From NCBI GenBank assembly GCA_000165425.1, contig CT868096.1, positions 310,001 through 374,000 on the forward strand: a stretch of 64,000 nt of DNA. The letters run 5' to 3'. A program made the position numbers and the translations under genes. Below are positions 1 through 64,000 of this stretch, in pieces; position 1 is the first letter of the stretch, and each line of letters begins with the position of its first letter. The stretch comes from Paramecium tetraurelia (Eukaryota). The notes under the pieces are model-generated. The model ran no database searches. It saw only the letters and a program-made list of their open reading frames with translations, and was not told the origin of the DNA.

Positions 1-3000
1 AACACCAGTCTGTTCTTTGAGTTCGAATGTATGGAACCATGTCACCGTTGGTATTTTAGATATAAGTATTAATGATGATTTTAAGCCATTAAATTAAAGG
101 AAATTATTGAGAATCTTTATTGGCAATGTAGAACGAAACTTAACTATAATTACAAACGTTAAGCCTTATTAAAAATTAGTGTTAGGACCAGTATTTATGG
201 ATGATTAGGGGTCAGAAATTGTTGAAATTTAAGATATCAAAATTTTTAAAGGATTTGGAATTAGATAAACTTATAATTAAGATTGTTAAATATTTGTTGG
301 CAGCTATTGTGCATTTTGTAAACCCAGCACTCATTTCTGTAAAGAATAAGATCCTAATGACGATTCAAAATTTTATATATGTCCAGCTGGATATAAATAT
401 GAAAATTACCTATGCAAAAAAATAATGATTCCAAACTGTCTCAGGATGTCATCATCATCACCTTCATGTGAAATTTGTGATTAGAATTATAACTTAATTA
501 GCGGTTTATGCTAATTAAAAAACTTAGCGGCATCTTCCCCATTCACTTGTAGTGATACAAATGCACAACTTTGCTCATTCAACATTACTTAAGATGTAAT
601 TCTATAATCTTCAAATACTAAGCAAGTAAGTAAATTATGCAGCAATAATAAATACTCCAATGCTCAATCAACATGCGCTTTAATAACAGTACCCAATTGC
701 GATAAAGCTCAATATCAAAGTGGTTGTAGTTAATGCAGCCCTTCCTATATAATGACAGATAAAAAAACTTGCGCAACTTCTTGTCTAAATGCCTTAAGAT
801 TTATTGGATAAAGCAATATCTGTGTAGGTAAGTGTGATAGATACCTCTTTAAAGCTGTTTGTTAAGGTCTGAAATATAAAAGCATATAATATAACTGTAG
901 TCTTTAAAAGAATTGTACAACTGCTGAAATGGATATTGGTTATTATTGTTTGCCAATAGAATTCAGTGTTCCTGGTAAAACTCAAAATTGCTTAAAATTA
1001 ACAGCAAATTGCAATTCAATCTGCAAACATTGTTTTGGAACTGATATAACTCATTGTTTGGCATGTTATTCAGATATGTATTATAACCCTTATATGACAA
1101 CTTGCATGCCTAACTGCAATAACGCAGCCAAAGGTAATATATTTTTATTTAATAACAAAATTAAATGGTTGTGTGAAAAAGAATGCCCAACTAACTTATA
1201 TACATAGAATTCTGATTGCGTTCAGATATGTAGTGCCGGATATAAATTATATGATAGAAAATGTATTCTAACAACTTAAAATGCTACATATGGAGTATTA
1301 TAAGATTTCCCTAACAATGCACCACCCACTTAAATGGTCGTACTTAAGTATTGTCCTTAATTTTGTAAATAATGTACAAGTGAAGCTGTATGCACTAGTT
1401 GTTTAAATCAATATCCAATGGATTAAAATATGTGTGTTGAGTCATGCCACCCTCAATACTTAGAAGTAATAGATAACATTGGTTCGTGTAGAATGTCTTG
1501 TGACCCTCATGATTTGATTTATGATAATGAAGACATTAATGGATATAAGATTAAATAATGCTTTAAGATAAAATGCGGATCTATAAGAGTCAATAAAGAT
1601 TATTAAACTTTTCTTCATTAATCTGACTCTCATCGATGTATGTATCCCTGTGACGACGGATATTATGGTAATACTTTACTTTTATAATGCTTACCTTGTA
1701 ATCCTATTTGTGCTACTTGCTCATAGAGTGCAATCTACTGCACTTCTTGCCCATACTTTAAGTTTTTAGATTAATCTGGCTGTTACGATTCTTGTTAAGG
1801 TAAGTATCAAAATTATTTGAACTCAAAATGTGAAGGATCATGTTCATTAGGATTTTAGGTAATGGACGTGGCTAAAAGTATATTTGCATGTGTTGAATAT
1901 TGTGGAGCTAACTATCCGACTTATTTATATTCTTGGAATAATAGATGTTATGAAGAAGCACCAACGATAGGAGCTTATTGTGTAGACAAGAATTGTTATA
2001 ATTGTAATTATAAGTGTAAAACCTGTTTTGGTCCTGACTAAAATCAATGTTTAAGTTGTAAGGCTAAATCATATTTACTTAACAATGAGTGTGTGAAACA
2101 GTGTTATCCACTATATAATGATAATATAAAATGGGAATGTGTTGATAAATGTACTGATTCCATTTAAACTTATGGTCCACAAGTTGTTAATGGTTCGACA
2201 TAAACAGTTACATATTGTTCAGTAACTTGCTTGTTTAATCAGTATCAATTCAAAGAAAAATGCTATAATTCTAAACCTGCAGAAACCTATTGCTTATAGA
2301 GAACCAATTATTTATTTTGTGATAGCTGTGCCTCAGTTTGCAAAGAATGCCAAAATGCTTACTCTACATCCTGTTCAAGATGTGCCCCTGGTGCTTATAT
2401 CTATGGAACTACCTGTTATACAGATTGTCCGGACAATGCACCTTATAAGGATACAGGCAGACTTTAATGCGTGACGAATTGTGATTACTATGCTGAAAAT
2501 GGAATTTGCGTTTATTCCTGCTCCTCTTCCTATTACTAATATCCAGAAATGAGAACATGTTACCAAATGGGCTGTCCTATGGGTACTTATAATATTAAAC
2601 CTTATAAAATTTGCTATAAATGTTACACTGGATGTGCCACTTGCACTAGTGGATATTAAAATGGATGTTTGACTTGCTAAGTTGGATACTTTATGAATGG
2701 AGGGACAACTTGTATCAATAAATGCATTGTTGAACCTGATTTAGTTTAAGATTGGGTTAATAGCAAATGTGTTTAATAATGTCCTTTTGGAACTTTCATA
2801 AGAACATTAGATAATGGAGCACTTGCTTGTACTGAAGATTGTCCCAAATATTATTATTCAAACATATGCGTTTCTGAATGTCCTAGCTAAACCTATTTAG
2901 ATAAAAAGATTTGCAAAAGTTGTGCTGGTCCTTGTTCAGAATGTTTTGGTGTTAAAGTATTTGAGTGCACTAAATGTGATATTGGTTATTATAGAGATGA

Positions 3001-6000
3001 AACAACATGCTATGCTGTTTGCCCTGACCCAAAGCCTTATGCAAATTTAGCTGACTCAACATGTGTGACTACTTGTCCTGACTACTTATATTTGAAAAAA
3101 AAATATTGCTTTAGTCCTTGTCCTGGATTTTTATACTAATATGAATTAAATGGTAAGAAAGAATGTGTAGATTAATGCTATTCAAATTCATACTTATGGC
3201 TTGGGAAATGCTATTAATGCGATCCCATTTGTAAGGAGTGTTTTGGGCCTAATAATGGTAATTGTCTTGAATGTCAACTTCCTTATTTTTTGGATGAATA
3301 GACTTGTGGGAACACTTGTCCTCAGTTTTATGATTTAACTGATCATGTCTGCAAGGATGCATGTCCTGTTAATTTAGTAATCTAAGGAATGAATTGTTAA
3401 AATGAATGTGATTTAGGATATTTAGTGTATAATTAAGTTTGTGTAAATACTTGTCCAAATTTTGCATATCAAGTAGGTGATCACTGTTATGATTGTAATT
3501 TATATTGTAGCACTTGTTTTGGACCAACAGCTGATGAATGTTACTCTTGCATAGATAATTACTTTTTATATTAACAGAGTTGTAAATCAGTGTGCCCTCA
3601 TTTTTATAATAAAGAAAATAAAACTTGTATGGAAAATTGTAGTAATATGTATGAAATAGCAGAAAAAAAAGAATGCGTTACAACATGTCCATCATAATAT
3701 ATCCTCTGTGAATCTAAGTGTATTTTAGTTCTAGAAGATGGATATTATTTAAACGGTAATCAATGTGTAAAATGTGATCCTAAATGTTCCAAATGCACCT
3801 CAGCAACAGTTTGCTAAGCTTGCGCCAAAAATTTTTATCTAGAAGTAACTTCATGTGTCAATTTTTGCTCAAATGAATATTTGTTCATGGATCCCATTTC
3901 AAGTTCATGTGTCACTAAATGTCCTTCTACTTTATACCATTTAGAATCGTTTGGTAAAAGGTTCTGTGTTTCAGATTGCCCTTATAAACTTTATGATCAA
4001 TGTGTATCAGCTTGCCCAAGTGGAATGTATCCAAAAGATACTATTTGTACTTAATGTCCAAAATATTGTAATGAATGTGAGTCAGCTACAAAATGCTCAT
4101 CCTGTTTATTTGGCTATTATTTATAAGATGAACAATGCTAACTAAGTTGCACAATTGGAAAGACTGATAGAAAGAATATTAAATGTGTTGATGAATGTGA
4201 CCCTACTTTATTTGAATACTAAAATGAATGCTTAGAAAATTGTCCTACTGATCCAATTGTCTATAAGAATAAATAAATCTGTGCTCTTAGTTGTCCAATA
4301 GCCACATATTAAGATGCATAAGAGTGTCGAGATTGTGATTCATCATGTACATCATGTATTGGCCCTTCATATTAAGATTGCATCACTTGTTCAAATGGAT
4401 ATTATCTAGATAATCAAATTTGCACTTAAACATGCTCAAATTTATATGATGAAGTTAACAAATAATGTGTACTTACTTGTCCTACTAATCTCTACTTAGA
4501 TCTTGATAAATGTGTTGCAATTTGTAGTATATATGAGTACAATAGCGTATGTGTTAGTACCTGTCCACCATTAACGTACTTTTTGAATAAAAAATGCCAT
4601 GATTGTTCAGAAAACTGTTAGGAATGTAATTCTATTGGTTGTATCAAATGTGCTGTTGGCACCTATTTAGATGATGGATTATGTAATAATTATTGCCCAT
4701 ATTATTACAATGATGTTAATAATGAATGTGCTTAATTATGTCCTAAAGATACATATCTATATATTGACCATTGTTATTCTCAATGTCCATTGAGTACTTT
4801 TTAGTATAAGAAAGATTGTCTTTTAGCTTGTCCATCTTTAACAGTCTTATAGAATACTTAATGTGTATAATGTCCTGAAAGATGTTTGACTTGTAAGAAT
4901 GAATATGAATGCTCTAAATGTGAAAGTCCATACTTTTTATTTAATGGCTCTTGTGTTATACATTGTCCATTATAACTACCATTTGAAGATATTACTAATG
5001 GCTAGTGCGTGTCTGTTTGTCCACCAGAAGCTTATGAGAGAGGATATGAATGTATAAAAGAATGTAATTTAATCATATACTAAAAATAATGTCTTTAAGC
5101 ATGTCCTACTGGATATTATGGTAATGATTATTGTAAGCCTTGTCGATTAGAATGTAAAGCATGTTCAACTTTTGAGGTTTGCACTGAATGTAATGATAAC
5201 TTTTTCCTTGAATACAATTAATGTGATACATAATGTACAAAAATTAAGGATTTAAAATCCAAATCATGTGTTGATACATGTAACTCATTACTATATAAAA
5301 ATGTTTGTTATCAAACTTGTCCTTAAAATACTTACGAAAATACGAATGAATGTGTTTTAAGTTGTAATGATGGCTATTATGGTTCTTAAGACTTTAAATG
5401 TATAAAGTGTCCTTAATAATGTGGAACTTGTACTAGTGTTTTATAATGTACTAAATGCAATATTGGATATTTTCTTTACAATAAGTAATGTTTGGACTAA
5501 TGCCCAGGATCATTTTTTTCTAACCCTATACTTAATGAATGCTCAAATAAATGTCCTTTAACTACATTTATATTTTAAAATTCATGTCTTTTTGAATGTC
5601 CATCTGAATATTTAAATGATATGGAAAATTATAAATGTGTGAATAGTTGTGGATCTTAATAATATTTAAGTAAAAAGAACTGTTTAAGTTGTGCAATAGA
5701 ATGTGATTCATGTACTGGAAGAGGAAATAATAATTGTATCAAATGTGCAAGCGGATTTACATTAACTGAAGATGGAATTTGCTTAGGCAGTTGTAAAGAT
5801 GGATATTATAAGTCAGATAATTCATGTCAACAATGTTTACATAAATGCTAAACATGTGAAAATGGAACTGATTGTAAAAAATGTAGAGGTACTAATCGAA
5901 ACCTTGAAGATTGTTCTTGTTAAAAAGGATATTATGATGATGAATATTAGGATGATTGTAAAAGATGTCCTTGTGATGAATGTACTGCTGCTGATAATTG

Positions 6001-9000
6001 TCTTATATGTAAAAACAATTTATAAGTTCCAAAATGTTCTTGTGATAGAGTACTCAATCAAGATTGGTGTATAACATGTCAAGTAGCAAAAGTCAATATT
6101 TATTACACTGATGATCTTAATGAAATAATTGTTCATTTTGGTTATTTGATTTCCGTTGATTTAATCAATCCATTTTAACCCTTCAAATTGTTCATTGTGG
6201 TTTGATAATTCTGAAATCTTTGGTTAAAATGCTTAATGTTATTTATCTTGGAATAGATATGCAGTTCATATAACCCTTAAAGCCATATGCATCTGTTAAT
6301 ATTGGAGACAAGTTGAGTTTTAAAAATTCATTTTATAGAGATGTGGATCAAGGAATTTGTGATGGTTAATTTATAGAACAATTTATTGAAAACAAAGTAG
6401 GAGAACCTAAAAGCTTGTAAAAACCATATATTCTATTTGATATTCCTTCTTTTGTTAGTACTTGTAAAACAATATATATCAAATAAATTCTATTAGATGG
6501 CACTGGTTAAAAAATCTAAAATGTTCTATCTTGGACACTCAAAGAAATGAAGGATGAAGAATAGTATTTATAAATGGATGCATTTTTAGCAAATTAGTTA
6601 AATGAAATTACAATTCCTATTGGAACATTATAACCTAACCTTACATATACAATCACAGCTAAATATGTTAATTTCTTGCAAAGAGTAAATTTCACAACCT
6701 TTACATTCACAACTCTTCCAATGCAAGCTCCTTATGTATTTTTGTCATATGACACCTCTAATAGCAAGAGTTTATATATTTGATTGTCATGTCTCGTACT
6801 CAGATATGAAAAACGTATTTAATGTTGCTATTGAAATAACAGATGCTAAAAACAAAACATACATTTCTTTAACAGAATAAATAAATCCAATTTATGAAAT
6901 TCCACTAAATGAATCTCTACTCCCTAAAGAACACTCCTTTAATATTTACTGCATCAACAGGAAGTTCAATTATAATTGAAACTATTAATCTAAAATCAAA
7001 ACTAATTGATATTAAATTTTTATAAAAAGATAGATTTATTGGTTTAGATAATCAAATTAATGCAAGAGGGTTTGATAGAAATATATAGGATGAAATTTTG
7101 AGCACAATGGAAATTAATTATGAATGGCAATGTAATAACTTATTTAATTTATAACCTTGCAAAACAGATGAAAACTAAATTATGCAATTTCCTTCTCGAA
7201 GAGTTGTCAACCATTTTTGCTGATAGTTAAAATACAACTTTAGTATTCTTTGCAAAAGCATCTAAAGGGAATAGATGGACAGTCAAAGAATAGTTAATAG
7301 TAATCACAGATTTTAATATTGAAGAAGAATTTTATATCAACAATAATGATCCATAAAATTCTATTAACGCAAATGATGAAGTAACAATCTTAATTAAAAA
7401 ACAATAAAAGTATGCTTTTATTATTCAAATAACATAAAATTTTATAGTCCCTGAAAATATCAAGTTTGTCATTAAAATTTAGATTGGCTGGTTTAACTAC
7501 TGATTATATAAATCCTGTCTACATCTACTTGGTACCAGGTAATGAATCAATTGGTTTCAAACTGAACGATCCTCCTGAACAAATTTATTTCAAGATTGAG
7601 CCTTTGATTGGAGAATCACTAGATTATTTTAATTACACTCTTTCCAATCTTAAACCTGGAAATTCAATAAGTTTCTATTATTATTTTGAAAATTCCGTTC
7701 TTGAAAATGATGTTAATATATAATCTATAATTAATGGAATACCATTAATCAAAGACTCAAAAGAAACTTTTGGATAATTTTAGTTGCCTAATGGAATTAC
7801 TAATAATTCAATTTCGGTTCTCTGTGAGATATCATCCTCTTATGGAGCTAAAACTTATTTAAAACAAGAAGTTTATGTAATGAGGAAAAATTATGAATTA
7901 CAATAATTATACCAATCGTTCACTAATAAAACAAATTTAGAAAACTTATAAAGTCTTCATACAATGATTGCACTAATCTAGTTAGAAGAACATTAAGTAT
8001 GCTTGAAATAATGCTCAGGGGTTGGGACATGTGTAAATAAGAAATGTTAATGTCCTCCTGGATATTACTTTGCTGATTGTAGTGGAAATTAGGAATAATA
8101 AACAAAATTCAATGATTTTATGTTTAATGCTATGTAATCCCTGATCAAAGCACCAATAAAAAATAACGATGATATGAAATTGTTTAGTCAAACTCTCTAC
8201 TTTTTAACATAATTTAGTTCTAATAATACATTAAGTTTAGAAGATTGCTCTATTGTTTTACAATAATATATAAAGAATACAAATTCTAGATTAGAACAGA
8301 TAAATTAATTTTCAATAAATTTATAATATTAATCAACTGAAGATTTTAATTACTCTTAAATTGATATTCGCTCTTTAGTAAACAAAAACGATTTACATAC
8401 AGCTCTTAAAAGTACTGTTTTTATGTGGGAAAAGACATTATTTACTTCAGGTTCAAATGTTTATTCATTATAAAATCAACTCAACAATTTGATAAACAAT
8501 ATCATTGAATTAACTATCTTCTCTTTAAGTCCTAATGATAAAGTAGACTTTTCAATAGATACTGCATCTATAACTGTTTAAAAATCCTAAAGCCTCCCAT
8601 ATAACTCAAGTAGAGTGTTAGAAGAAATCAATAGCTAGAAATCAGCAATTTATGATATCGTTTATGCAATTTACATTAGAAACTTTTATGCTTTTGATGG
8701 TTACTTCCCATACCCATAGTAAATTTATCCATTATATGATTATTAAATCAGATAGTCCAGTAGAAAAGAAAATATATAGTTAGATTAGCCAATTTCCTAT
8801 CGATTTGGAATTCAAAATGATACTACTAATTTAGTTTGTTTATAAAGAAATGCTAAGACCTATGAATGGTTTGATTAAAATTGCACCATCTCTGAAATAA
8901 ATTCAACTTACTATTGTAATTGTACAACTCTCTCTCCTACAACAATTTGCAATGACTATGATTTTCTTTATTAAGGATCTTCAGGATTCAGGATAAGTCT

Positions 9001-9839
9001 TCCAAATATTTTTTACATCGTTTACATTATTTAATTAATAATACTAGGAATATTTGTGAGCAAATCAAAAACATAAAATGGAGAATAAAAAACTGAAGAT
9101 ACTAAATTTGGTCGTGTCTTTAAATTAGCTAAACATAACAAAGTGAATGTAATTGGCAACTAAGTTTATCCAGTTGATCATGAAAAGGACACAAGAGAAT
9201 TAATAATAAAGCCAGAAGTAGCCAATAAAGATAATAAAAATGATAAGTTTCATTTTAATTATTTCTGGGTACTCAATTTATGCATATATTTAGAAATACC
9301 ACTGCTTAGCATAATTGATATTTAAATAGTTAGCTTACCTTAGCCCATTTATGAGATCACTTTTAATATTATTAAGATGGAATTCTGCAATTATTGTTGG
9401 AGAATTTCTATCCTTGATTTACTTTGACTACTAAATATCTATCTGGATTATATTTGCATCAATAGTCATAATGAGACTTAGTGAGAATTTCTTAAAAGTA
9501 AATATAATTCTAATTTTAGAAATAAATAAAGTATTTTTTTGTCATGAAATAAATTATTCTGGTGATATTAATCAAAGGTTTTATATTTTTACTATTGGTG
9601 TTTACAATATTATGTGGAATTTACTTTTATTTACTGATAGATGACTAAACAAGTTTGGTATTTTAATCTATTATATTTAGATACTTTCTTATTCCGCTGC
9701 AATTATAATTGATATCCTTCTGCTTGATATCATTATTTTTGGCTCAAAAAGATTTTTAGGGGAAAATAAGAAGAAGAATATAAGAAAAAAGATTAATGAG
9801 CTAAAATAAATTGCTAAAGTACATAAGTAGAACGATTGA
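1..9839 (+). CDS. Giant Cys-rich furin-repeat / REJ / EGF / GPS / 5-TM polycystin-1-like receptor, copy 1 (5'-truncated by window edge; six +1 frameshifts as assembled)
   Basis: Open in frame +2 with TAA/TAG=Gln. Motifs: LamG-like WNHVTV at the start, CxxC repeats to ~6080, REJ-like NDPP..IEPLIGESLDYF (~7565) and LPNG..SYGA, EGF CSGVGTCVNKKCQCPPGYYFADC (~8010), GPS-like W..QNC..YCNCTTLS (~8870-8935), then hydrophobic helices. Introns 9269-9293, 9498-9519, 9658-9680; TGA 9837-9839. Frameshifts between 6181 and 7429 inferred from the paralogue. Confidence 0.85.
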
Positions 9840-11015
9840 TATAACCAATAATATTAAGAATATGATATTATTCAAATAGTATATAATTTTAACTTTATGT
9901 CTATTATATCTTTGATATTCTTATTAATACCTAGCTATGATTGTTATTTTTATGTCTATTTTAGAAATATGATATTCACTTACAAATAATAATAATCTTT
10001 AAGGATAGTTTAGTCTTTTTAATACTATAAGTTAAACTTTTAAAATAAAATAAGAAAAAGATTTGACTTACAATAATTTATTTTGATTGCCTTTAATTTA
10101 TAATACTGAATAATCTTATAAGATAACAAACTAATTTCATAAAAATGGAATATCCACCACATTAACAAATAAATAATCTCTTCATCATTATTTTATTTAC
10201 AATTACAGATCGGAAATTAATATTCACCCAGATTTGATTTTTTCTTTAAGATGTAGAAAATAATGATGTATTTAAATAGTTTCTTATCTATTAATTTAAT
10301 ATATCGGACACTTAAGCTTAAGTTTTGGGTTGATTTTGCTTAATCTATTATTGAAAACAAAATATTTTAATGTGCTTATTTGAGTAATATTTAAAATACT
10401 TTTCATTCCTTGAATTGCATAAAATAAATTAAAATTATTCTGTCAACTCTGCTAATATTTTAGATAGAAAAGACCTTCATTCATCAGCTTGATGCATTTA
10501 TCATCACTTTTATTAATTGCAGCTTATTTATTAACTATTCTATCACAATCCTATAATTTGAAAGACATCCTATATCACAATTACTGTATTACTAAAAGTT
10601 TATACATTTAATGGACATAATTGTATTTTATAACTGAATCGGATTAATACAAGGACTTTTTTGTATCTTTCCTTATATCCTGACATCATTTATTGATTCA
10701 AGTATATTTTGCACAAGTTTGTTTATAATATGTATTCTAAATTGAATTGATATTCTCTTCTAAATTATATTGATAAAATTTAAGATGGTTGGTTTTTAAT
10801 ATAAGTACTTAATTATAAAGATAAGTAAGGTCTTATATTTTTCTTATGCATCAAAGGGAAATGGAGAAAATTTCCTTGATAATAATATATTTTTTCCAAC
10901 CTTCCTAAAGTTTACAATTATTTCTTAAAATTTTTATCATTATTTATTAATTAAAAAATTTAATAAAAGTATATATTTTATCCTTATTATAAATATAAAT
11001 AAACTCTTTCTTTAA

Positions 11016-11950
11016 TCAATATCTTAACTTTTATGGTGTTAACTTAGAAATTACAACTTTATTCTATCTTATGACTTTATCCATCTCAGTTTTCCAATAC
11101 TATAGAATCATAAATGATAAAATGATTACCTTTAATTCTTGTTACAACTCAATTATTTGCTTACTAAATTTATCTTTCAAAGATTATTCTATTTCATTTT
11201 TTTTACTCAATTATTTTTCATATTGTCCAATTTTTACATGCAAATTGGAGTTCTCATTTTATAGAAATTTCACTTGCTCATTATTTTTATTGGCTTAATT
11301 CAGCTTGACTTCCATCTCATTCAATTATTCTTGAAAGTTCTAGAAAACAATATTTCAATCATAATTTACTCTATCTCTAGGACTATAAATATTTCTTGAT
11401 GCTTTTTTTAATAATCCAATTTCTTCTTAATAATTTTATTCTTTTACTACAAAGTCTTTGAATTTTTTTTGATAATCAGACATAGTAATATTAGATTATT
11501 ACATCAATCCTTCATACTTCTGAATCATTTCCTGTTCTTTTGTTTTATAATAATCTATTAAATTAACGGTTGAATACCTTCATAATATTTCCTTAGCTTT
11601 TCTCTCTCATTGTTATTTTCCTACTAATAGTAATATAGCTTATTTAGTGCTTCTTTGGCAATATCCCCTTGTCTTTTCAATTCTTCTAATAAATTTTTCT
11701 CATTCAATTTCAGATCCTTAATTTTACTTTCTTGATTTATAATTATCATTTCAAGATCCTCTCTAATTTTAGTAAGCTATTACTTGTTTTTTACTAAGGT
11801 TTCAAAATTTGATCTTAAATTCAAGACTTATTCTTGATTAGCTAGTGACTTTGATTTAACTTTTTTCTTGGAAGTTTTAGTAGAGTTAATTTTGTTCTCT
11901 TTATGTTTCTTCTTTGAATCATGAGGATTTGTATTCTATCTAGTAGCCAT
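11016..11950 (-). CDS. Hypothetical coiled-coil protein
   Basis: ATG at 11950 (MATRQNTNPHDSKKKHKENK...), K/E/Q/L-rich heptad-like sequence, short introns ~11555-11577 and ~11340-11369, ends ...LTPQKLRY-TGA. Confidence 0.7.
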
Positions 11951-12587
11951 ATAAACGTAATTAAAGAAATATAATTAAATAATAATATAATCATATTTTT
12001 TATTATTTAGAATTTCTAATATTTTTTTGAAAAAAAAGGGTCATTTCGTTTGATACTATAAAAGGGTTTGAATTCATTTAAAAAACGAGGATTTACATCA
12101 GCGCATGAATGCACATTCATCTACTTCGATTAAATTGAGTATTAGGTCTTTGTTTAATACTTATTATTAAGAGTAAACGATGTCATCTAAATAAATGTAA
12201 AATTTTATTTTTTATCAGAACTCTAAACGCTTACTTTTAGAGAAGTTATAAAAATGGAAAAATTTCTAATTACTCAAAAATATTATTATCTAAATTGATA
12301 TTATATAAGGAACAAATAGTGCAAGTCATGTTTGATTTTAATACATTGATTATTTAATTTCGAATTGACTAATTTCAAGGAAATCTAAACATAATTTACT
12401 ATTAGAAGTCGAAATAAGAAATAGAGTTAAGTACTTTTTGTTGACTTTTAAAAAATAAATTTATTATTTAAAAATTTCTATGACTAATTGTTTTTTAGAT
12501 ATAATTATAATGATAAATGTAATAAATTATGTTCAAAATGAGAATTTAAATGACAAGACAGAATCATTTTTAATTAATTATATTAAT

Positions 12588-15500
12588 ATGTGTTTTTTTA
12601 TAAAGGCATTTTTATTTTTATTACCCTTTTTAAACCAAGCCCAAAGATTTAAACTGTAAGGATCGAAGCCGTTATATATGAATTGCATAGACATTAATGA
12701 AAGTTTTAAGAATTTATTATGTTGTAGGTGATAATGGCTTTGTGGGAAACTAGTACTTTTATGATTAGCTCTCATAATCTGGAAGTTTGGTAAATCTTGA
12801 CAAAATTACATTTACCTTATGGATAAATGTATATTAAAAATACAAACTGAATGGAAAGTAAATTTTGTTTGCTTTTGTCGATGGTAACACAAATAACCCT
12901 GTAAAGTATTAACTCATATTAGTATCTTAATTTAATATTATATTACACAATTTCATCAGGATAGTATACTATGACCTTATCAAATGAAAGATTTTCTCCA
13001 GAGATAGTTTTATTACCATTATCACAGTATACAATTTATATATTCCAGGTAAAATGATCTTTATATTGGCAGTTGGTGTCATATAGTATTATCTATAGAT
13101 TAGAGCACAAGTAATACTTTTATTAATTTGAAATTTTTTTCTACATATGATAATTCACTGAATTAGATTCAAGACGTTCTAGTGAATTAAAAGTAATTAA
13201 TTTTTTTTTTATAATTAGATTAAAATATAAATTTGGAGTGCATTCTAGAATAACTAATGAGTAATTATTTAAATCCTCTACTGATTACAAAGCATGTGTA
13301 AATATTGCTAATTTTTATTATATCAACGGATGGACAACAATGGATTCAGAAACTTATATGGACTATGATTTAGAATTGAAGTTCTTTCTCAAACCTTATA
13401 GGGCCAAAGGCTTTAATGTTAACGACTAATTTATGAATGTAGCTTTGAGATAATATTCCAACCCTGTATTTCTGGGTAGTCCTATAGGATTATACTTGTA
13501 TAAGAACACACAGATAGTGTATACTTTTATGGAAGATCTAGGTTCCTTAACAATGATGTTTTGGATTAAGCCAATGAATATCGTATCGCTTTTTTAGTTT
13601 ATTTCTTTGACTGATGATGCATTATAGTAGACAAGCATAGGATTTGGAGTAAGTTCTGACTATTACTTATAATTTCATTAAAATTATGGTAAGTCCCCGT
13701 TAGGTAAATTAGAAGAAAGCACTTGGGCTCATGTGACAGTTGGTGTTTTGGAGCTAAGTTATAATTCTGATTTTATTCCTACAAGCTCAGTTAAGCTATT
13801 AAGAGTTTTTATTAATAAATCTTAGGTTGAATATAAAAAGATCTATTCCGTGATAGCATACAAAAGATTAATATTGGGACCAATATTTACTGATGATTAT
13901 GGAGATGAATGCATCGATATTTAAGACATCAAAATTTATAAAGGCTATGGTATCTAAAAATCTCAAGGGGATTGCAGATTATTTGTTAGTGCATATTGTG
14001 CATTCTGTAGACCTGATACTCATTATTGCAAAGAGTAGGATCCAACTGATGATGATAATATTTATACTTGTGCAGCTGGCTATAAAGAAACTCCAAATGG
14101 CTGTTCTCCTATAACAATTTAAAATTGTCTTAGACAATCTGGACCACAATGTGCAATTTGTGCAGATAATTATAACTTATCTTCCGGAAGTTGCACTTAG
14201 ATAAATCCCTTAGTGTCACCATATGAATGCGATGATCCTAATGCAATATTTTGCAGAAGAACAATTTATAGGGATAATTCAAAGTCTACTTTCGAATAGA
14301 GTAAACTTTGTAAACTAGATTATGGATAACAGTCTAATTAATTTTACTGTGAAAATAAATACTCAAATAACTGCGTCTAGGCTCAATTCTAATAAAAATG
14401 TTATAAATGCAATAATAATTACTACTTAACCGAATAAAATACATGTTAAGTAACTTGTACACAACTTAACAAATTTTAGTCTAACGGAGTTTGTTTAAAA
14501 AAGTGTCCATTTAAATATTATTATACGTTTAATTGTTATAGTACATCATCACTACCTTAATATTATTGTAGCTCTTAGAAGTGCGATCAATAGAAAGAAC
14601 TAGATCTTGACTATTATTGTCTAAATTATTTTTATTCAAATGGTAAGTATAAATATTGTACACTACGTGGTTAAACCTAAGAAAACGAAAAATGGATTGA
14701 TTGCCATTCTGACTGCAAATATTGTTTTGGTTGGTAATAAAATTAATGTTTGGGTTGTTATTCAAACAAATTTTTTAGTCCGTATGACACAAAATGCGTA
14801 GATGATTGCAATGATCTAAAATATTTTAAATATAATAATAGAGATAAAATGGTTTGTGAATTAGAATGTCCTTCAGATTATTTCACATAGGATTTAGAAT
14901 GCGTGAGGAGTTGTAAAATTGGTTATGCTCTTTATAATAAAAAAATATGTTAACCAGATACTCAAATTACAGATAATTTCGTATCCATCTTGATGTTCAA
15001 ATCTGTATTTGTTGATTGTCCTCAAGTTTGCTAAACATGCACAAGTTAAACAATTTGTACTAGTTGTCTAAATAATTATATTTTAACTTAGAATAGTTGT
15101 CCTGTAACATGCTATCCAAAATATCTCTACATTGATGAAGATGACGTGAGTCATTGCTTAACCAGCTGTGACCCAACTGATTTAGTATATGATAATTCTA
15201 ATATTGACGGGTATAAAATTAGACAATGCTTCAAACTTAAATGTGGTTTTATCTAACTTGGTAGGACATAATAAACTTATTTACATTAAACGAAACCTCT
15301 TACTTGTGTGTATCCATGTGATCCTGATCATTATCCTAATCAAAACAATTATTCATGCGTTAAATGTGACCCTATTTGTCTCAATTGTTAAAACTCAGCT
15401 ACTTTTTGTACTAAATGCTAACCAGGGACCTATCTTTAAGATAATAGTTGTTTCACTTCCTGCAAATCTAAATTTAAGAATTATTACAATAATCAATGCG

Positions 15501-18500
15501 AAGGCACATGCTCTTCCGGATATGCAGTTATTGACAAAGCTCTAGACATTTAAGCCTGTGTCCAATAATGTGGGATGATGTTTTCTATGTTCCTCTATAC
15601 ACTCAATACTCAATGCTATCAGGCTCCTCCTGTCATTGGAGCATATTGCGTAGGTTACTAGTGTTACAATTGTTATTATAAATGTAAGACTTGTACTGGT
15701 CCCAATTATTATTCGTGTTCATCTTGTTATGATAAGACATTTCTCTTAGATAATAAGTGTGGGACAAATTGTGATGATAAGTATTATGATTTGTTAAATT
15801 GGAAATGCGTCGATGTTTGTCCAAGCAATGTATACACTACCTCTGGCTATTAATATGTTAATGGAAATTTGACTTTTGTCACATCCTGTTCCTCCACATG
15901 CTTATATGATTAGTTTTAATTTTAGGGTAAATGTACTGATATCTAACCAGAGGGAACTTACTATACCCAGAAGTCTAATTATAAATTATGTGATAAATGC
16001 ACAGCAGTATGTTTAACATGTTTTGATTCCTATTCAACTACTTGTACGGAATGTAATGTAGGATCTTATTTATATGATACTACTTGCTCCTCTGAATGTC
16101 CTGATGATGCACCATATAAAGATACTCTTTAAAATTTGTGTGTTGTTACTTGCACCAGTTATTAAGAAAATGGATATTGCGTTGCTGGCTGTTCGGATAA
16201 TTATTACACATATGATGCTCAGAAATAATGTTACGAGTTAGGTTGTCCAGAAGGAACATTTAATCTGGCTAATACACTTGAGTGCTATGCTTGTGCTCTT
16301 GGATGCGCTACTTGTACAGATGGATCCTCAAGTTCTTGTATCACTTGTATAGAAGGATATTTTCTGCTAGGCACATCAACATGTACAAATGTCTGTAATG
16401 TGAGTCCTGACCTTATTTAAGATTGGATTAATGGAAAATGTGCTAAATAGTGTCCAGCTGGAACTTACTTGTAAACTTTGGCAAGTGGGTAACTAGCATG
16501 TAAAGACACTTGTCCTGTTCTTTATTATTCAAATATTTGTGTTGCAGCATGTCCTGCTCAAACTTATGCTGATGGCATTATTTGCACTCCATGTGCTGGG
16601 CCTTGCTCTGTTTGTTTTGGCGAATTAGTAAACCAATGCACAAAGTGTGATTCTGGATATTACTTGGCTGATACTAGTTGTGTTGATGTATGTCCAAATT
16701 CAAAACCTTATGCAAATTTAGCTGATTAAACTTGTGTCTCGACTTGCCCAGATTACTTGTATTTAGCCAAAAAAATCTGCTTTAGTCCTTGTCCAGGTTT
16801 CTTAGCTATTTATCAATTAAATGGTAAAAAAGAATGCGTTGATTAATGCTATTCAAAATCCTATTTATCTTCTGGAAATTGCTTACAATGCAATGCCATT
16901 TGTAAAGAATGTTATGGACCGATCAATGGAAACTGTTTATAATGTGAAGCACCTAACTATTTATATTAATAAAAATGTTCACCTTCTTGCCCATCGTAAT
17001 TATACACTGACTTGATAGATAGAGTTTGCAGAGAATCTTGTCCATCCAACACTGTTATCTAAGGATAGAAATGTTAAGCTTAATGTGATGCAACTTATTT
17101 ACTGTATGGTTAATTTTGTGTCGCAACCTGTCCAGCATTTACCTACAAATCAAATACAAAATGTTTACTATGCAACCCACTATGCAGGTCTTGTAGTGGA
17201 CCTTTAATCACCACTTGTTCTTCTTGCATAGAAAACTATTTATTAGATGGCACTACTTGCACATAAACTTGCCCAATCCTATATGATTATGAGGCTTAAA
17301 AATGCGTAAGCACTTGTAATACAAAGTTTGAATTAACTGATTTGAAAAGTTGTGTGACAACTTGTCCAACAGGATATATTAAATGTAATAAAAAATGTTT
17401 GAAAACTGCACCTGATGGATATTATTCAGATGGAATAAGTTGCCTGTAATGCAATAGTAAATGTACTAAGTGCACATCCCAAAATGTATGCTAAGCATGC
17501 AGTAAAAACAACTTTCTATCTTTGTAGACCTGTGGATTTTTGTGTACTAACAAATATCTTTATATGGATTCAACAACAGGAACTTGTGTTACAAAATGTC
17601 CACCTCAACTTTACCATTAAGAATCGTATGATAGAAGGACTTGTGTTGAGGATTGTCTCTTAGGCTATAAACTTAATGATTAATGTGTTAGTTCTTGCCC
17701 AAAAGGAATGTATACTAAGGATAATTTCTGTACAAATTGCCCTTAGACATGCGAAGAATGTACCTCAGCAACAAATTGCACTGTATGTATCAAAGATCAT
17801 TTTTTGGAAAACGGACTTTGCTATATAAGTTGTTTGGTTGGCAAAACAGATTATAAAAATAATTCATGTGTCTCATAATGTGATCCATCATTATTTGAAT
17901 ATCAAAACTAATGTTTAGTAAGTTGTCCTACAGATCCAGTATTTTATTATCATTCAAATATATGTATGGATGCATGTCCAGAGAGTACATACTAGAATAA
18001 ATAAGAATGTCTGGATTGTGATGTGTCATGTTTGTCATGTATTGGCCCATCGAACAACGATTGTCTAGTTTGTAAAGACACCTATTACTTACATGACTAA
18101 TAATGTATTCTCACTTGTCCTAATTTATATAATGAGGTAGATAAAACATGTGTTCTTTCTTGCCCTCCAAATCTTCTTTTGGATGGAAATAAGTGTGTTT
18201 TGATTTGTAGTTAGTACATGTACGACAATACTTGTTTGTCGAGCTGTCCTATAGGAGCATATGATGCAAATTACATTTGTTTCGATTGTTCTGAGAATTG
18301 CCTTGAATGCAACTCTTTTGGCTGCACTAAATGCGGCAACGGAACATTTTTAAATGATGGAAGTTGTAGTAGTTTTTGCCCATACTTTTACAATATTATC
18401 AATTATCAATGTGAGTAATAGTGCCCAGAAGGAACATATCTTTATATTGATCAATGCTATGCAACTTGTCCAGCCAATACATATACATATCTGTAAACAT

Positions 18501-21500
18501 GTCTTTTAGAATGTCCTTTGAAAACTATTTTACTAAATTCTGTTTGCTACTAATGTCCAGAGAGATGTTCAGTTTGTAAAAGTTAATATGAATGTGGGAC
18601 TTGCGATGCTCCTTATTACTAATTTAAAGGAGAATGTGTTGTGGCTTGTCCAACAGTACTTCCCTATTAGAATAAAATTTATTATGTATGCTAATCGGAA
18701 TGTTCTCCTGATACATATGAAAAAGGATATGACTGCGTTAGAGAATGTGATTTAATCATCTATTAGAATAAATGTTTGACAAATTGTCCTTATGGATATT
18801 ATGGTAATGCAATATGTAAGCCTTGCAAATTGGAGTGCAAGGCTTGCAATGACTTTAATATATGCACAGAATGTTCAGACAACTTTTACCTTGAGTATAA
18901 CTAATGCGAGACATAATGTACAAAAATCAAAGATTTGAAATAAAAGAAGTGCGTCGATTCATGTTCTCAATTTTTGTATCAAAATGTGTGCTATGAAACT
19001 TGTCCCATAAATACATATTAATATACAAATACTTGTCTTCAAAAGTGCTTAGAGGGATATTTTGGTTCTGCAGACTTCAAATGTGAAAAATGCCCTTCTT
19101 AATGCATCACTTGCTCAACTTTTAATTAATGTAACAGTTGCAAAATTGGATATTACTTATATCAGAAATAGTGTTTAGATTCATGTCCTGACAAATTATT
19201 TTCAAATCCATTAACCAGTTAGTGCACACAATCATGTCCAGATAAAACATTTATCTTTACAAATTCATGCTTGTATGAATGTCCAAGTGATTATTTCAAT
19301 GACACTGAAAGTTATAAATGCGTTACATCATGTGGCAAGCAATAATATCTTAATAAAAACAGTTGTTATCCCTGCTCTTTTGAATGCGATTAATGCACAG
19401 CCTATGGAAATAAAAATTGTGTAGCATGTGCAACTAATTTCGTTTTAACTGAAGAGGGACATTGTTTTGGAAAATGCAAAGCTGGTTATTATTAAACAAC
19501 AAATTCTTGTGAGTAATGCTTACATAAATGTCTAACTTGTTAGAATGGCACTGAATGTTTATAATGCAGAGGAAATAATAGAAATCAACTCGATTGTTCA
19601 TGTCCAAAAGGATATTATGATGATCCATTTTATGATAATTGTTAAAAATGTCCATGTGAAGAATGTATTTCTGAATCAGAGTGTCTAGTATGCAAAAATA
19701 ATCTTTAAGTTCCCAACTGTTCTTGTAATAGGAGACTTAACGACGATTGGTGTATTACTTGTCAAATTGCATCTGTCAATATATACTATTCAGATGATCT
19801 AAATTAAATCATCGTTTATTTTGGATATTTGATATCAGTTAATTTAATTAACCCTTTCTAACCCTCAAGTTGTTCATTTTGGTTTAATGATTCTGAAATA
19901 TTCGGAGAGGATGCTTAATGCTATTTGTCATGGGACAGATATGCAGTTCACATCATATTAGAACCATACGCTTCTGTCAATGTTGGAGATCAATTAAGCT
20001 TCTAACAATCCTTTTATCGAGATGTAAATCAAGGCCTTTGTGATGGATAATTCATTGAAACATTTATTGATAGCACTGTGAAGGGACCTTCAGCATTAAC
20101 TAAACCTTATGTGCATTTTGATGTACCATCTGTCGTAAGTACTTGTAAGACTATTGAAATTAAACAAATATTATATGATGGAACAGGAAAGAAGATTCAA
20201 GAAGTGTTATCTTGGACTCTTAAAGAAATGGATAATGACAACTATTATTTGTAAATGGATGCATTCTTAGCAGATCAAAAAAATGAGTTCACCATTCCTA
20301 TCGGTGCCTTAGCCACTAATGTTACTTATACCATTACAGCCAAATATATTAATTTCCTCAAAAGAGTGAATTTCACAACCTTTACATTCACTACACTACC
20401 AGACTTAGTCCCTTATGTCTTTCTATAATATAATCCTTTGATGGCTAGGGTTTATGTTTTCGATTGTAAAGTCACATATTCTGATATGAAAAATGAATTT
20501 AATTTGGCCATTCAAGTTTCTGATTCCGATAATAAAACTTACATTTCCATACAGTAAGCCATTAACCCCATTTATGATGTCCCATTAAATGAATCCCTTT
20601 TACCTAAAGAAACCCCATTACTTTTTATGGCATCAACAGGAAGTTCTGTCATTCATGAAAAGATTTATCTAAAATCCAAAAAGATTGAAATTTAATTCCT
20701 TTAAAAGAATCGATTTATTGGATTAGATAATTAAATTAATGCAAGAGCCTTCGATCGAAATATCTAAGATGAAGTTTTAAGTACATTAAAAATTGAATAT
20801 CAATGGTAATGTAATAATTTATTCAATTTATAACCTTGTAAGACAGAAGAAAATAAAATTATGGAATTTCCATCCAGAAGAATTGCTGATATTTTTGCAG
20901 ATAGTTAAAATACTACTTTCGTCTTCTTTGTTAAAGCATCCAAAGGCAATAGGTGGACAGTAAAAGAATAGTTGATAGTTGTCACAGATTTTGAAATCGA
21001 GGAAGAGTTCGTTTTAAATTAAGAAGTCCCTCAAAACTCTGTCAATCTTAATGATGAAATAACTGTCTTAATTAGAAATAATTAAAAATATGCTTTCATT
21101 ATTCAAGAATTCAAAATTTTGGCTTCAATCAAAACTAAAGGCCAAACATTAAAATTTAGACTCTCAGGATTAACAGCTAATTACAATAGTCCTGTGTACA
21201 TCTATCTAGTCCCAGGCATTGAATCTATATCTTTTAAGCTAAACGTGCCTCCTTCAGAAGTTTACTTCAATGTAGATCCACTTATAGGTGAATCTTTAGA
21301 TTACTTTAATTATTCAATCCAAAACTTACAACCTGGAAATACTTTCAGTATTTATTACTATTTTGACAAACTTCTTCTCTAAGATGACGTAAATCTGTAA
21401 TCCATAAATCATGGTTTCCCTTTGGTGATTAGTTCACAGGAATTAACAGGTTCCTTCTAACTTCCAAATGGAATTATTGATAATGCAATATCCGTTATTT

Positions 21501-23531
21501 GTTAGATTGAATCAGCAAAGGGATCAAAGTCCTATTTAGTAAAGGAAATTCAAGTCAAAAGAAATAATTATCAGATAAATAAATTGTATGAATCCTTAAA
21601 TAATCAAACTAATTTTTCAAATTTACAAAGTATTCACACTATGACTAAACTAATGGAAATCGAATAATAATAAGTCTGCTTGAAACAGTGCTCAGGTGTT
21701 GGTACATGCGTTGACAATAAATGTAAATGTCCTCCAGAATATTACTTTGATGATTGCAGTGGAACCAGAGAAGAATACGATAATTTTAGCAGCCTTATTT
21801 CAAATGCTTTGCAACAATTAATTAAAAATCCAATAACAAATGATGATGAGTTTAGATTGTTCAGCTAATCTCTATTGTACTTATCCACTCTAAAAGATTT
21901 AAATAGTTCAATTACTAATTCAGATTGCTAATAAATATTGGAATAATACATTTAAAATCTTAATACAAGATTAGAAAAAATCAACCAATACTCAATTAAT
22001 CTTTAATATCAGTCAACTGCTTATCTGAATTACTCCCAAATTGATATAAGATCTTTGGAAAATTAGAATGATTTAGGAACAGCTTTAAAGAGCACGGTAT
22101 TTATGTGGGCTAAAACCTTATTTACTGAAGATTCTGCTGTCTATTAATTGCAGAGTCGCTTAAGAAGCTTTTTATCAGCTATAATAGAATTATCTCTATT
22201 CGGTATTGAACCTAATGAATCTATCGATTACTCTTTTGATACTGCCTTTCTAAAAATGTAGAGAATTAATAATATATCCAACATCACAAAAGGAAGACTA
22301 TTAGTTGAATCCACTGAAGTTAATTCCAGCAACTCAGAATATTACGATGTTGTTTAAGCCATATATATTCGTAATTACTTTGCTTTTGATGGTTACTATC
22401 CATATCCCTTATAATTATATCCACTTTACGATTACTAAATACGTCAAGAAAATAGAAAATAAAATATTTAATTAAGCTCATATATCTCATACAAATTTAA
22501 AGTGCTTAATGATACTACAAATCTGGTTTGTTTAATGAGAAATTCTTTGTCATATGAATGGTCAAATGAAAATTGCACACTTGACTAATAAAATACATCC
22601 TATTTTTGTAATTGTACAAATCTTGCTCCAACAACCATTTGTAATGATTATGACTACCTTTTTTAAAATTCTCCTAAGTTCTAATTGAAAATTCCAAACC
22701 TTTTATATATTATTTACTTTGCATAATTATTGATATTAGGAATATTTTTCTTTAAGTCTAGGAAGTCTTAGTATGAAAAATCTGTAGATAATAATAAGTT
22801 TGGTTAAGTTCTAAAATTGGCAAAGCATAATAAAATAGGAGTTTTCGGAAATAAGATTGTTCCAATTGATGATGAAAAACAAGTTGTTTAGGATGAGTCA
22901 AAATAAAACTAAAATTAATAATAACCTACAGATAAAGATAAATTTAGTTTTAATAATTTTTGGGTACTTAATATATTTATTATAGAAATATCATTTTTTA
23001 ACTTCAATGATATATAAAAAAATCTTTTACTTTAGCTCATTTCAACGTTCTGTTTTGATTTTATTGAGATGGAATCAAGCCATTATTGTTGGAGAAGTCT
23101 TAACTTTTTATGGATTCAATTATGATGTTGCTATGTGGATTATCTTGTCATCAATCATTTTTAGCAGAATTTTTGAATACATTTTCAAAGTAATCAATTT
23201 TTAATATTTTAGACTTAAGTCAAATACTTTTTTTATATGAAATAAATAATAGTACTTATTCTAACTAAGTTATTCCTATTCTTAATAATGTTAGGCACAT
23301 TTTTATTTGGAATATATGTCTATTTGATAATTTATAATTAAACAAACTTGGTATTTAATCCTAATTAATCATTAGATTATTTCATATACTTTTGCCATCA
23401 TAATTGATTTCCTATTTTTGGACATAATCTTATTTAGTGCCAATAAATTTTTTGGATAAGAAAAGAAAAAATTAATTAGGAAAAAACTTAAAGAATTTTA
23501 ATTTATAGCTAAAGCATAGAACGTCAATTGA
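12588..23531 (+). CDS. Giant Cys-rich furin-repeat / REJ / EGF / GPS / 5-TM polycystin-1-like receptor, copy 2 (apparently intact, ~3,592 aa)
   Basis: Signal peptide MCFFIKAFLFLLPFLNQA. Introns 12703-12727, 12901-12922, 13027-13048, 13193-13218, 22964-22985, 23190-23212, 23351-23375; spliced length 10,779 nt (3,593 codons). LamG-like WCHIV and WAHVTV, furin-like repeats, REJ (NVPP..VDPLIGESLDYF), EGF, GPS-like CNCTNLA, 5 TM. Frame +2 at every point checked in the ~9.7-kb central exon. Confidence 0.9.
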
Positions 23532-24576
23532 TTCTGATATTATTTTTAAATAATATCTAAGATATATAAACTTTTTAATCTTTGATTATTCTTGAAATTT
23601 GTAGTTATTTATAAAAGTCATCTTCTCTTAGTAAAATAATTAATTAAAACAAAATATCAATCAAAATTATTAAACAAAGATATGGAATGAAATTTTAGAA
23701 AAGGCATACTTGTTTTTGAAATTAGTTCTTAATGAAAATTAATTATGTTATCTCAATACTTGAAGGCTTTAAGCAAACATTAAACTACTATTTATTAAAA
23801 TATTAATAAATAAAAAGTTTTTTCTTAACTTATAAAATGATTCAATTGCTCAGCCTTTGATTTTTAAATAGACTCTTACTTAACAAGTTGAAATTCTTAT
23901 TTTTATAAAGCCTAATGCTTTTAAAATATTTTCTTTTTATTCCCATAGATAAGATAAAATTTTTATTAAATATATAGACATTAAATACATATTTCTCCAA
24001 AAAAGTGAAGAAATAAATCTTTTAGTAAGCTAAGAATAGAATAAGTATTACATAAACCTAAAAATCTTATACACTAGTCAATATTTAAAAGTAATTGGTT
24101 TACAATCTTAGTACTTATTTATTTTTAATATTGGTATTTTTCATTATAAATTTTTCTGAATTTTCAAATCCAATTGCTGAAAAATTAGTTTTTGACACTA
24201 TAAACTTATGTACAATTAATATCATGATCAAAATTTTGAATTTTTTCACTCTTCTAGTCTTTAATCTGATATGCTTACGATAATTCTATTATAATTGAAA
24301 ATAAAATGCTTAACTCCATCAGATTATAAATACAGAATTAAATTTATTTATAGGCATTTTTTTATTAAGTTTAATTAATACTCTATCATTTAATTATAGG
24401 CTTATTCATTTTTAAATAATTATTAAAAACATAATGAATATCATCAGAATTACTAACTGCCAATACATAATAGCTCTTAGAAGGCATGATATTGTTTATA
24501 AATCCCAATTACTTTGGATAATTTTATAGTAGAATACATGATAAATTCAATAATAAATTATTAAAATTAAATTGTT

Positions 24577-24994
24577 ATGGATGAACTTTATCAATCAGAA
24601 ATTAGACAGAGATATTATTCTTCTATGACATATTAGGAATATTTAGATACTCATGATTAACCACCTCCTACACCTAAAATAAAGTATTAATTATACTTTG
24701 ATTAGGGCTAAATAATCGCAGTAAATAGTTGAACCTCTAACCCTTGAACCACATAAGGGACCTAAAATTTAGTAGCAAAAATTAGCGATATATACACCAG
24801 ATGAAGTCATACTGGAAGAATCAGAAAATGATGAAAAGCAACGATCAAATTAAAATCAAAGAGTCCCATGTTAAAAAGCTTTAATTGAACATGTAAAAAT
24901 AATTATATAATTATAGGATATAAGAATGCGTAGCTAAAGCGAAAATTTAAACTTTTCTGTATTTAGATTCCTTTAATAAAAGAAAAAAGCATGA
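24577..24994 (+). CDS. Small hypothetical protein
   Basis: MDELYQSEIRQRYYSSMTYQEYLDTHDQPPPTPK...; two short GT..AG introns restore a continuous frame to TGA 24992-24994. Confidence 0.65.
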
Positions 24995-25537
24995 TTAATT
25001 ATAATTTTTTATATGTTTCACTTCCAAAGATAATTTATATGAAAATCACTTTGTTTTAATGGTTAACTCATTCTAATAAATTAGAATTAACACTTCTAAA
25101 CGTGAAATGAATTTAATCTATAAAAAGAAGTTGTAATTATAATCTTGATACAAATTGAATTCTTTTATAGATATTAAAAATATTTAAATTATTTGGACCA
25201 AATTTCTTAACAAGCTGATGATGTTCATTTATTTCATCAATAAAATTTAGACTTAATTATTAAGTAGTCAATTTCCTTTTGAATAAATTTAATCCTTTTA
25301 ACCCTTAAAAAATATTGAATTCAAATTTATAAATTTACATTTACTTAATTGTGTATAGAATTTAGACATAATGTCAAACAATATTTTCATTTGATTTTTC
25401 CAATTAACTCTAACAGAAACTTAAGAAAATCAATTCATTTATTTTTAATTATATAAAATTTGTAAAATTAATAATAAGAAAATTTAAATTCGATTCAAAA
25501 ACTAAGAATATACTAATAGCAATAGATATTTTACACA

Positions 25538-26903
25538 TCATAAATCATCAGAAACTTATTTTTTTCCCTATTTGTCTATAAATTCACTAAGGGCCTCTAA
25601 TGTTAATGGTCCATCAAATGTAACAACCTATCTTGTTTAAGCATTGTACCATCTAACCATAGGAACTTCCTTAATAAATTAATCTTTCACCTTAAATAAT
25701 AATTTTTAATATACTTCGTTTTCACTTGCATCAAACATACCAAATGCTTTTTATCCTCTATATTTTTTAAATAATTGCTCAAATTTAGGAGTAAATTCTT
25801 GACAGACTTTGCACCAACTGGAATAAAAATAAATGAAAATATTGTCGTGCTTTGGTAGATCATCACCAACAACGGTCAAGATTTATTTTTCCCAATTCTC
25901 GTTTTTAACAGTTGGTTAACTTTTGTAGTATGGTTCTAATTTATTATTTAGAAAATTATTCACAAATTTTCTAAGATCACCTAAATCGGCAAATTGTGTT
26001 CTATATTTCTTTTAAGAATGGTTTTAATCATAAATAACTGCCAAAGGACGTTAAATACCTTTAATTCCTAAATAATTTAATAGTCTATCTGTCACCTGAT
26101 CCAACTTAACCAATATAGTATTAATCCTAGAATTATTGTTATTATTACTCTTTTTAATGTATTTTGGCCAAATCTCTATAATCTTTTTCATCAAAAATAA
26201 ATAATATTGGCTTTTTAGGTTAATAAAAAGCTGTTTCAATAGCATCTTATGTAAATTCTTAATAGTATTTCTCTTCATGATCCTCAACAAATTTAAATAC
26301 TTTTTCATAAGTTATTTCACCATCATAATCATATCGATTTATACCCTTCTCTGTAAACATCACAAGGGTGGTTTCTTCCCCAACATTTAGTATTGATCGA
26401 GCATTTGGTAAAGTAGTATAAGTGAAATGGATGTGATGCTTTAGAGTTTTGAGCCATTTCAATTCCTACTTGAATTTTTCGTTGAAAACTAAAACGCTAA
26501 TATTATGAGCCTCATGGATCCATCTAATCGTTGGTTCTGAATCAGAATCAGATATATAAGATAATGCTCTTAGATCTGCCCATTCTTCTAATTACTTCGC
26601 TGACCATTCCCCTGAATGTTCGGTGTAAAGACCTTTTACATATAATCTAAGCACAGGGTATCTATTAAGTTCGTAATTCTTAATTCTAGCTACTGGAATA
26701 CCAATACTTCCAGGAGTACCAACATTAATCAATTAAGAAGCTTTTTCTAATTCTTCATCCAATCTCTAGCAATGATTACAATCATCTCGCGTGAAAAAGA
26801 TCATAGTGTAGTTTTAATTTTGGACCCATTTCTCTAAATTTGTAATGTTAGTCATTTTGCAAGAAGCTAGAACAACTAAAAGAATAAAATACACGTAATG
26901 CAT
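25538..26903 (-). CDS. PDI: Protein disulfide isomerase family protein (two thioredoxin active sites)
   Basis: Signal peptide MHYVYFILLVVLASC; N-terminal CNHC and C-terminal WCKVC CxxC motifs; YYKSQP..VVG and FDASENE typical of the PDI a' domain; C-terminal SDDL (ER-retention-like) then TGA. Confidence 0.85.
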
Positions 26904-26914
26904 TAATTTTATTA

Positions 26915-27386
26915 ATGGGAAACCAAAGCGAAAAAAAAATAGCTTCATTTAAATAAAAAGTCATTGGTTATTACTTTTACCCAACAACAGGAATTTGCAC
27001 TTTATTTTTGCTTGCCAATTTGTATTGTGGTTATGCATTAACAATTTGGGGTGCTATAGTAATTTCTATAATTACTTTTATTCAATACTTTTGTTATAAT
27101 TAGATAAGCAAGTCATTAGAGTTTGGTTTGGATACAGATTCATATTCCATTTACATAGATATATTAGTTTTAAATGGAGTCATTTAAGTAAACTTTTTAT
27201 CTACTTTAGCTTGGCAGCATTATATTTGATGTTTTTTGGTATGGTTATTGGATTATCCCATTAATATTGCTATATAAAGGTTCCCTAATTATTTGGGGAT
27301 GGTTACAAAAACCCCAATATGCTGAGGAGGATAAAAAAGATAAAAAGAAAAAAGAAAATAAACCTAAAGTAAAATATGTTAAATGA
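26915..27386 (+). CDS. TMEM208: TMEM208/Snd2-like ER membrane protein (DUF788)
   Basis: MGNQSEKK start, hydrophobic segments, YIDIL..VIQ..IFDVFWYGYWIIP..LYK and a basic tail KPKVKYVK; one 22-nt intron near 27188. Confidence 0.75.
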
Positions 27387-27420
27387 ATATTAATATGCAT
27401 AAATATTTGTTATATATCAA

Positions 27421-28449
27421 TCATTCTATTTCCAAAGCAGATTCTACTATAAGACTCTTTTTTATTCTGTGTTTGTTTGGATAAAATATTAACAAAAGTA
27501 TTGAAGTAGGAACATAATCACTCAAAAGATACAAAAAAAATGATATTATAGACCTTTCATTTATCATAAAAAATACATACCACCATATAGTGTCTTAAGT
27601 ATTTTAGTCATTGAACCCATACTTAAACTAAATCAAAAAAGAGGAACACCAAATTCTTAACTATGAAAATACTAATCTTAATGCCTGTCCAACTATTAAT
27701 AAACCAATTGATAAATCAAGCTATATTGGTTATGTTATACTTTACGTATTTTTTATATTAATCATTTATAGTATTTATGTTCTTAACGTGTTTTCTAAAT
27801 AATAAACATCCTCCAACAAAGGCCACTAAAGAGACAAATGAGTATATGAAATAAAGAATTGAGTAGCTAACTATCATATTTATTATACATCTTGTCTATT
27901 TTTTAATCCCATGTTTTGCTGTGATAATACTCAGCTATGATTAAGAATATTTGACATGCAAACCAAAAAGCAAAAAAGAATAAATTAATAATCATTTCAA
28001 TATAAGAAATACTTTGAAAATAATGAAAAAATTTCTGCATAATTGAAATCCTTAAATAAATAAATTCTTTAACCATTTTGCTCCTATTACTCCCAAGACA
28101 AGATCATAAAAAATGAAACTTGATGATTATAAAGTTCTAAAAACAGATGGCTGAAATAGTTATTATTCAGATTCCTTTAAAAAACATCCAAAAACTGCAT
28201 AAGAATAGGCTTGTATCCTTACTTTTCAATAAGTAAATTATTACTTAAACTTAGGATGAACACTAAAGTGTTTATTTTTAAAAGAGTTGGATCCATAATT
28301 TTGAGAAAGAATCTAATTAGTTTATGAAAATTTGAAGCCTGCCATAAAATCATAATTGTATTCATCATCAAAATTATAATTGCAAAAGCCTTTTCTAAAT
28401 CATTTGTTATAAAATCACTCAAGTTCTATTTATATGTCTCCTTAATCAT
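27421..28449 (-). CDS. Hypothetical multi-pass membrane protein (exon structure uncertain)
   Basis: ATG 28449 (MIKETYKQNLSDFITNDLEKAFAIIILMMN...), repeated hydrophobic stretches, ends ...LIVESALEIE-TGA; internal splicing not fully resolved. Confidence 0.5.
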
Positions 28450-29250
28450 AATATAATTAGAAAATATTTCTAAAGCACTTTAATTAAAAAATAATAATAA
28501 TTTTTATCAATATCCCTAATATCAAGTTCAGAAGTCTATCATCAAGAATCTAAATATTTAGCAAACTTTGAGAATATGAAATAAAAGTTTTAACTAAATT
28601 TAGACTAAATATTTTTGAAAATGAACAGAGCACCTAAACTCAAGTTTCAACTGATGTATAATTAAGACAATATCATTAAATCGAGATTTTAAATTGAGCA
28701 CATTATAATTGTTGGCAAATTTTAATACTTTTAAAATTACCAAACTAACTCGTATAATTAAAGAATGATTGAAATAATTAAAATACTTTTAAGTTATATT
28801 GAAAAATATCGTATATGTTATAAAATCAAAAAAAATACATTTATACAGAATTTATTTACCCTGAGTTATTTATTAAGGCAGAAAAACTTAAAAGATATAA
28901 TGATTATAAAGTATTTATTAAAAATTTATTAGTTAAAGATTTTTAATCAAAAAAATAATATAATTTTGGAGGGATATTTTTGTTAGTAAAATTAATGTAA
29001 ATTGGACAATATTATTAAATAAAATTTATAAATTTACATATATATTAAATTCAAAGTCAAAATTTTATTAATTAGATTTAGAATATTCTACCAAAGAGAA
29101 CTGAAATATGTTTATGTTTTATTATATATTTTGGTTCTTTTATTAAATTAAACTTCTGCGATAAAGGTAAAATTATTTTGAGGAAATAATATTACTTTAT
29201 AATAATTTACGTTTTCTTATGTGAATATATATTATAGATAATAAAATTAA

Positions 29251-32200
29251 ATGATGTATTTAGTGTTCGCAATCCTGAGCTATGTTAATTCGTAAACAAA
29301 GATAAATTTACAAGGAGCTTTGCCATTACATATGGATTGTAGTAATGTTGATGAAAGTAGCTATGTAAAGTCTTATCAATAGTTGAAAATGGATTCGTAG
29401 GATTGCAATACTTCTACGATTAACTCTCGCAATAAGGATAAATTAATAATTTAGATTAGTTGACCTTCAGCATTTGGATAATGGTTCATTCGTAGATGAA
29501 ATTAGGTGGAAGATAAATAATTTTTGCCTTTGTTGATGGTTATACAAAAAACCCAGTAGGAAATTTATTTTATATTTAGTATTTAAACTTAATGCTTTAC
29601 TATTAAATAGAGTCTGGCGATTATTACATGTATTTGGTCAATTCTAAATTTGAGCCAGAAATTTTAAAGCTAAAAATTGATTAGTAAAATTTTCCTTTTA
29701 TAAATAGAGTCAATGATCTCTACACAAGCTATTGGAATCATATATTGCTTTCAATAGATTCAAGAACTGAAAATGCGTTTATAAATCTAAAATTTTTTTC
29801 GACTTATAATTACTAACTCTCTTAAAAACTAGAAACTTTAGTTACTCAAAAGTAATGTTTTTCATAATTGAAAGGTTAATTTATCGATTTGGATCGCATT
29901 CAAGAATAACAAATGAATAACTTTATGATATGACTTCTGATTATATGGCTTGTATAGATATTGCTAATTTTGATTTAATCTATGGATGGACAACTATGGA
30001 TTCAGAAATCTATGTTGATTATGATGTCTAACTAAAATTTCTTTTAAAACCTTTTCAAGTTAACTCAATCAATGTGGAAAGCTAATTTTAAGATATCAAA
30101 TTAAGAGTAAGTCTTAATCAGGCCTCATATAGTGGACCAATTGGTTTATATGTATATAGAGACAAGCAGATAGTCTATAGCTTTGAGGAGTAGATGAGTT
30201 CGTTCACTCTAATGTTTTGGGTGTAACCAAGAAATATAGCTAAAGTTTTTCAATTTTTCTCCTTCACAGATGATTTAGTGCAAGAGACAAGTATAGGATT
30301 CGGTGTTAATTCAAATTACAAGCTTGTATAATATTAAGCCTATACAGTACAAAACCAATTAGGCAGCCTCTCAGCTAATATATGGAATCATGTGATGATA
30401 GCATTATTGGATATAAGCATAAATGAAAATTTTATTCCTTAAAACTCGAAGAAAGTAATGAGAACCTTTATTGACACTTCCCAGACTTCTTTAATTATAG
30501 TTCAGAATATCAAGGCGTATAAGCGACTCGTAATAGGCCCTGTTTTTAAAGATGCTCGAGGATATGATTTCTTGGATATTTAAGACATTAGAATATTTAA
30601 AGGTTATGGAATTTTATAATCATCTGGTGATTGCCAATACTTTGTTGGACCCTATTGTGCTTTTTGCAGAGGAGGAACTCATTACTGTAAAGAATAAGAT
30701 CCTAATGATGACGTTTTCTACTATAACTGCCCTGCTGGATATATTGAATAATCAAATACTTGTGTTTCAACAACTATACCAAATTGTTTAAGATAATAAG
30801 GTAATAATTGCAAGGCGTGTGAAAGCAATTATTGGTTGGATAATAGCACTGGAAGATGCATTTTGTCAAGCAGTTCACCTAAATCCCCTTTCTATTGTTA
30901 AGATTCATAAGCAATTTTTTGTCAAAAAACAATTTTATATTCAATATCAACATCTCAAAAATAGGAAGTAAGTAAACTATGCTAGGTAAATGTAGCATAG
31001 TATAGTTCTTCTTAGCTAACTTGTTAAGGTTGGTCAGTAGATTCATGCAATTAAGCATAATATCAAAGTTAATGCTATAATTGTGGTTATAATACTGTTT
31101 TAACTGAAAAAAAAGTATGTAGATGGCAATGTACATCAAATTATAGATTCAACAATAATAAAATTTGTTAGAAAAGTTGTAAGTCTAAATATCTTTATAA
31201 CTATTCTTGTACTTATTCTAGTCCTTATAATTATGTAACTTATTACTGCAATCCTAATTCTTATTGCTAGTCAAATGAAATAGATTTAGGATACTATTGC
31301 TTAAAACCTGAGTAACAAAGAGAAGGAAGAACTAGGGGGTGTATAATTACTGGCAGAAACCAAATGAGAGACAGCACTATTTATTGCCATAATAGTTGTA
31401 AATATTGTTTTGGGCCAGGTGATTAAAATTGCCTAGGTTGTTATTCTGATAAATTTTTTAATCCCTATTTAACAGCTTGTGTTACTAATTGTAGCAACAA
31501 AGGTCTTTTCAAATATAATAATTAGCAAACAAAAGTTTGTGAATTGGAATGCCCTACTTATCTATACATAAAAAATTATGATTGCGTGACTGATTGTGGT
31601 TTAGGATATGCTTTATACAAGAACACATGTTTACCAAATACATATTTAACAGAAAATTACCTTACTACTTCTGTGGATTCATCCTCCCAAATAATAGATG
31701 TAATGCTTGATTGCCCATAATTGTGTTAAACATGCACTAGTCCTACCATTTGTACAAGCTGTCTGAACACATATCCTATAGATTAAGGTATGTGTGTATT
31801 GTCATGCTTCCCCAAGTTCTTGTTAAGACAAGATGATGGTGTTAGTGTCTGTTTATCTAATTGTAATCCAAGTGATTTAGTTTATTAAAACGATAACTTT
31901 AATGGTTATACAATAAAATAATGTTTTCCAAAAAAATGCGGATCAATAAAGGTGAACAAGATCTATTAAACTTATTTACATCAATCTGATACTCATCGAT
32001 GTATGCAACCTTGCGATGATGGATACTATGGCCATCCTGCCACATTTGAATGTACTCCCTGTGACAGCAATTGCTTTACTTGTTAAGACTTTGCTAATTT
32101 CTGTACGTCTTGCAATTTTATGGAATTTCTATTAGATAATGTTTGTTTTAATACATGTGGTACTAAATTTTAAAATTATATAAATTGGAGATGTGAAGGA

Positions 32201-35200
32201 ACCTGCTCTACAGGATACTCTATTATTAATAAAGACTTAAGCATCTATGCTTGTGTCGAATAATGTGGACAAATTTATGCTTAATACCTCTATTCTTTTT
32301 AAGGCTAGTGTCTTGTTACCATCCCTCTAATAGGAGCATATTGTATAGGGAGCAATTGTTATGAATGCAACGAAAGTTGTAAAACCTGTTCTGGACCTAG
32401 TTAAAATGAGTGCCTATCTTGTTATTCTAAGACTTATTTATTGAATAACACCTGTGGAATCAATTGTGGGTCATAAATGTATGACATGGCTAATTGGTTA
32501 TGCGCTGATGACTGTCCATACTCCACTTTTAAAACTAATAATGGTAGCACTTATTACTGTTCATTAACTTGCCTTTACAATTAATATTAATATAAAACTA
32601 AATGTTATAATAGTTAACCTTTTGGAACCTTTTGCCAATCTAGAACAAATTATGTTTTTTGTGATGGTTGTGCTGATGTCTGTAAAACATGTACTACATC
32701 CTATTCTACCTCTTGTTCTTAATGTAATCCAGGAGCATACTTATATGGAACAACTTGTTACTCAGATTGTCCCGATGTTGCCCCTTACAAAGATACCATT
32801 TCTAATAAATGTGTCACTTCTTGTAGTAACTATCTTGAAGACGGATTTTGTGTGAACACTTGCCAACCTACTTCTTACATATATACTCAATAAATGAAAT
32901 GCTTTATTATGGGATGTCCAGAGGGAACATATCAATAAACAAACACTAATTATTGTTACGCTTGCAATACTGGTTGTTCTACATGTACAGGTGGAGGAAT
33001 CACTCAATGTCTAAGTTGTATATCAAACTATTTTTACAATAGTGATGGATCATGCTCTTCAAATTGCTTAACAAACCCATATATTATTCAAGATTGGGTT
33101 AACTCCCTTTGCGTATAATAATGTCCCTTTGGTACCTACATGCAATCGTTGTCGGGAGGAGCTCTTGCATGTAAGGATACTTGTCCACAATATTATTATT
33201 CAAACATTTGTGTACCTAATTGTCCAAACGAAACATATATGGATGGCAAATTTTGTATCAGTTGTGCTGGTCCATGTTCTGTCTGCTATGGCGCTGCTGT
33301 TAGTTAATGCTCTTAATGTGATATTGGATTCTATTTGTATGATACTACTTGTGTTGAAACTTGTCCTAATCTAAAACCCTTTGCAAATTTAGCTGATTAA
33401 ACTTGTGTTACTAATTGCCCATAATATTTATATTCACCTAAAAATCTTTGCTTTAATCCTTGTCCTGGGTTTTTATACTATTATGAATTAAACGGTAAGA
33501 AAGAATGTGTAGATTAATGCTATTCAAAATCATACTTATGGCTTGGGAAATGCTATGCATGCAATTCCATTTGCAAAGAGTGTTTTGGGCCCAATAATGG
33601 TAATTGCCTTGAATGTGAACTTCCGTATTTCTTGAATGAATAGACTTGTGGGAATACCTGCCCTCAGTTTTATGATTTAACAGATCACGTATGCAAAGAT
33701 GCATGCCCTGTTCATTTAGTAATCTAAGGAATCAATTGTTAAAATACCTGTAATTCTGGATATTTAGTGTATAATTAAGTTTGCGTAAATGCTTGTCCAA
33801 ATTTTGCATATCAAGTAGGTGATCGCTGTTATGATTGTAATTTATTTTGTAGCACTTGCTTTGGACCAACAGCTAATGAATGTTATTCTTGCATAGATAA
33901 TTATTTTTTAGATTAAAATAGTTGTAAATCAACATGCCCTTAGTTCTCAGATGTTGATGATAAGTTATGTGTATCTGATTGTAGTGGAAAATATGAACAT
34001 AAAGATAAAATGTAATGTGTTTCAACTTGTCCCACAGATTACTTGTATTGCTTATCAAAATGCGTTAAAACTTTAGATGATGGCTATTATAAAGATGGTA
34101 ATCATTGTTAATAATGTGATCCTAAATGTATAAAATGCACATCAGCAACAGTTTGTTAAGCTTGTGCTAATAATTTTTATCTAGAAGTAAATTCTTGTGT
34201 GAATTTTTGCTCTAATTAGTATTTGTTCATGGATCCCATCTCAAGATCATGTGTCACTAAATGTCCTTCTATTTTATACCATTTAGAATCATTTGGTAAA
34301 AGATTCTGTGTTTCAGAGTGCCCCTATAAACTTTATGATCAATGTGTTTTAGCTTGCCCAAGTGGAATTGTTCCCAAAAAGATACCGTTTGTACTAATTG
34401 TCCATAAATTTTGTAATGAATGCGAATCGGCTACAAAATGCTCAGTATGTTAATTATGGTTACTATTCAGAAAATGATCAATGCTAACTAAGTTGCACAA
34501 CTGGAAAGACTGATAGAAAGAATATTAAATGTGTTGATGAATGTGACCCTACTTTATTTGAATACTAAAATGAGTGTTTAGAAAATTGTCCTACTGATCC
34601 AATAGTCTATAAGAATAAATAAATCTGTGCTCTTAGTTGTCCAATATCCACATATTAAGATGCATAGGAGTGTCTAGATTGTGATTCATCATGTACATCA
34701 TGTATTGGCCCTTCATATTAAGATTGCATCACTTGTTCAAATGGATATTATCTAGATAATCAAATTTGCACTTAAACATGCTCAAATTTATATGATGAAG
34801 TTAATAAATAATGTGTACTTACTTGTCCTACTAATCTCTACTTAGATCTTGATAAATGTGTTGCTATTTGTAGTACTTTTGAGTACAATAGCATATGTGT
34901 TAATACCTGTCCACCATTAACTTACTTTTTGAATAAAAAATGCCATGATTGTTCAGAAAACTGTTAGGAATGTAATTCTTTTGGATGTACCAAATGTTCT
35001 GTTGGCACCTATTTAGATGATGGATTGTGTAATAATTATTGCCCATATTATTACAATGATGTTAATAATGAATGTGCTTAATTATGTCCTAAAGATACAT
35101 ATCTTTATATTGACCATTGTTATTCTCAATGTCCATTGAGTACTTTTTAGTATAAGAAAGATTGTCTTTTAGCTTGTCCATCTTTAACAGTCTTATAGAA

Positions 35201-38200
35201 TACTTAATGTGTATAATGTCCTGAAAGATGTTTGACTTGTAAGACTGAATATGAATGCTCTAAATGTAAAAGTCCATACTTTTTATTTAATGGCTCTTGT
35301 GTTGTGCATTGTCCATTATAATTACCATTTGAAGATATTACGAATGGCTAGTGTGTATCTGCTTGTCCACCAGAAGCTTATGAGAGAGGATATGAGTGTA
35401 TAAAAGAATGTAATTTAATCATATACTAAAAATAATGTCTTTAAGCATGTCCTACTGGATATTATGGTAATGATTATTGTAAGCCATGTCGATTAGAATG
35501 TAAAGAATGTTCAACCTTTGAGGTTTGCACTGAATGTAATGATAACTTTTTCCTTGAATACAATTAATGTGATACATAATGTACAAAAATTAAGGATTTA
35601 AAATCCAAATCATGTGTTGATACATGTAACTCATTACTATATAAAAATGTTTGTTATCAAACTTGTCCTTAAAAACACTTACGAAAATACGAATGAATGT
35701 GTATTAAGTTGTAATGATGGCTATTATGGTTCTTTAGACTATAAATGTCTAAAGTGTCCTTAATAATGTGGAACCTGTACTAGTGTATTATAATGTACTA
35801 AATGCAATATTGGATATTTTCTTTATAATAAGTAATGTTTGGACTAATGCCCAGGATCATTTTTTTCTAACCCTATACTTAATGAATGCTCAAATAAATG
35901 TCCTTAAACAACATTTATATTTTAAAAATTCATGTCTTTTTGAATGTCCATCTGAATATTTAAATGATATGGAAAATTATAAATGTGTGAAGAATTGTGG
36001 ATCATAATAATATTTAAGTAAAAAGAACTGTTTAAGTTGTGCAATAGAATGTGATTCATGTACTGGAAGAGGAAATAATAATTGTATCAAATGTGCAAGT
36101 GGATTTACATTAACTGAAGATGGAATTTGCTTAGGCAGTTGTAAAGATGGATATTATAAGTCAGATAATTCATGTCAACAATGTTTACATAAATGCTAAA
36201 CATGTGAAAATGGAACTGATTGTAATAAATGTAGAGGTACTAATCGAAACCATGAAGATTGTTCTTGTTAAAAAGGATATTATGATGATGAATATTAGGA
36301 TGATTGTAAAAGATGTCCTTGTGATGAATGTACTGCTGCTGATAATTGTCTTATATGTAAAAACAATTTATAAGTTCCAAAATGTTCTTGTGATAGAGTA
36401 CTCAATCAAGATTGGTGTATAACATGTCAAGTAGCAAAAGTCAATATCTATTACACTGATGACCTAAACGAAATAATTGTTCATTTTGGGTATTTGATTT
36501 CCATTGATTTAATCAATCCCTTTTAGCCCTCAAATTGTTCTTTGTGGTTTGATAATTCTGAAATCTTTGGTTAAAATGCTTAATGTTATTTATCTTGGAA
36601 TAGATATGCAGTTCATATAACCCTTAAGCCATATGCATCTGTTAATATTGGAGACAAGTTGAGTTTTAAAAATTCATTTTATAGAGATGTGGATCAAGGA
36701 ATTTGTGATGGTTAATTTATAGAACAATTTATTGAAAACAAAGTTAGAGAACCTAAAAGTTTGTATAAACCATACATTCTATTTGATATTCCTTCTTTCG
36801 TTAGTACTTGTAAAACAATATATATCAAATAAATTCTATTAGATGGTACTGGATAAAAAATCTAAAATGTTCTATCTTGGACACTCAAAGAAATGAAGGA
36901 TGAAGAATAGTATTTATAAATGGATGCATTTTTGGATAATAAACTAAATGAAATTACAATTCCAATTAGAACTTTATAACCAAATGTGACATATACAATC
37001 ACAGCTAAATATGTTAATTTCTTGCAAAGAGTAAATTTCACAACCTTTACATTCACCACTCTTCCAATGCAAGCTCCTTATGTATTTTTATCATATGAAC
37101 CTCTAATAGCAAGAGTTTATATATTTGATTGTCATGTCTCGTACTCAGATATGAAAAATGAATTTAATGTTGCCATTGAAATAACAGATGGTAAAAACAA
37201 AACATATATTTCGTTAACATAATAAATAAATCCAATTTATGAAATTCCACTAAATGAATCTCTACTTCCTAAAGAAACTCCTTTAAGGTTTATTGCATCT
37301 ACAGGAAGTTCAATTATAATAGAAACGATTAATCTAAAAGCAAAATCAATTGATATTAAATTTTTATAAAAAGATAGATTTATTGGTTTAGATAATCAAA
37401 TTAATGCAAGAGGGTTTGATAGAAATATATAGGATGAAGTTTTGAGCACAAAAGGAATCAATTATGAATGGCAATGTAATAACTTATTTAATTTATAACC
37501 TTGCAAAACAGATGAAAACTAAATTATGCAATTTCCTTCTCGAAGAGTTGTCAACATTTTTGCTGATAGTTAAAATACAACTTTAGTATTCTTTGCAAAA
37601 GCATATAAAGGGGATAGATGGACAGTCAAAGAATAGCTAATTGTAATCACAGATTTTAATATTGAAGAAGAATTTTATATCAATAATAAAGATCCATAAA
37701 ATTATATTAATGCAAATGATGAAGTAACGGTCTTAATAAAAAAATAATAAAAGTATGCCTTTATTATCTAAAAACACAAAATTATATAGTCCCTTAAAAT
37801 ATCAAGTTTGTCATTAAAATTTAGATTGGCTGGTTTAACTACTGATTATATAAATCCTATCTACATCTATTTGGTACCAGGTAATGAATCAATTGGTTTC
37901 AAACTGAACGATCCTCCTAAACAAGTTGATTTCCAGATAGAGCCATTGATTGGAGAATCTCTAGAGTATTTTAATTACACTCTTTAAAATCTTTAGTCTG
38001 GAAATTAAATAAGTATCTATTATTATTTTGAAAATTCTGTTCTTGAAAATGATGTAAATTCATAATCTATAATAAATGGAATACCATTAATCACAGACTC
38101 AAATGAGACTTTTGGAGAATTTTAGTTGCCAAGTGGAATCACTAATAATTCAATTTAAGTTCTATGTGAGATATCATCTTCCTATGGATCTAAATCTTAT

Positions 38201-40180
38201 TTGAAACAAGAAGTTCATGTAATAAGGAAAAATTATGAATTGCAATAATTATACCAATCGTTCACTAATAAAACAAATTTAGAAAATTTATAAAGTCTTC
38301 ATACAATGATTGCACTAATCTAGTTAGAAGAACAGTAAGTATGCTTGAAATAATGCTCAGGGGTTGGGACATGTGTAAATAAGAAATGTTAATGTCCTCC
38401 TGGTTATTACTTTGCTGATTGTAGTGGAAATTAGGAATAATAAATAAAATTCAATGATTTTATGACCAATACAATTTAATCTTTGGTAAAAATACCAATA
38501 AAATATAATGATGATATGAAATTGTTTAGTCAATCTCTCTAATTTTTAACATAATTTAGCTCTAATAATACATTAAGTTTAGAAGATTGCTCCATTGTTT
38601 TACAATAATATATAAAGAATACAAATTCTAGATTAGAATAGATAAATTAATATTCAATAAATTTGTAATATTAAGCAACCGATGATTTTAACTACTCTTA
38701 AATAGATATTCGCTCATTAGTAAATAAAAACGATTTACACACAGCTCTTAAAAGCACTGTTTTTATGTGGGAAAAGACTTTATTTACTTCAGGATCAAAT
38801 GTTTATTAATTATAAAATCATCTCAACAATTTGATAAATAACATCATTGAATTATCTATCTTCTCTTTAAGCCCTAATGATAAAATAGACTATTCAATAG
38901 ATACTGCAATAATAACTATTTAAAAATCTTAAAGCCTCCCATATAACTCGAGTAGAGTGTTAGAAGAAATCAATAGTTAGAAATCAGCAAGTTATGATAT
39001 CGTTTATGCACTTTACATTAGAAACTTTTATGCTTTTGATGGTTACTTCCCATACCCATAACAAATTTATCCATTATATGATTATTAAATCAGATAGTCA
39101 AGTCGAAAAGAAAATATAGAGTTAGATTAGCCAATCTCATATCGATTCGGAATTCACAATGATACTACTAATTTAGTTTGTTTATAAAGAAATGCTAAGA
39201 CCTATGAATGGTTTGATTAAAATTGTACCATCTCTGAAATAAATTCAACTTACTATTGTAATTGTACAACTCTCTCTCCTACAACAATTTGTAATGACTA
39301 TGATTTTCTTTATCGAGGTTCTTCAGGATTCAGGATAAATCTTCCAAACATTTTTTATATCATTTATATTGCTTAATTAATAACTTTAGGAATATTTGTG
39401 AGCAAATCAAAAACATAAAATACTGAATAATAATCAGAAAAGACAAAATTTGGCCATGTTATGAAATTAACTAGAAAAAGTAAGGTGAATATTGTTGGCA
39501 ACAAAGTTTAACAGGTTGAGCAAGAGAAGTAACCTGGATAATTAATAATATAGCCATAATTAAACAAGTAAGATTAGAAAAATGATAAATTTCATTTTAA
39601 TCATTTTTGGGTACTTAATTTATACTTATACTTAGAAATACCATTGTTTAACATAGTTGATATATAAATAGTTAACTTACATTAGTCCATTTATGAGATC
39701 ACTTATAATACTATTAAGATGGAACTCTGCAGTGATTATTGGAGAAATATTAGGTTTTTTCGAATTTGATTTCTAAGTATCTATCTGGATTATATTTGCA
39801 TCAATAATTCTAATGAGAATTAGTGAAAATTTCCTAAAAGTAAATATTATTGTAATTTTAGAAATAAGTAAAGTATTTTTTTGTCATGAAACAAATTATT
39901 CCGATGATATTAATCAAAGGTTTTATAGTATTGCTCTTGATGTTCACAATATTATTTGGAATATCTCTTTATTTAATGATAGCTAACTAAACAAATTTGG
40001 TATTTAATCTTTTATATTTAGATACTTTCTTATTTTATTGCAATATTAATTGATATCCTTCTACTTGATATCATTATCTTTAGCTCTCAAAGATTTTTAG
40101 GGGAAAATAAGAAGAAGAACATAAGAAGAACAATCAAAGAACTGAAATAAATTGCAAAAATTCAAAAGCAATTCAATTGA
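29251..40180 (+). CDS. Giant Cys-rich furin-repeat / REJ / EGF / GPS / 5-TM polycystin-1-like receptor, copy 3 (six +1 frameshifts as assembled)
   Basis: Signal peptide MMYLVFAILSYVNS. Seven introns at the same positions as copy 2 (29357-29382, 29556-29579, 29684-29707, 29852-29874, 39611-39635, 39840-39861, 40000-40021); same domain order; TGA 40178-40180. Confidence 0.85.
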
Positions 40181-41093
40181 TTTTATTATCAAAATCAAAA
40201 TTATGATTTATTTAAGTAGTATGTAGTTTAAATCTTTATGTCTATTATATATTTATGATATAACTATTAATCTATAGCTATCAATTCTATTTTTATGTTA
40301 TCAAAAATACAAGATTAACTTTGCAATAAATTCTTTAAGAATAATTTAGTCTTTTTAATATTATAAGTTAAAAGATATTACTTCACATAGTTTATTTGAT
40401 TGCTTTTCATGATTTTATTTTATTATCATAAAGTCCAGTCTTTATTTTTTGTAATTTCTATATATATAATTAGAAAAGAACTATTTAGTTACTAAATCAT
40501 AGAATATTTATTTTCTAGCCTTTTACTAAAACTTTAAATTTGAAATTAAATCTTTCTAAATAAACAAAATCTATAATTCTTCACATAAATCTTTTTTTAT
40601 AGAAATTAATTTTATACGATATTAATTTTGATTATTACTTTTACTATAGTTTGCGTATGATTTGCATTAAGAACCTTAAGACTCCAAAATTAAACAAACC
40701 AAAATAAATCAGAGTAAAAATAAGAGATTATTTAAAAGTAAAGTAAAGATTATATTTAACATCACTTCTATTCAAATGATTAAGTAGAAGATTTATCAAA
40801 GATAATCTTTAAGTAAGACCAGCAAAAATGAGACATCGAAGAAGAATATCACTTTTATAATGTGGAATAATCGTATTTAATCTTGCATATTAAGTTTATA
40901 ATTAAAAAGTAGAGTAATTAGCAGCTAGATATATGTAATAGATATGGAAGCAATTGAAAATTATTTTTTTTTAATCAAAATCTTCTTTTTAATAAATTAA
41001 TCTATTATCTAAATCTTGATTAAAAAAAAACATGGATTTCTAAAAATTAAAATATATGCTATTTAAATAACAAATTTTACTAAATATCAATAC

Positions 41094-42491
41094 TCATGGT
41101 TGATTTAATCTTGATTTTCTTTCTCTTCTTTCAGGAATTCCATTTTTTCTTGGAATCTCATCATCTTTCTATCCAAAATAATATATTTTCTCTTCATCTT
41201 ACTGGTTTTGTTCCTATTAAAAGTAAGAATTGCTATGATGCAAAAGTTGCTAAGATTATTATTTTTTATGTTAAAAGTCTCTTTTTTATAAATTTCTTTA
41301 ATTTATTGTTCTCGCGGTTTCATTCTAAAATCCTTTATTATCTTATCTATAATTGTAATAATCTTTATTTATATTATAATTCTTATTTTGATAATTAGAA
41401 TGATTTGAATTTCCATTATAATTTTTATTTTTTTAATCATGAGCGGATTATTGTCTCTTAAACTTATCTGACTCTGTATAATAGTCAATTTAATTGCGTT
41501 CATTTCTTTTATCGTAATAATTGGTCTTTTGATTTTGATAATTTTATTATTAGAATGATTATTCAATAAATGGATTTTTAATTAGATTATGGTATTTTTA
41601 ATTCTAAAACTATTAAACCCGTCTTTGATTATCTTCGTTAGACCTATTCAACATTCTTTTAGTATTGTGATCATTATTATTAAAATTATTTAAATTTGTT
41701 TCTTAATACCTATTGTAATTAGATTTAGTTGATTAATTTAAACGAATTCTAGGATCAGAATTATTAAAATTTCCATTAGAGTAATGCTAATGATAATTTT
41801 ATCTCCCGTTCGATCCAACATTTAAATAATTTTCATTATAGCCATGATTGTCTTTTGGTTTTTTATTATAAAACTTACCTTCATTTTTATTTTCTTAATA
41901 ATTTGATCTTCTAAAATTTTCACTTTAAACTCTTTATCTACTTGTATATTATTCCTCTTAATTACCAGTTTAGTAATTTCTTTTTTTAATGTAAATTTGA
42001 TGTAATTACATATTATTTTCTTAAACAAACCTTTGAAAAACTTGCTAGTGTTCTTTCAAAGTTGCTGAAGGTTAATTAAATTTATTAGTTTAATAGTAAT
42101 CATCCTATTTCTAATATGTTTAAGGGTTTTTTAAATCTTACTAAGAACTTTTTTAGTATGACTTTTAGTCCTTCGGCTATTTGATTCTTTCACTCTACAT
42201 TCCTTGCTAAGGAATGGTTTCAGGGTAATAAATATTTCTGCCAGTTTCCATAATTCTTTTATTCATGCCATACCTGGTGTATTCCCCCTAATTTACAAAT
42301 ACCCATCCAGCAGGGTGTCCATCTCTTTAATAATAGCAACCATTAAAATCTGCCCACCCTTCAGCTTTATCTAAAATATAGATTTCATTTGGATTTTACA
42401 AGTAAAACCCGTTCTTAACTTCGCTGTAATATTAAAATTTTAAAGGATTGTGTTCAGGAAATATTGGAATAAAATCCGATTATTTATTCAT
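41094..42491 (-). CDS. Hypothetical protein with small aromatic-rich N-terminal domain and long N/Q/Y-rich low-complexity tail
   Basis: Intronless span of 1,398 nt (466 codons): MNKQSDFIPIFPEHNP...GWADFNGCYYQRDGHPAGW... then N/Q/R/Y-rich, ends ...RKSRLNQP-TGA. Confidence 0.75.
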
Positions 42492-43299
42492 TAAAATTAA
42501 TAGAATAGGTTTGTAATAACATTTTTAGAAACTAGGATACCAATATACATTCTAAATTTAATGCATCAATTAATATTAAAGATGGCATTCCTTAATCTAT
42601 AAAGATGATACCATAACATGATTTTTTGATAAATTTATAATATAAAATCCAACCAAATAATCAAATCAATAAATGAGCTTTGAGCAGTTAACATATGCAA
42701 AATATATGAATCTTTAAATCGGGTAAATGACTAAAAAGGTCTATACATAAGTCTTTGAATAAGTAATCAATAAAATACAAAATAAATAATTATAATCTAC
42801 TACTATATTGGATGAATTCAAGAATATACATAAGGATTGTCTAATCTGAAAAAAGGGATATAAATTTGGAATGAAATACATTTTTAATTAAAAGCAGACA
42901 GATTAAAATAAAAATAATAGATCAATAAGCAGACTTAATTAATTTAAAATAAATAAAATAACAGTTAAAGATAAGGTGTGAATTTCCATCAATTTAGAGT
43001 ACCTCTTTCAAAAAAAACGAGATTAAGTTTTTTCAACTTGAATATTTTATCTTAAAAATGATAATATTATAAAGCATCAAATAAATAGGACTTAATAATC
43101 CATTTATTTTATTTTAAATTTGATTTTTTTTTGGTGATTTATTGTTCTATTGTAAATAAACTATTAATAATATACTTCTATAATGAAAATCTCTATAAAT
43201 AAAGTTAGAAACATTATTTGAAGATTAATTTACTTATATTTATACTAAAATACGTAAATTTGTGAAGAGTTAAGAAATATTTATATTTATAATTAATCA

Positions 43300-44278
43300 T
43301 CATTATCTAATTCTAAGATTTGACGTTAAAATACTTTGATTTGGATCTTGATTTTGAATTTATTTGGTTTATCTACCTCTTAGTTAAGCAAGCGATATTG
43401 CTTGTGTTAAACATTTTTGACTCTCTTAGTATGTAACTTCTTATCCTTAGTAATTCTCTTCAGAATATATTGTCACTTAGTATCCTTCAGGTAAATAGAT
43501 GGATTTGATATCATATTAAAAATCCCTAAAATTTGGCTTAATTTTACTCAACTTCCTTCAAAGATTCACAAATTGGTAAGCTTTCTCCTTAGAAATCACA
43601 TTTTGAATAAATCACAATACAATCTTCTTATTTCTCTTAAACGCTTATATTTGCTTAATTGCCATCCTATTCTGCTGTATCTAAAGCTCTAAATTTATGA
43701 AATTATTTACAAGTAAGTTCTCATACCATCATAAGAATCAATTTGATTTCCTAATGAATCATAAACTTAGTTTTCATTTCGAATAGGCCTTTAATTTAAT
43801 AATGAAATACGTACAATTCTAAACTAGCTGATAAATAATGATTATCATTATCTTAATCTTTTGATTCTTCCTAAACTTATGTATCTTCAGGGAATTCATA
43901 AGGGAGAGAATTTTCCATATCCAACATTGGATCAATTTCTGCATCTGTTGAAACTAATTATTAAGCCCCTTCTTATGTAGAGACTTACAAATTGTTGGAA
44001 TCATCACTAACATTGAGTTAGCTATTAGAATTTTGATCTTAATTATTTTAGACAAGTGGCTCAGATTTAAAATTTTAGGTGTTATCAGCTTAATTTGATA
44101 CAAAATGACCGTCAATATCAATATAGCCTTATAATTGTTAATGTTATTCAATTTATTGAGATTCTTCTTTTTTAGTTTCATAAACTAATGTAGGAATTGG
44201 ATTTTCTTAAATTTCATTTAATGCTTAATTTTAAGAGAATGCTAAGCCAATGAACAGGGCTATTAGAACTATTTTCAT
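43300..44278 (-). CDS. Secreted protein with C-terminal beta/gamma-crystallin domain
   Basis: Signal peptide MKIVLIALFIGLAFS; C-terminal YSKCDFQGE...DIKSIYLPEGYQVTIYSEENYQGQ Greek-key signature; short intron near 43525-43547. Confidence 0.75.
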
Positions 44279-44317
44279 TAAAAATAAAATATATATATAA
44301 TAAAGATAAAACGGATA

Positions 44318-45342
44318 TCATTTACTTAATTTAATTATCTCTTCTTCGATATCATTAAAGCATTCTTAAATCTATTATTTCATTGATCTTAATCGTAACA
44401 ATTTGTCACCATCTACATTATTTTGTAATTAATTTTGCATTTTATTTCTTAAAGTTTATATTATATCCAAATCTTAATTCAATTTTTACATGGATCTTTA
44501 ACTATTTTGATAACTCAAATCTTGGACACTGCTGGTCAACTTGTCTTTTGCAGTTTAAATTCTTTTCAAGAATCTGTAAACATATTTTCTTAATATATTA
44601 CTTTTGCATTTCTTGAATTTCATGTTATATATTAGATATCTCATCTGTAACATATTCCTGATAGTACTGATTGAATGTTTTGTTTTCATTTTGACAACTA
44701 TTTTAAAATTCTTCTTTTTAAATTTATTTAATTCTTTTATCTATTTGACATAATGATGCTTTTAACGAAATTTCTTAATAATCTTCAAAATTTTGTGTGC
44801 TGTATTGGTGATTTTGATAAATCATTTCATCCTTATTATAAATTCCATGCTGTTGCTTTTATTTAATGGATTCATAAAAATCTTTATTGGAATAAAACTA
44901 CTATTAAGACAGTGATTAATCTGTTAAGGATAATTTAAATATGTCATCAACGGTATCAGAATCTTGTTTACCAGAAAATTCCTATAAGAAAGGTTTTTTG
45001 ATGGATCGCTAGTTCTATATCTGATGAGTATCGTAATAGTTATTTTTACTAATAAACACTCTGTAATCTTAATCATCAGAATAATTGCCATGTTAGATGA
45101 GACTAGATTATCTTTTATCTTCATATATTGATTCAGCAGTCTGGCAATCTGGATTAATCTTAGAAGAAGAAACAGATTTCAAAGTTTACACTTTTTGATT
45201 ATTCATCATCATATCTAACTTTTATCGAATTTTAAATGAATTATACTTTTATTTACTCAATAGTATTTAAATGTTTCCTCAGTTCCAATTTTCCACATCT
45301 ACATCTATTTAACCAGTCTTGAATTTCTCTATTTGTTTTCAT
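44318..45342 (-). CDS. Hypothetical Q/N/K-rich protein
   Basis: ATG 45342; a 28-nt intron (~45219-45246) joins it in frame to the long ORF, which ends ...IEEEIIKLSK-TGA. Confidence 0.6.
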
Positions 45343-45763
45343 TTTTTTAACGTAACAATTATTTAATAATTATATATATTATTTTATTATCCATACGTAA
45401 ATAAGATTAATTTTGATATAACTAAAGGATGCTGATAAGTAATCAAGATTGATCAAGTTGGTATTGCAGTATTCCGTTGCCCTTATTAATAATTTATTCT
45501 CATAAATTTATATTAATTTGTTATATATTTATTCATCATTAATTCTTGATTATCCAAACTAATTCTTAAATTTTTGCTAATTTATGAACGATTATTTTAT
45601 TACAGTTAACCCTTAAAATTTCAATTTTCAACAATTCTGTTATATGGAAAATAAACAAATACGAGGAAAGGATCTTGGAGAGATATAGATAAATACATAT
45701 TTGATTGACTTCTAACAAATTCATCACTCAAAATTCATATATTATAAATCCGTTTTTATTAAT

Positions 45764-46423
45764 ATGTAAAAATTATATATTTTAGCACTCTTAGTGGTAA
45801 TCGGAACAGCTCAAGAGAGTTTTCTTGAAAAACAAAAGCATGTCAAATAATAGAAGGATTTATCAACTGAAATATATACTATTAAAAAATAAGGATTACC
45901 AACATTTTTGGGAAGAAGCTCAGATGAATCAATCAAAGAGTAATTGTCATCACTTTTGAATTACGAAGAAGCATTATTATTAACACCATCTGAAGAGACC
46001 GATCATACAATTAAATTCATTGAATCTATGTATATTATTGATCAACCAAATCCTAATGCAGTAAGAGCAACAGAAAAACCTAATTATTCATTTGATGAAC
46101 CAAAACCATAAAAAAAGGTTTACAACAATGATAAAGTAACATCATTTAAAGAGGGTTGTATTTATGTTTTTAGCGAATGCAATTTTAAGGGAGAACATGC
46201 TAAATCATGCCCAGGAGATAATGTTACATTTTTTGGATTACCATTTGAAGTTTTATCCATTCATGTACCAGATGGAGGATCATTGAGTCTTATTTAAGAA
46301 AATGGAACCACTGCCTACACTGTTTCCAATAAATGCATGAGAAGCAGACCAATTGAATTCCTATTTGTTGAAGGAGCAATCTAATAATCATTTGGAAATG
46401 GCGAAATATTCATTGACTAATGA
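45764..46423 (+). CDS. Secreted protein with C-terminal beta/gamma-crystallin domain
   Basis: Intronless, 220 codons; signal peptide MQKLYILALLVVIGTA; GCIYVFSECNFKGE...VLSIHVPDG crystallin-type motif. Confidence 0.75.
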
Positions 46424-46833
46424 AAATCAATATATTCATAAGAAATATGATTTTATTCTTGAAAAACACTTTATTCTTTTTCTATTAATTACTTCTTGTC
46501 TGATTTGTAAAAATTTCTAAGAATAAATTTTTTAACTATTCTTTAAGTTGTTAACAAAGATTCATTCAAAAATGAACCTATTCTTCAATTAATATTAGTG
46601 TCTAAGTTCTTGATTGAGAAACAATTCCTAACTCATTTATGTCTCTATTTGAAAATTTAGTTTGCATAGCTTTGATTTTTTCGACAAACAAATTTATGTC
46701 AAATCTAATTACAAAAAATCCTTGGAGAAACAAAAACATACTTCTACCAATAGAATTTATGTCAAAAGAAGATAGAATCGGCAAATAAGACCGATTAAAT
46801 TATAAAGAAATGAAATTTTATTAATATTCTATT

Positions 46834-46888
46834 ATACTTCATAAGAAGTATCAAAATGTGTTCTATCTAAATACTTCATAAGAAGTAT
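46834..46888. repeat. Two direct copies of an 18-bp hairpin ATACTTC-ATAA-GAAGTAT
   Basis: Exact copies at 46834-46851 and 46871-46888; each is a 7-bp inverted repeat with a 4-nt loop. The second overlaps the PP6 stop codon. Confidence 0.9.
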
Positions 46889-47893
46889 GGCAAAACACTC
46901 TTGGGATTAACGCTCTTGGCACTTTCAGGGACTTCTTTGAATGTCTTCCAAGTTTAATTCAAGTTTTCATCCAAACACAATATTGAGGCTATGTTGCCAC
47001 ATCTGTAACAATAATTTGGTGCTGACCACACTGTTACTAAGTTTTAGTCCTAAGAATATATAATATATCATACTGGGAACCAATACTTATATCCTTCCAT
47101 TACTAATTAATGTGCTCTACATATCAAAGTGAGATCATTAAGTCGGCAAAACTCCTTTGTCACTTTGGCTCCGAAGAGATAACCAGCTCCTCTGGAATTA
47201 ACTGCCCAATATTCTACTTCTTCAGGATCAGACCACATCAGATCACAAAAGGGTCCCTCATGAGGTATTTCAATCTAAAATGGGAGAAATTATAATAATT
47301 TAAAAATACTTTTCTATCGATTGTTCTTATCTAATCAATTGTTCTCATGTCTGGGGATAAACCACCGTGGACACATAATATCTATCCCTCTATTAGAGCA
47401 CCTAATGGCAGGCAGTCAAAGACCTCCATAAATAATCTCCATGGACTGCTGTTTCCATATTTACGTAGTAACTCTTCATAAAACCCGTAAACTTGAGTGC
47501 ATTAACGGGATTCATGATTTCCTCTGAGTAACATAATGTTCCCAGGGTATTTTACTGAAAATAATAAAAAAGATTACCTTTTAAACATAATAGGTATTCC
47601 ATTGTTTCAACTGAATTATAGCCTCTATCAACAAAATCCCCAATAAAGATATAGTTTGATGAAGGAATGTCTCCTCCTTCTTTCATTAAAGCTTGCAAAT
47701 CGTAGAATTGTCCTATATATTTAAAACATTCCTTACCATGTATATCCCCACAAACATTAACTGGAGCCCGAACAGGTTAAACGTTTGATTCTTCAAGAAA
47801 GATTTCCTTTGCTCGGTCACAAATCAATTTAAGATCTCTTTCTGGTAAACAACCTCCACTTAAAAGTGTTGCAATATGCCTATCAATATCCAT
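46876..47893 (-). CDS. PPP6C: Ser/Thr protein phosphatase catalytic subunit, PP6/Sit4 type
   Basis: [61 protein letters not shown]-terminal PYFL; several 20-25-nt introns. Confidence 0.9.
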
Positions 47894-48196
47894 ATTTTTC
47901 CAAAATTTATAATTAAAATAATCCTTCGCATACTTGTTCTTAATTAGTTAAATAATTAAAATTAAAGATTAGAATCCTATCAAATCTTATATAATTTTTT
48001 ATAAACAAATTTTTGCTTTTCTCTCAAATATTATTAACTTTATAAATAATATTTTCATTTTTCCTCACTTTTATATTTATTTGCTTGATCTCTATCAAAA
48101 ACTTAAAGGTAAGACATTACGCTTATTACACAATTAATGATAAATTATATTTTCAATCTTTTGTAATTATTAATTTATATTTATTTCTTTAAAAAA

Positions 48197-48941
48197 ATGG
48201 AAGAGAATAGGGATCTTAAAATATTAGTAGTAGGAAATTCTAGTGTTGGTAAAACAAGCTTGATTGTCAAATATAAAACTAATCAATTCTCCCCATAAAC
48301 CAGTGGAACAATGGGAGTAGATATGTCGATTGATAAGAATGTGAAAATTAATAATAACCTATATGATGTTGCTATTTGGGACACAGCTGGTCAAGAGAGA
48401 TTCTAATCAATAGTGAAAATTTCATCCCAAGTATTTTTAGTTCATTTATTTGTAGAATGCACATGCTTCTCTAATATGCTTTGATTTGAGTGACCCTTTG
48501 TCATTAGATAGCGTTGCATCCTGGATTTAATTCTTGAAATCTGAAGGACCTTAAAATCTGCAGATTATAATTGTGGGTACTAAAAAAGATCTGCAGGGAT
48601 AATATACATAAGATTAATTAAAATCAATTTCTACAGCTTGGAAAGCAAATTTTCAAGACGAATTTCCCATTCATTTAACCTCCTCAAAAACAGGAGAAGG
48701 AATCTAAGATGCTTTTAGATAGGCTTTTGAATTGGGAGCCAAAGCTAAGTATGATTTAAATGCCTAATAATAATAATAATAAAGCAATAATAAGAGTTTT
48801 AAAATAAGTACCTCTTAGTTAGTAAGAAGTTAACAGCCTTCAAATCAAAAAACAGAAGCAATAATTTCTAATACAACCACTCTCAGAGAAAGCTAAATGA
48901 ATTTTAATGACAATAAAACTACTCAGCAAGGTTGCTGCTGA
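48197..48941 (+). CDS. Divergent Rab-family GTPase
   Basis: GNSSVGKTS, WDTAGQERF, GTKKD, TSSKTG, poly-Q tail, C-terminal CC; intron 48431-48455. Confidence 0.9.
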
Positions 48942-48964
48942 ATTTATTTATATTATAATTAATA

Positions 48965-49613
48965 ATGAGAAACACTCAAATTAGTTCTAGTGGGGTAGTT
49001 AGGAGCAGGGAAAACTAGTCTCTTATAGTCTCATAGATAATAAGAGTTCCGAGCTCATAATGCGCCGACAGTGGCTGTAGACTTTGCTGGAGTTAAAAAT
49101 GTACAAGTTAATGGGAGGCTTTATGATATTTCCATCTGGGACACAGCGGGTTAAGAGAAATTTAGATCAATAACGAGGATGTCATTATAAGTAAGAAAGT
49201 GACAAAAATAATAGAATGCTGATGTTGCAATTCTTTGTTTTGATTTGAGTGACCCTGATTCATATAGACATATATAAGGATGGATAGACTTTTTACAGGT
49301 GAATTGCGTTTCTGAAATGGGAATTATAATTGTGGGAACAAAAATGGATTTACCAACTTTTTATAATCAGGAAGATCTTTAAAAATTTCTCTAAACTTTA
49401 AATTCATAATAATAGTAGTTAAAATTATTTCTTACTTCTGCCAAGACTCGAGAGGGGATTGAAGAAACCTTCTAATACGCTTATGAATAGGGGGCTAAAA
49501 TCAAAATGAAGGCCTCACAAATGGAGAAATCAATTTTACTTGTTCCTCCTTAATCAACTAAGAAACACAAATCCTCTAATAGAAAATATTTTGAGGGTTG
49601 TTATTGTTGTTGA
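48965..49613 (+). CDS. Divergent Rab-family GTPase, tandem paralogue (ATG out of frame by +1 as assembled)
   Basis: GQLGAGKTS, WDTAGQEKF, GTKMD, TSAKT, C-terminal CYCC; intron at the same position as the upstream Rab; the start reads ATG-A-GAA-ACA-CTC. Confidence 0.8.
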
Positions 49614-49768
49614 TGTTGGGGGCAGTGATTCAATATATTTATTAGCGAATAGGAAATTGGTTCAGATTTGATATTTCCTTTTATATAAAAAAACACATTC
49701 CGTTTCTTCTGGGTTCTCATATAATTATAATGATTTAAGTCGTATTTTGTATTTATTAATTATTTTAA

Positions 49769-51329
49769 ATGACTGATCGAAAAGCTTGGAATTAAAAAGT
49801 AACAGCAAATAAAATTAAATCTCTAGGAGGATGCAGCTATATTACAACTAGTAAAACAGTACGGAATCAAGAAGTGGACGATAGTGGCCGAGAAGATGAA
49901 AGAAATCTATGGTTTATTTGGCCGTTCCGGAAAATAATGTAGAGAACGCTACCACAATCACCTTGACCCTACTATCAACAAAGACCCATGGAGTGAAAAT
50001 GAAGAGAGGGTCATCTTCATAGCCCACAAGGAGCACGGTAACAAATGGGTACAATATTTAAAATATTTGTAGGCTGAAATTGCGAAACTGTTACCAGGAA
50101 GAACTGATAATGCAATTAAAAATCATTTTTATTCAACCTTGAGAAGAAGCCTAAGAAGAATCAATAAATTAATCGGAGATAAGAACAGTAAATCATATAA
50201 AACTATATATAGTAAAGAAAAGGGTACTCAACAGATAAAAGATATAAAACCTGGAGTATTATCAAAGATTTTCATCCTGGCAGAGAAGAGTCCATCGGAA
50301 TTGAAGGACGACCATATGAAAAAGCTTTGTTAAGCTTGCAAAGGACTACAAGACTCTATCTTAGAATTTGCTTAATCTAAACAAAAATCTTAAATCAACT
50401 AATTTAACGAGGATAAGTTCAAATAATTGATTGATAAAATTATGGACTTCAAGTATATTATTTATTTATATGGTAGTGCTCTTTACACCAAACAAAGAGA
50501 AAGTAGATTGAAATTAAAAAAGAAGAATCACAAAAAGAGAAAGAGTAGAATCGATGATGATGATGACGACGATGACTATACAAGTGATTATAAATACGAA
50601 GAGATAAGTCATAAGTTCCCTTTAAAGAGATCTTCAAGACTAAATGCTAAGAAGAAAGTGGTATCAATTACATATTATCTAAAAGCATATCGACAAGGAA
50701 GATTATATTGATATTTGCATAAGAACCAAAAAAGGACCACTGTATACTATATTAAGAGATGAATTAGAAGTCTAACAAGTTGATTAAGAAGTATAAGAAT
50801 AAAATTAAATAAAATTAGGAACAATCTTCCGATTATCAATAGTAATATGCTTATGAATACCAGGGTACCAATAGCCCAAATAATCATTAATTTGCTCCAG
50901 CTTTTCATGTTTAGACTCCTAGACAAATTTTATTTTAAAGACCTACAAACCAATATTAGGATGACGGCATTCATGGCGAAGAAGCTGCAATAAGTAAATC
51001 TAATTTTGTCCCTATTGTGATAACTAAACAGTATACTTAGTACAAGGACAAGACCCTTGAAAACTTAGCCTAATAACTATAATAAAAAATAAGTAAGGAT
51101 ATCAAGTATGATTTTAGATGCAAATGCTGAAAAATACATTCATAATCATCAATAGGATTCGGATTTAGAAATCAATATTGGAGATGCTTTCGAAATTCCT
51201 AAGGACTATAAATCACCATCAAGCAAATTCGGTATCGGTGGTTACAGTCCAAGTGCATTTAGAAAGTATAGAAAAAATTAAGAGTCAGGGTTAGTTAACT
51301 TCATGATAACACCTCGTCATTATAAATGA
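49769..51329 (+). CDS. R2R3-Myb transcription factor
   Basis: [64 protein letters not shown]; several short introns. Confidence 0.92.
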
Positions 51330-51390
51330 AATAAATTACCATATTTTCAAAACATTATTTATTTCTGTTTTTATAGAGTAATATACGAGA

Positions 51391-53204
51391 ATGGAGGATT
51401 AGGACCAAATGTTGTTAAAGAGTTTGCAACTTTAAGGTATTTAGATATCAACGCAATCTCTCCCTCAAGTAAGACTTACTTTTATGGATAGCTAACATGT
51501 GAAGACTTGATAAATATTTTCTTATAATTTTTTCAATTGAGTGGAACTTAGGCTTTTGAAATCAGCTCAATAAAATCAATCAAGAGTTCATTTAGAAAGG
51601 CAGGGAAGATTCAAGAGATGCTCTTTCCAATTGGTATTAGAATTGACATTCAATCCATTGTGAATCCTAATCCTTAAGAATCAAGAAAGATTATTGTAAG
51701 TTTGCTTGCCAAATTGAGTTAATCGAATAAAAAAGAAACTGGGGCTAAGCATCTCACATTCGAAGAGAGATTATAAGAGGAGAAGGCTACTTTTAGGACC
51801 AATTAAATATAGAATTTCTTTCAAGAATGGGTTAACCCCTCCTTATGTTCTTTTCCAGAAATTGAGTAACGATTCCTAAGATTGCATGTGCTCAATATTT
51901 TAAAGAAAGAGCCATTAATTAAGCAAGTAGCCAATAAAGGAGTAAGAAAACATTTATATCACTCAATTGTTAGAGTTATGGATCATCACTTATAAAAGAA
52001 GGATTTGGATTAGCCCCTCTAAGAGAGATTATAATTAATTAAGAAAATTAGGAGATCTGATGACCCTGACAGTGTTCTAGGGCAATTTAAAGGGTAATTC
52101 CAAGCTGAAGCTGAAAAGAATGATTGGGAAGATATCTAGAAAGGAAATAGATAATTGAAGAGAGCAATCAAATTATTAAAAGAAGAAGATAAGGAAGAGG
52201 AGCAAGCAAGAAAATAAAAGGAAGATGAAAATCAAGGTTTGTTCAATCTAGAAATACAATTTTAAGAAGAGGTAAAAGAAATCTAATAAGAAATTTAAGA
52301 CACTTAAGAAGCAAAATCGGAGATTAGCGCTTTGCTTGAAGATATTTAGACTAAATTGATAGAACAATAAAAGATATATGACAAGTTATAAAAAAGGAGA
52401 TAAAAATTGGAAGATGTAAATTAGAAATCTTAAGATACTTATTCACAATTACAATCTGAAAATAAGGATAAGTAATAAGAATTAGAAAGTGCACATTCTA
52501 TTCTATAATAAATTGAGTCAAAGAAAGGGAATGATCCAGAAATTCAATAACTTGAATAAGAAATTGAAAACATCAGGATCGAATGGGAAAAAGAAAAAGT
52601 CTTATAGTAAAATGAAGCTGATGATTTGGCTCAATAAGTTTAAGATAGAAAATTAAAATTGGAATAGATCTAAGATAAAATGAGGAGATTGTAAGAGGAG
52701 AACCAAATGATCAGAAATCAGGGAAGAGTCAATTTAGAATACAAAGAGAAATTATTAGTTGATCTTTAAAATTAGCCCAAAGAAATTGCAAGAAATCAAT
52801 ACATTAAAAAAATTGTGGATTTGAAGAGTCAATTGGAAAAACAAAAAGCAGAATATCTAAAATAAGCCAAAGAATTATCTTAATTAGAAGATTCATTATA
52901 ATTTTAAGACAATATGATCAATAGGTATTGCATTGAGATTGAGAATCTCATTAATCAGGATCCTAAGAAATCAGAGACAGTGGTTAAATAAATTTAAAAA
53001 TAATATTCAGATTATAAAATTGTTTATAAGCAATGTGCTGAATCTATGCGTAATATTGGAGAAAAGAGAATTCAAATATATGATACAGAATTAAAAATGG
53101 AGGATATTTTACTTAAGGGATACAAAAAGAATGTAGAAAAACTAAGATAAGATTTAACAGATATTTAAGCGGAAAATAAAAATCTAGAAAAACAGAGAAG
53201 ATGA
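51391..53204 (+). CDS. CCDC22: CCDC22-like coiled-coil protein (CCC/Commander complex, DUF812)
   Basis: N-terminus MEDQDQMLLKSLQLQG..; C-terminal PKEIARNQYIKKIVDLKSQLEKQKAE resembles CCDC22 PRDVSRLAYTQRILEIVGNIRKQKEE; one 23-nt intron, 597 codons. Confidence 0.75.
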
Positions 53205-53248
53205 TTATTTATTAATGAATTTTAGAGCATTATTAATTTTAATATTAA

Positions 53249-53744
53249 ATGACTGAAAAATATTGGCAAAGATATAAAGAAACTCATGATAAGGATCCTC
53301 TAAATACAAACGAATTATGGGTTAGAGTCAAGTAGGATTTAAAAAGAAGAGAAAAGCCAAAGCATCATCTTGAATTGTATTCCTATTGCAGAACCGAGAA
53401 TCCTTATATAAAATAAATTAAGAGCTCTCCAAATATCACAATGGAGACAGTGGCAGAATTAATTTGCAGATAATCAGCATGTGAATTGTAGTATTGTATG
53501 AGTCTCCAAAAATTGGCAGTGGAAAATAGCAGATCTAAAATAGAGTAACAGTAAAATGCAATCAAATAGTTTATAGGGATGTCGAGATCAATACAAAACT
53601 ATGACCACTTGCATTATGAATGAGAAGACTAGAATAAAATAAAAGGAAGAAGAATTAAGAAATCTTGTATTAGGTTTAGAATAACCAGAAATTAAATAAG
53701 AGCCTTAAAAATAACATCTTCTTAAGGAAGAACCTGTTATGTGA
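53249..53744 (+). CDS. Twin CX9C protein, CMC4/MTCP1-like (mitochondrial intermembrane space candidate)
   Basis: CRQSACELQYC ... CRDQYKTMTTC (two CX9C motifs, the first with the extra internal Cys seen in CMC4); one 25-nt intron. Confidence 0.65.
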
Positions 53745-54062
53745 TTATTAATTGTTAAATTTATTTAATACAATCAATTATTTTAGGAAATAATTTGGAC
53801 AATCTTTAGATAATTAAAGAGGTCATTATCTTACTAAAAAGATCATTGAAAATCAGAAAATAAAGAAAGTTTCCATAATCAAATCTAAAATAACAAGATA
53901 AACACTTCCATTTTAGATAATTAGCACAGCTATAAATAAAAGTTGTTAATCCGCAATTAAATTTTAATAAACATACTCAAAATTCTTAATACGGACTATA
54001 TAGAGTAATCATATAAAATTAAATGATTGAATACATTAATATAATTTGTTCATATAATTTTT

Positions 54063-55359
54063 TCATTTTAAATTTGTTTTCTTTCCTTCTCTTTTTCCAT
54101 TAGTTCTTACTTATCTTAAATAATTCTTCTCATTGGACCTTCTACAAAGTCTTATAATTATTATATCGACATCTTAATATACAAATAGTAAATACTTTAT
54201 CCAAAGTTGAATGTTCATTTATATAACTTTCAAAACCTTTAAAGTATAATTCGAAACCATCGTTTGAGAGAGTATCTCTTAATACTTAGCAGGATTACTG
54301 ATTATTCAGACTGCCTACGTTGTTAGTATCTCTTTTAAGAAAATACCTCTTGACAATAGATTTGCAAATGTCTACTCCCTAAGCCAATGATAAGAAATTA
54401 AACCATTCCTAATATGATTGCTTACTAAATTACTTATAGAGAAATGCTTCCACTCTTATCTTTATCTAATTAGGCAAACCTTTTTTTGGCATCTTTAATT
54501 ATGATCCCTTCAAATCCATAAATTAAGTAAGGCAATTCTCTCACAGATATAGTACCATCATCATTGATATCAGTTGCCTTGAATGCTGACCAAGCATAAT
54601 TGATTTCATCCTTGACTCTATCAGAAACTAGTTTCTTTCTTTGTAATAGTTGACTGTAGCTTTCTTCAGCTTAGTTAATGTAGTCTTAAATCCATTTCTC
54701 TTGATCCCGTTTGAACAAGGCTTTAGAATCGAAAATCTCTCGAGTTCTTCTCTTAGCATTTTAATAGGTTTGAGTTAAGGCATATTTTAATAAAAAATCC
54801 TAAAGTTGATAGTTGTTATCCAACCAATAATATAGTTCTTCATATGAGATGGTACGATCTAGATTTTTGTCTATTTCAATAAAAATGGCATCAACATAAT
54901 ATTCAATATCAGTAAATCCAGGAGGTTTCATCTTGACAATTTTGCACAATGCTCTGATGGCTGTTTAGAAAATCATGATAAGTTCGATCTTTTCAAGCTT
55001 TTGAGATTTGTCCAAATCGAATACTTAACTTATGTATTTGACCTTAGTAGCAAAATCGGTATCAGAAAAAATGATCTAATTCTAAAAGTATCACTTACTA
55101 AAACTGCTTGACTCTCATAGATATCTGTTTAGCCATCTGTACTATGATTATTCTCGAGAGTCTCAAACATTTCACCACAATGTTATTTAAGTATGTCATG
55201 ATAGACATCAAAGAATTCACCCAAGGATAACAAATTAGTTGCTGGGTAATTTTATTGTACATATTTGGAAACCTTTTGAATTTCAGGTAAGTTTAGTTAT
55301 CTTAAAAATTGTAATAATCCCTAATTTGGATTTGCTTGTTGGTTGAAGTAATTACCCAT
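54063..55359 (-). CDS. Putatively myristoylated multi-EF-hand Ca2+-binding protein (calcineurin-B/NCS-like N-terminal half)
   Basis: MGN start; EF loops FDLDKSQKLEKIEL, IDKNLDRTISYEEL, TDINDDGTISVREL, DTNNVGSLN; short intron near 55057-55079. Confidence 0.8.
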
Positions 55360-55518
55360 TTATTTATTAATTAATTCAGTCTACGATTATGGGAAAACCT
55401 AATAATACTATCAATTGTTTAATCGATAAAATAATATTATACTCATTTCACTATCATCTTGAATTAAAAACATCTATTTTCTATTAGGTGAACATCTATA
55501 TATTATTAATTAATTATT

Positions 55519-57802
55519 ATGCAGTTACTGAATTTAGATCAACTAGTTTATCCAATTATGATGTAAATTAGAGCACTTAGGGAAGTTAAATAATAGGATT
55601 TAATGATATAGTCGATCCTTGTAAGTATTCAATTAAGGTAGGAATGTCAAAACAAAGTGGAATGCTTGGTTTTGTGTTTAATGAAATTTGCATTAGATTA
55701 CGTTATAGATGGCCCAAATAAAGTTTAAATATAGTATCATTACGAGAGAAGCATAATTAAATAAGAACTCAATTGTAAATTACAGCGTTTGCAAGAATTT
55801 CTTAGTAAATATGAATTTTCAAAGCTCAAAAGATAAATCGATGAAGAAATTTAAAACCCAGAAGGATTTAGTGAGACTTCTAGTGATAATGAATAAGAAA
55901 GTTTCTAAATTAAATTGGTATAACGTCTATTAATAAGACAGGTCATCTTAAAGAATTTAGCCCTGAAATTCAAAAATTGAATGCTATTATCCAGGATTTG
56001 AAGTCGTAATTATAATCATATGAAGCCAAAGAAATGAGGAGAAGAAATTCTATTGATTAATTAACTACTGCGCATTTTAAAGAAGTTTAAGCATTGAAAT
56101 AATAGATTAGAATTTAAAGTTAAGAGGAAGAACTTAACGAATATATAGAAGTCATATATTTTGATAGAACTTCCACTTTAGAACCAGAGATCTGTGAAAT
56201 GATGAATGAAAAAATTAGGAATATTAAATAACAATATGAAAGATATGTCTAATAGTTTATGTAGAGAAAAAAATCATAAATAATTGAACCTATCTAAGCA
56301 AAACAAAAAGATGAATCGAATAGATCCGTTGAAAATTTAACAGAAAAAGAATTGACTAAACTACTTTTGAATAAACAATCGAATCCCTATATAATTTGGA
56401 AGTTGATTGAAGAATAAAGATCTTGTAGATTTTTACTTTGTGTTTTAACCAATCAAGAAAAGCAATATGGGATTTCTTACAAGGAGATAAATGAGATATT
56501 AAGATGCAATAAACAGGACCTAAGAAAACTGCAAGAAATAAAAAATTAGATGTAGGAGTCGGAAATCTTATTGTCTGCTCAATTTGCAATTTAAATATAA
56601 TCGTATAAAAGATAAGTGGTAAATCTTACTTCCTAAATCTAAGAGTAATCTGCCTATTATTCACAATAGATAAAAATTTAATCAGATAAAAATCTAAATG
56701 AGAACTCATTGTAATTACAGTTACAAATAGATTTTTTCAATAAAAAGATATAATAGTTACTAAACGATAACACCAATTGCAAATTAGAAATAGATAAATT
56801 ATAGATTACAATTAAATCACAATAGCAATAAATATAATTTATGCATGACAATACTAAGTTGTTATATACAATTATTGATTCAAAAGCACAACTTTATTCT
56901 TAGTTAGATAAATTTGATTGGTCTAAAGATTAATTCAAGATAATTTCAACAATCCAACAATAAATAGCAAATATAGACCCATTTTTATGTGTACTATTTT
57001 AATCCCAGTAGTCACTTCTACTTTTTCAACATCAAGCTTATAAAATAGCATCAAATGTAGATATAACTCCCCTCTCAAAATGTACTCAAACAGAGGAAAA
57101 AGATTAAATGTAATGCATAATATTAAATTAACCCACTTCAGATCGAGAAAATAAATTTAAAAAAGTTAATAAACATACTTAAACTAATTAAGTGAATTAA
57201 TATTCTACAAGGAAAATAAATAAAACTGAAAATCTCTTGGATTCTAAACATCTGTAGATTAATCAAATGAAATTTAAATAGAGGATTGAAAATGATGTAT
57301 TTGATAGATTGTTTGAAAACTCATAAAAAGTGAATCAAAAAATGTAGTAATTGAGACCATTCATAGAAAGAATGAATGAAAAAGAATTTTCTGACATTTT
57401 GTAGATCTTCAACTCTTTATAATATGATCATTCAAATGATAAATTTTAATTAGATCTATCATCTCCTAATAATCAAATTATAGAATTACCATAACAAAAA
57501 CCTCCATCATTGGATTTGACTTAAAGATCACTAAAATTTATGAATACTCTTAAATAGAATAAACTTAACATTCAAAAGAAACCTAGCAGATCTGTCGATT
57601 AAAGCTAAGCCTATTAATAAGCTAATTAGTATAAATTTTATTTAATTTTAGACTTTTTACCGATTTGGATAAACAAAGAGCATAAGCCCAATTCTAATTT
57701 TAATAAAGCCGTACAGGATCATTAAATAGAAGAATTTCTCGATTTATCCCTACTTCTTTGGATGAAAAAATAAAGTAAAAAAGATTGTTTTCTATAAACT
57801 GA
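55519..57802 (+). CDS. Hypothetical Q/K/E-rich coiled-coil protein (exon structure approximate)
   Basis: ATG 55519, several 20-25-nt GT..AG introns link long TGA-free segments; ends ...RRISRFIPTSLDEKIKQKRLFSIN-TGA. Confidence 0.6.
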
Positions 57803-57811
57803 TTCAAATAT

Positions 57812-58187
57812 TCACAAACTCTTCAAGAATTGAATAATATCTGCTCTTTCTTAAGGATTAGCAATCTTTGTTTATGCCATTTTAGTATCTCTAAAATAAG
57901 CTTTTGGATCTTTAAGAAATAGAAACATGTTTTTTTCAGTCCAAGTCTCATTACAATTTCTCATTGATTTAGAGTAATGAAACAGAGTTGATCCTATTCT
58001 TTTCCCCATAATTTTTCTTGATTGATGATTTTAATTGATACTTTAATGTTGGTGCAGCTAATTCTTATTTATCATCTTCAAAATTGTGACAAGCACCACA
58101 CTTAAACTCAAACATCTGCTATCCCCTTTTTGCATCGCCATTAGGAATCTAAACCTATTCATTAACATCAAATCTCGATTAAGACAT
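57812..58187 (-). CDS. CYC: Cytochrome c (divergent isoform)
   Basis: GDAKRGQQMFEFKCGACH (CxxCH), YSKSM, W, FLKDPKAY..TKM (axial Met), ERADIIQFL; one 25-nt intron. Confidence 0.9.
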
Positions 58188-58545
58188 TAAAATTGTAATA
58201 AAAATTATTTATTCAAAATAACTTTAAATTGTACCTCTTAAGAATGATTATAATATCCCAATTAATTTTTTATAATATAAATATTGCTGATATCCTTTAG
58301 TTACATATTTGTATGAATTTATCATAAAAGATACAGAATTTTAGAAAAATATTAATTGAATTTTTGATTAATTATAAATTAAATTAATATCTAAAAGATT
58401 TCGCTATTTTAATATAATTTAAGTGATATCTTAATCTAAAATGTTGATTAAATTTCCTCTTTTTAAAATTGATTGCAAATTAATGAATCTTTAAATATAA
58501 TTGTAGCTAATTAAATGTAATTATTAAATAAATATTAAATTAGGA

Positions 58546-59373
58546 TCATTTAATAGAGGATCTACACATAGGGCATATTGGTTTTTGTTTGACCCAGTTG
58601 TCTATACATTCCTTATGATAAGAGTGATCACATTGAAGAACTATATATTTATCTGTTATTTTCTCTAAACAAATTATACAATCTAGTTCAGTTTCCAAAC
58701 ATGTTTTCTCTTGTAACTAGATATTTACATTTTCTATTGGGTAATTCTGTAGTGTTATTTGATTATTTCTTCTGAAATTGAAATTGGAAAATAAAAATAA
58801 AAAGCAACATTTAATTACACCTAGAAAGGGAAGTAATAGTAATTAAAATCTTCTAGCAAAATATAAGGTGATTTCTAAAAGGATGATATATGAATAAGAA
58901 TTAATAGATGCTTATATGTATCTATATACTTCATAAGGTGTAGATAAAAAGAGAACGATTTCAAAACTAAGTAGGATACAAATTGATACATTAAATTAGA
59001 GATTTTGACTATCAAGAAATTTGTGTGATATATTATTATGCTGTTGTTTAATTGATCTGAATCAAAAGATTATAGATTATTAAATGGTTCACTCCAATTA
59101 TAATCAAAATTTTAAACTTAGTTTTTGTGTTTATAAATTAAGTATGAGTAATAATGGGTTAAAGCTATGCTCTTTTCTAATGAGGAAAAGTATATTTACC
59201 TAAATAAAAACTATTAATGAACTCTAATAAAATTTGTATAATGTAGTATTCTTTTGAATAAAGCAAATAGTTATCAAGTATACAATAACTTCAATGTATT
59301 TTATGAGTAAATCAGTTCTAATATTTCTTAAGAGTTTCTTTAAATTTTATAGGATAATTTATTATTAATCCAT
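58546..59373 (-). CDS. Membrane-associated RING-H2 E3 ligase-like protein (exon structure approximate)
   Basis: C-terminal CIICLE..LQCDHSYHKECIDNW....ICPMCR-SSIK-TGA; hydrophobic segments upstream. Confidence 0.7.
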
Positions 59374-59927
59374 TTAATATAAATTAATGATCAATTTTCT
59401 AATTCAAGAGCTAGCAAGAGCAGATGATTAATACGGTATGGGATATCTGTGATGAATTTGAATGTCAAAATTTTGGAATTAGAACTAAAAGAGTTATAAT
59501 TGAATTTGAGTGAAAAGCATATTATTCAAGATGATTTATAAATTTGATAATCAACAATGCAATTCTAAATACTTGAGAAATATAATTGTTATTAAATTTG
59601 AAAAAGAAATAGAAATAAAATAGAATTACACAAGAGTGAAGAGAAAAAGAATAAAATAAAGATAATAATTACAGATTTTTATATGTTGCTTAGAATTAAA
59701 TTTAATAGATCATTAATTTTAGCTATAGATGTGCATTAACTTAATAACATTCTAGGCTTGAATCTAAATGCCATATTTACAATAAGAATTTAGAACTTCG
59801 TTTTGAACACATTATTAACAAAATTTCACTTAAGAAAAAGCCATGACATTTATTTATAAACCTGTTTAATAAGAGATAGAGTTTGTTTGATTTTAAAATT
59901 ATGTTGGTATTATATATTATGATGAAA

Positions 59928-61029
59928 TCAATACTTTCTACTCCAGGGTTTATCATCTGGAATTTCTGATTTGGATGCAAATTGATTAGCTTTTGCTTAA
60001 GGGTTCTACTCGAAGTATTTCTTGGCTTCTTCATATATTTGATAATCTTCTGAATATTTCTACATATCTAAAGATTGAATTAATAATATGTTTACTCTCT
60101 GAAAATTAGCTTAAATCTTATTCATATTAATCTTATTGACTTTTCAAGTTTTCGGAATCCATGAACATGGGTGGTTGTTATTTCATGAATACTCTTTGCT
60201 CAATAAATTCTTCATCCTCGTATTCTAATGGGAAATTCAATTCAGCTATTTTCTACAAGGCTTCTTCTTCAGTGCCCCTTTATTATTTTATGAATCTTTC
60301 ATCGGTGTCTATAACAATCTAATTCGATAGGTCATCATACTTATCTGAAATTCTTTGATGTCTCTTCCCCATGGACTTAGGCTAATTCTAGTAACTCCTA
60401 TTTATATTCTCTCAAAATCTGCAATTCTTAAGGAGTAATATCCCTTAAATATTTAGCTGGAGATCCTGCCCATACTTCTCCTTATTTGACTTCTGTGCCT
60501 TCTGGAACAAGAGAACCTGCTGCAACAATTCCTTGAATATTTGCACCTTCTTTAATCGTTGATCCCATGCCAATAAATGCATCATCACCTATAGTACACC
60601 CTTGTAAATTAGAATTTGGTCCAACTAAAGAGTTGTTGCCAACTGTAATTGCTTTGGTTGCTTTTATGTACACATTATCTTAAATAAGAGAATTCTTTCC
60701 CACTGTTATTGAATTATTATCTGCTCTTAATGTTGCCCCATACCATATAGATGAGCTATCAAATCAATATCTTAACCTTACTTTTATTTTAAAATAACAT
60801 TTCCAATCAATACTGAATTTGGGGCTGTAAATATGGCATCTCCAATCTAGGGTTTATGTCCCTTTGCTTCCACTTATCTCAAACATTACACTAAACGATC
60901 ATCGCTGGTCTCGCTTCCCAAAATATCATTCCCCTAGGTTAATAAGCTCTTTCCTAGTCTTCTATAGTAAGGACCAACTGTATTAAGCACAAAGGAGTCA
61001 AATAATTGGAGAATCTTAACTTTGAACAT
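59928..61029 (-). CDS. Gamma-carbonic-anhydrase-like hexapeptide-repeat protein (probable mitochondrial complex I CA-module subunit)
   Basis: APNSVLIGNV, IWYGATLRAD, IQDN, CTIGDDAFIGMGS, VAAGSLV, WAGSPAKYLR; three short introns; ends DKPWSRKY-TGA. Confidence 0.85.
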
Positions 61030-61036
61030 AATTATT

Positions 61037-62541
61037 ATGTAATTTTAATCAATTTTAACTTAGAAAAGAGAAGAATTTCGAGTTTCCATTAGAAAACAAG
61101 AGATAGAAGCTATTTTTAAAAGCAGACGATTAATGTTGGTTGAATAATCTTCATTGACTCAGTCACTATCCCAAATCTTCGTTCAAATCAAATAACATTT
61201 ACTAGCATAAGATTAATCCTAATTGCTTGGTCTCCTCAAATAACTATACACAAAAATTTTAGTAGAAAAAACAATATCTATATAATTGAATGAATTCAAT
61301 TTCATTTTTGAAATTCTTGAAAATTATGCTCAATATTCAGATGATGTCTTAGAGACTATTTTATTGATAATCTATGGTTTGACATTTTCGAGTACTATTG
61401 ATGAATTCGAAGCCTTTCTATAGTCATCACAATTGTTAAGCTAACTTAATGGTTTATCTTATAATTGCTCTTAATTTTCATTGGATTTCGTAGATTTACT
61501 CTTACTCATACTAGAAAATATAGCCAGAAAATCGAATGCATGTTTAAATCAATTGATATAAAACAATTTCTTAATCGTAATCAAATGGATGCTAGAGACT
61601 GTTGAGATTTAAAATAATGAAAAATGCGTAATTAGTCTTCTAGGATTTCTATCAGTGTTTGTTGAATAAAGTTTTAATAAAGAATACAAAGACTTACAAA
61701 TAATCTTGTTAAACATCAATATACTCTGTAAAATCTTATTGAAGATCAACTATTTCTCTATTGAGCAACTGTTGAATGATTCTGACAATTTAGAAAAATA
61801 TGAGATAAAGATAAATTTGATTACAAAATTACTAAATGTGATCAAATATTACACAGACAAATTACAATAATAAGCTAATATATATGAATACAAATACGTT
61901 TGGAAAGTTGTTATATTAATCAATTTTTCTGATTGCTAACTAATAATATTTTAGAAAATTACTTCATACATATTATCAATATAGACTTAGAGTAATGAAT
62001 TTTCAATTAAATATATTCTCAAAGAAAATTAATAAATCCTTGAAAATCTTATTAGTACTTTAAGCAAATAACATAACCCTTCAGGAGATATTGAAAAATT
62101 CAGAATGCACAATGCCAATACTTTTAGAAATATTTATCAACACTTAGATTAAACAAATCTTAAGATTTATGAATAAAGTTTAACTGATTTAATCGAAATC
62201 GAATGTAATATATCATCACTATAAAATAGAATCATGTAAAGTACTTTCCATTTTGCTTGAGTGTCTTTATATTTTAATCTAAAGATTCGCTGACTTAAAA
62301 TACCTGCCATTGATTGAAATCAAATTGAAATAATGCTATGAATGTTCATGTTGGTAAAGTCTTAAATATTTAATGCTTTGTAAGTATCTCAATTAATATT
62401 ATAGCTATTGCATTGATAAGTGAATAGGATGCAATGAAATCACTCAAGGAATCGAAGATTGGTTATTATCTTGAGCTCTTAAGTTAAAGTGGAAGCAAAC
62501 AGATTCAAACTCTAGCTTGTAAATTATTAGAATAAATTTGA
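61037..62541 (+). CDS. Divergent importin-alpha-like (IBB-like N-terminus, ARM-like helical body)
   Basis: N-terminal KREEFRVSIRKQEIEAIFKSRR resembles the importin-beta-binding motif; Leu/Ile-rich helical sequence; short introns near 62204 and 62380. Confidence 0.65.
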
Positions 62542-62716
62542 TTTAATAAAATCTCTATAAGATTAAATGAAATGGCTAATCCAAATTTATTTTCTTTTCA
62601 TTTACAACTTGAAATTGAGGATATATAGACAAATACTTCTTTTTTAGGATAGAAAGCATGCTTCTTATCAAGGAAGTAGCTTATTATTATTGTATAAATA
62701 AAAATTAAATAATTAA

Positions 62717-63846
62717 ATGCTTCCAAAAATTTAAGGACAAACAGTTGGGAGAAAAGAGAATTTGGCTTCATAACAGATAGTAGAAGATCATCTTAAAAAC
62801 ATTTTGAAAAAACAAGAAAACTAAGTAATACAATTATTGAATTATATACAGAATTATAAAGCTTGGAAAACCCCATATGCTCCAAAGAATCCTCATTCAC
62901 CATTTGGAGATTTTCCAAGAGAATATTTGCCAAAAGAAAAGGCTAATTAATAAAAAGTAATTGAACCTGTTCACGAGACTTCCTAAAATGCTCTAATAAC
63001 AAGTAAAGGGTTGTTTGAGATTAAATAGATAAATATTAGGGGACTCATTAAGGAACAGGAGGAAGAACTAGTTCATAATTATAGAAGAAAGAAGAATACA
63101 GACCTGCACCACCGAAAGCAGGAGCATACGACTAGAGAACAATATCAGTTTCAGATTTCAGGAGATATTATGATCGAGGGGATTTACCCATTAAAGTTTC
63201 AATTTTCAAAATATCAATAGGTTGATCATTAAGGAAGTGTAAATAGAATTATATGGAAAATATCTCCAGAACAATTGGATTATCATCATTATTTGCCAAT
63301 CTTTTTTGATGGATTAAGAGTATTTTGATAAATTTAAAATAAGGAAAAAATGGATCCTTACAGATTCTTGGCAATCTTGGGAACATATGGATTACTCGAG
63401 AATGGAGGTAATAAGATATTACCAGTTATTCCATAATTGATTATTCCAATCAAAAGTAATATGCAGTTTTAGAATAATAGCAAATTTGAATACTAGAGAT
63501 CCAAGTATTATGGAAGTTCAATTAAAGGTATTACAAAAATTAGTGTTGAGTGGAGAAATGGTTGGGGAAGCATTAGGTAATACAGAAATCTCAAATTATT
63601 AGTACCATATTATAGACAATTATTGCCAATAATGAATTTATATAAAAACAGAAATTCTAATTTGGGTGATTTTATTGAGTACAACCAAAGAAAAAGAGTT
63701 AACGTTGGTGACTTGATCTAAGAAACATTAGAATTATTTGAATAAACAGGAGGAGAAGTAACACTTTTAGATTAATAAAATAATAGGATGCATATATAAA
63801 TATTAAATACATGATCCCAACTTATGAGAGTTGCATTTTAAATTGA
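62717..63846 (+). CDS. PACRG: Parkin co-regulated gene protein (axonemal inner junction)
   Basis: [72 protein letters not shown]; multiple short introns. Confidence 0.93.
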
Positions 63847-64000
63847 AAAAGAATAATAATATATATATAAACATTAATAATTACACAAACAATTCTCATA
63901 ATATCACCAGATATTTAGTATTTAAACTAAAAGCTAACATTCACAAGAAAGAATAAAGCTAATTATTATGCCATAAAAATACATATATAAGATTAATACG

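What the first reader, a model, noticed from the sequence alone, without database searches (positions are those of the whole stretch)
1..40180. Tandem cluster of three giant channel-less polycystin-1-like receptors with a furin-repeat stalk and LamG tip
Seen: three same-strand paralogues of ~3,590 aa sharing the order signal peptide, two LamG-like modules, very long CxxC furin-like repeats, a REJ-like module (D..I.YEWQC; N.PP...P..G...F; LP.G...SYGA), EGF, GPS-like motif and five hydrophobic helices. The loop after TM1 ends in YHFLTSMIYKKIFYFSSFQR (copy 2), which recalls the polycystin-1 motif H.W.S...SRFTRIQR. Known: polycystin-1/PKDREJ proteins have REJ, GAIN/GPS, five N-terminal TMs with PLAT after TM1, and a six-TM TRPP-like channel part. 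Inference: these are PC1-like adhesion or sensory receptors that keep only the 5-TM module, lack PLAT and the channel, and present a lectin-like tip on a long Cys-rich rod. They may partner a separate PKD2 channel in trans, for example in ciliary mechanosensing, prey recognition or mate recognition.
Basis: partly seen in the sequence, partly recalled or inferred. Interest (0 to 1): 0.8.

Follow-up and report, generated by a model that had tools for sequence, protein, structure and literature searches.

The report
Polycystin-1 front-half receptors in Paramecium
Three neighbouring Paramecium genes encode giant surface proteins built like the outer half of the human kidney-disease protein polycystin-1 but without its ion-channel half, in an organism reported to have no polycystin-1 relative.

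Summary
Confirmed. Three same-strand paralogues of about 3,590 aa (code 6; Paramecium tetraurelia by database names) carry signal peptide, two LamG-like modules, a 1,930-aa furin-like stalk, REJ, EGF, GAIN and five helices. The frameshifts in copy 1 are reference errors (absent from independent DNA); those of copy 3 probably are too. REJ is shown through paralogues (hhalign 99.95%), GAIN by structure (Z 13.3). The five-helix model's best match among 48,161 chains is human polycystin-1 TM1-TM5 (Z 12.1, next 8.2; Foldseek not significant). PLAT, the channel half and the GPS cleavage tripeptide are missing. At least 18 loci in this genome, and relatives in Tetrahymena and Pseudocohnilembus, share the module under different tips. 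So this is the polycystin-1 front half as a free-standing receptor, not a full PKD1 member. The PKD2 partnership is untested. The closest characterised look-alikes, Tetrahymena CRMP1/2 (GAIN, five TM), are needed for extrusome discharge, which makes a contact sensor for exocytosis or calcium signalling the likelier role. I found no paper linking ciliate proteins to the polycystin-1 membrane module.

The parts
1..9839 (+). Copy 1 (3' part; start codon about 1.1 kb upstream of the window). Six single extra bases at 6182, 6279, 6753, 6932, 7211, 7430 are assembly errors; the database annotates the C-terminal 874 aa as a separate gene
12588..23531 (+). Copy 2, intact gene, 3,592 aa, 8 exons; annotated only as 'TNFR-Cys domain-containing' / uncharacterised
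   Evidence: transcribed at low depth
12588..12644 (+). Copy 2 signal peptide-like N-terminus (aa 1-19)
   Evidence: read from the sequence; no predictor run
12730..13972 (+). Two LamG / concanavalin-like modules (aa about 40-430), the putative ligand-binding tip
   Evidence: Pfam PF13385 29.5 bits (cut-off 27.6), 2 stretches; second module alone E 0.006; the two modules are not detectably similar to each other
13973..19762 (+). Furin-like cysteine-rich stalk (aa 431-2360; 272 Cys, 59 CxxC)
   Evidence: Pfam PF15913 E 1.2e-5, below its cut-off
19763..21562 (+). REJ module (aa about 2361-2960), Ig/FnIII-type sandwiches
   Evidence: hhalign to Pfam-REJ-positive paralogues 99.95%, E 3e-38, 597 columns; their HMM hits copy 2 at E 1.2e-23; ESM Atlas top 3 clusters all REJ, best 0.90; no direct Pfam REJ hit
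21674..21763 (+). Single EGF-like domain between REJ and GAIN, specific to this clade
   Evidence: Pfam EGF families E 0.0005-0.03, below cut-offs; absent from the other paralogue clades shown
21764..22654 (+). GAIN domain with GPS motif; the cleavage tripeptide position (22619-22627) reads N-L-A, not H-L-T/S
   Evidence: model of the copy 1 equivalent matches latrophilin-1 GAIN Z 13.3, rmsd 3.5, 231 residues, Foldseek E 2.3e-8 to ADGRB2 GAIN
22697..22753 (+). TM1
22754..22963 (+). Cytosolic loop of about 70 aa where polycystin-1 has PLAT; low-confidence, largely unstructured in the models
22964..22985 (+). 22-nt intron before the TM2 exon
   Evidence: left out in a contig of run X16, depth 10.2
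22986..23531 (+). Conserved H...R motif, TM2-TM5 (three exons) and a short basic cytosolic tail, then stop
   Evidence: model of the copy 1 equivalent: best of 48,161 chains is polycystin-1 3072-3610, Z 12.1, rmsd 5.0, 174 residues
29251..40180 (+). Copy 3; five small insertions at 34376, 34405, 34456, 35671, 35924 break the frame in this assembly, probably errors

Best explanation
These are surface receptors made of the N-terminal half of polycystin-1 (REJ, GAIN, TM1-TM5) with a ciliate-type head: a lectin-like LamG pair held out on a long disulphide-rich stalk. Shown: architecture, REJ and GAIN homology, the polycystin-1-like five-helix fold (by model), absence of PLAT and channel, low-level transcription (identity about 0.9). 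Inferred: N-terminus outside and basic tail inside (odd helix number); no GPS self-cleavage, so no tethered-agonist release; the tip binds a surface ligand, probably a glycan of prey, predator or another cell; load or binding is passed through stalk, REJ and GAIN to the five-helix bundle, which has no pore and signals through a separate membrane or cytosolic partner. The most likely output is a local calcium or exocytosis trigger such as trichocyst discharge, as for Tetrahymena CRMP1/2 and sea-urchin REJ1.
For: GAIN. Five-helix module: rank 1 of 48,161 chains is polycystin-1, spanning all five helices, next Z 8.2; Foldseek ranks two polycystin-1 chains first of 6 matches, Z 12.7 and 12.2 on a second look. 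REJ. 18 of 18 family loci read in this genome stop after TM5; none of 12 PKD_channel matches lies on this contig. Tips vary over a shared base: LamG here, an M8 peptidase in a Pseudocohnilembus relative, and copies 1 and 3 share a near-identical base under old, diverged tips. Tetrahymena CRMP1/2 have an EGF-receptor-type domain, GAIN and five predicted TM, and their knockouts impair mucocyst discharge (PMC9670195). SpREJ1, a one-TM REJ protein, binds a fucose sulphate polymer and triggers acrosomal exocytosis (PMC1934368).
Against: No functional data on these genes. CRMP1/2 sequences could not be obtained, so their kinship rests on described architecture only; the family has many paralogues that may do different jobs. 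The Foldseek matches to polycystin-1 are not significant (E 4.1, 7.2), the tool warns that Z under about 13 in helical bundles can be a common arrangement, and three profile searches of the PDB did not find polycystin-1. LamG folds need not bind glycans. RNA depth is low (at most 2.2 in X24).
Confidence: 0.45

Rival explanations
1. One reading: the five-helix receptor docks in trans on a Pkd2 channel in cilia or cell membrane, rebuilding a polycystin-1/2-like sensor from two genes.
For: The module is the one that precedes the channel half in polycystin-1; Paramecium has Pkd2 in cilia and cell membrane with no known Pkd1-type partner (PMC6627415); a later fusion is easier to picture if the halves once interacted (inference).
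Against: The protein ends where the channel-forming half would begin, so the part homologous to polycystin-2 is missing; Pkd2 in Paramecium already has a candidate partner, XntA; at least 18 receptor loci against two PKD2 paralogues named in that paper.
Confidence: 0.2
2. A non-signalling adhesion or coat protein: the five helices only anchor a long stalk used in food capture, cell-surface coat or cell-cell adhesion.
For: The GPS cleavage motif is lost in 31 of 31 rows; the cytosolic loop is poorly conserved and 70-480 aa long among paralogues; over half the protein is stalk.
Against: The pre-TM2 H...R motif and five-helix bundle are kept across distant paralogues and two other ciliate genera, more than an anchor needs; TM2 and TM3 carry polar residues.
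Confidence: 0.2
3. A mate-recognition or conjugation receptor.
For: Old divergent tips on a homogenised base suit a recognition role; ciliate mating-type proteins have furin-like repeats and C-terminal helices (recalled, not checked here).
Against: No stage-specific expression was seen or testable; the gene ids searched occur in 0 papers and in none of the readable supplements of one transcriptome paper.
Confidence: 0.1
4. The five-helix match is chance: a ciliate-specific bundle behind a genuine REJ-GAIN ectodomain.
For: 10% identity, rmsd 5.0, Foldseek not significant, no sequence-profile hit.
Against: The target was named in advance, came first of 48,161 by 3.9 Z units, covers model residues 15-241 while most other rows cover about 108-215, and follows REJ and GAIN in the same order as in polycystin-1.
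Confidence: 0.05

Closest known systems
Polycystin-1 and the PKD1-like family (PKD1, PKDREJ, PKD1L1-3, sea-urchin SpREJ3-6)
   Same: REJ, GAIN/GPS and TM1-TM5 in the same order, with a matching five-helix fold; large adhesive ectodomain with a lectin-type module. PKD1L1 and PKDREJ also lack the cleavage tripeptide (PMC9672506).
   Different: No PLAT after TM1, no six-TM channel half, five instead of eleven TM; furin-like stalk and LamG tip instead of PKD repeats, LRR and C-type lectin; an EGF between REJ and GAIN.
Tetrahymena CRMP1 and CRMP2 (TTHERM_00442310, TTHERM_00637180)
   Same: As described in PMC9670195: EGF-receptor-type cysteine repeats, a GAIN domain by HHpred, five predicted TM; ciliate.
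   Different: The passages read mention no LamG tip, and treat the proteins as GPCR-like; REJ is not among the domains listed in those passages and has 0 occurrences in the supplements searched. Orthology to the window genes is untested.
Truncated sea-urchin REJ proteins (SpREJ1, 2, 7, 8, 9)
   Same: REJ-family proteins without the full channel half; SpREJ1 has lectin domains and an EGF and triggers exocytosis on glycan binding (PMC1934368).
   Different: They have 1, 2 or 6 TM, not the five-helix unit ending at TM5; metazoan.
Adhesion GPCRs
   Same: Long adhesive ectodomain and GAIN domain next to the membrane.
   Different: Five helices rather than seven; GPCR chains score Z 8.0 or less over part of the bundle; REJ present; no cleavage tripeptide.
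Tetrahymena 'REJ domain protein' XP_001030859.2 and the GAIN proteins noted in Tetrahymena
   Same: Cys repeats, Pfam REJ, GPS-like motif, the same H...R motif and helices to the end; more than eight GAIN domains reported in Tetrahymena (PMC3321182).
   Different: Much shorter stalk, different tip; known only as database annotations, the membrane module is not described in the passages read.

Membership tests
PKD1 / polycystin-1 family | REJ module | tested here: met
   Indirect: hhalign 99.95%, E 3e-38 to 7 relatives of which 6 have Pfam REJ hits; no direct Pfam hit on copy 2
PKD1 / polycystin-1 family | GAIN domain with GPS motif before TM1 | tested here: met
   Z 13.3, rmsd 3.5, 231 residues; Foldseek E 2.3e-8
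PKD1 / polycystin-1 family | H-L|T/S autoproteolysis tripeptide (absent in PKD1L1 and PKDREJ too) | tested here: not met
   0 of 31 alignment rows with the last GPS cysteine; copy 2 N-L-A, copies 1 and 3 T-L-S; definition from PMC9672506
PKD1 / polycystin-1 family | N-terminal five-helix membrane domain (TM1-TM5) | tested here: met
   Rank 1 of 48,161, Z 12.1, rmsd 5.0, 174 residues, chain 3072-3610; Foldseek alone not significant
PKD1 / polycystin-1 family | PLAT domain after TM1 | tested here: not met
   Loop is about 70 aa, shorter than the 117-position PLAT model, without strands in the model; no Pfam hit. The genome-wide PLAT search found 0 but its controls were also blank
PKD1 / polycystin-1 family | Six-TM TRPP-like channel half (11 TM in all) | tested here: not met
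   Stop follows TM5 in 18 of 18 loci read and in the database relatives; 0 of 12 PKD_channel matches on this contig
PKD1 / polycystin-1 family | Complex with a PKD2 channel | not tested
   No complex prediction or experiment run
Adhesion GPCRs | GAIN domain | tested here: met
Adhesion GPCRs | Seven-helix membrane domain | tested here: not met
   Five hydrophobic peaks, five long helices, no 7TM Pfam hit
Ciliate CRMP1/2 | Cys-repeat ectodomain, GAIN, five TM | tested here: met
   against the description in PMC9670195
Ciliate CRMP1/2 | Sequence orthology to TtCRMP1/2 | not testable with these tools
   Sequences not found in the text passages or readable supplements; two supplement files too large to read
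Ciliate CRMP1/2 | Needed for extrusome discharge | not testable with these tools
   needs silencing in the cell

The most novel reading that the evidence does not exclude
The free-standing REJ-GAIN-five-helix receptor is the ancestral form of the polycystin-1 front half. Ciliates expanded it into a family of variable-tip contact sensors that includes the exocytosis triggers CRMP1/2, and it works by gating a separate channel (Pkd2 or another) through the five-helix bundle. Animal polycystin-1 would then be a fusion of such a receptor with its channel partner plus an inserted PLAT, and Paramecium RNAi would be a direct assay for what TM1-TM5 of polycystin-1 do.
Probability: 0.25. Interest if true: 0.85.

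Novelty: new variant of a known kind. Interest (0 to 1): 0.62.

Why it matters
A paper on Paramecium Pkd2 treats this organism as lacking Pkd1 homologues (PMC6627415). These genes show that the front half of polycystin-1, including its poorly understood first five helices, exists there as an independent receptor family of at least 18 loci, hidden by sequence divergence and, for two of the three copies, by assembly errors. That gives a genetically tractable place to ask what the five-helix unit does without a pore, suggests that polycystin-1 arose by fusion, and offers a reinterpretation of Tetrahymena CRMP1/2, now called GPCR-like, as polycystin-1-like. The interest is moderated by the lack of functional data for these copies and by earlier unchecked scan notes that report the same module in other protists and giant viruses, so this locus is an instance of a wider class.

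Tried and rejected
Direct Pfam scan of copy 2 found no REJ, GPS, PLAT or channel family; Pfam GPS found 0 matches in the genome and only weak hits in 3 of 33 alignment members. Profile searches of PDB sequences did not reach polycystin-1 (best relevant row ADGRG1 GAIN, E 0.014). The representative search gave only 32 hits, mostly short fragments, none a named PKD1 protein. Alignment A2 was too noisy and was dropped. In one search three of eight rows of the query set were cut too long by my pattern; the aligned columns are the REJ region. Pseudogene reading of copies 1 and 3: rejected for copy 1 by reads, unlikely for copy 3. Internal duplication of the two LamG modules: not detectable (hhalign 1.8%). 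A second Atlas search with a Tetrahymena relative gave only scores under 0.9 (GPS clusters labelled giant virus, Cercozoa, Haptophyta), leads only. No complex prediction with Pkd2 was run: no Pkd2 protein was in hand. Expression data by gene id: none in the readable supplements of PMC3091696 (2 of its files unreadable); no REJ or PKD entries in the one supplement of PMC12029339. Literature: 10 searches gave no paper describing a channel-less polycystin-1-like five-helix receptor in ciliates; the library lacks most subscription journals.
Full report
Observation. The window is 27% G+C and has long open frames only under genetic code 6. Three same-strand paralogues are present. Copy 2 (12588-23531) matches, exon by exon, a 3,592-aa protein that the database names as Paramecium tetraurelia GSPATT00000726001, labelled only 'TNFR-Cys domain-containing'. 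It has seven introns of 22-26 nt; the one before TM2 is spliced out in a contig of a probable RNA run. Copy 3 runs from about 29251 to 40180. Copy 1 ends at 9839 and starts about 1.1 kb before the window. Unrelated genes lie between the copies. Full-length relatives exist in P. octaurelia, primaurelia, sonneborni, pentaurelia and bursaria (9 hits among 4,513 candidates).

Are copies 1 and 3 broken? In this assembly copy 1 has six extra bases and copy 3 five small insertions. Contigs of independent runs lack the extra base at 6 of 6 sites (X2) and 5 of 6 sites (X8, one site uncovered) at full depth. Without them the long exons are open for 3,088 and 3,244 codons. Transcription is low: 225 reads over 19.7 kb in run X24, depth 1-18 over copy 2 and 0 over 9913-12540 in X16, whose RNA status is a guess.

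Ectodomain. Pfam gives LamG (29.5 bits, above cut-off, two stretches) and furin-like repeats (below cut-off), and nothing for REJ, GPS, PLAT or channel. The stalk is 1,930 aa with 272 cysteines. REJ was reached in two steps. Own-genome searches found more distant paralogues; Pfam REJ hits five such loci above cut-off and a Tetrahymena 'REJ domain protein' is related to another (E 2e-22). A profile of seven of these relatives aligns to the window clade over 597 columns (99.95%, E 3e-38) and hits copy 2 at E 1.2e-23. The ESM Atlas put REJ clusters in all three top places (best 0.90).

GAIN. A model of the last 874 aa of copy 1 (33 sequences, mean pLDDT 72; first 88 residues unreliable) has Ig-type sandwiches, an EGF, then a helical plus beta-sandwich unit. 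Its best matches are adhesion-GPCR GAIN domains: Foldseek E 2.3e-8, Z 13.3, rmsd 3.5 over 231 residues. The cleavage tripeptide H-L|T/S (definition read in PMC9672506 passages) is absent in 31 of 31 rows; copy 2 has N-L-A. Self-cleavage is therefore unlikely (inference); PKD1L1 and PKDREJ are uncleaved for the same reason.

Membrane part. Alignment-averaged hydropathy has five peaks. A model of copy 1 residues 604-874 (35 sequences, mean pLDDT 77) has TM1, a disordered loop, two short helices holding the conserved H...R motif, then four long helices. Against 48,161 representative chains the first hit is human polycystin-1, residues 3072-3610, Z 12.1, rmsd 5.0, 174 residues; the next is 8.2. 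Foldseek lists two polycystin-1 chains first among 6 matches but at E 4.1 and 7.2; on realignment Z 12.7 and 12.2. Against this: identity is 10%, the tool warns that helical bundles can reach Z 13 by common arrangement, and three sequence-profile searches of the PDB missed polycystin-1. For it: the target was named beforehand, the match spans all five helices, and it sits behind REJ and GAIN. No templates were used; that the polycystin-1 structure post-dates the AlphaFold2 training set is recalled, not checked. The loop after TM1 is about 70 aa, too short for PLAT. The protein stops about 30 residues after TM5, where polycystin-1 continues into its channel half.

The family. I read 18 loci of this genome (3 in the window, 15 elsewhere; a lower bound; two further matches on small contigs, C429 and C379, were left out as partial copies) and all 18 stop after TM5 (read from genomic frames or database models). 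None of 12 PKD_channel matches is on this contig; the nearest to a family locus is over 100 kb away. Tips differ: LamG here and on C47, other heads elsewhere, an M8 peptidase in Pseudocohnilembus. Copies 1 and 3 share a near-identical base under old, diverged tips. Earlier scan notes, unchecked, report the same free five-helix module in other protists and giant viruses; one was later marked as partly fallen. They are leads, not support.

How it most likely works. Shown: the parts and what is missing. Inferred: the tip binds a surface ligand at a distance, the stalk, REJ and uncleaved GAIN pass the signal to a pore-less five-helix bundle, and a separate partner produces the output. I favour a calcium or exocytosis trigger (0.45). 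The only ciliate proteins of this design with genetics, Tetrahymena CRMP1/2 (EGF-receptor-type repeats, GAIN by HHpred, five predicted TM), are needed for mucocyst discharge (PMC9670195: part 2 of section 6, part 1 of the Discussion, passages and supplement searches), and the one-TM SpREJ1 triggers acrosomal exocytosis on glycan binding (PMC1934368 passages). I could not get the CRMP sequences, so their membership is by description only. Rivals: Pkd2 partner in trans (0.2), passive adhesion or coat (0.2), mate recognition (0.1), chance fold match (0.05).

Comparison with what is known. It works like the front half of polycystin-1 but fails strict membership: no PLAT, no channel half. It is not an adhesion GPCR: five helices. 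GAIN domains in Tetrahymena are published (PMC3321182 passages) and REJ domains are noted in a Tetrahymena genome paper (PMC11834939 passages). A Paramecium Pkd2 paper says the organism has no homologous sequences for Pkd1 (PMC6627415 passages). Term searches inside PMC9960496, PMC12716839, PMC13197933, PMC9159632, PMC9815656 and PMC13739732 (passages only) showed no link between ciliate proteins and the polycystin-1 membrane module, nor did the listings of 10 library searches. Subscription journals are mostly missing from that library, and two large supplements of PMC9670195 could not be read and may describe CRMP domains further.

Verdict. Observation confirmed; architecture reading supported; functional guess open. 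A new variant of a known kind: the polycystin-1 front half as a free receptor, expanded in ciliates. Interest 0.62; 0.85 if it proves to be the ancestral half that gates a separate channel (probability 0.25).

Noticed in passing
window 1-9839 against 29251-40180: Copies 1 and 3 are mosaic: tip and first 1,000 aa of stalk are as diverged as either is from copy 2 (four-fold sites 0.59 different), while proximal stalk, REJ and GAIN are nearly identical (0.07-0.16). Suggests gene conversion of the base under old tips.
   Followed up: partly
window 6182-7430 and 34376-35924: Single-base insertion errors in the reference split copy 1 into separately annotated genes; the annotated 874-aa piece starts in a wrong frame.
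   Followed up: yes
P0016 (Pseudocohnilembus persalinus): A relative carries a leishmanolysin-type M8 peptidase as its tip on the same REJ-GAIN-five-helix base (Pfam E 6e-30).
   Followed up: partly
G000 contigs C89, C646, C535, C681, C413: Paralogues have long acidic or Gln-rich cytosolic loops of about 200-480 aa at the position of PLAT.
   Followed up: no
window 25538-26960, minus strand: A protein disulphide isomerase-like gene (thioredoxin-type CxxC motifs, ends in SDDL) lies between copies 2 and 3; judged by eye.
   Followed up: no
window 11525-12040, minus strand: Small coiled-coil-like gene between copies 1 and 2, with a few RNA reads in the opposite orientation to the receptors.
   Followed up: no
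window 49773-50711, plus strand: Myb-repeat protein-like frame, judged by eye.
   Followed up: no
L017 (G000 C2) / P0007: The database model of this paralogue appears to read through the introns before TM2 and so has a wrong TM2-TM3 sequence.
   Followed up: no
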